Assembly: GCA_044225365.1 (NCBI GenBank)
Contig: JBGAIQ010000012.1
Span: 64,001-128,000, forward strand
Source of the DNA: Planctomycetota bacterium
GTDB taxonomy: Bacteria > Planctomycetota > B15-G4 > JADJEK01
Reading direction: 5' to 3'
Length of the DNA stretch: 64,000 bases
Both the position numbers and the translations under genes were made by a program. Numbering within the stretch: position 1 is the stretch's first letter; the number at the start of each line of letters is the position of its first letter. Shown one piece after another: positions 1-64,000 of the stretch. Under the pieces are notes generated by a model, which was given only the letters and a program-made list of their open reading frames with translations, did no database searches and had not been told where the DNA came from.

Positions 1-381
1 TCTTGGCGCGTCGATGGAGCCATCGATCCGCGTCGACTCACCGTCGCGCCACGCGCGGAATTCGTCGATTCCGGAATGGCGATGCAGCTCACGCCCGGCG
101 AGAAGCGCCGCGCAATTCGGCGCCGCGCTCGTCGCGATTGCGCCCGCGTTCGAGAACACGACGCTTTCGTCGAGCAGCGCCTCTAGGACGCGAGTCCCGT
201 CGGGCCCGCGCGCCTCGAATTCGAATCGAGCGGCGGGATCGCGCACCACGACGATCACCGCGCCTCGCGCCCTCGGAGCGATTCGCCGTGGAAGATCGAT
301 CAGCGAGCAGGTCGCCGCAACGAGCATCGCCGCCCCGATCACAACCCTCAAGAAACTCGCAGCCCTCGATCGCGCAGTCAT
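1..381 (-). CDS. Partial (3' end outside window) exported protein, possibly sulfatase/alkaline-phosphatase-fold
   Basis: Not in the ORF track because it has no stop in the window. ATG at 381-379 overlaps the upstream TGA (ATGA coupling). Reads MTARSRAASFLRVVIGAAMLVAATCSL...LEALLDESVVFSNAGAIATSAAPNCAALLAGR, resembling a sulfatase N-terminus without a clear CxPxR. Confidence 0.4.
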   Translation of the reverse strand, partial: MTARSRAASFLRVVIGAAMLVAATCSLIDLPRRIAPRARGAVIVVVRDPAARFEFEARGPDGTRVLEALLDESVVFSNAGAIATSAAPNCAALLAGRELHRHSGIDEFRAWRDGESTRIDGSIDAPR

Positions 382-1493
382 GGAATGGCTTCGCTGTTTC
401 GTGAGCCCTGAGGCGAAACGATCGCACGGTAGAGATCGATCGCCGCGGCGGGAACGAACGCAAGTCCGAGCAGCACGAGCGGCGCGTCGATCCAACCCCA
501 GTAGGAATTGAACGGCTGGCCAAGGAACGAGAACGCGACGCCGTATGCGATCGTGACGAGCAGGACGAATCTCGCGAACGCTCCTCTCGCGGCGACGAGT
601 CCGAGCAGCGCGATCGGAAACGCGATCGCGGTCACGACGGGAGGGAAGCCGAGCAGGACGGGGTGGACCCGAATCGTGTTGAGGACGAACGGGAGGCCGC
701 CGAATGCGAGCCAGGACGAGGCACTCACGGCGGCGTCGTAGTTGCGCTCGCCCACCGCGAGAGCATGCGCGGCAAGGTAGAACGCGTAAGCGGTGAGCGC
801 GACCGTCCACACCGTGATCGCCCAGCGATCCTTGTGGAGAACGGCGCGAGCCATGATCATCAACACGTAGACGACGGCGAGTTCCCGCACGAACAGGGCC
901 GCGATTCCGAATGCAACACCGAGCAGTTTCCCCCCCCGAACTCCTCGAGCTTCATCGACGAAGAAGAGCGCCGAGAGCATGATGAGCAAGGCCGCGACCG
1001 GTTCGGCCGCGAGCCACGCGCGAGCGAAGCAGAGGGGAAGGAACGCGAGACCGAGGAGCACGAACGCGATCGCACCGGCGACGGGGCCACTCTCTCTCGA
1101 CACCACGCGGAAACCGAGCAGGCTCGCGAGAAGGGCAAGCAATCCGAGAACGAGGGCGATTCGCGTATCGGAGCCGATCTTGGCGAGAACGGTGAAATGC
1201 GCCGGCGTCCGCCAATTGAAGACGGAGGCCATGGGGTAATTGCGGTCGCGCAGCTCGGAGGCGAGGACTTCGTAATAGGGTTCGCCGTTCCGTACTCGAT
1301 CGAACTCGGCGGAATAGAGATCGAAGTCCGAGCCGCTCTTCTCCGGTCTCGTCTCGATCGGTCGCAACGCGCTCGGGATCGCGCCCATGCAGACGGCGAT
1401 GGCCGCGAGGAGCCCGATCAAGACGCCCAGCGCAGGGGCGCGCGAGAGCGATGCCAGTCGGGTTCGTTCGGAGCGGATCACCAGGATGGGCAT
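378..1493 (-). CDS. Multi-pass membrane protein, possible GT-C-type glycosyltransferase
   Basis: 371 aa with many hydrophobic helices. The loop after TM1 (SDFDLY...GEPYY...VFNWRTP) and a later VRE motif give a GT-C-like layout. Confidence 0.5.
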   Translation of the reverse strand: MPILVIRSERTRLASLSRAPALGVLIGLLAAIAVCMGAIPSALRPIETRPEKSGSDFDLYSAEFDRVRNGEPYYEVLASELRDRNYPMASVFNWRTPAHFTVLAKIGSDTRIALVLGLLALLASLLGFRVVSRESGPVAGAIAFVLLGLAFLPLCFARAWLAAEPVAALLIMLSALFFVDEARGVRGGKLLGVAFGIAALFVRELAVVYVLMIMARAVLHKDRWAITVWTVALTAYAFYLAAHALAVGERNYDAAVSASSWLAFGGLPFVLNTIRVHPVLLGFPPVVTAIAFPIALLGLVAARGAFARFVLLVTIAYGVAFSFLGQPFNSYWGWIDAPLVLLGLAFVPAAAIDLYRAIVSPQGSRNSEAIP

Positions 1494-1565
1494 TCCGAAA
1501 ATGGGCTACTCTCGAACGAATTCGAATGGACCTCTTCGCGAGGCATGCGGAGGTCGACCGACGCC

Positions 1566-2498
1566 ATGCGCGCATACTACTCCGATACGTTTCGATTGCC
1601 GCTTCCGCCCACGCACACCTTTCCGATGGAGAAGTACACGCTTCTTCGCGAGCGTGTCGCGGCAGAAGGAGTCCTTGCACTGGACGATCTGCGAATCCCG
1701 GATCCTGCGACGAACGACGAGCTCGCCCTCGCGCACGACGTCGAATACATCCGTCGCGTCTTTGAGGGCTCTCTCACGAGCGACGAAATCCGCCGCATCG
1801 GTTTCCCGTGGTCGCCCGCGATGGTCGAACGGTCGCGTCGCTCGGCCGGTGCGACGATCGCGGCGTGCCGGGCGGCGCTGGACGACGGCATCGCCGCGAA
1901 TCTCGCCGGTGGGACGCACCACGCGCATCGTGCACGGGGCGAAGGGTACTGCGTGTTCAACGACTCCGCGGTCGCGGCGCGCGTATTGCAGCGCGATCAC
2001 GGGATCTCGCGCGTCGTCGTCATCGACCTCGATGTGCATCAGGGAAACGGAACGGCCACGATCACCGCGGACGATCCGACGATCTTCACGTTCTCGATGC
2101 ACGGTGCGCGCAACTTTCCGCGCGTGAAGGAGCGAAGCGACCTCGATGTCGAGCTCCCGGATGGAACGACGGACGAGGCCTACCTCGAAGCGCTCGCGGA
2201 GCACCTTCCGCGAATCCTGAAGGCCCATCGCCCGGATCTCGCGATCTACCTCGCGGGCGCCGATCCGCTCGTTGGCGATCGGTTCGGGCGCCTTTCGCTG
2301 ACGAAGGCGGGCCTCGCGCGACGCGACGAATTCGTGCTCGCACAGTGTCGCTCCGCGAATCTTCCGGTCGCGATCACGATGGCCGGAGGTTACGGCCGCG
2401 TGGTTGCCGATACCGTGGACGTGCACTTCAACACGATCCAGATCGCGGCATCATGGAGCCTTCGAAAGCCGCCCCCATTGGGATCGAGTTGTGCGTAG
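1566..2498 (+). CDS. Histone deacetylase family (Zn-dependent deacetylase)
   Basis: HTFPMEKY, GGTHHA, GYCVFND, DLDVHQGNGT, AGADP and GGY motifs. Start re-assigned to ATG 1566 within ORF 663..2498. Confidence 0.93.
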   Translation: MRAYYSDTFRLPLPPTHTFPMEKYTLLRERVAAEGVLALDDLRIPDPATNDELALAHDVEYIRRVFEGSLTSDEIRRIGFPWSPAMVERSRRSAGATIAACRAALDDGIAANLAGGTHHAHRARGEGYCVFNDSAVAARVLQRDHGISRVVVIDLDVHQGNGTATITADDPTIFTFSMHGARNFPRVKERSDLDVELPDGTTDEAYLEALAEHLPRILKAHRPDLAIYLAGADPLVGDRFGRLSLTKAGLARRDEFVLAQCRSANLPVAITMAGGYGRVVADTVDVHFNTIQIAASWSLRKPPPLGSSCA

Positions 2499-2521
2499 AC
2501 TGTCGGGCTTGGAGGCATGAA

Positions 2522-4489
2522 ATGCACTACCTGCGCGTCGGCGCGGCCGTCCTGAACCAGACGCCCCTGGACTGGGACAGCAATCGCCGCAACATCGAGG
2601 CCGCTCTCGATGAAGCTCGGGCCCAGAATCTCGCGCTGATCTGTCTGCCCGAGATGTGCATCCCCGGTTACGGCTGCGAAGACACGTTCCACGCGCCGTT
2701 CGTGTCCGAGACCGCGTGGAAGATCCTCGAAGAACTGTTGCCCGAGACGCGGGGAATGATCGTCTCGTTCGGTCTGCCGGTCCTCCATCACAACACGTAC
2801 TACAACTGCGCGTGCATCGTCGCCGACGGCGAGATCCTCGGTCTCGTCGCGAAGCAGAATCTCGCGAACGACGGCATCTACTACGAAGGGCGCTGGTTCA
2901 AGCCGTGGCCGCACGGCGTGCGCGCGGTGCATCGCCGCGGGGATCGCGAGATCCCGATCGGCGATCTCGTGTTCGACATCGGCGGGCTGCGAATCGGTTT
3001 CGAGATCTGCGAAGACGCGTGGGTCGCGGGGCGACCCGGCTCCGATCTCGCGCGCTGCGGCGTCGACGTCATCCTGAACCCGAGCGCGAGTCACTTCGCA
3101 TTCGGCAAGCTCGAGGTCCGTCAGCGCTTCGTGCTCGAAGGATCGCGAGCGTTCTCCGTTACGTACGTGTACTCGAATCTCCTCGGCAACGAGTCGGGTC
3201 GCGCGATCTTCGACGGCGGTGCACTCATCGCGAGCGGCGGGAAGATGCTCGCCGTCGGGCCTCGATTCTCGTATCGCGACGTGATCGTGACGACGGCGGT
3301 CGCCGATATCGAAGCCACGCGCACCGCGCAGGGCAGGACGGGTAGCTTCCGGACCGACGTCGAAGAATCACCGCGACTCGTGCGATCGGGATTCGAGGCA
3401 AAGCCTTCCGAGCCCCAGGTGCAGCCGCCGCCCGTGATCGCGCCTTGGGAAACGGCGGGGCACTTGAAGGACGAGGAGTTCGCCCGCGCCACCTCGCTCG
3501 CGCTCTTCGATTACCTGCGCAAGAGCAAGAGTCACGGCTTCGTCGTTTCGCTCTCAGGAGGCGCCGACTCGACCGCGATCGCCTGCCTCGTTCGCCTCAT
3601 GGTCGATTTCGCGCTCGCCGAGATCGGCGCCGACGGCGTGCAGCGCAAGCTCGACTTCGCGCTGAACGACCCGATCGCAGACTCCTCAGCCTTGACGCGA
3701 CGGCTCCTCACGACGGCGTATCAGTCGACACGCAATTCCGGAGACGTGACCCGGAACGCAGCGAAGGCGATCGCGACGGCCGTGGGCGCCGAGCACCATG
3801 AGCTCGACGTCGATTCGATCGTGGCGCAGTACGAGACGGTGATCGAGAAGGCGATCGGTCGCAAGCTGACATGGGAAGCCGACGACATCGCGAAGCAGAA
3901 CATTCAGGCGCGAGTGCGTGCGCCAGCGATCTGGATGCTCGCGAACCTGAAGCGCGCTCTGCTGCTCGCGACCAGCAATCGCTCGGAGGTCGCCGTCGGC
4001 TACACGACGATGGATGGCGATACCGCCGGCGGACTCTCGCCGATCGCGGGTATCGACAAGGCGTTCCTCCGCAACTGGCTGAAGTGGTTGGAGACTCACG
4101 GCCCGCTTGGGTTGGGGCCGATCTCAGCGCTTCACGTCGTGAACGCGCAGGCGCCCACGGCGGAACTGCGGCCGCCCGCCGCGGCGCAAACGGACGAAGG
4201 CGATCTGATGCCGTACCCGATCCTCGAGGCAATCGAGGACGCGGCGATCCGCGACAAGCTCTCGCCCGCGGACGTGCTCGGCCGCCTCTCGATCGAGTAT
4301 CCGGCATTGCCGCACCACGACGCGGTGCGCTTCGTCGCGCGCTTCTTCCGACTCTGGTCGCGCAATCAATGGAAGCGCGAGCGCTACGCGCCATCGTTCC
4401 ACCTCGACGATCGCAACCTCGATCCCAAGACGTGGTGCCGCTTCCCGATCCTTTCCGGCGGCTTCGAACGCGAACTCCGGGATCTGTAA
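2522..4489 (+). CDS. nadE: Glutamine-dependent NAD+ synthetase
   Basis: N-terminal nitrilase-like domain (LPEMC, K, EICEDAW) plus synthetase domain (SLSGGADS, QNIQAR, NRSE, GY.T.DGD, PTAEL, QWKR). Start ATG 2522. Confidence 0.95.
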   Translation: MHYLRVGAAVLNQTPLDWDSNRRNIEAALDEARAQNLALICLPEMCIPGYGCEDTFHAPFVSETAWKILEELLPETRGMIVSFGLPVLHHNTYYNCACIVADGEILGLVAKQNLANDGIYYEGRWFKPWPHGVRAVHRRGDREIPIGDLVFDIGGLRIGFEICEDAWVAGRPGSDLARCGVDVILNPSASHFAFGKLEVRQRFVLEGSRAFSVTYVYSNLLGNESGRAIFDGGALIASGGKMLAVGPRFSYRDVIVTTAVADIEATRTAQGRTGSFRTDVEESPRLVRSGFEAKPSEPQVQPPPVIAPWETAGHLKDEEFARATSLALFDYLRKSKSHGFVVSLSGGADSTAIACLVRLMVDFALAEIGADGVQRKLDFALNDPIADSSALTRRLLTTAYQSTRNSGDVTRNAAKAIATAVGAEHHELDVDSIVAQYETVIEKAIGRKLTWEADDIAKQNIQARVRAPAIWMLANLKRALLLATSNRSEVAVGYTTMDGDTAGGLSPIAGIDKAFLRNWLKWLETHGPLGLGPISALHVVNAQAPTAELRPPAAAQTDEGDLMPYPILEAIEDAAIRDKLSPADVLGRLSIEYPALPHHDAVRFVARFFRLWSRNQWKRERYAPSFHLDDRNLDPKTWCRFPILSGGFERELRDL

Positions 4490-4493
4490 GATC

Positions 4494-4516
4494 GGACCGC
4501 CGCGCTCCAGCGCGGC
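4494..4516 (+). repeat. Isolated REP-like palindrome between convergent genes
   Basis: GGACC-GCCGCGCT-CC-AGCGCGGC, with the same head and stem geometry as the REPs flanking the RAYT at 43.6-44.8 kb. Confidence 0.75.
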
Positions 4517-4566
4517 AGCGTTGAATTCAACGCCGCGAAATCGGGGTCAGCCCCGCGCAATCGACC

Positions 4567-5670
4567 TCACGGCTTTTCGAGCAGCTTCTTCAAGCTCGCG
4601 GCGGCGCGGTCGTCCGGCTTCTTCGCGAGAGCGATGTTGGTGTTCGCCAACGCCCCTTGAATATCGCCCGCGCGGCGCTGCACGAGCGCTGCGGCGATGT
4701 AGCCTTCGGGGCGGTTCGGGGCGAGTGCGATGAGGCGGGCGGACGCGTAACGCAGCACGCTCTCATCCTCCAGCATTGCGCCGACGTCGACGAGCTTCAG
4801 CAACGCCTCGACATCTTCGGCCTGCGTGGAGTCCTTCGTGAGCGCGAGCAGAAGTGCCCGGGCCTCGACGGGCCGCCGCAGTTCGATGAGGCAGCTCGCG
4901 CGCAAGAGCTGCAGATCGCGACGCTGATCGTTCGGCGGCGTCGTGAGCACCTTTGCGAGCGCCGACTCGGCTTGCGAGTAGTGACCGAGTTGCGCGTGGA
5001 TTCGAGCGAGGTCCTCGAGCAGCGATGCGTCATCGGGATCGAGCGCGACGGCCTGCTCGAAGTGCTTCAGCGCTTCCTCGGGTTTCTTCTCCATCAGGTC
5101 GATGTGGCCGAGCGCCTGTTTGTAGCCGGCTTGCGATCCAGCATCGCCATGAGCCGTTTCGAGGAGATCTCGCGCTTCCGCGAACCGATGCAGTCCGATC
5201 AGGATCTCGGCCGTGACGAGACCGTACTTCGGGTTCGATGTGTCCTTGCCGAGAGCCGTTTGATAGTGCGACAGCGCCGAGTCGAGCTCGTTGATCCGCT
5301 CGTACACGACGCCTTTGTAGTATTCGATCTCCGCGTCGGCAGGATCGATCCGCGATGCCTTGTCGAGGCTGTCGAGAGCCGCGACCGAGATGCCCTTCTC
5401 GAGGAGGACGCGGGCCCGCAGGATGTGAGCGTTTGGAACGCGGTCGTAGTTCGCGAGCGAGCGATCGACGCTCGCCAGCGCGAGATCGAGATTGCCCGAG
5501 GTGAACTGCTGGAAGGCGAGATCGTAGTCCGCTGCGGCCTTCAGTTTCTTGTGCCGTAGGTCGGCCTGATCGAGCCCTTCCTGCGTGTACTTGCCGTGCC
5601 CACCGGTGCACCCGGTCAGCGTGAGAGCTGCGACGACGAAGATGCCTGCGAATTGGGGTCCGCGAAGCAT
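4567..5670 (-). CDS. TPR lipoprotein, probable secretin pilotin (TadD/PilF-like)
   Basis: Lipobox LTG-C after a hydrophobic stretch, multiple TPR-like helical repeats, directly downstream of the secretin gene. Confidence 0.75.
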   Translation of the reverse strand: MLRGPQFAGIFVVAALTLTGCTGGHGKYTQEGLDQADLRHKKLKAAADYDLAFQQFTSGNLDLALASVDRSLANYDRVPNAHILRARVLLEKGISVAALDSLDKASRIDPADAEIEYYKGVVYERINELDSALSHYQTALGKDTSNPKYGLVTAEILIGLHRFAEARDLLETAHGDAGSQAGYKQALGHIDLMEKKPEEALKHFEQAVALDPDDASLLEDLARIHAQLGHYSQAESALAKVLTTPPNDQRRDLQLLRASCLIELRRPVEARALLLALTKDSTQAEDVEALLKLVDVGAMLEDESVLRYASARLIALAPNRPEGYIAAALVQRRAGDIQGALANTNIALAKKPDDRAAASLKKLLEKP

Positions 5671-5741
5671 GGGAACTCCTGGCCCAGGATCGGGTCGCGA
5701 CGAAGAAGACGATGCGCGCGCGCTGCGCGAGAGGCCTCGAA

Positions 5742-7790
5742 TCAGTTGCCGCCGGTGCCGGCACCGCCGCCCGTGCCCCCGCCGTTGCCTGCTCCATTGC
5801 TGGGCGGCGTCGTCGGAGGTGCGTCGGCCGGGTTCTCGGCGGGCGGCTCGCTAGCGGGTTCGTCGGCGGCGGGTTCTTCGGGCGTCTCGACGCCCATCTC
5901 TTCCTCCGCCGGTACTTCCGCACCGCGCGCTTCGGGGAAGTCCTTGTCGAGCTCACCGGTGACGATGCGCTCCAGCATGCTGCGGGTCGGCCAATAGCGC
6001 TCGTCCGTGAGCTGCTCCTGGAGGCGAATCATCTCGGGCTGTTGCGGATGGAGCTGCAGCGAGCAGCGCAATTGGAAGCGTGCCCAGTCGTACTCGCCCT
6101 CGGAGGCGTTCTTCTGCGCGCGAAGATTGAACATCGCGCTCATCTTCTCGCGGCTCCACGGCAGGAGGCCGAGACGCGAACCGACGCGCACGCGCTCGTA
6201 GTAGGCGAGGCCTTCCTGGCCTTGCTGCGCGAGCACGTTCTCCGACATCACCGTCGGCTTGATCATGAAGATGATCTCGTCGCGCTTCAGGTGGTCGTCC
6301 TGACCTTCGAACGCGTGCCCGACGAGCGGGAGGTCGCCGGCCCAGGGGACCTGCGAACGGCTGCGTGAGACGTCTTCGCGGAACAGACCACCGAGGATCG
6401 CGGTGTGACCCTCCGGAACGAGCACGTCGGTGAGCACCGTCTGGATGTTCTCGTCCGGGATCTGCTGATTCACGCCGTTCTGCGATTCGACGTCGCGGAA
6501 CACGACCTGCGAGACCTTCGGTGCGAGCTCCATGCGCACCCGCCCGTCCTTCAGGACGAACGGCCGAATGTCGAGCTGAACACCCGTGTCGATGAACTTG
6601 ATCGTCTGCAGCACCTGGTTCTCGACGACCGTCGTCTCGAGGTAGCCGACGCGCGTACCCACGAGGACCTTCGCGCGTTGACGATTGAGCGCAAGGACCT
6701 TCGGATTCGAGAGGAGCGTCACGTCGGTGATCTGATCGAGCGCGCGGATGAAGACGCCGACGTCATCGCCCGCGGTGATCCCGAGCTTCAGCGTTCCCGC
6801 GCCCGCCGCGACGTTGCCGGGATTGCTGAGAACGAAGTTGCGGTTCAGGTTCGTGACCGGCGGTGCCTTCACCGTCGTGCCATCGGCACCGAGGCCGTTG
6901 ATCGTGTCGGGGAAACCGAAGAAGCTCGAGAACTGGACGCCGTCGAGCAGTGCGAAGTCCACGCCGAACGCGTTCTGTTCATCGAGCGTGACTTGGAGCA
7001 CCGTGGCTTCGATCAGCACCTGCTCGGGCTGCGTGTCGAGCGATCGCAGGAAAGACTCGACGCGTTCGACGTTCTCTTCGACGTCATGAATGACGATCGC
7101 GCTCTCCAGCGCGTATTCGTCCTTCTCGGGCGTGTAGATCCCGGAGTCGCTCGACTGACTGCTGCCGGAGTTCGACGAGCCGCCGGCCGCACCACCCGCG
7201 GCACTGCTTCCGCCGCCGCCGCTATCCCCGCCGAGATCCTTCGTCGGAGTGATCTTGCCCTTGGGGGAGAGCAGGGGCTGCGCATACTCCATCGCGTCCG
7301 CGGGGCGCAGATAGTCGAGATGGATGCGCCGGCTCGACAGATTGTTCGGCGAGGAGCGGCGCGCCGCGAGCTCGTCCTTCGTGAAGACGTAGATGACGTC
7401 CCCGTTCTGCTCCCAACCGAGACCATTCGGAGTGAGCAAGCCGTCGAGCGCCGCTTCGACCGTGACGCCGTAGAGCGTCGCGTTGACCGTCTTCTGCACT
7501 CCGTCGCTCGGGACGATGTTGCGTCGCGCGGCCACGGCAAGTTTCGAGAGGACGTTCGTGACGTCATCGTTCTGGACGACGATGTCGCACGTCCCGAACT
7601 CCGTGACGCGCACTTCGGACGAACGGATCACGAGTTTGTCGGCGGGATTCGCCTTGTTCTCCTGGGGGACGTTGACACCGGGAGTCGGTGTCTTCGCGTC
7701 CTGCGCCAGTGCGGCCGAGTGGGCAGCTCCGACGCAGAAGACCGACCAGAAGAGGAAAGCGTGCTTGTCGGATCGAGGGCGAAGAGTCAT
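5742..7790 (-). CDS. Outer-membrane secretin (PilQ/GspD-like: STN/N0, N3 and secretin domain)
   Basis: QVLIEATV, LLSNPKVLALNRQRAKVLVG, DTGVQLDIRP, ILGGLF, VPWAGDLPLVGHAF and EIIFMIKPTV motifs, plus a signal-peptide-like N-terminus. Start is 7790 or 7808. Confidence 0.92.
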   Translation of the reverse strand: MTLRPRSDKHAFLFWSVFCVGAAHSAALAQDAKTPTPGVNVPQENKANPADKLVIRSSEVRVTEFGTCDIVVQNDDVTNVLSKLAVAARRNIVPSDGVQKTVNATLYGVTVEAALDGLLTPNGLGWEQNGDVIYVFTKDELAARRSSPNNLSSRRIHLDYLRPADAMEYAQPLLSPKGKITPTKDLGGDSGGGGSSAAGGAAGGSSNSGSSQSSDSGIYTPEKDEYALESAIVIHDVEENVERVESFLRSLDTQPEQVLIEATVLQVTLDEQNAFGVDFALLDGVQFSSFFGFPDTINGLGADGTTVKAPPVTNLNRNFVLSNPGNVAAGAGTLKLGITAGDDVGVFIRALDQITDVTLLSNPKVLALNRQRAKVLVGTRVGYLETTVVENQVLQTIKFIDTGVQLDIRPFVLKDGRVRMELAPKVSQVVFRDVESQNGVNQQIPDENIQTVLTDVLVPEGHTAILGGLFREDVSRSRSQVPWAGDLPLVGHAFEGQDDHLKRDEIIFMIKPTVMSENVLAQQGQEGLAYYERVRVGSRLGLLPWSREKMSAMFNLRAQKNASEGEYDWARFQLRCSLQLHPQQPEMIRLQEQLTDERYWPTRSMLERIVTGELDKDFPEARGAEVPAEEEMGVETPEEPAADEPASEPPAENPADAPPTTPPSNGAGNGGGTGGGAGTGGN

Positions 7791-8151
7791 CGTTCGTTCA
7801 ACTCTCATTCGACGCGACCAATGGAACGGGTGCCTGCGCACCGCGACTGCGGCGACCCGTCGACGAGGTTCGTCCGCACTTTCCAACGCTGTCTTGCTCT
7901 TGCGGGAGATAGAGTCCTGAAAGGTATTGGCCCCGAGGCTTCGGATCTCGCGAGAATCGCAAGGATCCATCCTCCTGTTCAGCCAGTCCCGCACCGCAAG
8001 GGCGAACTTTACGGGTTTCATCCGGAAGGCGTGACGAAGGACTCTAGAAAAAACGTGCAGTTCACGCTTTGCTGCGGATTCAGCGCGTGGCGGCGACTCC
8101 GCCGAATCGGACTTTTGGACGGGTGTCCTTGAATCGAGATCGGAGTGAACC

Positions 8152-9300
8152 ATGACCGAGGCCGGCAATAGTGAAGCGACCACCCTGACCGAGCCCGCAC
8201 CGGTAATCGAGTCACCGGAGTCGAAAGCCTATCGCGCGGGCGTCGAGTTCTTCCTCGCGCCGCTCGTCCCGCTCCTCGCCGACGAGTCGATCTCCGAGAT
8301 CATGGTCAACGGTCCGAGCGACATCTACATCGAGCGTGGCGGCAAGATCGAGGTGAGCGGCGTCCATTTCCGGGACGAAGACGAACTGCTCGCCGCTGCG
8401 AACAACATCGCTCAATACGTCGGCAAGAGCATCAGCCCCGCGGATCCAATTCTCGACGGTCGTCTGCCCGATGGCTCCCGCGTGTGTATCGTCCTGGCGC
8501 CGATCGCGGCCGGCGGAACCTCGATCAATATTCGCCGCTTCCTGCGCCGCGCCGTCACTCCGCAGTTCCTCCTCGATCGCAAGGCGATCACGCCGGAGGC
8601 GCTCGAGTTCATCCTTCTTGCCGTCGAAGCGGAGCTCAACGTCGTCGTCAGCGGTGGTACGGGCTCTGGTAAGACAACCCTTCTCAACATCCTCTCGACC
8701 GCCTTCTCCGACAGTCAGCGAATCGTGGTCATCGAGGACACCCGCGAACTGCAGATCCAAAAGCGGCACGTCGTCCAGATGGAAGCGCGGCCGGCCGACG
8801 TGTACGGCAAGGGGCAGATCACGGTCCGCGACCTGTTCGTAACCTCCCTTCGTATGCGTCCCGACCGCATCGTGGTCGGCGAAGTCCGTCGCGGCGAAGC
8901 CCTCGACATGGTGCAGGCGATGACCTCCGGCCACCGCGGCTCGCTCGCCACCCTTCACGCCGACACGCCTTCACAGGCCTGCGGGCGTCTCGAGACGATG
9001 TGTCTCCTCGCGGACGTCGGACTACCCCTCCAGGCGCTGCGACGACAGATCGCGCTCGCGCTCGACATCGTCATCCAGGTCGCGCGTCTCCATGATGGAC
9101 GCCGTCTCGTCACGCACATCTCGGAGATCGAACTCGACGAAGCCACGCTCACGTATCAGATCCACGACATCTTCCATCTCGACACCAGCGACGGCACACC
9201 GCGACTCGTCTACACGGGACGCAAGCCGAAGCTCGCGGCCGAGATCGGCTGGCGCGGACTCAGTTCAAAAGTTCGCGAGACGAAGGCAATCTTCACCTGA
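8152..9300 (+). CDS. cpaF: CpaF/TadA pilus ATPase (short copy)
   Basis: ISEIMVNG, DGRLPDGSR, Walker [42 protein letters not shown]. Confidence 0.93.
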   Translation: MTEAGNSEATTLTEPAPVIESPESKAYRAGVEFFLAPLVPLLADESISEIMVNGPSDIYIERGGKIEVSGVHFRDEDELLAAANNIAQYVGKSISPADPILDGRLPDGSRVCIVLAPIAAGGTSINIRRFLRRAVTPQFLLDRKAITPEALEFILLAVEAELNVVVSGGTGSGKTTLLNILSTAFSDSQRIVVIEDTRELQIQKRHVVQMEARPADVYGKGQITVRDLFVTSLRMRPDRIVVGEVRRGEALDMVQAMTSGHRGSLATLHADTPSQACGRLETMCLLADVGLPLQALRRQIALALDIVIQVARLHDGRRLVTHISEIELDEATLTYQIHDIFHLDTSDGTPRLVYTGRKPKLAAEIGWRGLSSKVRETKAIFT

Positions 9301-9370
9301 TATCGGTTATCGTGACCTCGCACCCCCGGTCGACATCGCGTCGATCGCGGAGAGCTTGGGTTCACGAATT

Positions 9371-9432
9371 CGGGCGATTTCGCCCGCCGTGGATCGAGTG
9401 GGTCCGGTGTTCCACCCATGGCTTCGGGTGGA
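9371..9432 (+). other. Two GC-rich hairpins in the cpaF-flp intergenic region
   Basis: CGGGCGA-TT-TCGCCCG (9371-9386) and TCCACCC...GGGTGGA (9411-9432). No U-tract follows. Confidence 0.35.
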
Positions 9433-9444
9433 TCGAGAGATCGA

Positions 9445-9654
9445 GTGAATACGGAAACCGAGAATCAGTTCCTCGCGACGACGCGCCAACTGCCGGAGCT
9501 CGCCTCCGACGAGAGCGGCCAGGTCGTCATCGAGTGGACGTTGATCACTGCTACCGTGGTGATCCCGATGGGACTCATGGGTCCCGGGCTCGTCAACATG
9601 ATGTTCTACTACTTCTATCGCATCGCCGGGACCATCGCGCTGCCCTTCCCGTGA
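9445..9654 (+). CDS. Flp-like pilin 1
   Basis: GTG start. LASDESG|QVVIEW followed by a hydrophobic helix, 69 aa, in Tad context. Confidence 0.7.
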   Translation: MNTETENQFLATTRQLPELASDESGQVVIEWTLITATVVIPMGLMGPGLVNMMFYYFYRIAGTIALPFP

Positions 9655-9740
9655 CCACCCGTGAGTTCGAGTTCGCGAGCTGCGTCGTCGATGCAGCGAC
9701 AAGACAAGACGTGAATCGCCCGCAAAAGGAGAATCCTGCC

Positions 9741-9968
9741 GTGTCCAACGAAACCACGACCCGTCCGGTGTCTTCCCTCAACCGCTTCAAGAACGCGATG
9801 CGCGAGCTGCATGCGGACGAATCGGGACCGAACACGGTCGAGTGGATCCTCCTGATCATCATCGCGCTCGTTCTCGTCGTCGCGATCTTCGTGTTCGCGA
9901 ACTTCGTGATCGACAAGTTCAAGCAGAAGGAAAACCAGGTCACTTCGGACGCCTTCTTGACCAAGTGA
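9741..9968 (+). CDS. flp: Flp family pilin 2 (probable major pilin)
   Basis: AGGAG RBS then GTG 9741. LHADESG|PNTVEWILLIIIALVLVVAIFVF, 75 aa. Confidence 0.8.
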   Translation: MSNETTTRPVSSLNRFKNAMRELHADESGPNTVEWILLIIIALVLVVAIFVFANFVIDKFKQKENQVTSDAFLTK

Positions 9969-10036
9969 CGTGAACGCCAGCGAGATCTCCGCGTGGACGG
10001 GAGCCATCCCGCCGCGGAGGCTCGTGGAGTCTCGCG

Positions 10037-10828
10037 ATGGATTCCGACACGCTTCCTCCAGCCACGACGGTCGCTACGCCCTCGGGCGAGGCGGACGCCG
10101 TGGTGAATCCGCCGAGTTCGACGGCGGAATCTCCGACGGGGAGTCCGGCGGTTGCGATCGACGCACGCGTCGCCTGGATCGCGGGACTCTGCCTCACGGC
10201 GGTGGTCGCATCGTCGCGTCAGATCCTCGCGAAGACGCCGGATCATGGGTACTTCGCAGACTCCATCGCGTGGGTCGTCCTCGGCACGGCGGCCGCGCTC
10301 GACATCGCGTTCCGCCGCATTCCGAACGTTCTCACCTATCCCGCGATCTTGCTGGGACTGCTCATCAACGTCGTGATGCCGGCCATCACCGCGGTGATCG
10401 GACCGAACGTCGTCCAATCGTGGCTCGGCGGCAGCGATACGCCGCGCGACGGACTTCTCGGCTTCGGCTCGTGCGCGATCTTCGGGCTCGTGAGCTTCAT
10501 GTTGCGCGGGGTCGGAGGCGGCGACGCCAAGACGCTCGGCGCGTTCGGCGCATTGCTTGGTTTCTCGCGAGCTTGGCCCGCCCTCTTCAACTGCCTGCTC
10601 GTCGGCGCCGTGATCAGCATCGTCAATCTCGCGGTGCGCGGCGAGTTCATCCGCAAGCTGCAAGCGCTGTTCTGTTCCATGTTCACCGCCGTGATCCTGT
10701 CGCGGCGTCCCGATCACGTTCAGGTGTTCGCGAATCGCGAAGCGCCGTTCGTGCTCTCGCTGTTCCTGGGTTTCGCGCTATCGCGATGGGTGGAACTCCA
10801 CCGCTTCGTGTTCGGATTCATCGGGTGA
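10037..10828 (+). CDS. cpaA: A24 family prepilin peptidase (CpaA/TadV)
   Basis: D..FRRIPN and GVGGGDAK catalytic aspartate motifs, C-terminal PF motif, multi-TM, immediately after the pilins. Confidence 0.9.
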   Translation: MDSDTLPPATTVATPSGEADAVVNPPSSTAESPTGSPAVAIDARVAWIAGLCLTAVVASSRQILAKTPDHGYFADSIAWVVLGTAAALDIAFRRIPNVLTYPAILLGLLINVVMPAITAVIGPNVVQSWLGGSDTPRDGLLGFGSCAIFGLVSFMLRGVGGGDAKTLGAFGALLGFSRAWPALFNCLLVGAVISIVNLAVRGEFIRKLQALFCSMFTAVILSRRPDHVQVFANREAPFVLSLFLGFALSRWVELHRFVFGFIG

Positions 10829-10831
10829 CGC

Positions 10832-11752
10832 ATGCGCTCTCGTTTTGACCGCCTGCTGCGCGTGGCTCCTGCGACCGTCGCTCTCTTGACGGTCGGAGTC
10901 GTCGCCACGATGCTCGCCTCGCGACCCGATCGACTCGCGCAGTCGTTCGGTCTCGACTTCGCCGAAGAAAGCGCGCGACTCGTCATCGGTTGCATGGTCG
11001 TCGCCTCCGTGGCGTTCCTCGCGGCGGCGTACAAGCTGCTGCGAACCCTTCTCGCGTCGGGGAAGAGCTTCGTCGAATGGCGCAAGCGCAACGAACCGCA
11101 GAAGGGTTTTGCCGAGGCCGGCGTGGTGATGATCGAGTTCACGCTCCTGGCGCCCACGGTCTGGCTCATCATGGCGATCGTGGTGCAGCTCGCGCTCATC
11201 GCCGAAGCCACGCTCGTCGTCCGCTATGCCGCTTACACCGCAGTGCGCGCGGCGATCGTCCGCACCGAGCGGAACGCGATCGGGCAGGAGGATCTCGGAG
11301 TGAGTCCCGGCAAGGTAGAGGAGTCCGCAAAGCTCGTGCTCTGCTCCCTCTCACCCAAGATCCCCAACACCGACAACGACTCCGCGCACGCGATGCTCAA
11401 CATCTTCGCCGCGCAGAACGGCGTGTGGGGCGACAAGAATTTCCATCGGCGATATCAGTACGCGGATGACTCGACGACCGTGAAGACCACGCTCGACGAT
11501 CCGCCGATCGAGATGCCTTTCGTCGGGGACACGGGCCTTCCGAACCTGTTCGCGCCGAAGCTCGTCGAATGCGAGGTCACGTACCTGTACGCGACGCAGA
11601 TCCCCGGCGTCACGCTCCTCCCTGGCATCCTTCAGGTTTCGGACGGCTACAAGGCATTCAAGATCATCCAGCGCGTGCGAATGCAGAGCACGGGTGCGCG
11701 TCAATCCAATCCCATCGGCGTCGCCGGCACGATGAATACGATCTTCCCATGA
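10832..11752 (+). CDS. TadE-like minor pilin with N-terminal membrane extension
   Basis: AG|VVMIEFTLLAP...YAAYTAVRAA TadE motif beginning at residue 97. Confidence 0.8.
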   Translation: MRSRFDRLLRVAPATVALLTVGVVATMLASRPDRLAQSFGLDFAEESARLVIGCMVVASVAFLAAAYKLLRTLLASGKSFVEWRKRNEPQKGFAEAGVVMIEFTLLAPTVWLIMAIVVQLALIAEATLVVRYAAYTAVRAAIVRTERNAIGQEDLGVSPGKVEESAKLVLCSLSPKIPNTDNDSAHAMLNIFAAQNGVWGDKNFHRRYQYADDSTTVKTTLDDPPIEMPFVGDTGLPNLFAPKLVECEVTYLYATQIPGVTLLPGILQVSDGYKAFKIIQRVRMQSTGARQSNPIGVAGTMNTIFP

Positions 11753-13101
11753 AGCTACTCACGAATCGCGAACGCAATCTCGTGACCGATCTGAAGCCGC
11801 ATGCGCCGAGCGCGGTGGATGTCTTCGCGCGACTTCACAGCGAGGAGAACTCGGGGTCGGATGTGCCCGCGCGAGTCACGGGCTTCGCAGCACGCTTGCA
11901 CGGCGATCGCCGCGGCGCGATCACGGTGCTCTTCATCTTGCTCGCATTCGTCTTCTTCATGGGTCTCGCCGGCGTTTGGAACATCGGGCAGGCGACGAAG
12001 TCGCGCATGCGCACGCAGGTCGCGGCGGACACCTCCGCCTATGGTGCCGCGACCTGGATGAGCCGCGGCATGAATCAGATCACCGCCGCGAACATCCTGA
12101 TCCAGCGCAACGCGAGCGCGTTCGCGATCGCGTTCGACTGCATTCCGATGGGCATCGTCTGGCTCATCTTGGTGATCAAGAATTGGGCCGAGGCCGTCGA
12201 GGACGCGTGCGGTGCGTGTCTCATCGCATGCGCCGCCTGCGGCGCTGCCGTCGCCGCCTATATTGCAGCGGTCGAAGTCCCGGTTGTCGCGAACTACATC
12301 GCCCAAGCTTGGCCGGTCGCGGCTTCGAACCTGACGACATTCTGGAGTCGCGTCGAGACACTGAAGGAATTCCAGGACAAGTGGGTCCAGGAGATACCGA
12401 ACGTCATCGAAGCGCAGCGCGGCAAATTCGCGGATCATTACGGCGTCACGCTCCGCTACACGCAACCGGGCGCGAGCGATGGCAAGGTCCGTCTTCCGGT
12501 CGAAGAGGGCAATTTCCTGACGGCGCTTCCGACGTTCACCTACCGGTTCTTCTCCGACGACGACAACATCCCCGATCACTACGATTTCGATATCGTTCAG
12601 CTCGGCAAGGCGGAGGACGAGTGGAAGAAGCTCGAAGTGGTGGGGTACGTCTTGGGACTCATGTTGAACGGCATGAATCACTACACATTGTCCACCCAGA
12701 CGGGGCCGTTCGAGCAGGCGCCCTCGTCGCTCGAGGACTGGGAGAAGTTCTCGCTCGTCGCGACCGCTCTGTCCGAGAACATCAGCGACAAGACGCGCAT
12801 CGCGCCCGGCATCTTCACCCACGCGTTCGCACCGGACGACGTCAACATCGCCTACGCCCAGGCGGAGACCTACAACGGTCCTTCCGAAGCGCTTGCCAAG
12901 ATTCCCGGGCTCGGCGCCATCACGAATCTGATGCCGTTCCGGGTCTGGACGTTCTTCGGCTTCGAATGGCAGCCGCGTCTCACGGTCGGCGACCAGGTGA
13001 AGTCGGCGCTCGAGAACGACAGCAACATGGCGAACATCTGGGGAAGGATCCACTTCGACAACGGACAGTTCGACGACGCTCCCAAGATGGCGAACCACTG
13101 A
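11749..13101 (+). CDS. TadG-like minor pilin / tip protein
   Basis: RRG|AITVLFILL hydrophobic helix followed by QVAADTSAYGAA (Tad N-terminal motif). ATG 11749 overlaps the previous stop. Confidence 0.8.
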   Translation: MKLLTNRERNLVTDLKPHAPSAVDVFARLHSEENSGSDVPARVTGFAARLHGDRRGAITVLFILLAFVFFMGLAGVWNIGQATKSRMRTQVAADTSAYGAATWMSRGMNQITAANILIQRNASAFAIAFDCIPMGIVWLILVIKNWAEAVEDACGACLIACAACGAAVAAYIAAVEVPVVANYIAQAWPVAASNLTTFWSRVETLKEFQDKWVQEIPNVIEAQRGKFADHYGVTLRYTQPGASDGKVRLPVEEGNFLTALPTFTYRFFSDDDNIPDHYDFDIVQLGKAEDEWKKLEVVGYVLGLMLNGMNHYTLSTQTGPFEQAPSSLEDWEKFSLVATALSENISDKTRIAPGIFTHAFAPDDVNIAYAQAETYNGPSEALAKIPGLGAITNLMPFRVWTFFGFEWQPRLTVGDQVKSALENDSNMANIWGRIHFDNGQFDDAPKMANH

Positions 13102-13102
13102 T

Positions 13103-13711
13103 ATGAGCAATCATCGTTCAGCGCGGCGTCGCAGCGCACGGTCCGAACGCGGCACCGTCGCGGCCGAGTCGAGCCTGGTCCTGATCGTCCTCCTCTTCTT
13201 CCTCCTGATGTCTCCTGCGATCTGGAAGATGTGGTGGAACGAGCACATCGCGCGCGCCGAGGCGGAACGCGACACGTTCCGGCTGACCTCGACTCCCGCC
13301 GACATCAGCTCCGCGACGAATTTCCAGCCCGAACTCGATTTCGCGACGCAGGGCGACTTGATCGGCCTTGGCTTGTGGGAATTGCACAAGCCGGAAACCG
13401 CCGATATCCCGAACATCTCCGACATCAGCTCCGGCAACGAGCTCAAGGACTTCCCGAACAAGGTCGTGATTGGGCGAGCGACGCGACACGTCCAGTACAG
13501 CTCTGGCTGGAGTCAGTATCGCGGCGAGTTCGACATCTTCCGCTACTCGTACACCCTGCGCCCGAGCTGGAATTGGCAGGGGTACCCGCTCTTCCACACG
13601 CAGGACATGTCGGAGCGCGGCAAGATCAAGGACTGGATGGAAACGGCGTATCGCGACACGCTCACCAGCACGGTGACCGACAAGCTCGCGCTCAAGACCG
13701 ATCCGTTCTGA
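13103..13711 (+). CDS. TadE/F-like minor pilin
   Basis: SERG|TVAAESSLVLIVLLFFLLM prepilin-like N-terminus, last gene of the pilin run. Confidence 0.65.
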   Translation: MSNHRSARRRSARSERGTVAAESSLVLIVLLFFLLMSPAIWKMWWNEHIARAEAERDTFRLTSTPADISSATNFQPELDFATQGDLIGLGLWELHKPETADIPNISDISSGNELKDFPNKVVIGRATRHVQYSSGWSQYRGEFDIFRYSYTLRPSWNWQGYPLFHTQDMSERGKIKDWMETAYRDTLTSTVTDKLALKTDPF

Positions 13712-13720
13712 TCGAACGAG

Positions 13721-15190
13721 TCACTTCGTTTCCGCTTTCGCGAGGCGCTTGCGCAAATCCGCGAGGTCCGCGTCCACCGCGAGATAGCGCGTGAGCTTCT
13801 TATGCGCGTCCGCATCCGCAAGCACTTGCTTCGAACGAGCCCATTCCGTGTCGCCGTCGGCGGCGTCACCGAGCATGCTGTGCCACGGTTGGAATCGTCC
13901 GTGGTAGTACGCCATGAGGCACATCTCCGCGGCGACGAAGAGCGCGAGCACCTTGGCGAAGTTCTCGCGCGACGAGCGAACCGCGTGGATGGCGACGGCG
14001 AGGAGCAGCAATGCCCCGGGAACGAGCAGAACGGCCGCATCGATCGCGTTGTCGTAGTCGAACACGTACGCGAACCCGGCCATGACGGCGACGCCGACGC
14101 AACCCGCGATTCCGAGGACGCTCGTTCCGATGTTCACGATCTTCATGAAGCGCGGCTCGAGCGTGAGTTCGCGTAGGGCGTGCGCCGCGGCGATCGCGAA
14201 GAGGGGCACGAGCGGGAGCAGGTAGTGCTTCTGCTTCTGCGGCAGGATGGAGAAGACGACGAACTCGGCGATGAGACCGAGGGCGACGAACTGCATCGAG
14301 CGATCCGTCTTCTCCAGCGCGCTCTTCTTCCAGCGAACGATCATGAGCGGTAGGACGAGCGCGACCGGGAAGATGACGGAGAAGATCTTGCTGATGTAGT
14401 ACCAGGGTGGGCCACGATGCGTCGCGTCACCCTTCAGGGCCTCGACCTTGACGCCGAACGGCATGAGGAGCTGGCCGAAGAGTTGGCCCGGTGCTCCGTC
14501 GACCTTGGCGAGGATCACGCCGTACCAGGCAAATCCGGCAACGAGTGCGGCGAGCAGAACGATCACGAATTCGCGCGAGGCGAGTTTCTTGCCCTGCTTG
14601 TTGCGCAGAAGGAGGACCGCAATCGGGAGGATGACGGTGACGAATGCAACCGTCGCTTTCGACAACAGCGCGAGTGCGAATGCGCCGCCGAAGGCGTAGA
14701 GCCAGGAGCGCTTTCCCGTACTGTCGAACCGCTCGAAGCAGGCGAGCGCGGCCGTGCTCGTCATCGTGAGCCACATCTCGGCGTCACCGCGCCGGCCTGA
14801 GATCCCGAACTGGAAGGAGAGCACGAGCAGCGCGGAAGCGAGCAATGCGAACCGCGGCCCCTTCATCGCCTGCGTCCAGGAGAAGACGATCGCGAGCAGG
14901 AGGAGAGCCGCGACGAACGACGGGATGCGCGTGGAGAAGAGCGTGGTTTCGCCGAGAACGTTCGCCGTGGCGGATGCGAGCCAGTAGTACAGCGGCGGTT
15001 TCTGCAGCCGCGGCGAACCTTCGAACATCGGCACGAGATAGTCGTGCGACGCGACCATCGTCTTGGCGACTTCGTGGCAACGCCGTTCGCTCGTCCGGTC
15101 GACGGGCTCGACTCCGAGTCGATATCCGAGCATCAGCACGGCGAACAGGAAGAGCAGCACGACGGGCCGCGTGGAAGCCGTTGCATTCAT
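13721..15190 (-). CDS. ArnT/PMT (GT39/GT83-like) membrane glycosyltransferase
   Basis: E..C.EVAKTMV...P.FEGSPRLQKPPLYYW, TRIPS, LLSK, H..PPWYY and KQKHYLLP motifs. Start re-assigned to ATG 15190. Confidence 0.88.
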   Translation of the reverse strand: MNATASTRPVVLLFLFAVLMLGYRLGVEPVDRTSERRCHEVAKTMVASHDYLVPMFEGSPRLQKPPLYYWLASATANVLGETTLFSTRIPSFVAALLLLAIVFSWTQAMKGPRFALLASALLVLSFQFGISGRRGDAEMWLTMTSTAALACFERFDSTGKRSWLYAFGGAFALALLSKATVAFVTVILPIAVLLLRNKQGKKLASREFVIVLLAALVAGFAWYGVILAKVDGAPGQLFGQLLMPFGVKVEALKGDATHRGPPWYYISKIFSVIFPVALVLPLMIVRWKKSALEKTDRSMQFVALGLIAEFVVFSILPQKQKHYLLPLVPLFAIAAAHALRELTLEPRFMKIVNIGTSVLGIAGCVGVAVMAGFAYVFDYDNAIDAAVLLVPGALLLLAVAIHAVRSSRENFAKVLALFVAAEMCLMAYYHGRFQPWHSMLGDAADGDTEWARSKQVLADADAHKKLTRYLAVDADLADLRKRLAKAETK

Positions 15191-15292
15191 GGGCGAACAT
15201 CGTAGGGGCGCACGGCAGTGCGCCCGATATGGGATCACACAAAACGTCGTGCGTCCGCAGAACGGCCATCGAACGGCAACGCCGGACATGCA

Positions 15293-15332
15293 ACGGAAAA
15301 CGGCGGGCCCGCGCCGCCGCGTGAGCCCGCCG
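15293..15332 (-). terminator. Probable intrinsic terminator of the cpaB-to-kinase operon
   Basis: Minus strand reads CGGCGGGCTCACGC-GGCG-GCGCGGGCCCGCCG then TTTTCCGT, about 55 nt after the kinase stop. Confidence 0.6.
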
Positions 15333-15385
15333 ATTCGCGATGGGGTGCCGTCCAGTCGATGCCGGCGACTGGGAGCGCCCGATCT

Positions 15386-18355
15386 CTAGAGTGATTGTAG
15401 GTGAATCATGTCACGGTCAAGGACGAAGGGACGCGACAGGACGAACACCTGGTCCTTCGTGAACTTGTCCGACTTCTTGAACTGAACGTACATCGACGTG
15501 TCGCCATAGGTCAGGTGCGCATGGACGCGAACGTCCTCGGCGCCCTGCTTCTGCAGCAGTTCCTCGAGGCGATGGCAGACGGCCCAGGCGTCGACACGGA
15601 CTTCCATCTGGAGGCGCGGCTTCGCCGGTTCGAGTCGCGCGAGGAGTCGGTTGTACTCCTCTTCGCTGAACACGGGACCCGTGAGCCGGATCTTCGTGAG
15701 GTGTGGGACGAGCTCGACCTTCAAGCATCCGTTCGGAACGTTGATCTCGAGGAACGCCTTGAACTGCTCCGCCGTGAGGCCGAGCAGCGTTCCACGGTCG
15801 ATCAGGTCGAGGCCGGGATCACCCGTCATCATTCGCGCTGCGGCCATCGCGAGCTTGCCGGAGTCGCCGCCCGCGCTCTCGATCGCCGACAGCGTCGCGA
15901 GTTCGCGATGGATGTCGGGCAGTCGCAGCTTGGCGTCGGCGTTGCCGATCGCGGCGAGCTCGATCGTCTGCTGCAGCTCGGCGAGCAGCTCCTTGCGACG
16001 CTTCGGGATCGCGCCGGAGGATTGGTCGGCCTTCTCCAGTGCGTTGAGATCGACCGAGATCGCGCGCATTCGCGTGTACGCGGTGTTGTCGCCGCCCATC
16101 GCGCGTTGGATGACCTCACCCAGTTCGCGGATCAGGTCCTCGCGTTTCTGGAACATCGAAACGAGCGGCTTGCCCGTGCGCTTCGCGTCCTCCGCTTCGG
16201 CGATCTGGTTCATCTCGGCGCGAATCTCGCGCAGGCGTTGGATCGCCGCGGGATCTCCCGCAGCCGCACGATCGGCGAGCGCGGCCATCTCGCGGACGAG
16301 AGCCGAGCGCCGGTCGTTGCCGCCGCCCGCCTTCATGTCCTCGGCCTCGAGCGAGGCGAGCTCGGTCTGAACTTCCTTCAACCGCTTGATCGCGTCGGGA
16401 TCGCCCTTCGCGGCCTTGTCGAGGAGGTCGTTCATCTCGTTGAGGAGCGCCGCACGCTTCGCTTCGCGGGCTGCGATCGCGTTCGGATCGCCCTGCCCCG
16501 AACCGCCGCCCTTCTCGACGCTCTTGTTGGCGAGCTTGCGCAGCTCCTCGTTGATCTCCTTCACGCGCTTCGCGGCGTTCTTGTCGCCCTGCGCCGCGAG
16601 CTTCATCTGCTCGTCGAGCTCCTGCTGGAGAGCGACGCGCTTCGCCGCGTCGGCGTCGCCCGTCATCGGCTCGAGCTGAGCGAGCTCTTTTCGGATCTGC
16701 TCGAGGCGCTTGATCGCGGCCTGGTCGCCGTTCGCCGCCTTCTCGACGAGCGCGTCCATCTCGGAGAGCAGCTTCTCGCGCTTGTCGGCGATGCGCTGCT
16801 CGGAGAGGGCCGCGACGACGATCGTCACCGCGCGTTCGGGATCGTCACCCGTTTGCTCGGTGTAGTCGACCGTCTTGTAGCGCGGGTGCTCCATCTGGAT
16901 GCGGAACTGGCCGTGAGCGATCTGCACCTGGCCGTTGCCGTTCTGATCGAGCGGCACCGGGATGGCGTCGTTCGGTTTGCCGTTCTCACGGATCGTCACG
17001 TCCCACGCCGGCACGGGCGGCACGGTCGAGAACTTGACGAGCACCGTCTTCGGCGCCGCGCGCGAGATGTTGAACAGCTTGTCGGCGAGCACCGTCGTGC
17101 CCTCGACGACGACGACCTTCGCGGGGGCATCGCCCACCGCGCCCACCGGGATCGTGCCGGTGAACTGCCCGGAGTCGTCGACCTGCAGCGGATCGCCGTT
17201 CTCGGAGTTGCCTTTGTGCTTCACCTTCAGAACGGCGTGTTCCGGTTTGTCCTTCACGGTGCCGCGGATCACCACCTCGGGGCGATCCGTCGTGAAGGTT
17301 TCCTTCTCGACCGTGACCACGGGTTTTACCGAGACCGACCGCCACCAGATGAAACCGAGCGTTCCGACCGCGGCGATCACCCACAGCAGGATCGAGAGGA
17401 GGACGAGCACGTTCGCCTTCGCGGGCGGCGCATCCATCTCCTCGAGTTCGCCGGGCGTGCGCCCGCTTCCGCGCATCACGAACCCGCCGATCGCGCCGAG
17501 TCCTTCCTCGGCCGAAGCGAGGCGTTCGCGCAGCGGCTTCGCGAGCATCTTCGCAATGAGGTTCGAGAGGTCCTCGGGGAAGTCCGCGATGACGTCCTTG
17601 ATCTTCGGCAGCGTCATCTGCGCCGAGGCATGCCAGTACATCCACTTCGGCTTCTCGTCCATCGACGTCGTTTCCGCGGCCGCCTTGGTCGCGTACGGGT
17701 CGTAGATCGACGGGAACTGCTTGCGGTAGAGGGTGCGCCCGAGCGCGTACTCGTAGGCCGCCATGCCCAGCGAGTAGAGGTCCATCTTCGGCGACTCTTG
17801 GCCGAGCGACGAATCGAGCAGCTCGGGGGCCGCGTACTGGACCGTCGAGAAATTCATCGTGTCTTCGACGCCCTGGCGCTTCGCGAGACCGAAGTCCGTG
17901 ATCTGCCAGTGACCGTGACGCGACCGCACGATGTTGTTCGGCTTGATGTCGCGATGCAGGATCTGCGGATCGGCGTGATGCACCACGGACAACGCTTTCA
18001 GCGTGTCGTGCAGCATCTCGCGCACGTCCTCGGGGCTCGCCGGCTGATCGGAGATCCAGTGCTTCAGGTTCTTGCCCGAGAGCTCCATCCCGATCCACGG
18101 ACCGACTTCGTCGTCGATGCCGAAGCCGAAGACCTCGACGATGTACGGGCTCGACCCGACGGCGAGCAGGAGTTCGACCTCCTTGCGCAGGACGTCGAGC
18201 TGCTCTTCGGAATCGGCCTTCCAGTTCTGCAGGATCTTCACGGCGGCGGGACGCGTGATCCCGTGGCCCATGTGCTGGATGGCCTTCCAGACGACGGTGT
18301 ATCCGCCCGGATCGATCTGTTCGGTCAGTTCGAAGTCACCGAGTCGTGTCTTCAT
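15386..18355 (-). CDS. Transmembrane Hanks-type Ser/Thr protein kinase with large extracytoplasmic region
   Basis: AAVKIL, HRDIKPNN, DFGLAK, YAAPE and DLYSLG motifs, then TM VLVLLSILLWVIAAVGTLGFIWW, then beta-rich Ig-like segments, six helical repeats and a C-terminal alpha/beta domain. Confidence 0.92.
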   Translation of the reverse strand: MKTRLGDFELTEQIDPGGYTVVWKAIQHMGHGITRPAAVKILQNWKADSEEQLDVLRKEVELLLAVGSSPYIVEVFGFGIDDEVGPWIGMELSGKNLKHWISDQPASPEDVREMLHDTLKALSVVHHADPQILHRDIKPNNIVRSRHGHWQITDFGLAKRQGVEDTMNFSTVQYAAPELLDSSLGQESPKMDLYSLGMAAYEYALGRTLYRKQFPSIYDPYATKAAAETTSMDEKPKWMYWHASAQMTLPKIKDVIADFPEDLSNLIAKMLAKPLRERLASAEEGLGAIGGFVMRGSGRTPGELEEMDAPPAKANVLVLLSILLWVIAAVGTLGFIWWRSVSVKPVVTVEKETFTTDRPEVVIRGTVKDKPEHAVLKVKHKGNSENGDPLQVDDSGQFTGTIPVGAVGDAPAKVVVVEGTTVLADKLFNISRAAPKTVLVKFSTVPPVPAWDVTIRENGKPNDAIPVPLDQNGNGQVQIAHGQFRIQMEHPRYKTVDYTEQTGDDPERAVTIVVAALSEQRIADKREKLLSEMDALVEKAANGDQAAIKRLEQIRKELAQLEPMTGDADAAKRVALQQELDEQMKLAAQGDKNAAKRVKEINEELRKLANKSVEKGGGSGQGDPNAIAAREAKRAALLNEMNDLLDKAAKGDPDAIKRLKEVQTELASLEAEDMKAGGGNDRRSALVREMAALADRAAAGDPAAIQRLREIRAEMNQIAEAEDAKRTGKPLVSMFQKREDLIRELGEVIQRAMGGDNTAYTRMRAISVDLNALEKADQSSGAIPKRRKELLAELQQTIELAAIGNADAKLRLPDIHRELATLSAIESAGGDSGKLAMAAARMMTGDPGLDLIDRGTLLGLTAEQFKAFLEINVPNGCLKVELVPHLTKIRLTGPVFSEEEYNRLLARLEPAKPRLQMEVRVDAWAVCHRLEELLQKQGAEDVRVHAHLTYGDTSMYVQFKKSDKFTKDQVFVLSRPFVLDRDMIHLQSL
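15887..16783 (-). repeat. Six ~38-aa helical-hairpin protein repeats inside the kinase
   Basis: Consensus (K/R)RxxLxxE(M/L)xxxxxxAAxGDxxAxxR(L/V/M)xx(I/V)xx(E/D)L, read six times. Confidence 0.85.
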
Positions 18356-18358
18356 CGC

Positions 18359-19174
18359 CTATTCCTTCACCTGTTTCGAAGTCTCTGCCAATCGCTTCCG
18401 AACGAACCAGACGAGCGCGTCCGCGATGGTCTCGTCGGCGTTCGCGTCGACTTGCGCCGACGCTGCGGACTGATCCCAGCCCATCACCACGCCGAGAGTT
18501 CGTCGCGGGTCGCTTCCCGTTGCTTCGGGGAATCGATCCGTACTGAGGCCGCGTCCCGTGGGCGCACGCAGTCCGCAAAGTGCGGCCTGCAGTTGCGACC
18601 AACGGGTCGTCGCCATCTTGTAGTTGCCGGCCTGCTCGAAGCGCCACGCATCGTTGTAGAGCGTGACCGCTTCTGGGGGCAGGCGATTCTCGTTGACCCA
18701 CTTCTCCATGCGATCCCCGATCCGCATGTAGGCCTGACGCCAGTGGACCGCGGTCATCGGCACCGGCTGAGCCTGCTTGTCGCCGGAGAGGAGCATCGCT
18801 CCGCCGATCCCGAGGATCAGCAAGATGACGATGAGCAGGAGGAGGAGTGAGGTGCGCGACAGTCCGCCCGGCCCGGCCGCGGCGTGGCTCTCGACGACGA
18901 GCTTCATCTTCGGCGAGATCTGGATCTCTTCGCCGCTCGCGACGCGAGTCTCTTCCGTGATGCGCTTGCCGCGGACCTTGGTTCCCGCTGCCGCGAGGTT
19001 GACGACGACGAGCCGCGTGCCGGTATCGCGCACGACGAGGTGTTCCCACGCGATCGATTCGTCGCGCAGTTGCACGCGCGCCGTGGGCGCTCGGCCGATC
19101 ACCACATCGCCGTTCTCGACGCGATGGCTGGTTCCGTCATCCGCTCCGCCAATGACTTTGAGGTAGAAGACCAT
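18359..19174 (-). CDS. FHA-domain bitopic membrane protein
   Basis: VVIGRAP...DESIAWEH FHA fold, TM LLLLLIVILLILGIGGAMLL, helical C-terminal domain. Start re-assigned to ATG 19174. Confidence 0.85.
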   Translation of the reverse strand: MVFYLKVIGGADDGTSHRVENGDVVIGRAPTARVQLRDESIAWEHLVVRDTGTRLVVVNLAAAGTKVRGKRITEETRVASGEEIQISPKMKLVVESHAAAGPGGLSRTSLLLLLIVILLILGIGGAMLLSGDKQAQPVPMTAVHWRQAYMRIGDRMEKWVNENRLPPEAVTLYNDAWRFEQAGNYKMATTRWSQLQAALCGLRAPTGRGLSTDRFPEATGSDPRRTLGVVMGWDQSAASAQVDANADETIADALVWFVRKRLAETSKQVKE

Positions 19175-19191
19175 GTCTCTTTCCGTCGGCC

Positions 19192-20130
19192 TCAGCCGAT
19201 GTTCAGACCTTCGTACCAGTACCGAACGATGAACGGCGCGAACAGGAGTTCGAGCGTCGCCGCGAAGACGAGCATGCCCGGCACGAGCACCATGACCTTT
19301 GCCTTGCCCGCGGTCTCCGTCGCTTCCTGGACTCGACGGACCCGCACCGCATCGGACAGTCGCTCGAGCGTCTCCGCGATCGGCCGTCCGAGTTCCTCGG
19401 ACTGGATCACGTCGTCGGTGAACTGCCGCACGACCGGCAACGGCGCGCGCTTCGCGAGATTCTCGTAGGCCTGCCGCAATGTCACGCCCATCTCGAGATC
19501 CGTGAGGATCGCCCGGAACTCGGTGCCCACCGCTTGGCCCTGGAAGTCGCTGCCGACCCGATCGATCGCGATCGGCATCGAGGCACCCGCGCGCATCGTG
19601 AGGGTCAAGAGGTCGAGAACGTAGGGCATCGTTCGGGATATCGACTTCGCGCGCTCGACGCCCGCAGTCGAAAGTTGCGCCGAAACGAGGCTCGGACCCG
19701 CGAGCAGGAAGACGAGGGCGAACGGCGCCGCGAGCGGCTTCAGCATCAAGAGGATCAGCAGGAACGGAACGGTCAGCACGAGGCCGACGAGGAACGAGAG
19801 CGCGAGCACCTCTTCGTCGTCGAGGCCACCCGGCCATCCCGCCTCGGCATAACGAGAACGCAGCGACTCGCGGAACGAGTCGACGGGGAGCCTTCGCGTA
19901 ATGACGGTGAAGGCCGGCAGGATCGCGAGGACCGACTTCGAAAGGCTCGACTGCGCCGTGAGGCTCTCGCGGCGCAGTCGGCGCTGCGCGTCGCCGATGA
20001 CGGCGGCGACCGGAACGGACGACAGCTTGAGGCGTCGGACGAGCAGATAGACGACGATCGCGACGGAGATCCCGAGGAGGATGGCGCAGAGGAACGGTAG
20101 CAGTGCGAACAGGCGGTCAGACGTCGGCAT
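19192..20130 (-). CDS. tadC: TadC (T2SSF family) inner-membrane platform protein
   Basis: MPYVLDLLTLTMRAG, EELGRPIAETL and AGKAKVMVLVP motifs, follows tadB. Confidence 0.88.
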   Translation of the reverse strand: MPTSDRLFALLPFLCAILLGISVAIVVYLLVRRLKLSSVPVAAVIGDAQRRLRRESLTAQSSLSKSVLAILPAFTVITRRLPVDSFRESLRSRYAEAGWPGGLDDEEVLALSFLVGLVLTVPFLLILLMLKPLAAPFALVFLLAGPSLVSAQLSTAGVERAKSISRTMPYVLDLLTLTMRAGASMPIAIDRVGSDFQGQAVGTEFRAILTDLEMGVTLRQAYENLAKRAPLPVVRQFTDDVIQSEELGRPIAETLERLSDAVRVRRVQEATETAGKAKVMVLVPGMLVFAATLELLFAPFIVRYWYEGLNIG

Positions 20131-20959
20131 TGACGATCCTCCAGGCCCAGAACGTACCGGCGGCGGTGAGCAGCACCGCGATGAGGAGCAGCGCCTGCCC
20201 GAAGGGCCGCGTGAACAGCCAGCCGACGGCCTGCATGTCGATCACCGTCGTGAAACCGAGCATGATGAACGGAGCGAACGCGAGCACCTTGATGTTCATG
20301 CGACCTTCCGAGGTCGCGACGAACACTTCCTTGCGCATGCGATCGACCGATTCGAGAGAGTGCGCGAGACGCTCGAGCGTCTTCACGACGTTGCCGCCCA
20401 TGCGCTGGTTGATGACGAGCGCGGACGCGAAGAGCGTGAAGTCCTGCAGCGCGAGCCGGCGCTTCGCTTCCTCGATCGTCGAGGCGAAGTCGGCGCCCAT
20501 GTTCCAGTAGTTCGCGATGATGCGAAACTCGGTGCGCAGCGGTTCTTCACCGCGCTCGGCGACGCGTTCGATCGCCTGCACCAGCGACATGCCGGACGCG
20601 ACGCCCGAGCTGAGCTGGAGCACGGCCTTCGGCAACTGATCGTTCAGGAGCTTGCGCCGCTTCTGCCACGCGCGGTCGAGCAGGATCTTCGGCATGATCA
20701 CGCCGACGAACCAGAACGCGAGCAGGATCATCGGCACGGGCAGGAACAGGACGATCACGATCGGTGTGACGAGGGTGAAGATCCAGAAGATCGTCACGCT
20801 CCTGCGACCGTCGTAGGGCTCAGGCGACAAGCGCCAGTGCATGTGCTCGAGATGGGCGACGTCGCGCCGGAACTTCGCGAGGATCTGCCAACGCATCGAG
20901 ATGATCAGCAGCGTGATCGACAGACCGATCATCGCCGCGATCGCGAGACTCATCATCAT
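20117..20959 (-). CDS. tadB: TadB (T2SSF family) inner-membrane platform protein
   Basis: QLPKAV.LSSGVASG.SL, EPLRTEF, QRMGGN and TSEGRM motifs. ATG 20959 overlaps the ATPase stop. Confidence 0.9.
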   Translation of the reverse strand: MMMSLAIAAMIGLSITLLIISMRWQILAKFRRDVAHLEHMHWRLSPEPYDGRRSVTIFWIFTLVTPIVIVLFLPVPMILLAFWFVGVIMPKILLDRAWQKRRKLLNDQLPKAVLQLSSGVASGMSLVQAIERVAERGEEPLRTEFRIIANYWNMGADFASTIEEAKRRLALQDFTLFASALVINQRMGGNVVKTLERLAHSLESVDRMRKEVFVATSEGRMNIKVLAFAPFIMLGFTTVIDMQAVGWLFTRPFGQALLLIAVLLTAAGTFWAWRIVNADV

Positions 20960-22845
20960 GCGCTCGCCCTCCCGAACCAACGATCGAGATCGATGAGCCG
21001 CCGCTCGACGAGGTCGGCCATGAACGACGGCATGTAACCCGTGAGTTCGAGTCGCGGATTCTTGTTGCCGCCGGTCTGGCGCATGATGTCGCGCACCTCG
21101 ACCTCGCCGGTGTGCGGATGGATCCCGATCACTTCGGTGATCTGCGTGATGAGGCGCTTGCCGCTCTTCAGGCGGCGGATGAACACGATCATCTCGACGG
21201 CTTGCGAAACCTGACGGCGGATCGCGGCGATCGGCATCTCGACGGCCATGAGGCACATCGTTTCGATACGGGCGATCGCGTCGTTCGCGGAGTTCGAGTG
21301 GATCGTGGTCATCGACCCGTCGTGGCCCGTGTTCATCGCCTGCAGCATGTCGAACGCTTCTTCACCACGACACTCACCGACGATCACGCGATCGGGGCGC
21401 ATGCGCAGGGCGTTCTTCACGAGGTCGCGGATCGTGTACGAGCCGGTGCCTTCGACGTTCGACGGCCGCGTCTCGAGCGACACGACGTGTTCCTGCTGCA
21501 GCTGGAGCTCGGCGGCGTCCTCGATCGTCACGATGCGCTCGTCCGACGGGATGAACGCGGAGAGCACGTTGAGGAGCGTCGTCTTGCCGGAGCCGGTGCC
21601 GCCCGCGACCACGATGTTCTTGCGCGAGACCACGGCCGCTTCGAGCAGCGCATAGGCCGAATCCGTCATCGTGCCCCATTCGACGAGATTGCGAGCGTTG
21701 GGCCGCCGCGTGGGGAAACGCCGGATCGTGAGGCAAGGCCCCTTGAGCGCGAGGGGCGGGATGACGGCGTTGACGCGCGAGCCGTCCTTGAGGCGGGCGT
21801 CGACGAGCGGCGTCGAACGATCGATGCGACGGCCGAGCGGCGCGACGATGCGTTCGATGACGGCGACCAGTGCTTCGTCGCCGAGGAAAGTGCGGTTCGA
21901 GCGCAGCACCTTGCCGGCGCGCTCGACGTACACCTGCGTCGGGCTCACGATCATGATTTCCGTGATCGACGGCGTATCGAGCAGGTCCTGCAGCGGACCG
22001 AGCCCGAACACCATGTCGCAGATGACCTTCTTCAGGAACCGCGCGACGAGATAGAACTGGACGTTCTCGGGCGTTTCGTCGATCACGCCCGTCACGTTCT
22101 CGCGCAGACCGGTGTTGATCTTCTCGAAGTCCTCGCCGAACGAGTCCTTCGTGCCGAGCAGCTTCATGCGCTTCATGAGGCGACGCGTGAACTCGTCCGC
22201 GGCTTCCTCGAGCGCGATGTTGACTCCGGGGACGTTGATGCGACCGACGTCGAGCGTCGACGCCGCAGCCTGCTTCGAGAGCGCCGTGAGCAGGCGGTTC
22301 TCGTACACCATCGTGAGCATGCGCTTGCGCGTGAGCGGCGAGCCGAACAGCCGCTGCTGATACTCGCCGTGCATCAACTCATCGATGAAGTTGTTGATCT
22401 GCTGGAGCGACTCCTCGCTCGCTTCGAGATTCTCCTTACCCGCCCGCCGCAGGTCGAGCTTGCGGAGGACTTCGGTGTGGAGTTCGCGCTGCAGCGCGTT
22501 CAGGTCCTCGATCGCCGCGTCCGCTTCGGACGTGTCGGGTTTGTCGTCCTCCTGGAGGAGGTTGATCACGAACTCGGCGAGACGAACCTGGCTGATCGGC
22601 TTCAGCAGCGCCGACTTGCCGGGCGCGAGCTTCACGCCGTCGACGACGGCGGTCGTCGCCGCCGGATGCACGAGCAGTTCCCAGCCCTGCTCGGTGCGAT
22701 CGACCTGGATGTGGACCCGCGAGACGAAGCGCGAGGTCGTGAGCGGGATCGCGCACTCCTCGCTGCGTCCGATCGTGAATCCGGCCACGCCTTCGTAGCC
22801 GACCCACTGCTTGTTCTTGAGCGTGTCCTGGATGACGACGCGCAT
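20956..22845 (-). CDS. cpaF: FHA-domain-fused CpaF/TadA pilus ATPase
   Basis: N-terminal FTIGRS...FVSRVH (FHA), then [65 protein letters not shown]. Confidence 0.93.
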
Positions 22846-22851
22846 CTTGGC

Positions 22852-23694
22852 TCAGCCCCCCTGCGTGCCGCTCGCCGCGGGCGCGGGGGAGTTCGGCGCC
22901 GGAACGCGAGAGTTGGGCCGCAGGAGCAGGGTGATGTTGTTGGCGCTCGCCGACATCGCCTGGATCATCTCGACGGCCTGTTCGGGCGTGAGTTCGAGCG
23001 TGATCACGGAGCCATTCGATCCGCCGCCTTCACCGCCGGTGAACAGGAACTGCTGACGGCTGCCGCCGAGGCTCGAACCGATGCCGACGATGCGGATGTT
23101 CGAGAGGATCTCGGTCGACTTGAACTCGTCGGGGTAGGCCGTCTTGTCGGCGAGCTTCGAGAAGATCGCGCCGATCGCGGCCGAGGGGTTGTTCGGATCG
23201 ATCGTCGGATTGGCGCCGACGGCCTTGTTCTCGCGCGGCAGGTGATAGGTGGCGATCACGTCGACGCGATCGCCCGGCAACAGCAATCCACCCATGAGGT
23301 TCTCGTTGCTGACGCGCACGCCGAGAGCGCGCGTACCGGGCGCGAGGTTCGTGTCCTGGATCGGCTTCAGGTGGGCGTACTGGAGCGGCGTGCCCGCCGG
23401 GATCGGCATTCCGATCCGCTGGCCGCGCAGCGACTCCTTCTCGTCGGCCTTGTACAGCGTCTTCACGAACGGAGCGAGCGTGGAGCCCGCGGGGACCTGC
23501 ATCGCCTGGAGGTCGCGATCGGGATCGATCGTGTGGTTCGCCTCGAGGTCGTTCACGACGCGGAGGACGTTCTCCTTCGGTTCGGGAGGCAGGCCGGTGT
23601 TCGATGTCGCTCCCTGGATGTAGGTGAACGCGAGTCCGGTGGCGAAGACGCCGGCGACGACTGCGATCAGCAGGAGCAACTTGTTGTTTTCCAT
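22852..23694 (-). CDS. cpaB: Flp pilus assembly protein CpaB/RcpC
   Basis: N-terminal TM, SAF-like region, PGTRALGV..GGLLLPGDRVDVI, ILSNIRIVGIG and ITLELTPEQA motifs. Confidence 0.92.
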   Translation of the reverse strand: MENNKLLLLIAVVAGVFATGLAFTYIQGATSNTGLPPEPKENVLRVVNDLEANHTIDPDRDLQAMQVPAGSTLAPFVKTLYKADEKESLRGQRIGMPIPAGTPLQYAHLKPIQDTNLAPGTRALGVRVSNENLMGGLLLPGDRVDVIATYHLPRENKAVGANPTIDPNNPSAAIGAIFSKLADKTAYPDEFKSTEILSNIRIVGIGSSLGGSRQQFLFTGGEGGGSNGSVITLELTPEQAVEMIQAMSASANNITLLLRPNSRVPAPNSPAPAASGTQGG

Positions 23695-23943
23695 TTCGAC
23701 CCGATCTCCGTCTTGCGAACACTCTCTTGGGGCGGATGCGATTCCAAACGGATTCTGACGCGCGGCTCGACCATGCCGTCGTGTCGGCCGTGGACCCAGC
23801 GGTTCACGGACCGCCGAAGGCCCGCGCTCGAAACGAGAATCCGATGGGCCGCCCGCCGCGCCGAGTCATGCAGTGGGAGCGCGCGGGGGAACCCGCAACC
23901 GTTGAATCCGAAGTCGCGGCTCATTCTCTCGGGGGAAAGTCAT

Positions 23944-24759
23944 TTATTGCAGCGACTTCCCGAGAACTTCGCGCTTCATTTCGACCCCGACCGGGCAGTG
24001 GTCTGATCCTTGGATGTGGGGGTCGATCCAAGCGCGCTGGAGAAAGGGCGCGGCGCCGGGCGATGCGAGGACGTAGTCGATCCGCCATCCGATGTTCTTC
24101 TCGCGGACGCCGAAGCGTTGGCTCCACCAGGTGTAGTGCCCCGGTCCCGTCTCGTAGTGGCGAAAGGTGTCGATCCAACCGGCGTCGAGCCAGCGATCCA
24201 ATTCCTGGCACTCCTCGGGGCAGAAGCCGCTCGTCTTGCGATTCTCCTTCGGTCTTGCGAGGTCGATCTCGCGGTGCGCGGTGTTGAAGTCTCCCATGAC
24301 GATGAGCGGACGGCCGCGCCGGAAATCGGTCTCCAGGCGCTCGAAGACCCGGCGGTAGAAGGCGAGCTTGTACGGGATGCGGCTGTTGTCGCGATCCTTC
24401 CCCGAACCGTTCGGGAAGTAGGCGTTCACCACGCCAAAGTCTCCGAATTGGACGAGCTGGTAGCGGCCCTCGACATCGAAGTCGGGGTGGTCGAGCGAGG
24501 TCTCGATGGCGTCGGGCTTCAGTTTCGAGAAGAGCGCGACCCCGCTGTACCCCTTCCGCTGCGCACTCACGAAGTGGGAGTGGTATCCGGGCGGCTTCTT
24601 GTGGCGGTCGGGGAGGTCGTCCTCGGTCGTCCTCGACTCCTGGATCCCGAGGACGTGCGCGCGGGAGTCCCGCAGGTAGTCGAAGAAGCCCTTGCCGGCG
24701 CAGGAGCGCAGTCCGTTGACGTTCCAACTCACGATCTTGATGTGCTTCGACGGCGCCAT
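23944..24759 (-). CDS. xth: Exodeoxyribonuclease III
   Basis: SWNVNGLRS, QE, KGYSGVA, YFPNG, GDFNTAH, YTWWS, GWRIDY and GSDHCPV motifs. Start ATG 24759. Confidence 0.95.
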   Translation of the reverse strand: MAPSKHIKIVSWNVNGLRSCAGKGFFDYLRDSRAHVLGIQESRTTEDDLPDRHKKPPGYHSHFVSAQRKGYSGVALFSKLKPDAIETSLDHPDFDVEGRYQLVQFGDFGVVNAYFPNGSGKDRDNSRIPYKLAFYRRVFERLETDFRRGRPLIVMGDFNTAHREIDLARPKENRKTSGFCPEECQELDRWLDAGWIDTFRHYETGPGHYTWWSQRFGVREKNIGWRIDYVLASPGAAPFLQRAWIDPHIQGSDHCPVGVEMKREVLGKSLQ

Positions 24760-24977
24760 AAGGGAATCATAGGGTTGTCGCGGCGGACGGCGGCTTGCCC
24801 TTCTTCGGGTTTTCCTGAATGCACGCTGGTACGACCTGGGTTCGAATTGCTGCGCCGGCGGGGATGACGTCGACACCGCCGGGTACCCCAACCCGTGCGA
24901 ACTCGGCGGGCGACGCGTTTATCCAATTTCAATCGACTTGGTTCTGGCCGGGATTGCGGGCGCACAGCCGTGCGCCC

Positions 24978-26660
24978 CTACAGTTCGATCACAATATTGG
25001 AGCGGCCGGCCTCGACGCCCTTCACGACTTGGATATCGAACTTCCGGCCCGCGCGTTTGTCGTCTTCACTAGGATATGGATAAACGGTCAGCGTATAAGG
25101 TCCTGGTAATAAGGCCGACGCGACGAAGCGGCCCATGCCATCGCACTCGGCGTCGCCACTCGCGGATTGCCCACTCTCCGGGTCGACGCTCACGAAACAC
25201 TTGGGCGGCGTTCCGCCGTCCTTCGCCTTCACGACGCCGGAGATCGAGAGGCCTACGGGTACGACGAGTCTTGCTTCTTCTGTCCGCGATCCTTCGGAAA
25301 CGACCGCCTTCGACGCCGCGGTCTCGTGGGTTCCGGGGATCATCGCGTGGATGCCGTATTCCCCCGGCGCGATGTCATCGTACGTCGCGACACCGAGTGG
25401 ATCCGAGAACGCGCTCTCTTCCGCGACATACAAGTCGAGATAGGGATCCGTGACTTCCCGAGGAAGGAAACGGCTTCGATCGCGATTCGAGCCGGTCACG
25501 AAGACTTTGAGGTCGGGGCGAGGCGCGCCGTGCTCGTCGACCACGGCGACGCGAAGCGTCGATCCCGCACGCAGCGACAGGATCCCGAAGTCGACGGCCT
25601 GTTGCTGCGACGCATCGGCGGGGAAGTCGAAGCGCAGGGTCGCGAAACCCTTCGAGCGAAGGATCAGCACGTGCCGCGTGTCGGGACGAAGACCGGTCAA
25701 CTCGAAAGCGCCGTTCTCGTCGGTACGACTCTCCTTCGCATCGATCACGACCGTGGCGTTCGATTGCGCCGAGATGCCGATCGCCCGCACGCGGACATCC
25801 TTCGCGCCCCTTCCCAGGGCGTCGACCACGACGCCGCGAGCGATCTGTTCAGCGGGCAGTTCGAAGACGACGTCCGTTCTGAGGTCATGGGACGGGAACT
25901 CACGAATTGCCTGTTCGATCGTGGCATGACCCTTCGCGCTGGCCCGGAGCGAGTACGCATGGCGCAAGAAGGCGTCGACGACGAAGTGGCCGGCCGCATC
26001 GGTGCGTACGGTCGTCCTCCCCGGGATCCCAACCTCGGCATCGGGCAGCGGTGATTTCGAAACGGCGTCGATCACGAAGCCCGATACCGAATCCGCGGGC
26101 GTCGCCGCGATGGCCTCGACGACATGGCTTCCGTCCTGCAGATCGATCTCGATCGGCCTCTCGATGCTGTAGCGATCGTGTCGCAGCTCGAGTTCGACGT
26201 GGCCCGCGACGAGCGAGTCGAAGCGGAAGGAACCCGTCGAATCGGTCGTCGTGCGGGCCGGGCTTCCTTTCCATCGTGTCGATCGCGGGAGCTCATCGTC
26301 TCCTCTCGACACGATCAACGTCGCACCCTCGATCGGGAGGTCGGTCGCGGCATCGCGGACGCGACCTTCGATCGTCGCGGAGCCGGCGAGGCTCGAGGAC
26401 CCGGGGAATTCAGGAACGCTACTCGATGACGCCCTCGATGCTCCCGCATCCGACAGCGGCGAAGAGGACGCAGGATCGCGTTGCGGCGAAGTCTCGATCC
26501 TCGGAGCGAGCGGCCGATCGGGCACCGGCGAGTTCGGCGTGTTCGCACCTGAAATCGAAGTGACCGCGCGGGATGTCCACAGCGCGCGCCCAACGACGGC
26601 CGCGACGGCGGAGAGTCCAAGGAAGGCGAGCGTGAGAACGAGGCGGCGAGTCGAATTCAT
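24978..26660 (-). CDS. Membrane-anchored carboxypeptidase-regulatory-like (Cna-B/transthyretin-like) repeat protein
   Basis: N-terminal TM, Pro/Ser linker, then repeated G.V.D...P+.GA / TD..G.F beta-sandwich motifs. Confidence 0.75.
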   Translation of the reverse strand: MNSTRRLVLTLAFLGLSAVAAVVGRALWTSRAVTSISGANTPNSPVPDRPLAPRIETSPQRDPASSSPLSDAGASRASSSSVPEFPGSSSLAGSATIEGRVRDAATDLPIEGATLIVSRGDDELPRSTRWKGSPARTTTDSTGSFRFDSLVAGHVELELRHDRYSIERPIEIDLQDGSHVVEAIAATPADSVSGFVIDAVSKSPLPDAEVGIPGRTTVRTDAAGHFVVDAFLRHAYSLRASAKGHATIEQAIREFPSHDLRTDVVFELPAEQIARGVVVDALGRGAKDVRVRAIGISAQSNATVVIDAKESRTDENGAFELTGLRPDTRHVLILRSKGFATLRFDFPADASQQQAVDFGILSLRAGSTLRVAVVDEHGAPRPDLKVFVTGSNRDRSRFLPREVTDPYLDLYVAEESAFSDPLGVATYDDIAPGEYGIHAMIPGTHETAASKAVVSEGSRTEEARLVVPVGLSISGVVKAKDGGTPPKCFVSVDPESGQSASGDAECDGMGRFVASALLPGPYTLTVYPYPSEDDKRAGRKFDIQVVKGVEAGRSNIVIEL

Positions 26661-26758
26661 GGTCGAGACGGCCGATCGGGGCAACCGGTGCAATCGGGAG
26701 TTCCGCACTCACGAAGAGACTTCACGCGTCGCCGTTGTTAGCAGCTCGACCCCTTTTC

Positions 26759-29167
26759 TCAGTGAGTCGTGAACCGAAGGATGGAGAGCGAGCGAGCGGG
26801 GAACTCGTGCGAGAAGCGCGGCGATTCGACGGCGATCGACGTCGTTCGCGGCACGATCCTCGTCGGGTGAGAGAGCGAGTTCTCGTCGAGGAGATTGTCG
26901 GAGGTCAGCACCGTCAGCGAGGCGGACTTGCCGATCATCGCCCATCCGTCGAGTGCGAGCATCGCGCTGACGGGCGCCTCGCCGCCATTCACGACCTTCA
27001 CGATCACGTCGCCCGAGCCCGTTACGATGCCGGCAACCGCGGCAAAGGTTGCGAGCGCCTCTTCCTCGGCTTCCTGAACCAACTTCCCGTCGAGATAACA
27101 GCGGATCCTCCTGCCCGAGAGCTCGATCTTCACGTCGTACCAGCGCCCTGTCTCCACGCTCCCCCCGACGCCGTGGCCGACGCCCGATTTCATGCCGGAG
27201 ACCGATTTCTCGATCGCATGGGTGTGATTACCCCAGCCGCCGACGTTCCACCAACACCAGTTCGCGTCGTCCTTCGCGCGAAACAGGATCAGGAATCCCT
27301 CGGCACCGTCGAGTTTCCGAGCCTTCATCGTGAGGGTGTAATCGCTCGCGTCGCGAAGAGCGGGGAGATCGAGGATCGAGTAGATGTCGTCGCCGGTTTG
27401 GCTCTGCCGCAGTGCGCCGTCGGCCACCTTCCACTCGCCCCCGTGGGGCTTCCAGTCCGCGAACCCGTTCTCGGATCCCGAGCGGTAGATCGTGGAGCCA
27501 TCGACCTCGACGGCGATGTCCTTGAATTCCGCTTTCGTCAGCCAGGTTCCCACACCGATGCTTCCCTTGGAGATCGACGTGTTCTCGATCACGGGGACAT
27601 CGCACGGGAGCAGGGTGTCGGGACGGTTCTTCGCGAAGAGAGCCTGGACGTGATACGACGGCGTCCCGTAGGAATGCACACCGTCGAAGACCATCATGTC
27701 CGGGTTCCACTTGCGATCTTCGGCGCGGACGAACATGGGCGCATACGACGCCATCGTGACGACGTCGCTATTTCGCTCGAGACCGGTCATGAACGCGGCC
27801 TCGGCGAGTGCGGCCGCGAGATTGCCGTTCCCGCAGCCTTGCGTGACCGCATATTCTCCGACGTAGATCTTCGGACCCTTCCGGTCCGCGCGATCGTACA
27901 GGCCGACATTCGCCCAGAACCACGCGGGTGAATTGTAATAATGATCGTCGACCATCTCCATCGGTGCGTCGACTCGCGTGTCGGCGATGGTGACGATGTC
28001 GGGGAACTTCCCCTTGATCGCGTCGAAGAACCTTTTGTAGCGAGGAGTGTAGACGTCCCGCGTACCTCCGAATCCCGACCACAGTCCGTTCTCGTTGCCG
28101 ATCTCGATGTATTTCAAGCGAAACGGCTCAGGATGACCATTGCGTACGCGCACGGCTCCCCACTTCGTGTCGGAACCGCCGTTCGCGTACTCGATGGCCG
28201 CCAGGCAATCATCGATCCAGGGCTGGAGCTCGTCGAGGGGAGTGATGTCCTTGTGGGAGAGTCCGCAATTGACGACGAAGAGGGGTTCGGCGTTCAGATC
28301 TTCGCAGGCCTGCAGATACTCGTGGTATCCAAGGCCGTCGCTCGACCAGTAATTCCACGTCGCGTTCGCGTGTCCGGGCCGCGTCGCGATGTCGCCGATC
28401 GACTTCTCCCAACGAAAAGCGTCCTTCAAAAAGTCTCCGCCTTCGACGTAGCAGCCACCAGGAAAGCGGACGAATGCCGGTGCGAGGTCCGCGAACAACT
28501 CGCCGAGGTCGCGCCGGAATCCGTTCCTCCTGCCCTTCCACGTCGTCTCGGGCGAAAGGGAGACGAGATCCAGCTGCACTTTCCCTTTGCCCGTGAATCG
28601 AAGCTCGAGCTGGGCATTCGCATCGTCGACGTTCGCCGTGATCCGACCCTCGAACGTCTTCCACTCGCGCGTCAGTCCGTCGAATCGGAGAGCGCCGTGC
28701 TTCCCTCCGTTACGATCGGCGAGCACGACGGAGAATTCGGGATCGGCACCTTCGACGAGTTTCGCGTCGACGCGAACGAGATAGACGTCGTCCTCGATCA
28801 GCGGAACGCCCCAAAATCCGCGGTTGAAGATGCGAGCTTCGCCGTCGATCGCGACGACGAGCGAGTGCGGCGCGGATCCGTACGCGGGATTCCGATCATC
28901 GAGTGCGAGGACCGTTCCGGCCGTCGACGCACCCCATCCGGGGGCCATCCCGTCGACCGCCGGCTCTTCGAACGATCGATTGCGAACCAGTTCGGCGAGC
29001 AGACCGCCGTCGCCCGCGTGGTTGATCTCCTCGAAGAAGGCTCCATACAGCCGCGGGCTGATGGAATGCGAGGGCTCGCCACCGTGCACTCGGAGTATCG
29101 GCGGCTCGCCGACAGCGATCGACGACAGTGCGACGGGGAGGGCCAAGAGGGCGGGCATACGGACCAT
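26759..29167 (-). CDS. Alpha-L-arabinofuranosidase (GH51), secreted
   Basis: YGAFFEEINHAGDGGL.AE, RFPGGC.VEG, IEIGNEN, VDDHYY, YVGEYA and ERNSDVV.MASYAP motifs. GGAGGA RBS before ATG 29167. Confidence 0.92.
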   Translation of the reverse strand: MVRMPALLALPVALSSIAVGEPPILRVHGGEPSHSISPRLYGAFFEEINHAGDGGLLAELVRNRSFEEPAVDGMAPGWGASTAGTVLALDDRNPAYGSAPHSLVVAIDGEARIFNRGFWGVPLIEDDVYLVRVDAKLVEGADPEFSVVLADRNGGKHGALRFDGLTREWKTFEGRITANVDDANAQLELRFTGKGKVQLDLVSLSPETTWKGRRNGFRRDLGELFADLAPAFVRFPGGCYVEGGDFLKDAFRWEKSIGDIATRPGHANATWNYWSSDGLGYHEYLQACEDLNAEPLFVVNCGLSHKDITPLDELQPWIDDCLAAIEYANGGSDTKWGAVRVRNGHPEPFRLKYIEIGNENGLWSGFGGTRDVYTPRYKRFFDAIKGKFPDIVTIADTRVDAPMEMVDDHYYNSPAWFWANVGLYDRADRKGPKIYVGEYAVTQGCGNGNLAAALAEAAFMTGLERNSDVVTMASYAPMFVRAEDRKWNPDMMVFDGVHSYGTPSYHVQALFAKNRPDTLLPCDVPVIENTSISKGSIGVGTWLTKAEFKDIAVEVDGSTIYRSGSENGFADWKPHGGEWKVADGALRQSQTGDDIYSILDLPALRDASDYTLTMKARKLDGAEGFLILFRAKDDANWCWWNVGGWGNHTHAIEKSVSGMKSGVGHGVGGSVETGRWYDVKIELSGRRIRCYLDGKLVQEAEEEALATFAAVAGIVTGSGDVIVKVVNGGEAPVSAMLALDGWAMIGKSASLTVLTSDNLLDENSLSHPTRIVPRTTSIAVESPRFSHEFPARSLSILRFTTH

Positions 29168-29283
29168 CGAGTCCTCCATTCGGTCGCGACGCGGAGCCGT
29201 GAGAGCGCGACGAGGATACGCTTCCTCTCGCGAACCCGCCGCCATCCTTCGTCGTGGATCGCGACGCGACCGATCGGTTGGGA

Positions 29284-32200
29284 TCAGAACCCGATGTTCA
29301 TCGTTTCGTCGTGGCCCGCCGCGATCGTCACGTTCTTCACGATCTCCGGATCGTCGCCGAGTTTCACGCGAACGCGATAGTCGCCCGCCGGCAGGTCGAA
29401 CCACTCCTGCGTCGGCGCCGTGAGACTCTCGTTGACGGCGAAAGGGACACCCTTCGTGTCCTCGACGACGAGACGGCATCGTGAAGCGAAAGCGATCTGA
29501 TCCGGAGTGGCGGGCTTCTTCATCCACGACACGGGAGGAAGCCGCGGATCGGTCAGTTCGAAGATCAGGCTACCGCCGAGGATCGCTTCGATATCGAAGA
29601 TCGCGTCCTTCTGTCCGGACCCGATCACGAGGATTCGGTCGGCGGCGACGGTATAGGATTTCATTCCCTGGTAGCGAATGGAGAACCGGATGAAGGGACG
29701 CCAGCGACCCGGTGCGAGGCCTGCAACCTCGTAACGTCCGTCGACGACTTTCGTCATCTCCGTCGATTCTCCCTTCTCCGAGCGGAATTGGATCATTGCG
29801 CCCGTGAAGTTCGCTCCCTGCGGTGCGACGACGCGGCCGCGCGCGACGACGCCCACCTCGAACGCGAGCACGATGGGTGGCGCATTGTGATCCTTGGGGA
29901 TCTCGACGTGCTCGAGGTCGATGCCGCGATGACCCGGGGCGCGAGCGCGAACGCGGTAGACTCCCGGCTCGAGCCCTACGATGCGAAAGCGTCCGGGTGC
30001 ATAGCGTTCGACCGGCCGCCACAAACCGTTTTGTATGAAGTCGACGTTGAATTCGAAGAGCGGCGCGCCGGTACTTGCGTCGCTCGCGGTCCCCTCGATA
30101 ACGCGATCCTTGCTGCGAGGGCCGGGAAGCGGAAGCACGAGTTCGATCGCGACGCTCGATGGAACGATCGAGGTCGCGGCCACGGTGACGAACTCGTTCG
30201 CACCCGAGCGCTCGTCGAATCCCTCGCCGCCGGCGACGATGCTCGATCCCGACGCGGGAAGCGCGCGCAACGTGAATCTTCCGAGACTGTCTGCGCGAGT
30301 CGAATCGAACTCGTACAGTGCGGGGAACTGCGACGCTCTGCGAAGCTCCATCAATGCGTCGAGGTCGACGAACGCCGCGCCGATCGGAGTCTCCGGGGCG
30401 AGGGCGCGCACCTTCGCATACGCTGCGGGCGACCCATCGATGAATCGAACGACGCCGTGCAGCACTTCCGCACGCTCGAGGACGACTGTCCGTTCGGACT
30501 CTGCGGGTGCGTCGGGCGCCACGTCGAACGGGCCGATGTCTTGCGTCACGAATCCTTCGGCGAGGACGCGAATCGCGTCGACGTGAACGGGCTTGGCGTC
30601 GTCTTGTTCGACGCGCATCGCGAGAACGATCCTTCCATCGCGGTCGGCGGCTCTCGCATAGGCCTTCTCCGCCACTGACGCAGCCCGGGCGTGCTCGATG
30701 GGTTTGCCCTCTCGATCGACGACTCGCAGTAGGATCGCGGAATCCGCGTCGAGCACCAGATCGGGGGCCGTCACGGACTTTCCCGGGACGACGACGACAT
30801 CGACCGTGGCTTCACGATAGGAATAAGGCCGCTGCGTGAACAACTTGATCGCGGGACTCTCCTTGTCGCCGTCCGCTCGTTTTGCGGGGACCGAATGGAG
30901 TCGATAGGAACCGTCTTCGCCGGTGTGCGCGACTTCGACATACCCGGGCGGCGATTCCGCCCAGTGCCAATCATAGGGAGCTGCGAAATTATAATTGGCC
31001 GCGACGAGAGCCCCGACGACCGGCTTGCCCATCGAATCGACGACCCGACCCTCGACCGATGCGACGCCCGATAGTTCGAGCTTCACCTTCTTCGTCTCAC
31101 CTCGCGCCGGCAGGACGATCATGGAGGCGTCACGCCCGTAGTTCGGACCGAGCGTCGCGATCACGTACCCGGAGATCGCGCCCGCCGTGGTGAACGTGTT
31201 CGCCGGGACTTCGTGGAATCCGAGTGAGGGGATTCCGGTGATCGTGAACTCGCCCTTCTCGTCGCTCTTCGTCGCTCCGAAGCGCTCGCCGCGCCATGGC
31301 GCGACTCGGGGCCGTTCGAAGGGTCTCTCCACGAGATCGGCTCCGAGCGACGATTCGAACCAGACGTCCGCGCCGGCGATCGGCTTGCCCGTTCCGGCGT
31401 CGACGACGACGCCGATCACCGAAGCGCCGTGATGGACCACGAGCGTGAGGTCGACGTTCGCGCCGCTGTCGTCCTGCTTCATTTCGTAGAGCAGCGGTGC
31501 GTATCCAGTCGCCTCGACCTGGAGCATGCCGAGTTCGCCGCGACGATTCTCGCCGGCCTCGAGTTGCGCGGGGAAACCGAGGAGAGCGAACCTACCGGCT
31601 GCGTCGCTGGTCGCTTCGAGATCGATCGTCGACCGGCCGAGGACGCCGAACCAATGGATCGACGCGCTCGCGACCGGCTTGCCGAGTTCGTCGACGACGA
31701 GGCCCTCCACCTGTCGCGGACGATCGAGGCGAAGCGTGAGGACGTCGCCCGGCTTTACCGGACTCTCGTCGAGCAACGCGTAGCCGGTCTTCTTGGCGAG
31801 GATCGCGTAGTCGCTCGCTTCGAGGCTGCCCGTGAACGCGAACGAGCCGTCCGTTCCCGATCGCGCGATACCGGCCTCGCGCGCATGCGCGAGCCCGCCC
31901 CGCGAGCCGAACGAGTCGTCGTCGCTCACGAGTTTCAGCTCTACGTCGGCGACGGGGTTGTCGCGCGGATCGACGACTCGCCCCCGGATCGTTCGGGAGG
32001 GGACGGTCGCTGCGGCGCGATCCGCGTTCTCGCTCGCGCCCTGTTCCGCTTTGCGGTCGAGCGGAGACTCGCTCTTCGTTCCCCTCGCCGCGGCGCCGCT
32101 CGAAGAGTCGACGTCGACCGGGACGACGGACGGATTCGAATGGGAGGACACGAGGGCAGGTGGATCACCGGATCCCTGCATGAAGAAGATGACGGCGGCG

Positions 32201-32826
32201 ACGAGCGCGATGGCGATCGCGGAAACAGTGAGTTTCACGGCGGCGACTCCCGAATACAGCGCAGCGGACGCCGACACCCCGTCGATTGGTACGAGCGGGA
32301 GGAGCGCTACCGCGAACGACCGACCGTCTCCTCCGTATTCGCGATCCATCTCCGCGCGCAGTCGGTGAAGTCCGCGCTTGAGCCGCGTGCGCACCGTCTC
32401 GACGGGCACGCCGAGCGTCGCAGCGATGCGCCGCGGAGGCAGATCCTCGTAGTACCGAAGCAAGATGACGTCGCGCGAGGTCTCATCGAGGCGCAGCAAG
32501 GCGTCGATGACTCGACGCCGCGCTTCTTCCCGAGCCACGATCTGCTCGGGTGAGGGTACGACATCGACGCGCGCGGCTTCGCGCTCTCGCCGCGCTCGCG
32601 CGCGGCTCGATCGTGAGAAGTCGATCGCGACTCGTTCGACGCAACGCGCGAGGAACGCACGAAGGGCACCGCCCGCCGAACTCGCGGGCCGCTCCTCGGC
32701 CCGTAGCGTGTTGAGCCATGCCTGTTGCGCGACGTCGTCGCTGGACGACGCGTCGTCGAAGAAAAGCACTCCGCGCGCCAGGGCGCGCACGAAGTCATCG
32801 TGCTCAAGGAGTTGTTCCGGTGTCAT
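29284..32826 (-). CDS. ECF sigma-70 factor fused to TM helix and carboxypeptidase-regulatory-like repeats
   Basis: Sigma2 (DDVAQQAW...), sigma4 (ILLRYYEDLPPRRIAATLGVPVETVRTRLKRG), TM, then multiple G.VVD..G.PV repeats. Start ATG 32826. Confidence 0.88.
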   Translation of the reverse strand: MTPEQLLEHDDFVRALARGVLFFDDASSSDDVAQQAWLNTLRAEERPASSAGGALRAFLARCVERVAIDFSRSSRARARREREAARVDVVPSPEQIVAREEARRRVIDALLRLDETSRDVILLRYYEDLPPRRIAATLGVPVETVRTRLKRGLHRLRAEMDREYGGDGRSFAVALLPLVPIDGVSASAALYSGVAAVKLTVSAIAIALVAAVIFFMQGSGDPPALVSSHSNPSVVPVDVDSSSGAAARGTKSESPLDRKAEQGASENADRAAATVPSRTIRGRVVDPRDNPVADVELKLVSDDDSFGSRGGLAHAREAGIARSGTDGSFAFTGSLEASDYAILAKKTGYALLDESPVKPGDVLTLRLDRPRQVEGLVVDELGKPVASASIHWFGVLGRSTIDLEATSDAAGRFALLGFPAQLEAGENRRGELGMLQVEATGYAPLLYEMKQDDSGANVDLTLVVHHGASVIGVVVDAGTGKPIAGADVWFESSLGADLVERPFERPRVAPWRGERFGATKSDEKGEFTITGIPSLGFHEVPANTFTTAGAISGYVIATLGPNYGRDASMIVLPARGETKKVKLELSGVASVEGRVVDSMGKPVVGALVAANYNFAAPYDWHWAESPPGYVEVAHTGEDGSYRLHSVPAKRADGDKESPAIKLFTQRPYSYREATVDVVVVPGKSVTAPDLVLDADSAILLRVVDREGKPIEHARAASVAEKAYARAADRDGRIVLAMRVEQDDAKPVHVDAIRVLAEGFVTQDIGPFDVAPDAPAESERTVVLERAEVLHGVVRFIDGSPAAYAKVRALAPETPIGAAFVDLDALMELRRASQFPALYEFDSTRADSLGRFTLRALPASGSSIVAGGEGFDERSGANEFVTVAATSIVPSSVAIELVLPLPGPRSKDRVIEGTASDASTGAPLFEFNVDFIQNGLWRPVERYAPGRFRIVGLEPGVYRVRARAPGHRGIDLEHVEIPKDHNAPPIVLAFEVGVVARGRVVAPQGANFTGAMIQFRSEKGESTEMTKVVDGRYEVAGLAPGRWRPFIRFSIRYQGMKSYTVAADRILVIGSGQKDAIFDIEAILGGSLIFELTDPRLPPVSWMKKPATPDQIAFASRCRLVVEDTKGVPFAVNESLTAPTQEWFDLPAGDYRVRVKLGDDPEIVKNVTIAAGHDETMNIGF

Positions 32827-32988
32827 TCTCGATCCGCGATCCTCCGACCCTCCGTACGCAGGCGAGCCGGCGGAAGGAAGACGGAGCGGCTCATTGAATC
32901 GGTTCATGCGAAATCGCCGTCGTCGAGCGCTCGATGACGTATTCTGAGGCACGATCGATCGCGATGGCCGTGCTGATACGAAGAGTCC

Positions 32989-35712
32989 GTGAACGATCCT
33001 TCGGATGGAGTACCCGAAAATCCGGAAATGGAAGCGAATCGAGCGAACGAAGGCCGAGGCGCGAGTCCAGCGCAGAACCACCCCGCCCCGCGAACCGGCG
33101 AGCGGACCTACGTCATCTACTTCGTTCTCGCGGTCTTCGGATTCCTGGCCGTCGTCCTCGGACTCGTCCTCAACCGCAAGCTGATCGAACTGCAGGTCGA
33201 GTCGGGCCGACAGGGTGAGATGTTCGCGACGGTGATCGACGATCTCAGCGAACTCGGCCGCCTTGCCGCGAACGCCAACGGCCCCGGCAACCACGTATTC
33301 GAGTCGCGCGAATTCGATATCGAGGAGAAGAACCTCGACGCTGCCGCGAACGTCCTCCTCGCCAAGATCGAAACGTGTCGGAAGCGCTTCGCGGAGGAAG
33401 GATCGGAACCGCTGGGCGACACGGTGTTCGATGGCATCTCACCGATCGAGGAACTGGCGCGGTCGATGATCGACCGGGGTCACGAGATCTTCGCGGCGAT
33501 GAGGGCGGGGAACTTCGAGTCCGCCGACAAGGCGATGTCGAAGATGGACACTCTCCTCTACAAGGTCGTCGAGCGAGTCGCAGCCTTGCAGCACGAGGTG
33601 ACCGAGAAGGCCAAGAGCGCGAACGAGTCGCGCGAGCGAGAGGCGCAGGACCTGCGCGGATTCGGCAACGGGCTGTCGACGCTCGTCATCCTGCTCGTCA
33701 CCATCGTCACGATCTACGGCTTCTTCCTCACGAAGCGAACCGTACTCGCGACGGCCGACCGAGAACGGTTGCACCGCAGTGTCGAGGCCGCCGAAGCCCG
33801 ATTGCGGACGATCCTCGAGCAGGCGCAGGACGGGATCCTGCATGTCGCCGAGTCCGGTGTAGTCGAGACGCTCAATCGGGCCGTGGCCGAGATCTTCGAG
33901 ATCGAGCCGCGCGAGGTGCTCGGACGAAGAGTCGAGTTCCTCGTGCCCGAGCTCGGAACTCGGGTGCGCGAGATCGAAGGTCAGCTCGTCGAACTCGTAG
34001 GCAAGCGGCCAAGCGGCACATTTCCCCTCGAAGTGGGCGTCAGCGCGATGACCCTCGGGGGCGAACGGCACTACATTGCGATCCTGCGCGACATCACTGA
34101 GCGCAAGCGATTCGAGGCCGAACTGATCGCCGCGCGACGCGATGCCGAAGCTGCCGCCAAGGCCAAGTCGGAATTCCTTGCGACGATGAGTCACGAGATC
34201 CGAACGCCGATCAACGGCGTCATCGGAATGACGAATCTCCTCCTCGAATCGGAATTGCGTCCCGAGCAGCGCGAATGCGCCGAAAGCGTTCGAGATTGCG
34301 CGGACCATCTGCTCGCGATCATCAACGACATCCTCGACTTCTCTCGCTACGAATCCGAGCGCATCGAGCTCGAGGAGATCGACATCGAGGTGGAGGGCGT
34401 GATCGAACAGGTCGTCGACCTGATGGGACCGGCCGCTCGCGCGAAGGGACTGGAACTCTTGTATCGAATCGAGAGTGGCGTGCCTCGGTACGTGAAGAGC
34501 GATCCGGCGCGGTTGCGTCAGATCCTCGTCAATTACGTGAGCAACGCGATCAAGTTCACGACCCGTGGCGAAGTGGAGATCGGCGTCTCAGCGATCGACG
34601 AGCCGGGGGCTGCGTCGCGCCTGAGGTTCGCCGTGCGCGATACCGGAATCGGGATTCCCGCCGAGCGCGTCGATCGCCTGTTCCGAATGTTCTCGCAGGT
34701 CGACGCATCGACGACACGGCAGTTCGGCGGAACGGGGCTCGGGCTCGCGATCTGTCGGCAGATCGCCGAGCGAATGGGCGGGGAGGTCAGCGTGAAGAGT
34801 GAGCCGGGAGAGGGCTCTACGTTCTTCGCGACGGTGAAAGTGGAATCGGCCGAGAAAGAACGAATCGCCAGCACGTCGATCGACCCGTCGTCGCTCATCG
34901 GAAAGAAGATCGTCGTGGTCCTCACGAGTGAGACGGCGCGGAGGATCGTGAAGGATTGGATCGACGCGACGGGCGCCGCGTGTTTTCCATGCGCGGACTT
35001 GGACGCCGCGATCGCGTTCTGGCGCACCGGATCGTGCATCATCGACCTCGTGGTGCTCGAAGAGCCTCGCGATCCCTCGGCCGCGACCCGCACGAAGTTC
35101 CAGGAAGTGCAGAATCGCGAACTCGCGCCCGGCACTCCGCGGATCCTGATCTCGAGTGCCGGCGTGTTGCTCGATCAAGCTCGCGCCCTCGCCCTCGGTT
35201 ATCGCGGTGTGCTATCGAAGCCACTCCGTCGATCGCAGCTGATGCAGCGGCTCCTTGCCGTGTTCGTCGGGACCGACCGAACGATCGACGAAGGCGGCGT
35301 CGCGAGCCCGGCGGCGAATGGGAACGACAGGAGCCACCGCATCCTGGTCGTCGAGGACAATCCCGTGAATCAGAAGATCACGCAGCGATTACTCGAGAAA
35401 CGTGGCTACGCGGTGACGATCGCGGAGAACGGACGAGCCGCGATCGAGGCGCTCTCGACCGCGCTGGACGGTGATTTCGATCTCGTGCTCATGGATTGTC
35501 AGATGCCGGAGATGGATGGCTTCTCGGCGACTCGGGCGATCCGCGCGCTTCCTGGGACGCGATCACGCACGCCGATCATCGCGATGACGGCGAATGCTCT
35601 CGCTGACGATCGTGATCGCTGCGTCGAGGCGGGGATGGACGACTACATCTGCAAGCCGGTTCGAGTGGGCGAACTCGACGCCATGATCCAGAAAGTACTC
35701 GCGCGGTCGTAG
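32989..35712 (+). CDS. Hybrid sensor histidine kinase/response regulator (TM sensor, PAS, HisKA, HATPase, two REC)
   Basis: FLATMSHEIRTP, NAIKFT, DTGIGI, GGTGLGL, LVVEDN and VLMDCQMPEMDG motifs. Start may be 33028. Confidence 0.93.
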   Translation: MNDPSDGVPENPEMEANRANEGRGASPAQNHPAPRTGERTYVIYFVLAVFGFLAVVLGLVLNRKLIELQVESGRQGEMFATVIDDLSELGRLAANANGPGNHVFESREFDIEEKNLDAAANVLLAKIETCRKRFAEEGSEPLGDTVFDGISPIEELARSMIDRGHEIFAAMRAGNFESADKAMSKMDTLLYKVVERVAALQHEVTEKAKSANESREREAQDLRGFGNGLSTLVILLVTIVTIYGFFLTKRTVLATADRERLHRSVEAAEARLRTILEQAQDGILHVAESGVVETLNRAVAEIFEIEPREVLGRRVEFLVPELGTRVREIEGQLVELVGKRPSGTFPLEVGVSAMTLGGERHYIAILRDITERKRFEAELIAARRDAEAAAKAKSEFLATMSHEIRTPINGVIGMTNLLLESELRPEQRECAESVRDCADHLLAIINDILDFSRYESERIELEEIDIEVEGVIEQVVDLMGPAARAKGLELLYRIESGVPRYVKSDPARLRQILVNYVSNAIKFTTRGEVEIGVSAIDEPGAASRLRFAVRDTGIGIPAERVDRLFRMFSQVDASTTRQFGGTGLGLAICRQIAERMGGEVSVKSEPGEGSTFFATVKVESAEKERIASTSIDPSSLIGKKIVVVLTSETARRIVKDWIDATGAACFPCADLDAAIAFWRTGSCIIDLVVLEEPRDPSAATRTKFQEVQNRELAPGTPRILISSAGVLLDQARALALGYRGVLSKPLRRSQLMQRLLAVFVGTDRTIDEGGVASPAANGNDRSHRILVVEDNPVNQKITQRLLEKRGYAVTIAENGRAAIEALSTALDGDFDLVLMDCQMPEMDGFSATRAIRALPGTRSRTPIIAMTANALADDRDRCVEAGMDDYICKPVRVGELDAMIQKVLARS

Positions 35713-35864
35713 CCGTCGGGCGCCGTCCAGGGCCGCCATGGTTCCGATGAATTCGGGATCTCGCGAGACGTGCGAACTTCCTTCCGGATTCTTCATGTAA
35801 TGCGCCACGTACTACGGCGGCGCGACCTCCATCGAAGAACGAAAGAAGTACGGAGCCCCGAATC

Positions 35865-37481
35865 ATGCGCTGCGACACCCCGATCGTCACTCTCATCGGC
35901 CTTGGCCTCTTCGGCGGCATCGCCGATTCCTCGTTCGCGCAGACCTGTGCGACCGCCGCGTATCCGAATCCCCTCGCCACGACCGCGCTCGACGCGAACG
36001 CGCGCTATGGCGCTTCCGTCGCGATCTCCCAGAATCGCGCGATCGTCGGCGCGCCCGACGAGGACGGCGGCAAGGGCGCCGCGTTCATCCATGAGTTCGA
36101 TGGCGTGCAATGGAGCGCGGGAATTCGGATCCAACCGGGGGATGGCGTCGCGCTCGATCGCTTCGGAACCTCGGTCGCGATCGACGGGGACTGGGCGCTG
36201 ATCGGCTCACCCGATGACGACGACAACGGCGTCGACGCGGGAACGGTCTACGTCTACCACCGCACGTTCCTGCTCAGCACGTTCGTCTGGTTGCAGACGG
36301 CGAAGCTGCAAGCGAACGACACCGTCGCCGGCGATCGCTTCGGCGCGGCTGTGGCCGCGAAGAACGGTCGGGCCGTGATCGGTGCGCCGAACGACAACAT
36401 CGTCTTCTTCCATCAAGGCAGCGCCTACGCGTTCGAACTCTCTGCGGGCACGTGGGGCCAGTTGTCGAAACTCACGGCCGGCGGTTCACAGGTGAACGAG
36501 AACTTCGGCTCGGTCGTCGCGATCGACGGCGATCACATCGCCGTCGGCGGACCCGGCTACGACAACGTCTCGCCGAGCAAGATCGATTCGGGTCGCGTCG
36601 GCATGTTCCTGCGCCTCACGAGCCCCTCGCTCGGGTGGTTCCTCGACACGGTCGTCGCGCCGAGTGACCCGGTTACGTCCGGCCGCTACGGCAGCGCCGT
36701 CGCGCTCGATGGGATCCGACTCTTCGTCGGCGCTCCGGGAGCGTCGAATCTCGCGGCGGTCGCGACCGGCGCGAGCTACGTCTACGAGACGGTCGGCGTC
36801 GGCGCATGGCTCCAGAAGGACAAGCTGCTTCCGTCCGGTGCGATGGGAGATCTCGTCGGCAGTGGCGTCGCGGTGAACCAGAACCGCGCCTACGTCGCCG
36901 CGAAGGATTCGGTGTTCGCCTACGAGTACAGCGCGGGCGCGTGGTCGCAGAAGGGACCGCTCAGCGTTCCGTTCGCGGACTTCCTCAGCGGAGCGGCGGC
37001 GAAGCTCTCGTCCGTCCTCGCCATGAACTCGACGCATCTGATCGTCGGGCGTCCATCGACGGGTGCGGGAGATCTCGGTTCGGCGTTTCCGTTCGCGGTT
37101 TGCGGCGGCACGTGGAGCGTTCTCGGCACCGGAACGCTCGGAACGGGTGGTATCCCGAAGTTGCGCGGCGCGGGTCCGCTCGACGACGGCCTCCCGCTCG
37201 AACTGCGGATGAAGTTCGGGAAGCCGAATGCCGCTTCGGTCCTCGTCGTCCACGTCGGCGCGCCGGGCGCGCTCCCTTTCCATGGCGGCACGCTCTTCTC
37301 GTATCCCGCGGATCTCACCATCTCGCTGCCGCTCTCGGCGACGGGCGAACTCGTTCTCCCGGCGAATCTGCCCGCGGGTCTCGTGAACGTTCAAATCGTG
37401 ATGCAGATGCTCATCAGCGATCCGCTTGCGAACGGCGGCGTCGCGTTGAGCAACGGGATCTCGGCCGTCACGGCGCCCTGA
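35865..37481 (+). CDS. Secreted FG-GAP repeat (beta-propeller) protein with C-terminal beta domain
   Basis: Signal peptide, then repeated (F/Y)G.SVAI.G....GAP motifs. Confidence 0.88.
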   Translation: MRCDTPIVTLIGLGLFGGIADSSFAQTCATAAYPNPLATTALDANARYGASVAISQNRAIVGAPDEDGGKGAAFIHEFDGVQWSAGIRIQPGDGVALDRFGTSVAIDGDWALIGSPDDDDNGVDAGTVYVYHRTFLLSTFVWLQTAKLQANDTVAGDRFGAAVAAKNGRAVIGAPNDNIVFFHQGSAYAFELSAGTWGQLSKLTAGGSQVNENFGSVVAIDGDHIAVGGPGYDNVSPSKIDSGRVGMFLRLTSPSLGWFLDTVVAPSDPVTSGRYGSAVALDGIRLFVGAPGASNLAAVATGASYVYETVGVGAWLQKDKLLPSGAMGDLVGSGVAVNQNRAYVAAKDSVFAYEYSAGAWSQKGPLSVPFADFLSGAAAKLSSVLAMNSTHLIVGRPSTGAGDLGSAFPFAVCGGTWSVLGTGTLGTGGIPKLRGAGPLDDGLPLELRMKFGKPNAASVLVVHVGAPGALPFHGGTLFSYPADLTISLPLSATGELVLPANLPAGLVNVQIVMQMLISDPLANGGVALSNGISAVTAP

Positions 37482-37545
37482 GCGCGCTCGCGGTTGCCGC
37501 GATTCCGGGTGCGAAACGAGACGGTCGCGACTATCCTTCGCGCCG

Positions 37546-38808
37546 ATGTCGTCCGCAGCAGGTCTCGAGAATTCCAAGACCGATGAAGACCCGTTCCGTC
37601 CCCTGACGCAACGGGTCTTCGCGCTGCGCAACGTCGTCGCTCGCAAGGCCACGGGCCAGTACTTCACGCCGAGAGCGCTGCGGTCGAAACTGCTGGACAA
37701 GCTGTCGATCGCGCCCGGCATGAAAGTGCTCGACCCCGGCGCTGGAACCGGAGAGTTCCTGCTCGATGTCCTGGAGCGATGCCCCGGCGCGATCGTCGAG
37801 GGTTACGAATTCGACGAGGAGATCGTCGCACTCACGAACGAAGCGCATCCCGAAGCGAACGTGCGAGGTGTCGATCTGCTCGGTATTCGCCCGGAACCGA
37901 AATACGACCTCGTGATCGGCAATCCGCCGTACTACGAGTTCAAGCTCGATGCAGATTCGAGGGAGCGGTTCTCCGACGTCATCTCGGGGCGCCCGAACGT
38001 CTTCGCGGTCTTCTTCCACGTCGGTCTCGAGCTCTTGAAGGATGGCGGTCGCCTCGCTTTCGTCGCTCCGCCTTCGATGAACAACGGCGCCTATTTCGAG
38101 AAGCTGCGCCGGCACATCCTCGGGCGCGCGAGCGTCGAGTCGCTCGAGATCATCGATGATCCGTTCCTCTTCGAAGGCGCGCAGCAGCAGGTCATGTTGA
38201 TCGTTCTGAAGAAGGGCGGCACCGATCGCGCTCACGTCTTCGACGCGAAGCTCGGCGCGAGCGTGTCGAGCTGCCCGTTGTTCTGCGAGGAGCCCGCACA
38301 GTTGCGCGAACTGCTCGACGGATACTCGACGCTCGGCGACCTCGGATTCAGCATCCGCACGGGACGCTGTGTCTGGAACCAGCACAAGGCCGCGCTTCGG
38401 AGACAACCCGAGGAGGGTGCCTCGTACCTGCTGTGGGCCCACAACATCGGCGACGGTGTCGTCACCTGGAAGCCGGATCATGCGAAGCGTCCGCAGTGGG
38501 TCGTGTTCGACGAACCCGATCGCGGACCCGCGATCGTGGTGAACCGTATCATCGGCAAGGTCGGCGCCGGGCGCTTGCGAGCCGCGCTCGTTCCGTCGGA
38601 CGTATCCTTCGTCGGCGAGAATCACGTCAACGTGATCCGGCACTTCCCACGCATCGATGGGCCCGTGGTCTCGAGCGAGAATCTCTATCGCGAAGTGCTC
38701 GACGGATTGCGCAGCGAGCGCGCTGCCACGACGATGCGTCTCGTGACCGGCAACACTCAGCTCTCCGCCACCGAGCTGACCTGGTTGATCCCGGTCCTGA
38801 AGAAATGA
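37546..38808 (+). CDS. Amino-DNA methyltransferase (gamma class, M.TaqI/Eco57I-like), orphan
   Basis: GQYFTP, VLDPGAGTGEF (motif I) precedes IGNPPY (motif IV), with a C-terminal target-recognition region. Confidence 0.9.
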   Translation: MSSAAGLENSKTDEDPFRPLTQRVFALRNVVARKATGQYFTPRALRSKLLDKLSIAPGMKVLDPGAGTGEFLLDVLERCPGAIVEGYEFDEEIVALTNEAHPEANVRGVDLLGIRPEPKYDLVIGNPPYYEFKLDADSRERFSDVISGRPNVFAVFFHVGLELLKDGGRLAFVAPPSMNNGAYFEKLRRHILGRASVESLEIIDDPFLFEGAQQQVMLIVLKKGGTDRAHVFDAKLGASVSSCPLFCEEPAQLRELLDGYSTLGDLGFSIRTGRCVWNQHKAALRRQPEEGASYLLWAHNIGDGVVTWKPDHAKRPQWVVFDEPDRGPAIVVNRIIGKVGAGRLRAALVPSDVSFVGENHVNVIRHFPRIDGPVVSSENLYREVLDGLRSERAATTMRLVTGNTQLSATELTWLIPVLKK

Positions 38809-38832
38809 CGACGGCGCGCCAGCCGTCGACCG

Positions 38833-40014
38833 CTACGCGCGAGCTCGATCGATCCAGCGCTTGCTGACGACGGCGACGATCGTGCCGGCGAACGCGAATC
38901 CCGCCATGTTGGTGAATGCCATCACTCCCTCCGCCTTGAAGACGCGGCCCGACCACATCATCGACAGCGCGCCGATGAGTCCCGAGAGGGCGTACAAGAT
39001 CCCTTGCGCCGTCGTGCCGCGACCGCGCGGCACGATCGAGCGGAGGATCGACAGCCCCGCGAGGTGCGTGGCCCCGAACGTGAGCGCGTGGGTGAGCTGC
39101 AATGCGAAGAACGCCGCCTTCGATTGGCAGTGCGAGAACAGTGTCCAGCGAACGATCCCGGTGAGACCGCCGATGACGAGCCAGCGATACACGCCGCCGG
39201 ACGTGAGCCGGGCTCCGATCGCGAAGAAGAGGATCTCGGCGAGGACGCCGAGTGCCCACAGGTTGCCGACCGTGTCCTCGGCATAACCGAGCGATTTCCA
39301 ATACAGTGAGGAGCAAACGTAGAACGCGCCATGGCTCGCCTGGATGAGGCCGTAGGCGAGAACGAGGCAGAGCAGTGCGGCGATCGGCAGTGGAGGTTTG
39401 ACCGTGGTCCGACGTTCCTCCGAGGTCTCGTGGCCGAACGAATCGCCGGCAGGCATGAGGAAGAGGACGAACGTGCTCACGAGCATGCCGGCGAGAACGC
39501 AGTCGTGGATCAGTTCGGACGATCGTCCGCGCAGGAAGAAGCCGCCGACCTCGTTGGCGAGCAGGTAGCCGAACGATCCGAACAACCGCACCCGGCCGTA
39601 GACGATCCCCGCCTTCGCTCCCGCGGCGAGGATGAGGTGATCGAGGATCATGAAGATCGCCGAGAACCCGCCATAGAAGACGATGAGGAGCAGGAGCAGC
39701 GGATAGAAACTCGTGACGGTCGTCGACGCGTAGAGCGCGAGCGACGAGACGGCCATCACCGCGATCGTGATCCGCCGATGGTGGCCCGTGTGGTCCGCGA
39801 GCGTCGCGATCGTTGGGAACAGCACGATGCGTACGAGACTCGGCCACGCGATCAGAAGACCGATTTGCTTCTCGTCGAACCCACGTCCCTTGAGCCACAG
39901 CGACCAGAACGGAAGGTACAGCCCGAGCACGACGAAGATCGCGAACTGTGCCGTGGCGAGTCGGAAGTAGAGGACTTTGGATGACGGGGAAGAACTCAAG
40001 GTGCGTCGGATCAT
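38833..40014 (-). CDS. MFS transporter (HcaT/MFS_1-like)
   Basis: GLYLPFWSLWL, YGRVRLFGSFG, QASHG.FY, LWALGVLAEI and Q..HALTFG motifs, about 12 TM. Confidence 0.88.
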   Translation of the reverse strand: MIRRTLSSSPSSKVLYFRLATAQFAIFVVLGLYLPFWSLWLKGRGFDEKQIGLLIAWPSLVRIVLFPTIATLADHTGHHRRITIAVMAVSSLALYASTTVTSFYPLLLLLIVFYGGFSAIFMILDHLILAAGAKAGIVYGRVRLFGSFGYLLANEVGGFFLRGRSSELIHDCVLAGMLVSTFVLFLMPAGDSFGHETSEERRTTVKPPLPIAALLCLVLAYGLIQASHGAFYVCSSLYWKSLGYAEDTVGNLWALGVLAEILFFAIGARLTSGGVYRWLVIGGLTGIVRWTLFSHCQSKAAFFALQLTHALTFGATHLAGLSILRSIVPRGRGTTAQGILYALSGLIGALSMMWSGRVFKAEGVMAFTNMAGFAFAGTIVAVVSKRWIDRARA

Positions 40015-40093
40015 ACGGAGCAAATCGCCGTTTGAATGACGATCCGCGTCGACGTACTCTGCGCGCGAATCACCGTCGAATGGATTCGCAGCG

Positions 40094-41011
40094 ATGAAGC
40101 TTCGTATCGAACGCAAATACTGGCTCCTCGGTGCAGTCGCCGCACTTGTCGTTGCTGGTGCCTATGGGCTTTCCGTCGCCGATGGAGTGACGGCGAAGGC
40201 GTCGCAGGATCCTGCTCCGGCTCCGGCTCCGACCGATCCCCTCGACCCCTACTTCGCGGCCGCCGATGAGAACGAGTCGAAGCTCGTGGAGTTGATCGAG
40301 CGTGGAAGCGCGGCGATCGAGAGCGCCGCGTCATCGGAAGAAGCGCACAAGATCAGCACGCGCCTCGAACCCTACTCGCGCAAGGTGTTCTTCTCCTCGT
40401 TGCGGCCGAAGGGAATGGAGCGGCTCGACATCGCGATCCACACGGTCGAGAGCAAGCAACTGCCCAAGGCGATCGGGAAGCGCTACCGCTTCGATCCGCA
40501 TCTGCTCTCCCTGCTCAACGACGACTACGACGCGAAGAAACTGCGCGTCGGCCAGAAGCTTAAGGTGCTCGACCTCATCGATGGATCGCTGCGTGTCCTC
40601 GTCGACAAGACGCACTATCGAGTCGCGATCTGGAAGAAGGCTCCGGGACGAGATGGAAAATTGCTCCTCGGCTACTGGCCGGTCGGCCTCGGCAAGGTGA
40701 CGACGGAGACGCCGACGGGAACGACGTTCATCGAGAAACGCGTGCGGGATCCGTCGTGGACCGACCCCGATACGAAGAAGACGTTCCTCGCGGGCGATCC
40801 GCAGAACGTGCTCGGCGGGTTCTGGATGGCGCTCGACTCGAACGGCATCCATCGCGATGGCATCGGCTTCCACGGCTACACCGGCGCGCCCGCCGCCAAT
40901 TGGATCGAGCAGCCGGCGTCGCACGGATGCGTGCGCATGTTGCAGGCCGACATCGGGATCCTCTACGACATCGCACTCGAGGGCACACCGGTCGATCTTC
41001 GCGCACAGTGA
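40094..41011 (+). CDS. L,D-transpeptidase (YkuD) with LysM-like domain
   Basis: VLVDKT, WPVGLG, TPTG, P.W, IGFHG and SHGCVRM catalytic motif. HTV...IGKRY...N...LRVGQKLKV is LysM-like. Confidence 0.9.
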   Translation: MKLRIERKYWLLGAVAALVVAGAYGLSVADGVTAKASQDPAPAPAPTDPLDPYFAAADENESKLVELIERGSAAIESAASSEEAHKISTRLEPYSRKVFFSSLRPKGMERLDIAIHTVESKQLPKAIGKRYRFDPHLLSLLNDDYDAKKLRVGQKLKVLDLIDGSLRVLVDKTHYRVAIWKKAPGRDGKLLLGYWPVGLGKVTTETPTGTTFIEKRVRDPSWTDPDTKKTFLAGDPQNVLGGFWMALDSNGIHRDGIGFHGYTGAPAANWIEQPASHGCVRMLQADIGILYDIALEGTPVDLRAQ

Positions 41012-41096
41012 GGCGGATCGAGTTTTCGGCATTGCCGAGATCCACGTTTCGGACGTACGCTACTGCCCTGCCCCCCCGACCGATCTGGAGCCTCTC

Positions 41097-43628
41097 ATGT
41101 CACCGCTGCGCCGCGCCGCTCTGCTTTGCATTGCATGGGTCCCATTTTCGGTCGCGCTGTTCGCCGGCGATCTGATCGTCGTTCGGGGGCCGCTCCCTCC
41201 GAATGGTGCGAAAGAGATCTCCAAGCACGCGAGCTTCTACGGAGACTACGGCTACGTCTCGATTGCCGAAGGCAGCGCTGGCGCGGCGGCGGAACTCGCC
41301 GAAGCCGGACTCGACGCGACGGATCTCGGCGCTTGGCCGACGCCTGACGAAGTGCTCGTTGCTCTCGAGGCAAACGTTCCGACCGGCGCGAAGGTCCTGC
41401 TGTCGAACCGCGGGCAGGCGGTCTTCGTATCGGGGACGATCCACGGCGATGGCTGTCGGTGCGGGCACGTCGTCGCCCACGTCGAGCGTCGCGCCTACGA
41501 GCCGGATCGGGGCTTTTCGGCGCCGCAGCCATCGCAGGACAAGAGCCTCGTGGTCGACGCCCGCGTCGCCGCGCTCGTGGCGCAGGTGAGTCAGACCAAT
41601 CTGCAAGCGACGGATACGCAACTCTCGAGCTACTTCACTCGCCGCGCCGATTCGGCGCAGGTGCAGACCGCAAAGACCTGGATCCTCGGACAACTTGCCA
41701 TGATCCCCGGGCTCGTGGTCAGCACGCAGACGTTCAATGCGAGCTACGCGCCGAACATCATCGCCGAGATTCCTGGCACCGTTCATCCCGAGAAGATCCT
41801 CGTCCTCGGCGCACATTATGATTCGATCAACGGCGGCGGATCCTCGCTCCAGGCACCCGGCGCCGACGACAACGCGACCGGAAGCTCTGCGATCCTCGAA
41901 TGCGCGCGAATCCTATCGCAGCAGAATTTCGAATATACGATTCGCCTCATGTTCTACTGCGCCGAGGAACTCGGCCTCGTCGGTAGCAATTACGACGCGA
42001 CGCAGTTGAAAGCGCAGGGCAAAGATGTCGTGGCCATGCTCAACATGGACATGATCGCGCATCTCGAAGCGGGCGATACGTACGACCTCGACTTCGCTAC
42101 GAATGACACCAACGCCGCGCTGACGCAATTCTGCCGCGATGTGACGGCCGCGTACGTGCCGGGCTTCGCGACGAAGACCGGTGTGCTCACAGCGGGCACC
42201 TCGGATCACAAGTCGTACAACTCGGTGGGTTTTCCGGCGGCATTCTTCTTCGAGGACCTCGACAAGTACTCGATGGTGATCCACACCGCGAACGACGTGA
42301 TCGGTTCGAGTGCGAACAACTTCTTGCTCGCTCGCGACATCGCCAAATCGTTCCTCGCGACGGCGGCGCTCATCGCGAAGCCGGTCGACCTCGCCATCAC
42401 GCACGCGCCGCTCGCGGATACGACCGATGGATCGGGTCCCTATCTCTTTGCGGCGAACGTGACCTCGCTCATCGGATCGCAGATCGCAGGCGTATCGCTC
42501 GAGTATCGTGTGAATGGAGGAAGCTGGTCGAGCAAAACGATGCTGCCGTCCGGGATCTCGGGCCAATACGTGGCGTCGTTGCCAGGTCTTTCGCCGAGCG
42601 GCAAGATCGATTACTACCTCGTCGCGACCGACGTGAATGGTTACAGCCAGTACGCGCCCGATACTGCCGAGACCGGGCTCGGGACGTACGGATTCTCGAT
42701 CGGCAACGGATCGACGATCTTGAGCGATGACTTCGACGGGGCCTCGTCCGGTTGGACGAGCGTCCAGGTCGTGTCGTCGAACGACTGGCAGATCGGCCCG
42801 GTGAACGGCGAGAGCACCGACCCGCCTTCGGCCTTCTCGGGGAGCGCAGTGCGCGGTAATGATCTCGGGGCCGGTTCGTTCAACGGCGAATATCCTGCCA
42901 ACGTCGAGAATTATCTCGAGTCGCCCACGATCAATTGTGCAGGCAAGAGCAACGTCCATCTTTCCTATCGTCGCTGGCTCGGTGTGGAGGATGGCTTCTA
43001 CGATCAGGCCAAGGTCGAAGTGAACGGCAGCGTGGTGTGGCAGAACCCGATCACGCCGGGCGGCGGGACGAATCATCTCATCGACACCGCGTGGACTGCG
43101 GTCGATCACGACATCAGCGCCATCGCGGCGAACAATTCGGCCGTCAAGATCCGCTTTCGATTGAAGAGCGACGGCGGGCTGCAATTCGGCGGATGGACGC
43201 TCGATGACTTCCGCGTCTACTCGCAGACGCCCGCGACGACGGCGGCACTCACCACTTCCGAAGCCTTCATTTCGCAGTCCCAAGGCGGAAGCGCGGCGCT
43301 CTCCATCGCGGCCGGTGCGGGCAAGGCGGGGCGGACGTATGTCGTCGGGCTCTCGGTCACGGGTACTGCGCCGTCGACGTCACTCGGCTCAGCGCAGATC
43401 CCACTCGTCTTCGACGCCGCGACGAACCTGGGGTTCTCTTTGCTCAACACGCCGGTCTTCCAGAACTTCGCGGGCGTACTGAACGGCAGCGGGGCCGCGT
43501 CTGCGACGCTCTTCCTTCCGCCCTTGAACGATCCCGCGCTGGCGGGGCTGCATCTCTATTTCGCCGCGTTCACGATCGCGCCCGTCGACTATGCAACGAA
43601 CTCGGTGAGCGTGCTCCTCGTCCCGTAG
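41097..43628 (+). CDS. Secreted M28 family metallopeptidase with C-terminal accessory domains
   Basis: GAHYDS, GADDNATG, AEELGLVGS, NMDMI, SDH and IHT motifs. Start re-assigned to ATG 41097. Confidence 0.9.
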   Translation: MSPLRRAALLCIAWVPFSVALFAGDLIVVRGPLPPNGAKEISKHASFYGDYGYVSIAEGSAGAAAELAEAGLDATDLGAWPTPDEVLVALEANVPTGAKVLLSNRGQAVFVSGTIHGDGCRCGHVVAHVERRAYEPDRGFSAPQPSQDKSLVVDARVAALVAQVSQTNLQATDTQLSSYFTRRADSAQVQTAKTWILGQLAMIPGLVVSTQTFNASYAPNIIAEIPGTVHPEKILVLGAHYDSINGGGSSLQAPGADDNATGSSAILECARILSQQNFEYTIRLMFYCAEELGLVGSNYDATQLKAQGKDVVAMLNMDMIAHLEAGDTYDLDFATNDTNAALTQFCRDVTAAYVPGFATKTGVLTAGTSDHKSYNSVGFPAAFFFEDLDKYSMVIHTANDVIGSSANNFLLARDIAKSFLATAALIAKPVDLAITHAPLADTTDGSGPYLFAANVTSLIGSQIAGVSLEYRVNGGSWSSKTMLPSGISGQYVASLPGLSPSGKIDYYLVATDVNGYSQYAPDTAETGLGTYGFSIGNGSTILSDDFDGASSGWTSVQVVSSNDWQIGPVNGESTDPPSAFSGSAVRGNDLGAGSFNGEYPANVENYLESPTINCAGKSNVHLSYRRWLGVEDGFYDQAKVEVNGSVVWQNPITPGGGTNHLIDTAWTAVDHDISAIAANNSAVKIRFRLKSDGGLQFGGWTLDDFRVYSQTPATTAALTTSEAFISQSQGGSAALSIAAGAGKAGRTYVVGLSVTGTAPSTSLGSAQIPLVFDAATNLGFSLLNTPVFQNFAGVLNGSGAASATLFLPPLNDPALAGLHLYFAAFTIAPVDYATNSVSVLLVP

Positions 43629-43638
43629 GCAGGCATAC

Positions 43639-43870
43639 GGACCGCCACGCTGAAGCGTGGCCGAAGTAACCCCATGCCGGGCGGAGCCCGGCGGTCCGAA
43701 GAGGAACCCCATGCCGGGCATAGCCCGGCGGTCCGAATGCGGGACCGCCACGCTCCAGCGTGGCAAATTCTTTTCCGAATTCCTGTAACCGACCCGCCTC
43801 GGGCGCGATGTCCGGGACCGCCACGCTCCAGCGTGGCATCCCCTTCCCCTGCCGGCCACCCGGCGCTCCC
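43639..43870. repeat. REP cluster upstream of RAYT
   Basis: Forward GGACC-GCCACGCT-nn-AGCGTGGC at 43639, 43742 and 43815. Inverted GCCGGGC-nn-AGCCCGGC-GGTCC at 43676 and 43713. Degenerate copy at about 43851. Confidence 0.9.
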
Positions 43871-43884
43871 GGACCACGATCATC

Positions 43885-44550
43885 ATGAACGAACCAACGA
43901 ATTCCCCCGCCGACTCCAGCCATCGCGCTTGGCATACGCGGGGGTACCTTCCGCACTTCGATTCCCCGGATATCGTCCAACACGTTACGTTTCGGCTTGC
44001 GGACAGCTTGCCCGTGAGGTTCCTGAAGGAATTGGAAGAAGAGCTGCGACTCGTTCCGGCGGCGAGGCGGTCCCTCTCGAGGTTTCAACGAATCGACGAC
44101 GCGATCGACGCCGGTCACGGCTGCTGCCTGCTACGGCAACGCGAAGCGGGATCCTTGATGCGAGACGCGCTTCTTCACTTCGACGGGGTACGGTATCGAA
44201 TGTACGCCTTCGTCGTGATGCCCAATCACGTCCACACGCTCTTCGCGCCCCTCGATGGATGGACGACTCCCCGCATCACCGCGTCGTGGAAGTCCTTCAC
44301 CGGGCGTCTTCTCTCGTCGAGGATGCCGAAGCCCGATGGCTCGGATCCGATGCCTCGAGTCTGGCAACGCGAATACTGGGATCGCTTCATCCGGGACGAC
44401 GAGCACTTCTTCACGACCCGAGAGTACATTCACGAGAATCCAGTCAAGGCGGGTTTGGCGGCGCGCCAGGAGGATTGGGAGTTCAGCAGCGCGAATCGGG
44501 AAGTCCGGTTGCGGATGCGGGACCGCCACGCTCCTGCGTGGCCGAAGTGA
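43885..44550 (+). mobile_element. REP-associated tyrosine transposase (RAYT/TnpA-REP, HUH Y1)
   Basis: RGYLPHFD, HVTFRLADSLP, VVMPNHVH (HUH), WQREYWDRFIRD and YIHENPVKAGL motifs, flanked on both sides by REP palindromes. Confidence 0.92.
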
Positions 44551-44850
44551 GCCATGCCGGGCAGAGCCCGGCGGTCCGGATGCGGGACCGCCACGCTCCA
44601 GCGTGGCTGAAGAAAGCCATGCCGGGCAGAGCCCGGCGGTCCGAATGCGGGACCGCCACGCTCCAGCGTGGCTGAAGAAAGCCATGCCGGGCAGAGCCCG
44701 GCGGTCCGGATGCTAGGTTCCGTTCGGGGCAGGGAACCCTATGCCGGGCAGAGCCCGGCGGTCCGAATAGGGAACCCTATGCCGGGCGGAGCCCGGCGGT
44801 CCGGATGCTAGCCCGGCGGTCCGAATGGAAACCCGATGCCGGGCGGAGCG
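44520..44850. repeat. REP/BIME(REPIN)-like tandem array downstream of RAYT
   Basis: Three 65-bp units (starts 44520, 44585, 44650), each a forward plus an inverted REP, then inverted copies at 44743 and 44781 and partial copies at 44811 and 44838. Confidence 0.92.
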
Positions 44851-44869
44851 CAGCGCCTCGGCGCCTCCG

Positions 44870-45097
44870 TCAGGGGAGGTCCTTGCTACCGACCACCGCG
44901 AGATTCATCGAAACCTGAACCGTGAGGGGCTTGCCGTCGACCGTGATGATCGCCTTGCTGTTCACGTACCAGCCGAAGCTCTTGGTCGAGAACTCGCGCG
45001 GCTGCGCGACGAGCGGCGAGCCGGCGACGTCGATCGTGATCGCCTGAGCCTTCGTGTTGAAGTCCTCGCGGGAAATGGGGCAGGTCGTCTTGGACAT
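44870..45097 (-). CDS. Small hypothetical beta-rich protein
   Basis: 75 aa with GGAG RBS and non-shadow composition (TCPISR..F...PREFSTKSFGWY...VQVSMNLAVVGSK). Confidence 0.7.
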   Translation of the reverse strand: MSKTTCPISREDFNTKAQAITIDVAGSPLVAQPREFSTKSFGWYVNSKAIITVDGKPLTVQVSMNLAVVGSKDLP

Positions 45098-45173
45098 CTT
45101 CGAATCTCCTGGGTGCCAGCCGATGCGGCGGGTGTTCGGGGCCGCGCAGGATAGCTGGGCGCGGGAGAACGCG

Positions 45174-45896
45174 TCACGAATTTGCGTCGCGCAGCGCCTT
45201 GGCGAGGCGAGTCTTGCGCAAACCGAAGTAGCTCACGGTCGCGAGGACGACGATGAACGCGACGGCGATCCCGATCCGCATGCCGAGGCCTGCGCCCTTC
45301 GGATTCCCGAGGTACGCGCAGATCGCCGCTTCCGGAGCCGTGCCGAGGAACACCCCGATCGAGAAGTCGAGGAGCGGCATGCCGGTCACGGACATCGCGA
45401 GCGTCATGAGCAGCGAGTTGCCGACCGGGATGTTGCGAATCAGCAGATTCGTCATGATCCCGTGGCGGCCGACGTGCTCGAGCACGCTCGCGAGCTTCTG
45501 GAATCGCGCGCCGACCTTGCGCGCAACCCAGTCGCGACCGAGTGCGCGCCCGTAGAGGAACGTGAGGATCGACGCGAAGAGGGTTCCGATCTGGGCGGCG
45601 AGGAAACCCGGCCAGAACCCGAAGAGATACCCGCCAAGGCCGGCGAATAAGAGCCGTGGTGCGCCCAGCGTGACTCCGGCGAGCGTCGCGCCCGCGAACA
45701 TCAGCGCGCCCAGTGGACCCAGCTTGCGAGCGTCGTCCGCGAAGTGCTCCCAGCGTTCGAAATGGAGCCAGTCGTTGAGGGGCGTGAGATAGACGATCGC
45801 GATGGCGGCAACGACGGAGACGACGAGCACGATCGGCTTCTTGCTCGAGCGACTCTCACTTTCGTCCGCGACGGGAATGGCCGAGTCGTCCGTCAT
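45174..45896 (-). CDS. DedA/TVP38/VTT family membrane protein
   Basis: GGYLFGFWPG, FLYGRALGRDWV, LIRNIPV and GTAPE motifs. ATG 45896 overlaps the GT2 stop. Confidence 0.88.
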   Translation of the reverse strand: MTDDSAIPVADESESRSSKKPIVLVVSVVAAIAIVYLTPLNDWLHFERWEHFADDARKLGPLGALMFAGATLAGVTLGAPRLLFAGLGGYLFGFWPGFLAAQIGTLFASILTFLYGRALGRDWVARKVGARFQKLASVLEHVGRHGIMTNLLIRNIPVGNSLLMTLAMSVTGMPLLDFSIGVFLGTAPEAAICAYLGNPKGAGLGMRIGIAVAFIVVLATVSYFGLRKTRLAKALRDANS

Positions 45897-46669
45897 CGCG
45901 ATACGGCCGACTTCGGCGGGCGGGTTTGCGCGACACCCATGAGGTTCGCTCGACGGCTGTACACGGCGCGTCGGCGATACCAGATCATTGCGAAGCAGTC
46001 GAAGAGCCCGCGGATGCCGCGCTCGATGTTCTTGTACTTCGAGACGCCGGCCGTGCGCGGGCGATGCTTCACCTCGCACTCGACCACCTTGAATCCCTGG
46101 TAGCGCATCATCGCGCCCATCCAGCGATGAGTGCCGTTGAAGATCGGGATCTCGACGAGCGCCTCGCGGCGGATGAGCCGGAAGTTGCAGCCGGCGTCCG
46201 TGGTGGGGTCGCTCGTCAGCAGCTTGCGCACGCCATTGCCGATCTTCGACGCCATTCGCTTCGCGAACGTATCGCGACGCTTCTTGCGAACCCCGCACAC
46301 CGCGTCGGCGTCGCCGAGCGCTGCGAACAGATCGGGAATGCTCGCGGGATCATTCTGGCCATCGCCGTCGAGCGTGAGGACGAGTTCGCCCCGAGCGGCG
46401 CGAAAGCCCGTGCCGAGCGCGGCGCTCTGTCCGCAATTGCGGGAATGCCGTACGACGCGGATCTCGGGAAGCTCCATCGCGAGGCGCTCGGCGCGGGCGG
46501 CGGTGTCATCCCGACTGCAGTCGTCGACGACGAGGATCTCGAAGGAATGCTGGAGCGGCACGAGCATTCCGTGGATCTCGCGGACCAGCGTCTCGACGTT
46601 GCCCGCTTCGTCGAAGCAGGGCAGCACGACGGACACCGTCGGAGCCGAAGAATCGTCCCAGGACACCAT
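45893..46669 (-). CDS. GT2 glycosyltransferase (polyprenol-phosphate sugar synthase, DPM1/ArnC-like)
   Basis: SVVLPCFDEAGN, VVDDCSRDDT, LDGDGQNDP, DAGCNFR and HRPRTAGVSKY motifs. Confidence 0.92.
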   Translation of the reverse strand: MVSWDDSSAPTVSVVLPCFDEAGNVETLVREIHGMLVPLQHSFEILVVDDCSRDDTAARAERLAMELPEIRVVRHSRNCGQSAALGTGFRAARGELVLTLDGDGQNDPASIPDLFAALGDADAVCGVRKKRRDTFAKRMASKIGNGVRKLLTSDPTTDAGCNFRLIRREALVEIPIFNGTHRWMGAMMRYQGFKVVECEVKHRPRTAGVSKYKNIERGIRGLFDCFAMIWYRRRAVYSRRANLMGVAQTRPPKSAVSR

Positions 46670-46714
46670 CCCGGGATCTTATAGGGCGGATTCGCCGTCA
46701 ACCTGACGTTTTCG

Positions 46715-49278
46715 TCACCCCTTCCGAAGGGGCCCCGGCAGGTTTCGCGGTTGGATCTCGATGAATTGGGGTTTCTCCGGATGAAGATGCAGCTGCCCCG
46801 TCACTTCCCCGAGAGCATCGGACTTCACAAAGGCCGACTCACCGTCGACTTTCCATTCGACGTCCGCGTTCGGAGGAAGGTCGTGGATCGTGACCGCCAC
46901 TTCGGCGTTCGCATCCACCGCGCGAGCGACGAACCTGCGAATCGCCCGCGGGTTGTCGGGCCAACTCATCACATCGACGTCGATCGTCTCGTAGGGCGTG
47001 GTGCCGAGGGTGAATCGGGGCGAGCTTCCCTCTCCCGAGAAGAACGAGACTCCGCGCGGACTCACCGCGATGCCGAACGGACTCCGCCGCCGCAGCGTTA
47101 CGGCCATCGCAGTCGCGGCGATCTCGTGTTCCGCGAGCTCGATCCGATAGTCGATGCCGCGCAGTCGATAGTTCAGCTTCGTCCCCACGATCTCCGGCAC
47201 GAGGTGCGGCTCGATGTCGAGTCGGTTCCATTTGGGAACGATCCCGTAGAGATTGCGGTACAGCCCGACGATCGCGGAGCAGTTGTTGGAAAGAATGTCG
47301 TCTCCCGCCCCTTGCTGCGAGCCCGCAGATAGCGTTGAAACGCAAGGCCGTCCTTTTCGAAGCGTGCGAGTACGTTCTTCACGATGCGGAACGCGATCCT
47401 TGGATCCGTCTTCACGTACGCGCGCGTGCCGAGTTCGCCGAATGCGAGGAACAGATCGCCGTTCTCGTAGTTCGGGAACGGGTACTGGAAATCGTTGGCC
47501 TCGCCGGGCGCAAACGGCAATACGCAGATCGGCCAGAAGAAGAGGTTCTCGCTCTGCACGCATTGCTCGATGCGGTCGAGGATCGCACGAATGCGTACCT
47601 CGTCATCGCAGAGGCCGTACGCGATCGCCATGAGATTGACGGGAACCGTGAGATTGTCGCCGTGGATCGAATCGTCCTTCTCCCGCCAGTAGACGTACCA
47701 CGAATGATCCGCGCTCCAGAACCCTCCTTCGGTCGTCGGTCGATCGAAGGCCTCCTTCAAACGTAGTGCGCGTGCGTCGTACGTCTTCGCGGCATCGTCG
47801 TCTCCGAGCACGCGCTCGATTTCGGCCAGTCGTCGCAGAGCTTCGTAGAGCTGCGCGTTGATGTACGCGCTCTCGTGACTCGCCCAGACCACGTCGATCC
47901 AATCGCTGCTCTTGTGGTTCTTGCACGAATCGGAATCGACTTCGACGAGGCCGTCGCCATCGGCATCGCGTCGCAGGAGGAACTCCAGCGCGCGCTCGCA
48001 GGGTTCCTTCTGTCCACGCATCCAATCGATGTCGCCCGACAAGTCGAACTGGTCGGCGGCATTGATCACGTAGCTAGTTTGGGAATCGAGCAGCCGTCCC
48101 CATTGGGCTTCGTAATAACCGAGTTCGTCGTACGTGCCGGGCTCCGCGTCGTTCGCGTTCGACGTCCAGCGCGATTTCACGCGGCCGTCCTTCGCCATGG
48201 CGTGATCGCGTTCCTCGTTCATCGTCTTCGCGAACGATGCGACGTAGTTCGCGTCGTCGATCGCGATCCCGAGTTGGGCGATCCAGGGCTCGTGGAGAGC
48301 GACGCCGTTCCAGCCATTGCTGCCCATGAACGTGTCGTCGACGACTCCATAGCGCGCGATCGTGTTCATCAATTCGCGTACGGAGGACTCGTCGACGCCG
48401 TTCAGCTCGCCGCGATCGAACTTGGATGCGTATCGACGAGCGTGGAGGCGAAGCGTGACCGACGTCGCGTAGGGTTCGATCTCGATAGGCTGCCAGACGT
48501 CGGCCCGATCGGGAAGGAAGCGCGCGACCCCGTGACGCGTCGCGAGTCGATCGGGAGTGATCGCCAACGACATCTCGAGCGCTCCCGAACGTTGCGAAGT
48601 GAAACGCAGCGCGCTGACATAGTTCGCATTCGGTACGGCTTCGAATTCCAGGGCGTCGTCGCGCTCACGACTCCACAAGATGGCCTTTCCCGTGTGGACG
48701 CCGAGAGTCGCTTGGGGTGATTCGAATCGTGGACTCCACGCGACTCCGCCCGTGCCGAGGATCGCTCCCGACCAGGTGGATGCGTCCTTGAACGAGCAGT
48801 GAGCGAACGAGACCTCGTCGGCGTGAATGGGCTTCTTGACGAACCGATCCACCGTCCACTCGATCGTCTCGCCGCGCAGCCGAAACGCCCATCTCTCCGA
48901 AAACGCCCGCCCCTCATCGTCGACCGGTGTGATGACGGTGCCAATCTCGCGGAAGAACGGGTCGCTTCCGGAGGATGTGATGTCGCGAGTGGCAATGACT
49001 CGCGTCTTTGGCGACGTCCCCCAGTTCTGCCACGTTCCGTCGATCTTCAGACCGGTCGTGATTCCGGCAGAAGGATCGAGCACTTCGTGGCCCCGCACTT
49101 CGAAGCGGTCGATCTTCCACGGATCGCCGTAGTTCACCCGCAGCGAGAGCGAACCGCGACGCGTGCAGATCGTGAGCGTCTTCGATCTGGGATCGTCGCT
49201 GATCTGGGCAAGAACACTGCACTCGAACGCACTCGTGAGAGCCGCGGCGAGAGCGATTGCGCGAAGCGTCCGTTTCAT
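46715..49278 (-). pseudogene. Secreted (alpha/alpha)6-type glycoside hydrolase split by an apparent 1-nt frameshift near 47322 (pseudogene or sequence error)
   Basis: The ORF from 49278 has a signal peptide and DADGDGLVE, SDWIDVV, INAQLYEAL and YENGD motifs. Protein-like sequence switches frame from FQRYLR to SQQGAGDDILSNN and runs to the stop at 46715. Confidence 0.7.
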
Positions 49279-49285
49279 GTTCCCC

Positions 49286-50788
49286 TCACAACAGAAAGCG
49301 CACGATGAACTGGCACCACAGTCCGCAGACGATCGCGGCGGCGAGGTCGAGGATCGCGCCCGTCTTCGCCATCCGCGCGACCGTGAGATAGCCGCTGCCG
49401 AACACGATCGCGTTGGGCGGCGTGCCGGCGGGCAGCGCGAAGTCGCACGAGCACGCGATCGTCGCCGCGAAGAGGACCGTCGGCATCTGATGCGCGGTCA
49501 CCGCCGAAGCGAGCACGTTCAACATCACGGCGATCGTCGCCGTGTTCGATGCCACGGCCGAGATCGCGACCGTCACGACCGAAGCGAGCAGCGTCTGCGT
49601 CAGCGGAGAGTAGTCCTGCAATCGCGAGAGCGAGTGCCCGAGGAAGTCGGAAAGACCGCTCGCTTGCACCGCGGCCGCCATCGAGAACGAGCCGCCAAGG
49701 AGCAGGAGCGACTCCCACGGCACTTTCTTGATCGCGGGCCACTCGAGCGTGCGCCGGCCATCGGCGCGCAGCAGCAAGACGGCGAGGCCCGCGGCGACCG
49801 CGATCGTGCCCTCGACGTGGCTGCTCTTCAGATCGAACGCCGTCACGTGAGGACGCAGCAGATCGGTGAGCGGCTTGCCGAGGATCCACAGCAGCACGGT
49901 GAGCAGGAACACCGTGAGGACGACGTTCTCCGCCCGCTTCTTCGTGCCGAGGAGGCGTAGTTCGTGGGCGACGGCCTCGGCGCCCGATTCGGACGGCGGT
50001 GCATCCTTCTTGCCGACCTGCCACAGCGCGAACCAGACGACGGGGAGCAAGAGCAGGACGAACGGCAGGCCGACGGCGAAGAAGGTGAAGAACGAGACGT
50101 CGATGCCGCGCAGCTCCATGAACTGGGCGAACTGCGTGTTCGGCACCGTGCCGATCTTCGTGCCGATGCCCCCGAGATTCGAGGCGTACGCGATCGCCAG
50201 CATCAGCGCCGCGCCGTAATGAGCGAGTCGCTTCCCGCCGCCGAGGATCTCGCATTGCGCGAGGATCGCGAGGCCGATCGGCAGCATCATCGCCGCCGTC
50301 GCCGTATTGGAGATCCACAGCGAGATGAACGCGGTCCCGGCGATCAGGCCGAGCAGCAGCCGTTTCGGATCGGTGCCGATGATGCGCATGATGTGGAGCG
50401 CGATGCGCCGATGCAGGTGGCATTGCTGCATCGCGGCGGCGACGGCCATGCCGCCCGTGAACAGGAAGATGTACGGATCGACGTAGGGCTTCGCGGCGGC
50501 AAGGAATCGATCGAAGGATGTGCCCGGGAACGCCGAGACGAAGGGAAACAGCACGAGCGGAAGGCACGCGGTCCAGTAGATCGGCAGCGACTCGAAGAGC
50601 CAGAAGATCGCCATCAGCGCGGTGACCGCCGCCGCGGCCGCGGGCCGATCACCGAACTTCGGATCGTGCTTCAGCGGGCTGTCGAGCAAGAGAAGGGCCG
50701 AAGCGACGAGGATCCCGAGGGCGATGCCGACCCACTGGGCGCGCGTGCGCAGCGGTGGCTTCTCGCTCTTCGTGTCCTTCGGAATCAC
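49286..50788 (-). CDS. SLC13/DASS sodium:dicarboxylate/sulfate symporter
   Basis: LHRRIAL, WISNTATAAMMLPIG, GGIGTKIGTVPN, ASNTAT and FALPAGTPPNAIVFGSG motifs. Confidence 0.93.
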   Translation of the reverse strand: MIPKDTKSEKPPLRTRAQWVGIALGILVASALLLLDSPLKHDPKFGDRPAAAAAVTALMAIFWLFESLPIYWTACLPLVLFPFVSAFPGTSFDRFLAAAKPYVDPYIFLFTGGMAVAAAMQQCHLHRRIALHIMRIIGTDPKRLLLGLIAGTAFISLWISNTATAAMMLPIGLAILAQCEILGGGKRLAHYGAALMLAIAYASNLGGIGTKIGTVPNTQFAQFMELRGIDVSFFTFFAVGLPFVLLLLPVVWFALWQVGKKDAPPSESGAEAVAHELRLLGTKKRAENVVLTVFLLTVLLWILGKPLTDLLRPHVTAFDLKSSHVEGTIAVAAGLAVLLLRADGRRTLEWPAIKKVPWESLLLLGGSFSMAAAVQASGLSDFLGHSLSRLQDYSPLTQTLLASVVTVAISAVASNTATIAVMLNVLASAVTAHQMPTVLFAATIACSCDFALPAGTPPNAIVFGSGYLTVARMAKTGAILDLAAAIVCGLWCQFIVRFLL

Positions 50789-51744
50789 TTACCGACCCGC
50801 GCGAGTTCCGCCTCGCAGCCCATGCATCCGAAGGCCATCCACACCTCCGTCGAGTTCGCGACGATCGTCCTGCACAGCTCGAGGCCGTGCTCGCGATGTC
50901 CGCTCGTGAGCTCGAGATTCGCGTAGCCGAAACCGAACGTGGGATAGTCGACGCTCTTCGGATCGAGCTCTGCGAAGTGCTTCTCGCCGTCGAGCTCCCC
51001 GCGATAGAGGCGGCAGAGATCGTGGTACGCGTGGTTCTCGAGCACGACGAGATCGGGAGTGATCTTCTCGAGCAGCGCCTTCGCGGCGTCGTGCTTGCCC
51101 TGTCGCTCGAGCGCCATGAAGAGCCAGTGCGTCGCGGAGCAGAGCGAGTCGGGATTCGCAGCGAGACGATGGCACTCCGCGAAGGCGGACTCGGCACTCG
51201 GGTAATCGCCCTTCATGAAGCAAGCGACTCCGAGGTGGTAGTAGATGTTCTGATGAGCCGTATCGAGAGTCGCACCGCCCGGCTTGCTCGACGGCTCCGG
51301 CGAATCGGGTTCGTTCTTCGCGAGTTCGGCACCCTTGCGCAGCGTCGCGATCGCGTCGTCGAAGCGCCGCAGCGTGATCTGTCGATGGCCGAGATGACGG
51401 TACATGCGCGAGTCCTCGGGGAAGCGCTTCACCGCGCTCTCGAAGAACTGCTCGGAGTCCTTGAAGTGGTTCGCCGCCGCGAGCATCCGGCCGTACCAGA
51501 TGACTTTGTCCTTGTCGTCCGGAGCGACATCGAGCGCGGTCTTCGCCGCTGCGAGACGCCACTCGGCTTCGTCCTTGTCCTTGCCCGTCTTCTCGGGTGC
51601 GTAGAGCCACGATCCGAGCAGCGACCTCGTCTCGGGCTCCACCTTCGGGAGCGCAGGGTTGACGCTTTCGTTGGAATTGCATGCCGCGAAGACACCGCAA
51701 CCGACCAGGAGCGCGAGCAGCAGGGAGTTCGAACGGACGGCCAT
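50785..51744 (-). CDS. TPR-repeat lipoprotein
   Basis: Lipobox FAA-C, TPR helices (YRHLGHRQI, IYYHLGVA). GAAGGAGA RBS before ATG 51744. Confidence 0.75.
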   Translation of the reverse strand: MAVRSNSLLLALLVGCGVFAACNSNESVNPALPKVEPETRSLLGSWLYAPEKTGKDKDEAEWRLAAAKTALDVAPDDKDKVIWYGRMLAAANHFKDSEQFFESAVKRFPEDSRMYRHLGHRQITLRRFDDAIATLRKGAELAKNEPDSPEPSSKPGGATLDTAHQNIYYHLGVACFMKGDYPSAESAFAECHRLAANPDSLCSATHWLFMALERQGKHDAAKALLEKITPDLVVLENHAYHDLCRLYRGELDGEKHFAELDPKSVDYPTFGFGYANLELTSGHREHGLELCRTIVANSTEVWMAFGCMGCEAELARVGK

Positions 51745-51944
51745 GGCTTCTCCTTCATCGCGGATCGAGTCGCACGGGGTCCCCTCGATCGTGAGACCCG
51801 TCCTCACCCGCGCATGGTACTGACCGCCCTCGATCGCGCGAACGCGGCGATTCGCGTTTTCTCGGGGTCGAACGGGGCTCTTCCACGCACGACACGGCTG
51901 GTATGCTCCGGCTCGTCGTCCGTATCGACGCGAGGAGTTCGTTC

Positions 51945-52772
51945 ATGGCGAGTCGCAAGGTCGTTCCGAAGTCCAACTCGAAGCGCACGCCCCCGGCGCT
52001 CTCCATCCCGCGACCCAAATCGTTCTCGCTCCAGGGCCGCGTCGCCCTCGTGACGGGCAGCAGCACGGGACTCGGACAAGCGATCGCATTCGCGCTCGGC
52101 GCCGCCGGCGCCCGGGTGGCGCTCAACTACAACAACAACGAAGAGCGCGCCAAACGCTGCCTCGCGGCGTATCGCGGAGCGGGTTTCGTCGGCGAGATGT
52201 TCCGCGGCAACGTCATCGACGAGAAGGACGTCGCGCGGATGACGAAGGAGATCGAGAAGACGCTCGGCGCCGTCGACATCCTCGTCCTCAATGCCACGCC
52301 CGATCAGCCGCACATGTCGATCGAGCGCTACGACTGGGCCTTCTATCAGTCGATGCTCGACTTCTTCATCAAGAGCCCGTTCCTGCTCACCCGCGCGGTC
52401 CTGCCCCACATGAAGAAGCAGAAGTGGGGGCGCATCATCAACGTCGGCTCGGAAGTGGTCGAGCGCGGCGTCGGCAACTTCAGCGCGTACGTCGCGGCCA
52501 AGGCGGGACAGAACGGTTGGACGCGGTCGATGTCGAGCGAGCTCGTACCGTTCGGCATCACGGTGAACATGATCTCGCCCGGCTGGATCCCCGTCGAACG
52601 CCACGTGAAGGATCCGCAGGCGGAGAAGGACGGCTACTTCGCGCTCATTCCCGCCGGAAGGTGGGGCGTGCCCGACGATGTCGGAGGATCCTGCGTCTTC
52701 CTCGCGAGCGATGCGGCGGCGTTCGTCTCCGGTCAGAATCTGCACATCAACGGCGGCATGACGGTCCAATGA
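51945..52772 (+). CDS. Short-chain dehydrogenase/reductase (FabG-like)
   Basis: TGSSTGLG, DILVLNA, YVAAK and VNMISPG motifs. Confidence 0.92.
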   Translation: MASRKVVPKSNSKRTPPALSIPRPKSFSLQGRVALVTGSSTGLGQAIAFALGAAGARVALNYNNNEERAKRCLAAYRGAGFVGEMFRGNVIDEKDVARMTKEIEKTLGAVDILVLNATPDQPHMSIERYDWAFYQSMLDFFIKSPFLLTRAVLPHMKKQKWGRIINVGSEVVERGVGNFSAYVAAKAGQNGWTRSMSSELVPFGITVNMISPGWIPVERHVKDPQAEKDGYFALIPAGRWGVPDDVGGSCVFLASDAAAFVSGQNLHINGGMTVQ

Positions 52773-52789
52773 GACCGGGAGCACACCCC

Positions 52790-53788
52790 ATGAAACGCAT
52801 CTCGATCCTCGTCCTGCTCGCTCTCGCCGGCGCCGTCGCTTGCAACCGCACGTCGTCGAAGGGAAAGCCAAGGCTCGCGTTCGTGACCAATTGCGTCGCG
52901 CCGTTCTGGACGATCGCGTCCGCCGGTGTCGAACAGGCGAAGGCGAAGTTCGACGTCGACGCGACGTTCTACATGCCGACGGGCGGCGTCTCCGATCAGA
53001 AGAACAAGCTCGAGGATTTCCTCGCGACCGGCGTCGATGGGATCGCGGTGAGTCCGATCGATCCCGCGAACCAGACGTCGGATCTCGACAAGCTCGCCGC
53101 GAAGACGAACCTCATCACGCATGACTCGGATGCGCCGCAGAGCAAGCGTCTCGTCTACATCGGCATGGACAACTACTCGGCGGGCCGCATGTGCGGGAAG
53201 CTGGTGAAGGAAGCCCTGCCCGACGGCGGCGTCGTCGCGAGCTTCGTCGGCAACATCAGCCAGAACAACGCGCGGCTGCGCCGGCAGGGCATGATCGACG
53301 AACTGCTCGATCGATCGGTCGACTCGTCGCGTTATGACAATCCGGGCCAGCCGCTGAAGAATGCGAAGTACACGATCCTCGATACCTACACCGACGGTAC
53401 CGATCAGGCGAAGGGCAAGGCCAACGCCGAAGACGCTCTCAACAGCCACTCCGACCTCGCCTGCATGGTCGGGCTCTTCGAGTACAACACGCCCCTCTGT
53501 CTCGAAGCGCTGAAGCAGGCGGGCAAGCTCGACAAGGTGAAGGTGGTCGCCTTCGACGAGAATGCCGCGACGCTGCAGGGGATCAAGGACGGGCACGTGA
53601 CGGGCACGGTGGTGCAGGACCCGTTCAACTACGGTTACAAGTCGATCGAGGTGCTCGCGGCGCTCGCGCGCGGCGACAAGTCCGTGGTTCCGGCGAACGG
53701 CTTCGTCGACATCCCGGGCCGCATCATCAAGAAGGACAACGTCGATGCGTTCTGGGCCGATCTCAAGGAGAAGACCGGGAAGAAGTGA
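52790..53788 (+). CDS. Sugar ABC transporter substrate-binding lipoprotein (RbsB-like)
   Basis: Lipobox AVA-C, FW, DGIAVSP, DSDAP, YIGMDNYSAG and VVQDPFNYG motifs. Start ATG 52790. Confidence 0.92.
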   Translation: MKRISILVLLALAGAVACNRTSSKGKPRLAFVTNCVAPFWTIASAGVEQAKAKFDVDATFYMPTGGVSDQKNKLEDFLATGVDGIAVSPIDPANQTSDLDKLAAKTNLITHDSDAPQSKRLVYIGMDNYSAGRMCGKLVKEALPDGGVVASFVGNISQNNARLRRQGMIDELLDRSVDSSRYDNPGQPLKNAKYTILDTYTDGTDQAKGKANAEDALNSHSDLACMVGLFEYNTPLCLEALKQAGKLDKVKVVAFDENAATLQGIKDGHVTGTVVQDPFNYGYKSIEVLAALARGDKSVVPANGFVDIPGRIIKKDNVDAFWADLKEKTGKK

Positions 53789-53794
53789 GGGAAT

Positions 53795-55039
53795 TCAGCT
53801 CTGCCAGTTGCTGAGGATGTTCGTGTCGGCAGAGGAGTTCGAGACGACGTTCGAGAATCCGATGAGCGGGGTCTCGCTCAAGGTGACGTTGTCGTGCACC
53901 AGGAAGTCGATTCCGGCGAGCAACCGAATTGCTTCCGAGATGGGGACGGTTCCCGCCGCGACGAACTGATTGCCGACGATCGAAACGCCCTGCGCGGACG
54001 CGAACACGTCGATTTGCCGAGTGGTGCACACCGTGAATTGGTTCGAGTTCACGAGGTTCCACTTCTGGCTGCTGATCTGGATTCCGAGCGCCACCGCGTG
54101 GAATTGATTCCCGGTGATGACGTTCGATTCGCCCGTCTTTCCGCCGAGCGATGCGCTGAGGCGGATCGCTCCGTTGGTGGCGAGAGGGAGTTCCCCGAAC
54201 GAATTGCCCGTGATCGCGCAGAAGCGGCCTGCGCGAAGATCGATGATCTGTTGGCCGGCGCACTGATCGAACACGTTGCCGCTGATCGCGAAGTGATGGC
54301 CTTCTCCCTCGGCCTGACACCAGATCGCAGCGTCGATCGGTGAACTCGCGCTGCCGAGGTTCATGAACGAGTTGCCGTCGAGAGTCCCCTTCGATTCGTC
54401 TCTCAACTCGAGCGCGTAGCGGCACAGTCCCGCCGTCGCACCCTGGACGCGATCGAACGTGTTGCCATTCGCCCGCAGGGCCATGCCGAGTCGACCGCGA
54501 TATCCGATCACGCCTGCGCTCAGATCCGAGAAGCGAAACGTATTCGATTCGAGGAGGGTTCCGCTGTGGAGCGTTACGCCGTCGCCGATGTCGATGAAGC
54601 GGAAGTCCGATGCGCCACCGAGCGCGATGAACGAGCAGTGATCGAAGGCGATTCCATCGCCGGTCGCGACGATCGCCGACTGCGCGGCGGCGGGTTGCGA
54701 CGTTTCGATTCGCAGGCCCGTGAAGCGAACGCGCGTGGCCGCCGTCGTGACGTCGAACAAGCCGACGGAGCCTGCGGGAGCGGGGACGAGGCGCGATCCC
54801 GCCGTGCCGCGAATCGAGATGCCACTCGTCGAGATCGTGACCGGGTTCTGGAAGAGATAGTCGCCGGCGAGGACTTCGATGACGCCGCCCTTGGACAGCG
54901 CATGAAGTGCACCGACGAAGGGCGCTTCGTCAGTTCCGTTGAATCGTCCCTTCGAATGGACGCCGTCTCCGATCGTAATGATGTCGGCGTGGGAGAGCGG
55001 AGCCAGAGTCAGGAGGGCCAGTGCGAGGAAGGGCTTCAT
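53795..55039 (-). CDS. Secreted right-handed beta-helix (pectin-lyase fold) protein, paralog 2
   Basis: Signal peptide MKPFLALALLTLAPLSHA, TIGDG...NGTDE, repeated I.GN.F coils. An upstream start near 55120 is possible. Confidence 0.78.
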   Translation of the reverse strand: MKPFLALALLTLAPLSHADIITIGDGVHSKGRFNGTDEAPFVGALHALSKGGVIEVLAGDYLFQNPVTISTSGISIRGTAGSRLVPAPAGSVGLFDVTTAATRVRFTGLRIETSQPAAAQSAIVATGDGIAFDHCSFIALGGASDFRFIDIGDGVTLHSGTLLESNTFRFSDLSAGVIGYRGRLGMALRANGNTFDRVQGATAGLCRYALELRDESKGTLDGNSFMNLGSASSPIDAAIWCQAEGEGHHFAISGNVFDQCAGQQIIDLRAGRFCAITGNSFGELPLATNGAIRLSASLGGKTGESNVITGNQFHAVALGIQISSQKWNLVNSNQFTVCTTRQIDVFASAQGVSIVGNQFVAAGTVPISEAIRLLAGIDFLVHDNVTLSETPLIGFSNVVSNSSADTNILSNWQS

Positions 55040-55128
55040 GAAGGGATTCGACTCGGGTTTCGGGGGTGCGGTCTTGGGGATCGGCGACGTCGCGGTGTTC
55101 ATCGTCTTCATCGTGTTCATCGGGGGGC

Positions 55129-56373
55129 TCACGACTTCCAGTTGTCCGAGACGTTCGTTCCGGGCGCCAGGGCATTGACGACGAACTGGAACGTCTTGCC
55201 TGCGACTTCGGATCCCACCTGATTGTCGTGGATCAGGTGGCCGCTTCCGCCGCCGACGTAGATCGCTTCGCTGATGCTGTTCGCGCCCGAGGAGACGAAC
55301 TGATTGGCGACGATCGATGTTCCGACCGCGCTCGACGTCACCTCGATCTGACGCGTCGAACACAGTGTGAACTGATTCGCTTCCGCGACGAGCCACTTCT
55401 GAGCGTCGACCCTGATTCCGAGCGCGACGTTGTGGAGTTCGTTCCCCGAGACGATGTTCGATTCGCCCGGCGATCCTCCGGGCGCCGCTTCGAACGCGAT
55501 CGCGCCCGCCGTCGCGAGCGTCATGCGACCGATCACGTTGCCGGTGATCGAGCAGAAGCGTCCTCCGCGAACGAGGATCACGTTGGGTCCGAGGCAGTGC
55601 TCGAAGAAATTGCCGCGAATCACGAGACCCGGACTCGCCGCGTCCGACGTGACGGCGATCACCGAGTCGATCGGCGCTGCGCCGGTGCCCATGTCCTGGA
55701 AGCTGTTCCCCGTGATCACCCCGTGAGCCTGGGATTGCAGTTCGAGCGCGTAGCGACACAGGCCGGAGGGCACGAAGCCGCCGACTCGAAAGTCATTGTT
55801 CGTGATCGTGAGACCCGAGCCGAGGCGACCCCGAACGCCGACGACGCCCGCACTCGCTTTCGAGAGCGCAAACGTGTTCGACTCGATCCGCACGCCCGAA
55901 CGCGGTGTCTGACCATCGCCGATATCGATCAGTCGAAAGTCCAGCGCGCCCGTTCCGACTCCGAGATACGAGTGATCGATCGTGACGTCGTCGGCGTCGA
56001 CGAAGATCGCAACCTGCGACGCGACGGCTTGCGGGACCGAGATCTGGATTCCGGTGAGGGCGACGCGCGCGGCCTCGATGTCGAAGAGCCCGACGGCGGG
56101 ATCGTTCGAACAAGCAAGAACCGCCCCGGACGATCCCCGCAGTGTGAGGCCCTCGTTCGTGATGACGAGCGGCTTCGTGAACGTGTACGTCCCGGGCAGC
56201 ACCTCGATGACGCCGCCATCGGGCGCGGCCCGCAACGCGCGATCGAATGGACCTTCATCGGTCCCGTTGAAGCGTCCGTGCGAGGTCGTGCCATCGCCGA
56301 TCGTGACGATGGAATCGTGAAACGCGGATGCGTGCGGACAAAGAAACAGGAATGCAAGCAGCGCGGATCGCAC
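55129..56373 (-). CDS. Secreted right-handed beta-helix protein, paralog 1
   Basis: Signal peptide, TIGDG..S.GRFNGTDE, GN repeats, colinear with the adjacent paralog. Confidence 0.78.
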   Translation of the reverse strand: MRSALLAFLFLCPHASAFHDSIVTIGDGTTSHGRFNGTDEGPFDRALRAAPDGGVIEVLPGTYTFTKPLVITNEGLTLRGSSGAVLACSNDPAVGLFDIEAARVALTGIQISVPQAVASQVAIFVDADDVTIDHSYLGVGTGALDFRLIDIGDGQTPRSGVRIESNTFALSKASAGVVGVRGRLGSGLTITNNDFRVGGFVPSGLCRYALELQSQAHGVITGNSFQDMGTGAAPIDSVIAVTSDAASPGLVIRGNFFEHCLGPNVILVRGGRFCSITGNVIGRMTLATAGAIAFEAAPGGSPGESNIVSGNELHNVALGIRVDAQKWLVAEANQFTLCSTRQIEVTSSAVGTSIVANQFVSSGANSISEAIYVGGGSGHLIHDNQVGSEVAGKTFQFVVNALAPGTNVSDNWKS

Positions 56374-56550
56374 GGCTGGCGCTCGAGTCTCTGGTCGGAG
56401 ATCGGGTGGGAGGAGAGAGAGAGAGAACGGAGAACGGAGAGCGGACTCTACTCCAATTTCGAGACGACATCAAGCATCCTCGCCGCTGCCGCCGCGAGTG
56501 CGTTGGTATGCTTCGCCGCCTCGCATTTCGAAGACACGATCCGTCGAACG

Positions 56551-58053
56551 ATGTCGAAATCACCGATCCTCGCCGCGAAGGGAATCGAGAAGCGCTACGC
56601 CGGCGTCCATGCATTGCGTGGTGTCGTGCTCGAATTGCAACCGGGAGAGGTTCTCGCGCTCGTCGGCGAGAACGGCGCAGGCAAGAGCACGCTGATGAAG
56701 ATCCTCGCGGGTGTCATTGCGCCCGATGCGGGAGAGATTCGAGTCGACGGTGACGCCGTCGAGTTCTCGAGCGTGAGCGACGCGCTCGCGAGCGGCATCG
56801 CCATCATCCATCAAGAACTGCAGCTCGCGGACAATCTCGACATCGCGGAGAACGTGTTCCTCGGGCGTGAACCGCGAAAAGGCCTCTTCCGCGACAAGTC
56901 CCGAATGGACCGTGAGGCGTCTCTCTGGCTGCGAAAGCTCGGCCTCGACATCGCACCCACCACTCGGGTGTCGACGCTGCCCATCGGGCATCAACAGATG
57001 GTCGAGATCGGCAAGGCGTTGTCGTGCGACGCGCGCGTGCTCATCATGGACGAGCCCACGTCGAGCCTCACGCTCCACGAGTCCGAGCAGCTGTTTCGCG
57101 TGGTCAAGGACCTGCGCGCCAAGGGTGTGTCGATCATCTACATCTCGCATCGCCTCGGCGAAGTGAAGGAACTCGCGGATCGGGTGGTCGTGCTGCGCGA
57201 TGGCGAGAACGCGGGAGAGCTCGCGAAGGACCAGATCTCGCACGACGCCATGGTGAAGGCGATGGTCGGTCGCGACGTCTCGCGATTGCGTTCCCGGGCG
57301 CCGATCGCCCGCGGCGGCGTCGTCCTCGCGGTCAAGGCGCTACGAACGGCTGCGAATCCGGATCACGAAGTCTCCCTCGAGCTGCACGCCGGCGAGATCG
57401 TCGGAATCGCGGGGCTCGTCGGAGCCGGGCGCAGCGAGTTGTTGAACGCGATCTTTGGCACCGAGGCCCGCGTCGCGGGCGAGGTCGTCATCGGCGAGAA
57501 AGTGTTGAACGCTTCCGGCGGGCCGCGCGCCTCGCGGGCGGAAGGGCTCGCGCTCGTCCCCGAGGATCGCAAACTCCAGGGCCTCGTCCTCGAAGATGCG
57601 ATCGGCGACAACCTCGCGCTCCCGAGTCTCGACTCCATCGCACGCCGGGGCTTTCGCGACCGCGCCGCCGAGGACGCCCTCGCGACGAAGGAGATCCGCG
57701 ATGTGGGGATCAAGGCGTCGTCGAAGCAGCAGCTCGCAGGGCAACTCTCCGGCGGCAACCAACAAAAGGTCGTCCTCGGCAAATGGCTCGCGCTCGCGCC
57801 GAAGGTGCTCCTCCTGGACGAGCCGACGCGTGGCGTCGACGTTGGAGCGAAGGCCGAGATCTACGCCCTCCTCGATCGACTCACGGCATCGGGAGTCGGG
57901 ATCCTCTTCGCGTCGAGCGAGATGGAGGAGGTCTTGCTGCTGGGCGATCGTGTGCTCGTGATGCACGAAGGCCGCCTCGCGGGCGAGGTCGACCGCGGAG
58001 GAATGACCGAAGAAGCGATCATGACCCTCGCGACCGGTGGCGGCGCTCGATGA
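56551..58053 (+). CDS. Sugar ABC transporter ATP-binding protein (RbsA-like, two NBDs)
   Basis: GENGAGKST, MDEPTSSL, YISHRL, VPEDRK, LSGGNQQKV and DEPTRGVDVGAK motifs. Start ATG 56551. Confidence 0.95.
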   Translation: MSKSPILAAKGIEKRYAGVHALRGVVLELQPGEVLALVGENGAGKSTLMKILAGVIAPDAGEIRVDGDAVEFSSVSDALASGIAIIHQELQLADNLDIAENVFLGREPRKGLFRDKSRMDREASLWLRKLGLDIAPTTRVSTLPIGHQQMVEIGKALSCDARVLIMDEPTSSLTLHESEQLFRVVKDLRAKGVSIIYISHRLGEVKELADRVVVLRDGENAGELAKDQISHDAMVKAMVGRDVSRLRSRAPIARGGVVLAVKALRTAANPDHEVSLELHAGEIVGIAGLVGAGRSELLNAIFGTEARVAGEVVIGEKVLNASGGPRASRAEGLALVPEDRKLQGLVLEDAIGDNLALPSLDSIARRGFRDRAAEDALATKEIRDVGIKASSKQQLAGQLSGGNQQKVVLGKWLALAPKVLLLDEPTRGVDVGAKAEIYALLDRLTASGVGILFASSEMEEVLLLGDRVLVMHEGRLAGEVDRGGMTEEAIMTLATGGGAR

Positions 58054-58071
58054 GATTCCAACCTCATCACA

Positions 58072-58202
58072 GGGACCGCCGGGCTCCAGCCCGGCTCTTT
58101 TCCTGCGATACGACAAACTGCCCCAGCACCGCATCGATCCGGAGCCGGGCTGGACCCGGCGCTCCCGCTGATGAGCAGCCCGGCTCGACGCCCGGCGTTC
58201 CC
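58072..58202. repeat. Inverted REP pair (REPIN-like) plus a degenerate third copy between ABC ATPase and permease genes
   Basis: GGGACC-GCCGGGCT-CC-AGCCCGGCTC (58072-58097), inverted GAGCCGGGCTGGACCCGGCGCTCCC (58142-58166), degenerate copy about 58178-58202. Confidence 0.8.
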
Positions 58203-58250
58203 TCGAATATCACATGATCGCGGATTCTTGGTTAGGTACGAAGCTTCGAC

Positions 58251-59222
58251 ATGAAGAAGATCCTCGGCATCCTCGGGCTCCTCATCGTCTGCTGTCTGCT
58301 CACAGCCGCGGCGACGGATCGCTTCCTCACGTACTACAACCTCGAGAACCTGCTGCGCCGCAGCGCGTTGTTCGGGATCCTCAGCATCGGCGCATCGTTC
58401 GTCATCATGACGAGCGGCATCGATCTTTCGATCGGGTCGGTCGTCTGTCTCGTCGGATGCCTCACGCCGTACTTGCTGATCGAGCAGGGGCTCTCCGTGC
58501 CGGCCGTCGTCGTGCTCATGATCCTGCTCTCGATCGGACTCGGCCTGCTGCACGGACTGCTCATCACGCGCCTTCGGCTCCAGCCGTTCGTCGTGACTCT
58601 CTGCGGCCTCCTCATGTATCGCGGCATCACGCGCGGGATCACGGCGGATCGGACACAGGGATTCCTCAACGAGTACACGACGCTGCGCTCGATCGGCAAC
58701 GGCCGGATCGACGTACCCGGCATCGAAGGCTTCTCGATCCCCGCACCGGTCTTCACGCTCGTCGTCGTCGCGGTGCTGGCGTCGATCTTCCTCAACAAGA
58801 CCGTGTGGGGACGATATCTCCTCGCCATCGGTCGCAACGAGACGGCGGCGCGATACTCCGGAGTGAATACCGCGGGAATGACGGTCCTCGCTTATGTGCT
58901 GTGCGCCCTGCTCTCGGGCATCGGCGGCATGCTCTTCGTGTTCGACGTCGGATCCGCGCAGCCTTCGGACTTCGGCAACTTCTACGAGCTCTACGCGATT
59001 GCCGCGGCGGTGCTCGGCGGCTGCTCGCTGCGCGGGGGCGAAGGCACGGTCATCGGCGTCGTGATCGGGGCGGCCGTGATGCAGGTGCTCCGCAATTCGA
59101 TCACGCTCATCGATGCGATCCCGGACAACGTGGAATTCGCCGTGATCGGAGCGGTGATCCTCGCCGGCGCGATCGTCGATGAGGTGGTGAAGCGGCTCAT
59201 GGCGAGACGACGGACGGCTTGA
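58251..59222 (+). CDS. Sugar ABC transporter permease (RbsC-like)
   Basis: GIDLSIGS, QPFVVTL, GRYLLAIGRNE.AA.YSG and YELYAIAAAVLGGCSL.GG.G motifs. Confidence 0.95.
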   Translation: MKKILGILGLLIVCCLLTAAATDRFLTYYNLENLLRRSALFGILSIGASFVIMTSGIDLSIGSVVCLVGCLTPYLLIEQGLSVPAVVVLMILLSIGLGLLHGLLITRLRLQPFVVTLCGLLMYRGITRGITADRTQGFLNEYTTLRSIGNGRIDVPGIEGFSIPAPVFTLVVVAVLASIFLNKTVWGRYLLAIGRNETAARYSGVNTAGMTVLAYVLCALLSGIGGMLFVFDVGSAQPSDFGNFYELYAIAAAVLGGCSLRGGEGTVIGVVIGAAVMQVLRNSITLIDAIPDNVEFAVIGAVILAGAIVDEVVKRLMARRRTA

Positions 59223-59244
59223 CCCCGAGGACAAGGAACCGGAC

Positions 59245-59649
59245 ATGACGGGCGATCTCGCACTCTCTCGCATCGCGCAGATCGCGATGAACGTGTACGA
59301 CCTCGACCGCGCGGTGCGTTTCTATCGCGACGTGCTCGGCTTGAAGTTCCTCTTCTCCGCGCCTCCGCAGCTCGCATTCTTCGATTGTGCGGGCGTTCGC
59401 CTCTTGCTCGACGTCTCCAAGGAGAAGGAATTCCAGCACCCGGGATCGATTCTGTACTTCGCTGCGGAAGAGATCGACGCGATGCATCGCGCCCTCGTCG
59501 CGCGGGGCGTCGTGTTTCGCCGGGATCCCCATCTCGTCGCGAAACTTCCGGATCGCGAAGTGTGGATGGCGTTCTTCTCGGACACCGAGGGCAACACCCT
59601 GGCGCTGATGTCGGAGCGGAAGGCGGGAGAGATCACTTCGCGGGTTTGA
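59245..59649 (+). CDS. VOC/glyoxalase family protein
   Basis: IAQIA.NV.DLDRAVRFYRDVLGL and MAFFSDTEGN motifs. Confidence 0.9.
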   Translation: MTGDLALSRIAQIAMNVYDLDRAVRFYRDVLGLKFLFSAPPQLAFFDCAGVRLLLDVSKEKEFQHPGSILYFAAEEIDAMHRALVARGVVFRRDPHLVAKLPDREVWMAFFSDTEGNTLALMSERKAGEITSRV

Positions 59650-60799
59650 ACGCCGACGCCCCAAAGGAACGCGCAGGGCTCGCCGGCGCGACGCGCAGAT
59701 CGCCCTTGCTCGGATCGCGGAAGTGTGGATCGAATCCGCCCGCTGGCTCTTTCTCCTCGACGGGCAATTTGGGCGCGCCGGCGAGCGGGTCGTCGTAGTC
59801 GAACCAGTAGTTTCGAGCGAACTCGAACGAATCGGCCGCGGTGTCGGGGCCGATGTTGACGATGTCGTGGACTTCGCTCCTTCGCAGAGCGACGAGGTTG
59901 TCGGTGAAGCGGCCGTTGCGGCAGGGGACGAATCCCGGCTGCTTCGTCTCCTGGAGGATTCGCAAGCACCATTTCGCGGGACGGTAGAACGTGTTGAAGG
60001 AGACGGTCGCGCCATCGACACCGACGAACGCAATCGGCGCCTCGGAGCCGACGAACGTGCTGCCTTCGACGATGATGTCCTTCGCTTCGTAATGCTCACC
60101 CTCGCCGAGCGCGGGCCGGAAGTACTCGAGTCCGGTCGACCCGCCGATATTGACCGCGCGCGTTCCGGCATATTCGAATCTGCATTGCGTGATGCGCACG
60201 TCGCGCGAGCCACCCTTCATCTGGATGCCGCTCGCCGCCGTGTCGATCGCTCGATCGAGGAGCGAGCAGTTTGCGATCACGCCGCGGTGGCAGCCGACCA
60301 TGTCGATCGCCGAGCCGCCGCGTCCCCAGCGCTCGATCGTGCATCCCTCGAGCAGGAAGTCGTCCACGCCCGACAGCTTGATTCCATCCTCGTTGCCGCG
60401 TTTGCCGCAATCGCGCACCGTCACGCGTCGCAACGTGACGTGATGCGAAGGCGTCTCCATCGTTCCGGCGTCGTCGATGTTGAGTCCGTTGGCGGGAGCG
60501 CCTTCGAAGACGAGTCCCACGAGTTCGATGTACTCGACGTCCGAAGCCTGCACCCCGCTCACGATCGTGGGCGGCGACTTCTCGTCGGCCGCTTCGACGA
60601 CGATCGGATGCTCGCTCGACCCCTTCACGTTCGCGACGAAGAAGCCCTCGTACCGACCGGGCGCGACCAGGATGCGCGCGCCGGGCTTCGCGTCCTTCAG
60701 CGCCGAGACCAGCGCCTCGGTCGTCGACACGGAAACGTCGCCGTCTCCTGGCGCCGTCAGGGACGAGTACAGGACGCCGGCGAGGAGGATGTCGATCAT
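59633..60799 (-). CDS. Secreted right-handed beta-helix repeat protein
   Basis: A.PG..I..APG.Y, GLNIDDAG, DGIKLSG, AIDMVGC, GIQMKGG and RAVNIGGSTG motifs. Confidence 0.8.
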   Translation of the reverse strand: MIDILLAGVLYSSLTAPGDGDVSVSTTEALVSALKDAKPGARILVAPGRYEGFFVANVKGSSEHPIVVEAADEKSPPTIVSGVQASDVEYIELVGLVFEGAPANGLNIDDAGTMETPSHHVTLRRVTVRDCGKRGNEDGIKLSGVDDFLLEGCTIERWGRGGSAIDMVGCHRGVIANCSLLDRAIDTAASGIQMKGGSRDVRITQCRFEYAGTRAVNIGGSTGLEYFRPALGEGEHYEAKDIIVEGSTFVGSEAPIAFVGVDGATVSFNTFYRPAKWCLRILQETKQPGFVPCRNGRFTDNLVALRRSEVHDIVNIGPDTAADSFEFARNYWFDYDDPLAGAPKLPVEEKEPAGGFDPHFRDPSKGDLRVAPASPARSFGASAFKPAK

Positions 60800-60879
60800 G
60801 CTTCGAGTCTACGCGAAACGAGGGATGCCGTGTTCGCGGCGGCTCCACCCGGTTCGTCGAATCGTGTAGGATTCGGCGC

Positions 60880-61302
60880 ATGGAAACGCGGAACTCGAAC
60901 TGGAACTTCGGATCGTGGTTCGGATCGCAATTCGGTCTCACGGTCTGGATGCTCGTCTTCTCGATGGTGCTGGTCGCGACCGACATCGCGAGCGCCGCGG
61001 TTGCGTTCGTCGCCTTCGTTGCGGCAAATGCGGTCGGCGTCCATCTCTGGCGACAGCGTGAGCAGCGCGATCACCTGTCGTCGTTGATGACCCTCGTGTT
61101 CGTTGCGGGAGTCGCGAGCGCGGTCACGTTCGTCACCGTCAGCGTTCGCGATGCCTGGCCGAAGGGCAGTCTCGCGGGTCTCATGAGCCTCCCCGCGAAT
61201 GGGTCGAGCGGCGCCACCTATCTTTGGCTGCTCGTGTATCCCGTCGTCGGCCTCGTGATGTACCTCGCGCTGAAGAAGCGCGGTCGCAGCGTCATTTCGT
61301 GA
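60880..61302 (+). CDS. Hypothetical 4-TM membrane protein
   Basis: 140 aa with four hydrophobic segments, fills the intergenic gap. Confidence 0.6.
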   Translation: METRNSNWNFGSWFGSQFGLTVWMLVFSMVLVATDIASAAVAFVAFVAANAVGVHLWRQREQRDHLSSLMTLVFVAGVASAVTFVTVSVRDAWPKGSLAGLMSLPANGSSGATYLWLLVYPVVGLVMYLALKKRGRSVIS

Positions 61303-64000
61303 AGACGGTCGTCGTCAGTACCGACGGCTGAACATCGATCGTCCGCTCGGCGAACGTCGACTTCTTCGCAGTGATTCGCAGCGTGTAGCGACCTGGAACG
61401 AGGTCGGGCTCGACGATGTTCTCGTAGCCGATCGAGATGAACTTACCGAGGATACGGCCGTATCCGCCGCCACCGATGATCACGATCGAGCGGTTCACGA
61501 TCACGTGATCGGAGGATTCGATCTCGAGCCCCGCCATCTCGAATTCGTCTTTCGAGTAGCCGTCGAAGCGAACGAGCAATCGCCCCGCGGGCGCCAGCGC
61601 GACTTCGTGGGTGAGAGGCGAGCCGGCGATCAGGGCGACCTCGAACTCCTCGGGCGCGTAGATGTTGCTCGCCTTCAGGCGTGTGGCGTCGTCGTCGCTC
61701 GCGATCTGGATCTTCCATCGGCCGGGGGAGAGTCCGTCGAGGACGATTCGCCGCTCGGTCCATCGCTTCTTGTCGTTGATCGGCTGGAGGGAAGGATCGT
61801 CGAGCGAAGTCATGACCACACGGACGGAGGGGTCGTCGTGGAGCATCGGCGAGGTCGTCGTGAGGACGAGTGTTGCGGTCTCGCCCGCGGAAGAGAAGTC
61901 GGCGACTCTTCGCGTTTGCTCGCCGCGCCCTTTCGCCGGAATGTCCATCTCGATCGATCGCCGGCCGGGCGAGTTCACGACGACATGCAAGTCCATCTCG
62001 GGCGTGCACAGGAAGCCGACCTCGCCGCCCGTCTCCAGGAAGCGATGCTCGAACCCGTTCTCTTCGACGACGAAGGAGACGCCGGGCAAGAGCGCGCCGT
62101 TGCGCTCGGCGACGAGCGTGACGAGTTGTGAACCGTCGTCGAGGACCACGTTCTTCGCGGGCGCCGTGACTTCCACGATCGCACTGCGCTGAAGCGGCAC
62201 GTAGCGACCGCCGACGTGCTCGACTGCGATCTCGTGTTTGCCGGGCTCGATCCCGACGAATTCGAAGCGGCCGTTCGCATCCGCCATGGCGGAACGGATC
62301 CTGCGTTCGAAGCGGTCGCCGATGCGATCGAGCGAATCGAAATTCGTGGGCGTCGCGCCCCTCGGCACAGAAGCACGCGGGTCCAAGACGATCGAGCTTC
62401 CTCGCGGCGAGATTCCCGCCGGCACCTTCAGGATCCCGGACAGACTCACGCCGCGTTTCTCCAGCGTGATCGTCCCGACGTCGATCGATTCCCCGCGCCT
62501 CGCGAATCCCGTCGCGACGGCCGCCGACAAGCGCGGATGCGACACCACGACGAGCACTTCGCCCTCGGCGTCGATCATCGTTTCGAATCGACCCGTGGAT
62601 TCGAGTCGCGTTTCCATGCACGCCTCGGCCTCGGGGCGATCGAACGCGGCCCTCTCGAAGATGCCGACCTGGAATTCCCAATCGCTATTAGGAGCGGGCA
62701 ACGCGACCTGCCCCGTCACGGTGGCGCCGAGCGTGGGAGTGAAATCGCGGTGGATCTCGATGCGCTCGTCGGGCGCACGCGTCTTGAAGGCCTCCTCGGG
62801 CAGCCAGCGCTCCGTCTTGGCGAAGACGAGCGGGTGACGCACGGTGACGTCGAGCCAGGGTCGCTTCGGTCGTTCGTCCTGTTCTTTCGTCGTCGGGACC
62901 GAGGCTTCGATCGAGCTGCCGACCGCGACGATCCTTATCGGCGGGGCCTCGAATCGCGAGGTGAGGTCGACGACGAACGAGCCGTCCGCTTCAACGGGCG
63001 CGTTCAGCGATGCCGTGCGATTCTCGAGCTGGATCGCGAGCTTCGCGGATTCGGGATGGTGCGCGCCGAGACCGAGGATGCGACCAACGAGATAGAACCC
63101 GGGAGGGCCGGAATTGCTTTCGCCGGTCGAAACGGTCGCGGGAACGGCGTCGCGTACTTGTTCGTCCGCGGCGGCGGGGCTCGACAGCAACGGTGCGTCC
63201 GTCGCGATCTGCGGCGGTGTCGGCGCGGTCGAGGAGGCGTTCGAAGGCGAGCCCGCCTCCCCGCGAGGGCGCAGCGCATTCGCCGTTCCGAGCACGACGA
63301 CGATCGCCGCCATCACCGCGATCCAGGTCTTCGCCGACATGAGTCCTCCGATCGCGAGCAGGCTCGCGCCGCCGAACAGGAGTTTCGCCTTCGCCACTCG
63401 CGTCGCCTCGTCGAGCACCGCGGCCTTCATCGCGGCGTGACCGCGGGATGGCCATGCGAGCACGAGCGCACCTCCGAGCGACGGAGGGAGCGCCGCTCGC
63501 AACAGGTCGAGTCCGCGGTGGAGTTGGATGCGAACCGTTCCCGGCGAGCGCGAGAGATCGGTGGCGACGTCTCCCGGCTTCATGCCATCGAGGACGACGC
63601 GGCGCACGACTTCGCGATAGAGCTCGGGAAGGCCGACGATGGCGGAGGAGATCGCGACGCGAGCCTCGTCCGCCATCGCGGCCCGTTCGGGATTCGGCGC
63701 GCTCGAAATGGACTCGAGTTCTGCGTGATGCGCTCGGCCCGAACGAGCGGCATCGCGACGCGCCTTGCTTCCCTGTTTCGCGAGGATTCCGAGGAGCCAC
63801 GGCATCAGCGGTCGATTCACATCGAAGCGCCGAGCATTCGTCAACGCCGCAACGAAGGTCGCCTGGACCAGGTCCTCCGCGGAGGCGATGTCCCCGACGA
63901 GTCGCGTCGCGACGCGCATCATCTCCGGCGCGGCACGATCGAAGAGCGCCTCGAAGGCGGCGATATCGCCGTCGTCGACGAAGCGGCGAAAGAGAATGGC
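61292..64000 (-). CDS. Second ECF sigma factor-TM-carboxypeptidase-regulatory-like fusion (5' end outside window)
   Basis: Frame is open to the window edge: FRRFVDDGDIAAFEALFD, AEDLVQATF, PWLLGI, LPELYREVV...GTVRIQLHRGL, then TM and beta-sandwich repeats. Confidence 0.88.
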   Translation of the reverse strand, partial: AILFRRFVDDGDIAAFEALFDRAAPEMMRVATRLVGDIASAEDLVQATFVAALTNARRFDVNRPLMPWLLGILAKQGSKARRDAARSGRAHHAELESISSAPNPERAAMADEARVAISSAIVGLPELYREVVRRVVLDGMKPGDVATDLSRSPGTVRIQLHRGLDLLRAALPPSLGGALVLAWPSRGHAAMKAAVLDEATRVAKAKLLFGGASLLAIGGLMSAKTWIAVMAAIVVVLGTANALRPRGEAGSPSNASSTAPTPPQIATDAPLLSSPAAADEQVRDAVPATVSTGESNSGPPGFYLVGRILGLGAHHPESAKLAIQLENRTASLNAPVEADGSFVVDLTSRFEAPPIRIVAVGSSIEASVPTTKEQDERPKRPWLDVTVRHPLVFAKTERWLPEEAFKTRAPDERIEIHRDFTPTLGATVTGQVALPAPNSDWEFQVGIFERAAFDRPEAEACMETRLESTGRFETMIDAEGEVLVVVSHPRLSAAVATGFARRGESIDVGTITLEKRGVSLSGILKVPAGISPRGSSIVLDPRASVPRGATPTNFDSLDRIGDRFERRIRSAMADANGRFEFVGIEPGKHEIAVEHVGGRYVPLQRSAIVEVTAPAKNVVLDDGSQLVTLVAERNGALLPGVSFVVEENGFEHRFLETGGEVGFLCTPEMDLHVVVNSPGRRSIEMDIPAKGRGEQTRRVADFSSAGETATLVLTTTSPMLHDDPSVRVVMTSLDDPSLQPINDKKRWTERRIVLDGLSPGRWKIQIASDDDATRLKASNIYAPEEFEVALIAGSPLTHEVALAPAGRLLVRFDGYSKDEFEMAGLEIESSDHVIVNRSIVIIGGGGYGRILGKFISIGYENIVEPDLVPGRYTLRITAKKSTFAERTIDVQPSVLTTTVFTK

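Follow-up and report, generated by a model that had tools for sequence, protein, structure and literature searches.

A Tad pilus locus of Phycisphaerae-type Planctomycetota with a receptor-type kinase and FHA proteins encoded in its core operon

Does a receptor-type Ser/Thr kinase encoded at the end of a Tad core operon belong to the pilus machine, and is pilus assembly switched by phosphorylation? The question is raised by a locus in the window, that is, the whole stretch of 64,000 nucleotides that was analysed. The earlier note had described a candidate new system, in which a kinase and FHA proteins control a two-ATPase Tad pilus with a non-Tad secretin, and had divided the genes into three blocks. 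The ORF list, Pfam and NCBIfam returned the same blocks at the same coordinates, with the same gene content and order, as follows.

4567-5670, minus strand: TPR lipoprotein (matches to many TPR families; lipobox LTGC)
5742 to ~7808, minus strand: secretin of the GspD/PilQ type with N-terminal STN/N-domains (Secretin domain, 125 bits)
8152-9300, plus strand: short CpaF-type ATPase (ATPase2), 382 aa, without FHA domain (T2SSE, 173 bits)
9418-9654, plus strand: Flp-like pilin 1 (DESG, then QVVIEW and a hydrophobic helix; no family match)
~9798-9968, plus strand: Flp-like pilin 2 (DESG, then PNTVEW; Flp1_like, 22 bits, under the cut-off of 33.5)
10037-10828, plus strand: CpaA/TadV prepilin peptidase (Peptidase_A24, 44.9 bits, cut-off 26.5)
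10832-11752, plus strand: TadE-like minor pilin (TadE, 24.9 bits, cut-off 22.9)
11746-13101, plus strand: TadG-like protein (Tad, PF13400, 26.8-27.1 bits, cut-off 22.3)
13103-13711, plus strand: second TadE-like or pseudopilin-like protein (no Pfam or family match; N-terminal hydrophobic helix)
13721-15289, minus strand: GT-C/PMT_2 glycosyltransferase, between the plus-strand block and the core operon
15320-15300, minus strand: terminator-like hairpin (7 pairs, 6 of them G-C, then TTTCC), just past the kinase stop
15386-18355, minus strand: receptor-type Hanks Ser/Thr kinase, 989 aa (Pkinase, 117 bits)
18359-19174, minus strand: FHA-TM protein, 271 aa (FHA, 37 bits; an FHA domain in the cytoplasm, one TM helix and a helical domain in the periplasm; model pLDDT 84)
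19192-20130, minus strand: tadC, platform protein (T2SSF, 50.5 bits)
20117-20962, minus strand: tadB, platform protein (T2SSF, 67.4 bits)
20956-22845, minus strand: FHA-CpaF motor ATPase, 629 aa, of class III architecture (FHA, 27.1 bits; T2SSE, 197 bits)
22852-23694, minus strand: cpaB (CpaB/RcpC; TIGR03177, 107.7 bits, cut-off 71; RcpC, 52.8 bits)

The outer-membrane block on the minus strand consists of the TPR lipoprotein and the secretin, the plus-strand block runs from ATPase2 to the second TadE-like gene, and the core operon on the minus strand reads cpaB, FHA-CpaF, tadB, tadC, FHA-TM and kinase. The core operon is as tightly packed as had been claimed, its neighbouring genes overlapping by at most 14 nt or being separated by at most 17 nt, with 3 nt between FHA-TM and kinase. 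The glycosyltransferase gene within this span, between the two operons, had been overlooked; it was found in no relative's locus. For the terminator said to end the operon, a hairpin does lie just past the kinase stop, but the scan found 15 sites against 13.1 expected from shuffles, a total not above chance, and the support is the position of this hairpin only.

The secretin start was probably at the Met at 7808, as indicated by a signal peptide, although the frame is open to 8183. Its STN domain scored 28.1 bits (cut-off 28.4), and among the NCBIfam models GspD (182 bits) and PilQ (173 bits) both stayed below their cut-offs. Against PDB, GspD 5wln reached 98.8 bits and PilQ 87.5 bits, compared with 47 bits for RcpA 8odn. 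By these scores GspD and PilQ are closer to the window's secretin than RcpA, the secretin of Tad systems, is, in agreement with the non-Tad secretin proposed earlier. The TPR lipoprotein scored 59.6 bits against PilW, far below the cut-off of 154, and its gene adjoins the secretin gene in loci L085, L086, L091 and L095-97; the protein may serve the secretin as a pilotin or other partner, in a role like that of TadD, PilW or PilF. The two Flp-like pilins have in common DESG followed by xxxxEW, and orthologues of the first were found in L005, L085-87 and L091. The product of 13103-13711 was assigned through orthologues at the same position in L005, L085, L086 and L091.

A lack of conserved kinase and FHA genes beside the tad genes of relatives had been named as a refutation. 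Both were instead found there, in several gene orders and in at least four family-level groups of Planctomycetota, and these relatives bear out the suggestion of a planctomycete-like host. In all 13 genomes that could be examined (Planctomycetota, Phycisphaerae-type), the kinase gene comes directly after cpaB, FHA-CpaF, tadB, tadC and FHA-TM, and the FHA-CpaF proteins are 47 to 69% identical to that of the window. The core of CpaB, TadB, TadC and FHA-CpaF is thus always encoded with two single-pass membrane proteins, FHA-TM and the receptor-type kinase. Full-length FHA-TM orthologues occurred in 10 of 401 sampled Planctomycetota genomes, from four family-level groups. Linked to the core are the minimal ATPase2, two Flp pilins, CpaA, the TadE/G-like proteins, the GspD/PilQ-type secretin and the TPR lipoprotein. 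For example, cpaB is immediately preceded by the secretin and TPR genes in L091 and L095-97, while ATPase2 follows the kinase in L092, L093 and L095-97. Since the order of the modules varies between lineages, the linkage has outlived rearrangement. Taken together, the genes encode a full Tad (type IVc) pilus machine specific to this lineage, the Phycisphaerae-type Planctomycetota.

Both CpaF-type ATPases of the earlier description were recovered, and they differ in build. The profile of FHA-CpaF gave 423 bits against CpaF structures, its residues 232-580 aligning to CpaF 100-445, which comprise the three-helix bundle, the NTD and the ATPase domain. The alignment of ATPase2 to CpaF 9e24 starts only at CpaF residue 149, so that ATPase2, as judged from this alignment, is too short for the three-helix bundle of CpaF; 118 of its best 120 relatives have 337-419 aa. 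A CpaF phylogeny had been proposed as a check. In the tree, a quick LG+G4 search with reference rows picked by their likeness to FHA-CpaF, the ATPase2 clade (8 rows) was split from all other CpaF rows with an SH-aLRT of 97 and carried a long-branch warning, and the FHA-CpaF clade (11 rows) was nested among classical CpaF. On this tree the two motors would be old paralogues, with ATPase2 on an old, separate branch.

The kinase is the membrane protein that had been predicted. It consists of a kinase domain (residues 9-280), a TM helix (311-338), two beta-sandwich domains, five to seven helical-hairpin repeats and a conserved C-terminal domain; the periplasmic part of about 650 residues has a pair of Ig-like domains, a helical stalk that varies in length and the C-terminal alpha/beta domain, the last being two alpha-beta-beta-alpha-beta units according to a predicted model (pLDDT 80.9) and fold matches. 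All catalytic motifs are intact in the window (K40, E59, HRD134-136, N141 and DFG154-156). The complete catalytic set is present in eight of the 13 loci, each with the activation-loop threonines T166 and T171, and seven of these eight have F, V or L at +3 from T166. On the other hand, the kinases of five related loci (G338, G079, G205, G237 and G221) are dead pseudokinases without HRD and DFG, and those that could be aligned have lost T166 and T171; the gene, its position and the C-terminal domain are nevertheless retained. Catalysis is therefore not what holds the kinase gene in the operon, and the protein must also have a function free of catalysis. The proposal of an active kinase switch is thereby qualified.

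A similar division was found in the FHA domains, which had been put forward as phosphothreonine readers. The domain of CpaF, divergent enough that its best PDB E-values are just 0.02-0.07, has GR and SRxH when aligned to EmbR, so the phosphate-binding Arg and Ser are kept in the window; among orthologues G26, S38 and S42 never vary, and 9 of 10 have R27. For FHA-TM, whose size class of 230-300 aa accounts for 87 of the best 150 matches (50%-identity representatives), 74 of the 88 family members have the pocket Arg and 56 the Ser, but the window protein has Ala at the phosphate-binding Ser position. The conserved FHA Asn is in neither domain of the window. Of the two, only the CpaF domain has both phosphate-binding residues in the window. 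In the CpaF FHA domain, GR and S[RK] are present at all eight loci with the complete catalytic set, while the five dead-kinase loci carry R27S with R43P, or R43S with H45V; Arg is replaced by Ser in FHA-TM in four of these five, and the FHA-TM of L097 could not be aligned. Going by the aligned residues, the catalytic and pocket residues are lost together. As this co-degeneration is confined to one family-level group, it may represent a single evolutionary event.

Judged from the membrane kinase, the two FHA proteins, the reduced second motor and the borrowed secretin type that the locus has, pilus assembly is probably switched by phosphorylation. Our main reading, to which we give a probability of roughly 55%, is a Tad machine of the Kil kind in which threonine phosphorylation recruits or activates the motor and the kinase protein is also structural. 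The kinase would be active in the window genome and phosphorylate threonines, the best candidates being T166 and T171 of its own activation loop. The CpaF FHA domain may then dock on phosphothreonine, by which the motor would be brought to or held at the TadBC platform, a job done by TadZ elsewhere. The kinase protein and FHA-TM would be fixed structural parts of the machine as well. ATPase2, lacking both FHA domain and three-helix bundle, could be a second motor outside phospho-control and may drive the opposite step; the roles given to the two ATPases are guesses.

Three other explanations were weighed. That the kinase lies beside the tad genes by accident in a kinase-rich genome is suggested by the 90 Pkinase matches in 6.5 Mb, but this account is refuted by the synteny survey and retains hardly any probability: the adjacency holds in 13 of 13 genomes despite these matches, at CpaF identities as low as 47% and where genes have been rearranged, with a gap of only 3 nt to FHA-TM, whereas of 75 CpaF loci taken as a control from other phyla just 5 had a kinase match in the fetched flanks. 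Kinase adjacency is therefore more than chance. A more serious, although still unlikely, explanation is that the kinase-like protein and both FHA domains are purely structural parts of an envelope complex, with phosphorylation playing little or no role in pilus control, in the window genome too, by analogy with the FHA-TM ring protein SctD/PrgH of type III secretion and the EssB pseudokinase of type VIIb secretion. It would account for the retained pseudokinases, which lack the activation-loop threonines, and for the missing pocket Ser and Asn in the window's FHA-TM. The layout of FHA, TM and periplasmic domain is common to FHA-TM and SctD, the weaker FHA-TM matches include EscD/YscD and PscD, and the modelled C-terminal units of the kinase have a topology which we take to be that of the ring-building motif; Atlas gave weak leads to PrgH and BON (0.80-0.81), a range that shuffled proteins also reach. 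Against a pure scaffold, eight of 13 loci pair the full catalytic set and both threonines with the Arg/Ser pocket of CpaF, the FHA-TM family mostly keeps its pocket at the frequencies given above, and one would expect both residue sets to be lost jointly only if catalysis and phosphothreonine reading are important in the loci that have them.

Rather improbable, in our view, is a Kil-like contact-dependent killing or secretion device with no adhesive pilus, in which a short Tad fibre or pseudopilus delivers or releases proteins through the GspD/PilQ-type secretin and the kinase triggers on cell contact. The FHA-CpaF motor and an additional FHA protein are common with Kil, the secretin's top score is to GspD of type II secretion, and the three TadE/G-like minor pilins may be compared with the Kil tip proteins, as described in the available part of PMC12075869. 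Near-identical DNA was found in metagenomes of bioreactors and activated sludge, where communities are dense, with the two best holders possibly being the source sample itself; no RNA run containing the locus was found. However, the locus departs from the defining Kil features, which in the available text of PMC8460266 are a short secretin without N0, one ATPase, and neither TadG nor pilotin, and the ORF list and Pfam show no effector, toxin or needle-less type III genes within it.

When compared to the canonical Tad/Flp systems (Aggregatibacter tad, Caulobacter cpa), the locus has the same CpaF-type ATPase, TadB/TadC, CpaB/RcpC, CpaA, Flp-like pilins, TadE/TadG-like proteins and TPR lipoprotein. 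The differences are that TadZ/CpaE is absent from the locus, the secretin differs from the RcpA/CpaC type, and there are two ATPases together with a built-in kinase and FHA proteins; CpaF itself is described as a single bifunctional motor in the available text of PMC6920026. The PpkA/Fha1/PppA threonine-phosphorylation pathway of Pseudomonas aeruginosa H1 type VI secretion, which accessible parts of PMC8460266 and PMC11217815 cite as a parallel, follows the same logic, in that a Hanks kinase of the membrane, having a periplasmic domain, and an assembly-promoting FHA protein are encoded together for an envelope machine. The machine is a different one, the FHA domain here is fused to the motor itself, and no match to PP2C_2, the one phosphatase family searched, lies in the window, the sole genomic match being on contig C64; the parallel is an analogy of mechanism and implies no homology of the systems.

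FHA-CpaF is already published, as KilF and as class III CpaF. The latter class (FHA-IDR-3HB-NTD-CAD) was defined in the CpaF cryo-EM paper (PMC12019362), the available text of which reports it for the most part from betaproteobacteria, with no discussion of a cognate kinase. FHA-CpaF likewise has an FHA domain and linker followed by 3HB, NTD and ATPase domain, but in this locus the class III motor is accompanied by ATPase2, which falls below the "minimum architecture" of 3HB+NTD+CAD given there. The locus is kin in design to the Kil system, the Tad-like contact-dependent killing machine of Myxococcus xanthus (Seef et al. 2021, PMC8460266; PMC12075869). As far as the available text of these papers goes, Kil also has a CpaF motor with N-terminal FHA (KilF, likened by architecture), additional FHA-domain proteins, homologues of CpaB, TadB and TadC, a Flp pilin and minor pilins, and lacks TadZ in its locus. 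Its genes form two separate clusters, it has one ATPase compared with two here, its secretin is short and without N0 while ours is long, of the GspD/PilQ type and with N-terminal domains, and it lacks TadG and a pilotin, whereas the present locus has a TadG-like gene and the TPR lipoprotein. A signalling cascade into the FHA domains of Kil has been proposed, and its clusters are described as having many FHA proteins, with no known kinase for them, in the accessible parts of PMC8460266 and PMC12428579. The claim of a new system is accordingly reduced by the known motor; of the operon-encoded kinase no published description was found. The available text on Kil names no kinase, and the word "kinase" does not occur in the main text of PMC8460266 or PMC12075869, whereas in the planctomycetal locus the core operon ends with the gene of a membrane kinase.

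It was found that long ORFs tile the region 4567-23694 of the window (G+C content 64-66%) without gaps. The ORFs and the gene assignments made from Pfam and NCBIfam confirmed all three gene blocks described in the earlier note. Every gene that it named was recovered; only a GT-C/PMT_2 glycosyltransferase between the two operons had been left out. The features of the region are listed below.

4567-5670, minus strand: TPR lipoprotein, with lipobox LTGC
5742 to ~7808, minus strand: secretin (Secretin domain, 125 bits), outer-membrane block
8152-9300, plus strand: short CpaF-type ATPase of 382 aa (ATPase2)
9418-9654, plus strand: Flp-like pilin 1, DESG then xxxxEW and a hydrophobic helix
~9798-9968, plus strand: Flp-like pilin 2, DESG then xxxxEW and a hydrophobic helix
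10037-10828, plus strand: CpaA (Peptidase_A24, 44.9 bits)
10832-11752, plus strand: TadE-like gene
11746-13101, plus strand: TadG-like gene
13103-13711, plus strand: further pseudopilin-like gene (tadE2)
13721-15289, minus strand: GT-C/PMT_2 glycosyltransferase (PMT_2, 60.5 bits), between the two operons
15320-15300, minus strand: G+C-rich hairpin with a T-run, just 3' of the kinase stop
15386-18355, minus strand: Ser/Thr kinase of 989 aa, core operon
18359-19174, minus strand: single-pass FHA protein (FHA-TM), core operon
19192-20130, minus strand: tadC, core operon
20117-20962, minus strand: tadB, core operon
20956-22845, minus strand: FHA-fused CpaF motor (FHA-CpaF), core operon
22852-23694, minus strand: cpaB, core operon

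The core operon is tightly packed, with overlaps of up to 14 nt between adjacent genes and gaps of no more than 17 nt. A search for RNA data sets that carry the operon found none. The hairpin should be read against the terminator scan as a whole, which was not above shuffles (15 found, 13.1 expected). The glycosyltransferase also matched an ArnT-like family at 73.6 bits, under that family's cut-off. Since it has no counterpart in any relative's locus (tblastn, E 1e-4), we rejected it as a conserved pilin-modifying part and treat it as an insertion specific to the window's genome; in the relative G001 only about 300 nt lie between tadE2 and the kinase stop. The flanking genes at 23944-29527 (minus) and 1808-4489 (plus), namely an EEP-family nuclease/phosphatase, a CarboxypepD_reg-repeat protein, an arabinofuranosidase and a glutamine-dependent NAD synthetase, seem to have no connection with the pilus genes.

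Among 40 relatives, full-length FHA-CpaF orthologues were found in genomes G001, G004 and G009 (68-69% identity) and in G024 (40%). A one-genome-per-species scan gave five further orthologues (loci L005-L009, 47-66% identity), all from Planctomycetota, Phycisphaerae, Phycisphaerales or Phycisphaeraceae MAGs. With FHA-TM as the query, 4 of 42 genomes from the class of the window yielded full-length orthologues, as did 10 of 401 genomes sampled across the phylum, these 10 falling into four family-level groups; the other 18 matching genomes of this sample matched in the FHA domain only. The neighbourhoods of the relatives were compared by tblastn with the window's proteins, and the order cpaB, FHA-CpaF, tadB, tadC, FHA-TM, kinase was kept in all 13 genomes with an examinable junction (the window's, G001, G004, L005, L006, L007, G172, G338, G079, G378, G205, G237 and G221). 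Locus L091 repeats L008 and L096 repeats L009, and each pair was counted once; in a fourteenth genome, G009, the contig stops within tadC. The survey therefore bears out the earlier note's pairing of kinase and FHA genes with tadBC. The surrounding blocks are arranged in several ways. In G172, G205, G237 and G221 cpaB is immediately preceded, on its own strand, by the secretin and TPR genes, and ATPase2 directly follows the kinase in G338, G079, G205, G237 and G221. G001 and G004 have a window-like arrangement, the contig with the secretin/ATPase2 block ending in the 3' part of the kinase gene. A secretin orthologue was present in each of five further genomes searched (39-54% identity).

The window's genome has 90 Pkinase matches and 16 T2SSE ATPase matches. 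A survey reported few or no Ser/Thr kinases in sampled 'Phycisphaera' genomes (PMC11032199), and against this the window's lineage is unusually kinase-rich. Abundance does not explain the kinase adjacency, because the adjacency persists to 47% identity and through rearrangement. As a control, the fetched flanks of CpaF loci from other phyla held a kinase-domain match in only 5 of 75 cases. This gene order argues that the kinase, FHA and tad genes form a conserved unit and not a chance neighbourhood.

Kinase genes were also seen in other arrangements. In the more distant G024 (L004, with the 40% identical FHA-CpaF), a divergent kinase gene lies upstream of cpaB, and another adjoins divergently a second short ATPase on a different contig (L088). 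Loci L010, L012 and L069, from Chloroflexota, Anaerolineae and Caldisericota, have a kinase gene near the CpaF locus, with an FHA match beside the kinase in L012, so that pairing of tad and kinase genes is not confined to Planctomycetota.

All catalytic motifs of the kinase are present (K40, E59, HRD134-136, K138, N141, DFG154-156). By the criteria for Hanks-type Ser/Thr kinases (VAIK Lys, alpha-C Glu, HRDxKxxN and DFG) it is predicted to be active. A search for a dedicated phosphatase with the PP2C_2 family in the genome gave a match only on contig C64. The kinase has one membrane helix (311-338), and residues 338-989 beyond it were modelled with a pLDDT of 80.9. The model predicts that the periplasmic stalk of the kinase (protein residues ~520-850) consists of helical hairpins, formed by a ~50-residue repeat with the signature GDxxAxxRL, and the number of copies varies widely between close relatives. 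There are five motif copies in the window, nine in G004, 18 in the incomplete gene of G001 and none in several orthologues; assembly breaks fall inside the kinase gene of both G001 and G004. The C-terminal domain of about 135 residues is predicted to consist of two alpha-beta-beta-alpha-beta units (model residues 525-584 and 586-651), and is conserved in all eight aligned orthologues, including pseudokinases. In a profile search of the PDB it had no meaningful sequence relative (best E 0.07), and its Atlas scores of 0.80-0.85 are within the range reached by shuffled proteins. Fold searches with the whole model were taken up by hits to Ig-like and helical folds. A resemblance to domains of the ring-building or BON type, suggested by the topology and weak Atlas matches, is a lead only. 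A word-indexed search returned just 5 relatives of the ectodomain, too few for a census.

The FHA domain of FHA-CpaF occupies residues 24-89. Its profile aligned with the EmbR FHA domain with weak E-values (0.02-0.07), the GR and SRxH motifs in register and the NG-loop Asn missing. When compared with the canonical pocket (GR Arg, SxxH Ser and His, NG Asn), R27, S42 and H45 are present and the Asn is absent. Ten orthologues all have G26, S38 and S42, and nine of them have R27. FHA-TM of the window has R28 and H45 but Ala in place of both Ser and Asn. Of the two FHA domains in the window's genome, that of the motor is the credible candidate for a phosphothreonine reader. Of its best 150 matches (50%-identity representatives), 87 are 230-300 aa long, the size of the window's protein; together with the latter they make a family of 88, of which 74 have the Arg and 56 the Ser. 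This suggests that the pocket was present in the ancestor of the family and decayed in the window's lineage. In both fold searches with FHA-TM the matches were taken up by FHA domains, and they say little on its periplasmic domain. A complex prediction of kinase residues 1-520 with FHA-TM scored 0.00 against a mark of 0.32, which is no evidence either way.

The earlier note had proposed that the kinase switches on the FHA-fused ATPase, and a phosphorylation-gated pilus is our main reading, to which we give a probability of roughly 0.55. Its main rival holds that the kinase and FHA proteins serve only a structural purpose. The relatives in which the kinase has decayed offer a natural comparison. 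Eight loci have a complete catalytic set, allowing for HND in G378, KPAH in L006 and DFS in G001 and G172, and each of them still has GR and S[RK] in the FHA domain of CpaF, the His being Gln in G001. Five loci carry pseudokinases, which have lost the catalytic residues. HRD has become YHR and DFG has become GAM in G338 and G079, where the CpaF FHA domain has R27S and R43P; in G205, G237 and G221 the kinase changes are K40 to R, HRD to FNP and DFG to SYT, and those of the FHA domain are R43S and H45V. Ser replaces the GR arginine of FHA-TM in the four pseudokinase loci that could be aligned (FHA-TM of G221, at L097, was not alignable and is outside this count). The activation-loop threonines T166 and T171 are found in all eight active kinases and are absent from the pseudokinases aligned. 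The residue at position +3 from T166 is F, V or L in seven of the eight, and a hydrophobic residue there suits the preference of many bacterial FHA domains.

An active kinase and phosphothreonine reading thus appear to go together, which favours a link from the kinase to the FHA domains. As all five pseudokinase loci come from a single family-level group, only one or two evolutionary events may lie behind them. The structural explanation draws on the same loci: the gene is kept when the kinase is dead, and the protein must therefore have a phosphorylation-independent role as well, which is probably structural. As for the phosphorylation-gated pilus, the kinase gene comes last in the core operon, and both candidate docking threonines and the reader pocket of the motor can be named. 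The vague proposal of a phosphorylation cascade feeding the many FHA domains of Kil, the Tad-like contact-killing machine of Myxococcus xanthus, can hence be turned into specific point-mutant and peptide-binding tests.

Both ATPases have intact Walker A, Walker B and His-box regions, and the Walker A and B regions of FHA-CpaF are invariant among 10 orthologues. Profile residues 232-580 of FHA-CpaF align to CpaF residues 100-445, and its predicted layout of FHA, linker, three-helix bundle, NTD and ATPase domain fits a class III CpaF. Passages of the CpaF cryo-EM paper describe a 79-residue disordered region, a three-helix bundle, an NTD and a CAD; the last three are given as the minimum architecture, and deletion of the bundle abolished expression (PMC12019362). 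The alignment of ATPase2 with Caulobacter CpaF starts at CpaF residue 149, and as only 35 residues precede it there is no room for the bundle. Truncation as an artefact was ruled out by the length of the best relatives, 337-419 aa in 118 of 120. The few that are named are CpaF family or T2SS/T4P ATPases from Phycisphaerae-type or Planctomycetota MAGs. In a tree of 94 CpaF cores (a quick, unrooted LG+G4 search, with references chosen by likeness to FHA-CpaF and five near-duplicate loci excluded), an ATPase2 clade of 8 rows was split from all others with an SH-aLRT of 97, the program warning of long branches meeting in this clade. It includes the second copy of G024 and an orphan paralogue on contig C71 of the window's genome. 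The 11 rows of FHA-CpaF group together (96) within the classical CpaF proteins.

The orphan (G000:C71:74000-93999, L089; 8375-9451, minus strand) is a CpaF-type ATPase of 358 aa. No tad genes adjoin it; a GSDH/PKD protein and unknown ORFs surround it, with a Ser/Thr kinase gene ~5 kb off. A T2SSE copy on contig C84 shows only remote similarity.

Tad pili are widespread and serve in adhesion, in surface sensing and, in Myxococcus, in killing; to our knowledge, the trigger of their assembly is largely unknown. A more specific mechanism, which we regard as a long shot, is that the kinase protein spans the periplasm as a sensor integrated in the machine and that phosphorylation picks which motor holds TadBC. 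The double alpha-beta-beta-alpha-beta domain at its C-terminus would contact the secretin or the outer membrane, and the helical stalk, from no repeats to at least 18 among relatives, would set the periplasmic reach. Engagement of, or load on, the pilus or pore would be relayed to the cytoplasmic kinase domain, and the resulting phosphothreonine would recruit the FHA-tagged CpaF to the TadBC platform, which would otherwise be taken by the short ATPase that lacks the three-helix bundle. If true, extension and retraction would be set by a phospho-switch in a pilus class thought to have a single bifunctional motor.

For the comparison with known systems we consider the remaining components. The best solved relatives of the 688-aa secretin are P. 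aeruginosa GspD at 98.8 bits and PilQ at 87.5 bits (the latter aligned from residue 78), and the Tad secretin RcpA (8odn) matches at 47 bits in the C-terminal domain only. GspD (182 bits) and PilQ (173 bits) are also the top NCBIfam secretin families, both below their cut-offs, and the protein has N-domain matches just under cut-off (STN 28.1 bits, Secretin_N 21.1 bits). These PDB and NCBIfam scores support the earlier note in calling the secretin non-Tad. The TPR lipoprotein beside it had no specific family above cut-off in the family search and is plausibly a pilotin.

The other Tad components are largely present. TadA/CpaF-type ATPases are represented by FHA-CpaF (423 bits by profile) and ATPase2 (284 bits) against CpaF structures, and at 316 and 277 bits for NCBIfam TIGR03819, both below its cut-off of 373. 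Two single-domain T2SSF platform proteins score 67.4 (TadB) and 50.5 bits (TadC) against a cut-off of 25.2, and CpaB/RcpC scores 107.7 bits for TIGR03177 (cut-off 71). The Flp processing-site motif is defined as G/xxxxE[YW], and two DESG-xxxxEW ORFs accompany the Peptidase_A24 gene, the Flp family score being 22 bits, under its cut-off of 33.5. No ParA-like organiser TadZ/CpaE was found among the ORFs of the locus, all of which are assigned. Whereas a canonical Tad system has an RcpA/CpaC-type secretin and TadZ, this locus has a secretin of another type and no TadZ, and so it is not a canonical Tad system. It departs in two ways from the published picture of a single minimal bifunctional CpaF: a Tad core can pair with a GspD/PilQ-type secretin, and there is stable retention of a second CpaF paralogue that lacks the three-helix bundle.

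The FHA-fused CpaF has been published as KilF of the Myxococcus Kil system, in passages of PMC8460266, and as 'class III CpaF', in those of PMC12019362. The locus has in common with Kil the FHA domain fused to the CpaF motor and a further FHA protein. However, passages of PMC8460266 give Kil a single ATPase, a short secretin without N0, and no TadG or pilotin, whereas our locus has two ATPases, a long secretin with N-domains, a TadG-like gene and the pilotin-like TPR lipoprotein, and by these features is not a Kil system. Kil is further marked by contact-dependent killing of prey and by its partnership with a needle-less T3SS. In passages of the Kil papers and of a 2025 review, the FHA proteins are suggested to belong to a signalling cascade comparable to PpkA/Fha1 of T6SS, and these passages name no kinase. 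The main text of PMC12075869 has zero occurrences of FHA, kinase or phosphoryl-, and a preprint on the Bdellovibrio Tad system places FHA, PilZ and histidine-kinase genes near tad genes. We found no published description of a kinase inside a Tad operon in full-text searches whose results were judged largely by abstract. A parallel exists in a different machine, as a survey of type VII secretion variants pairs membrane Ser/Thr kinases with FHA-bearing ATPases (PMC11217815). The locus is predicted to work like both the canonical Tad and the Kil systems.
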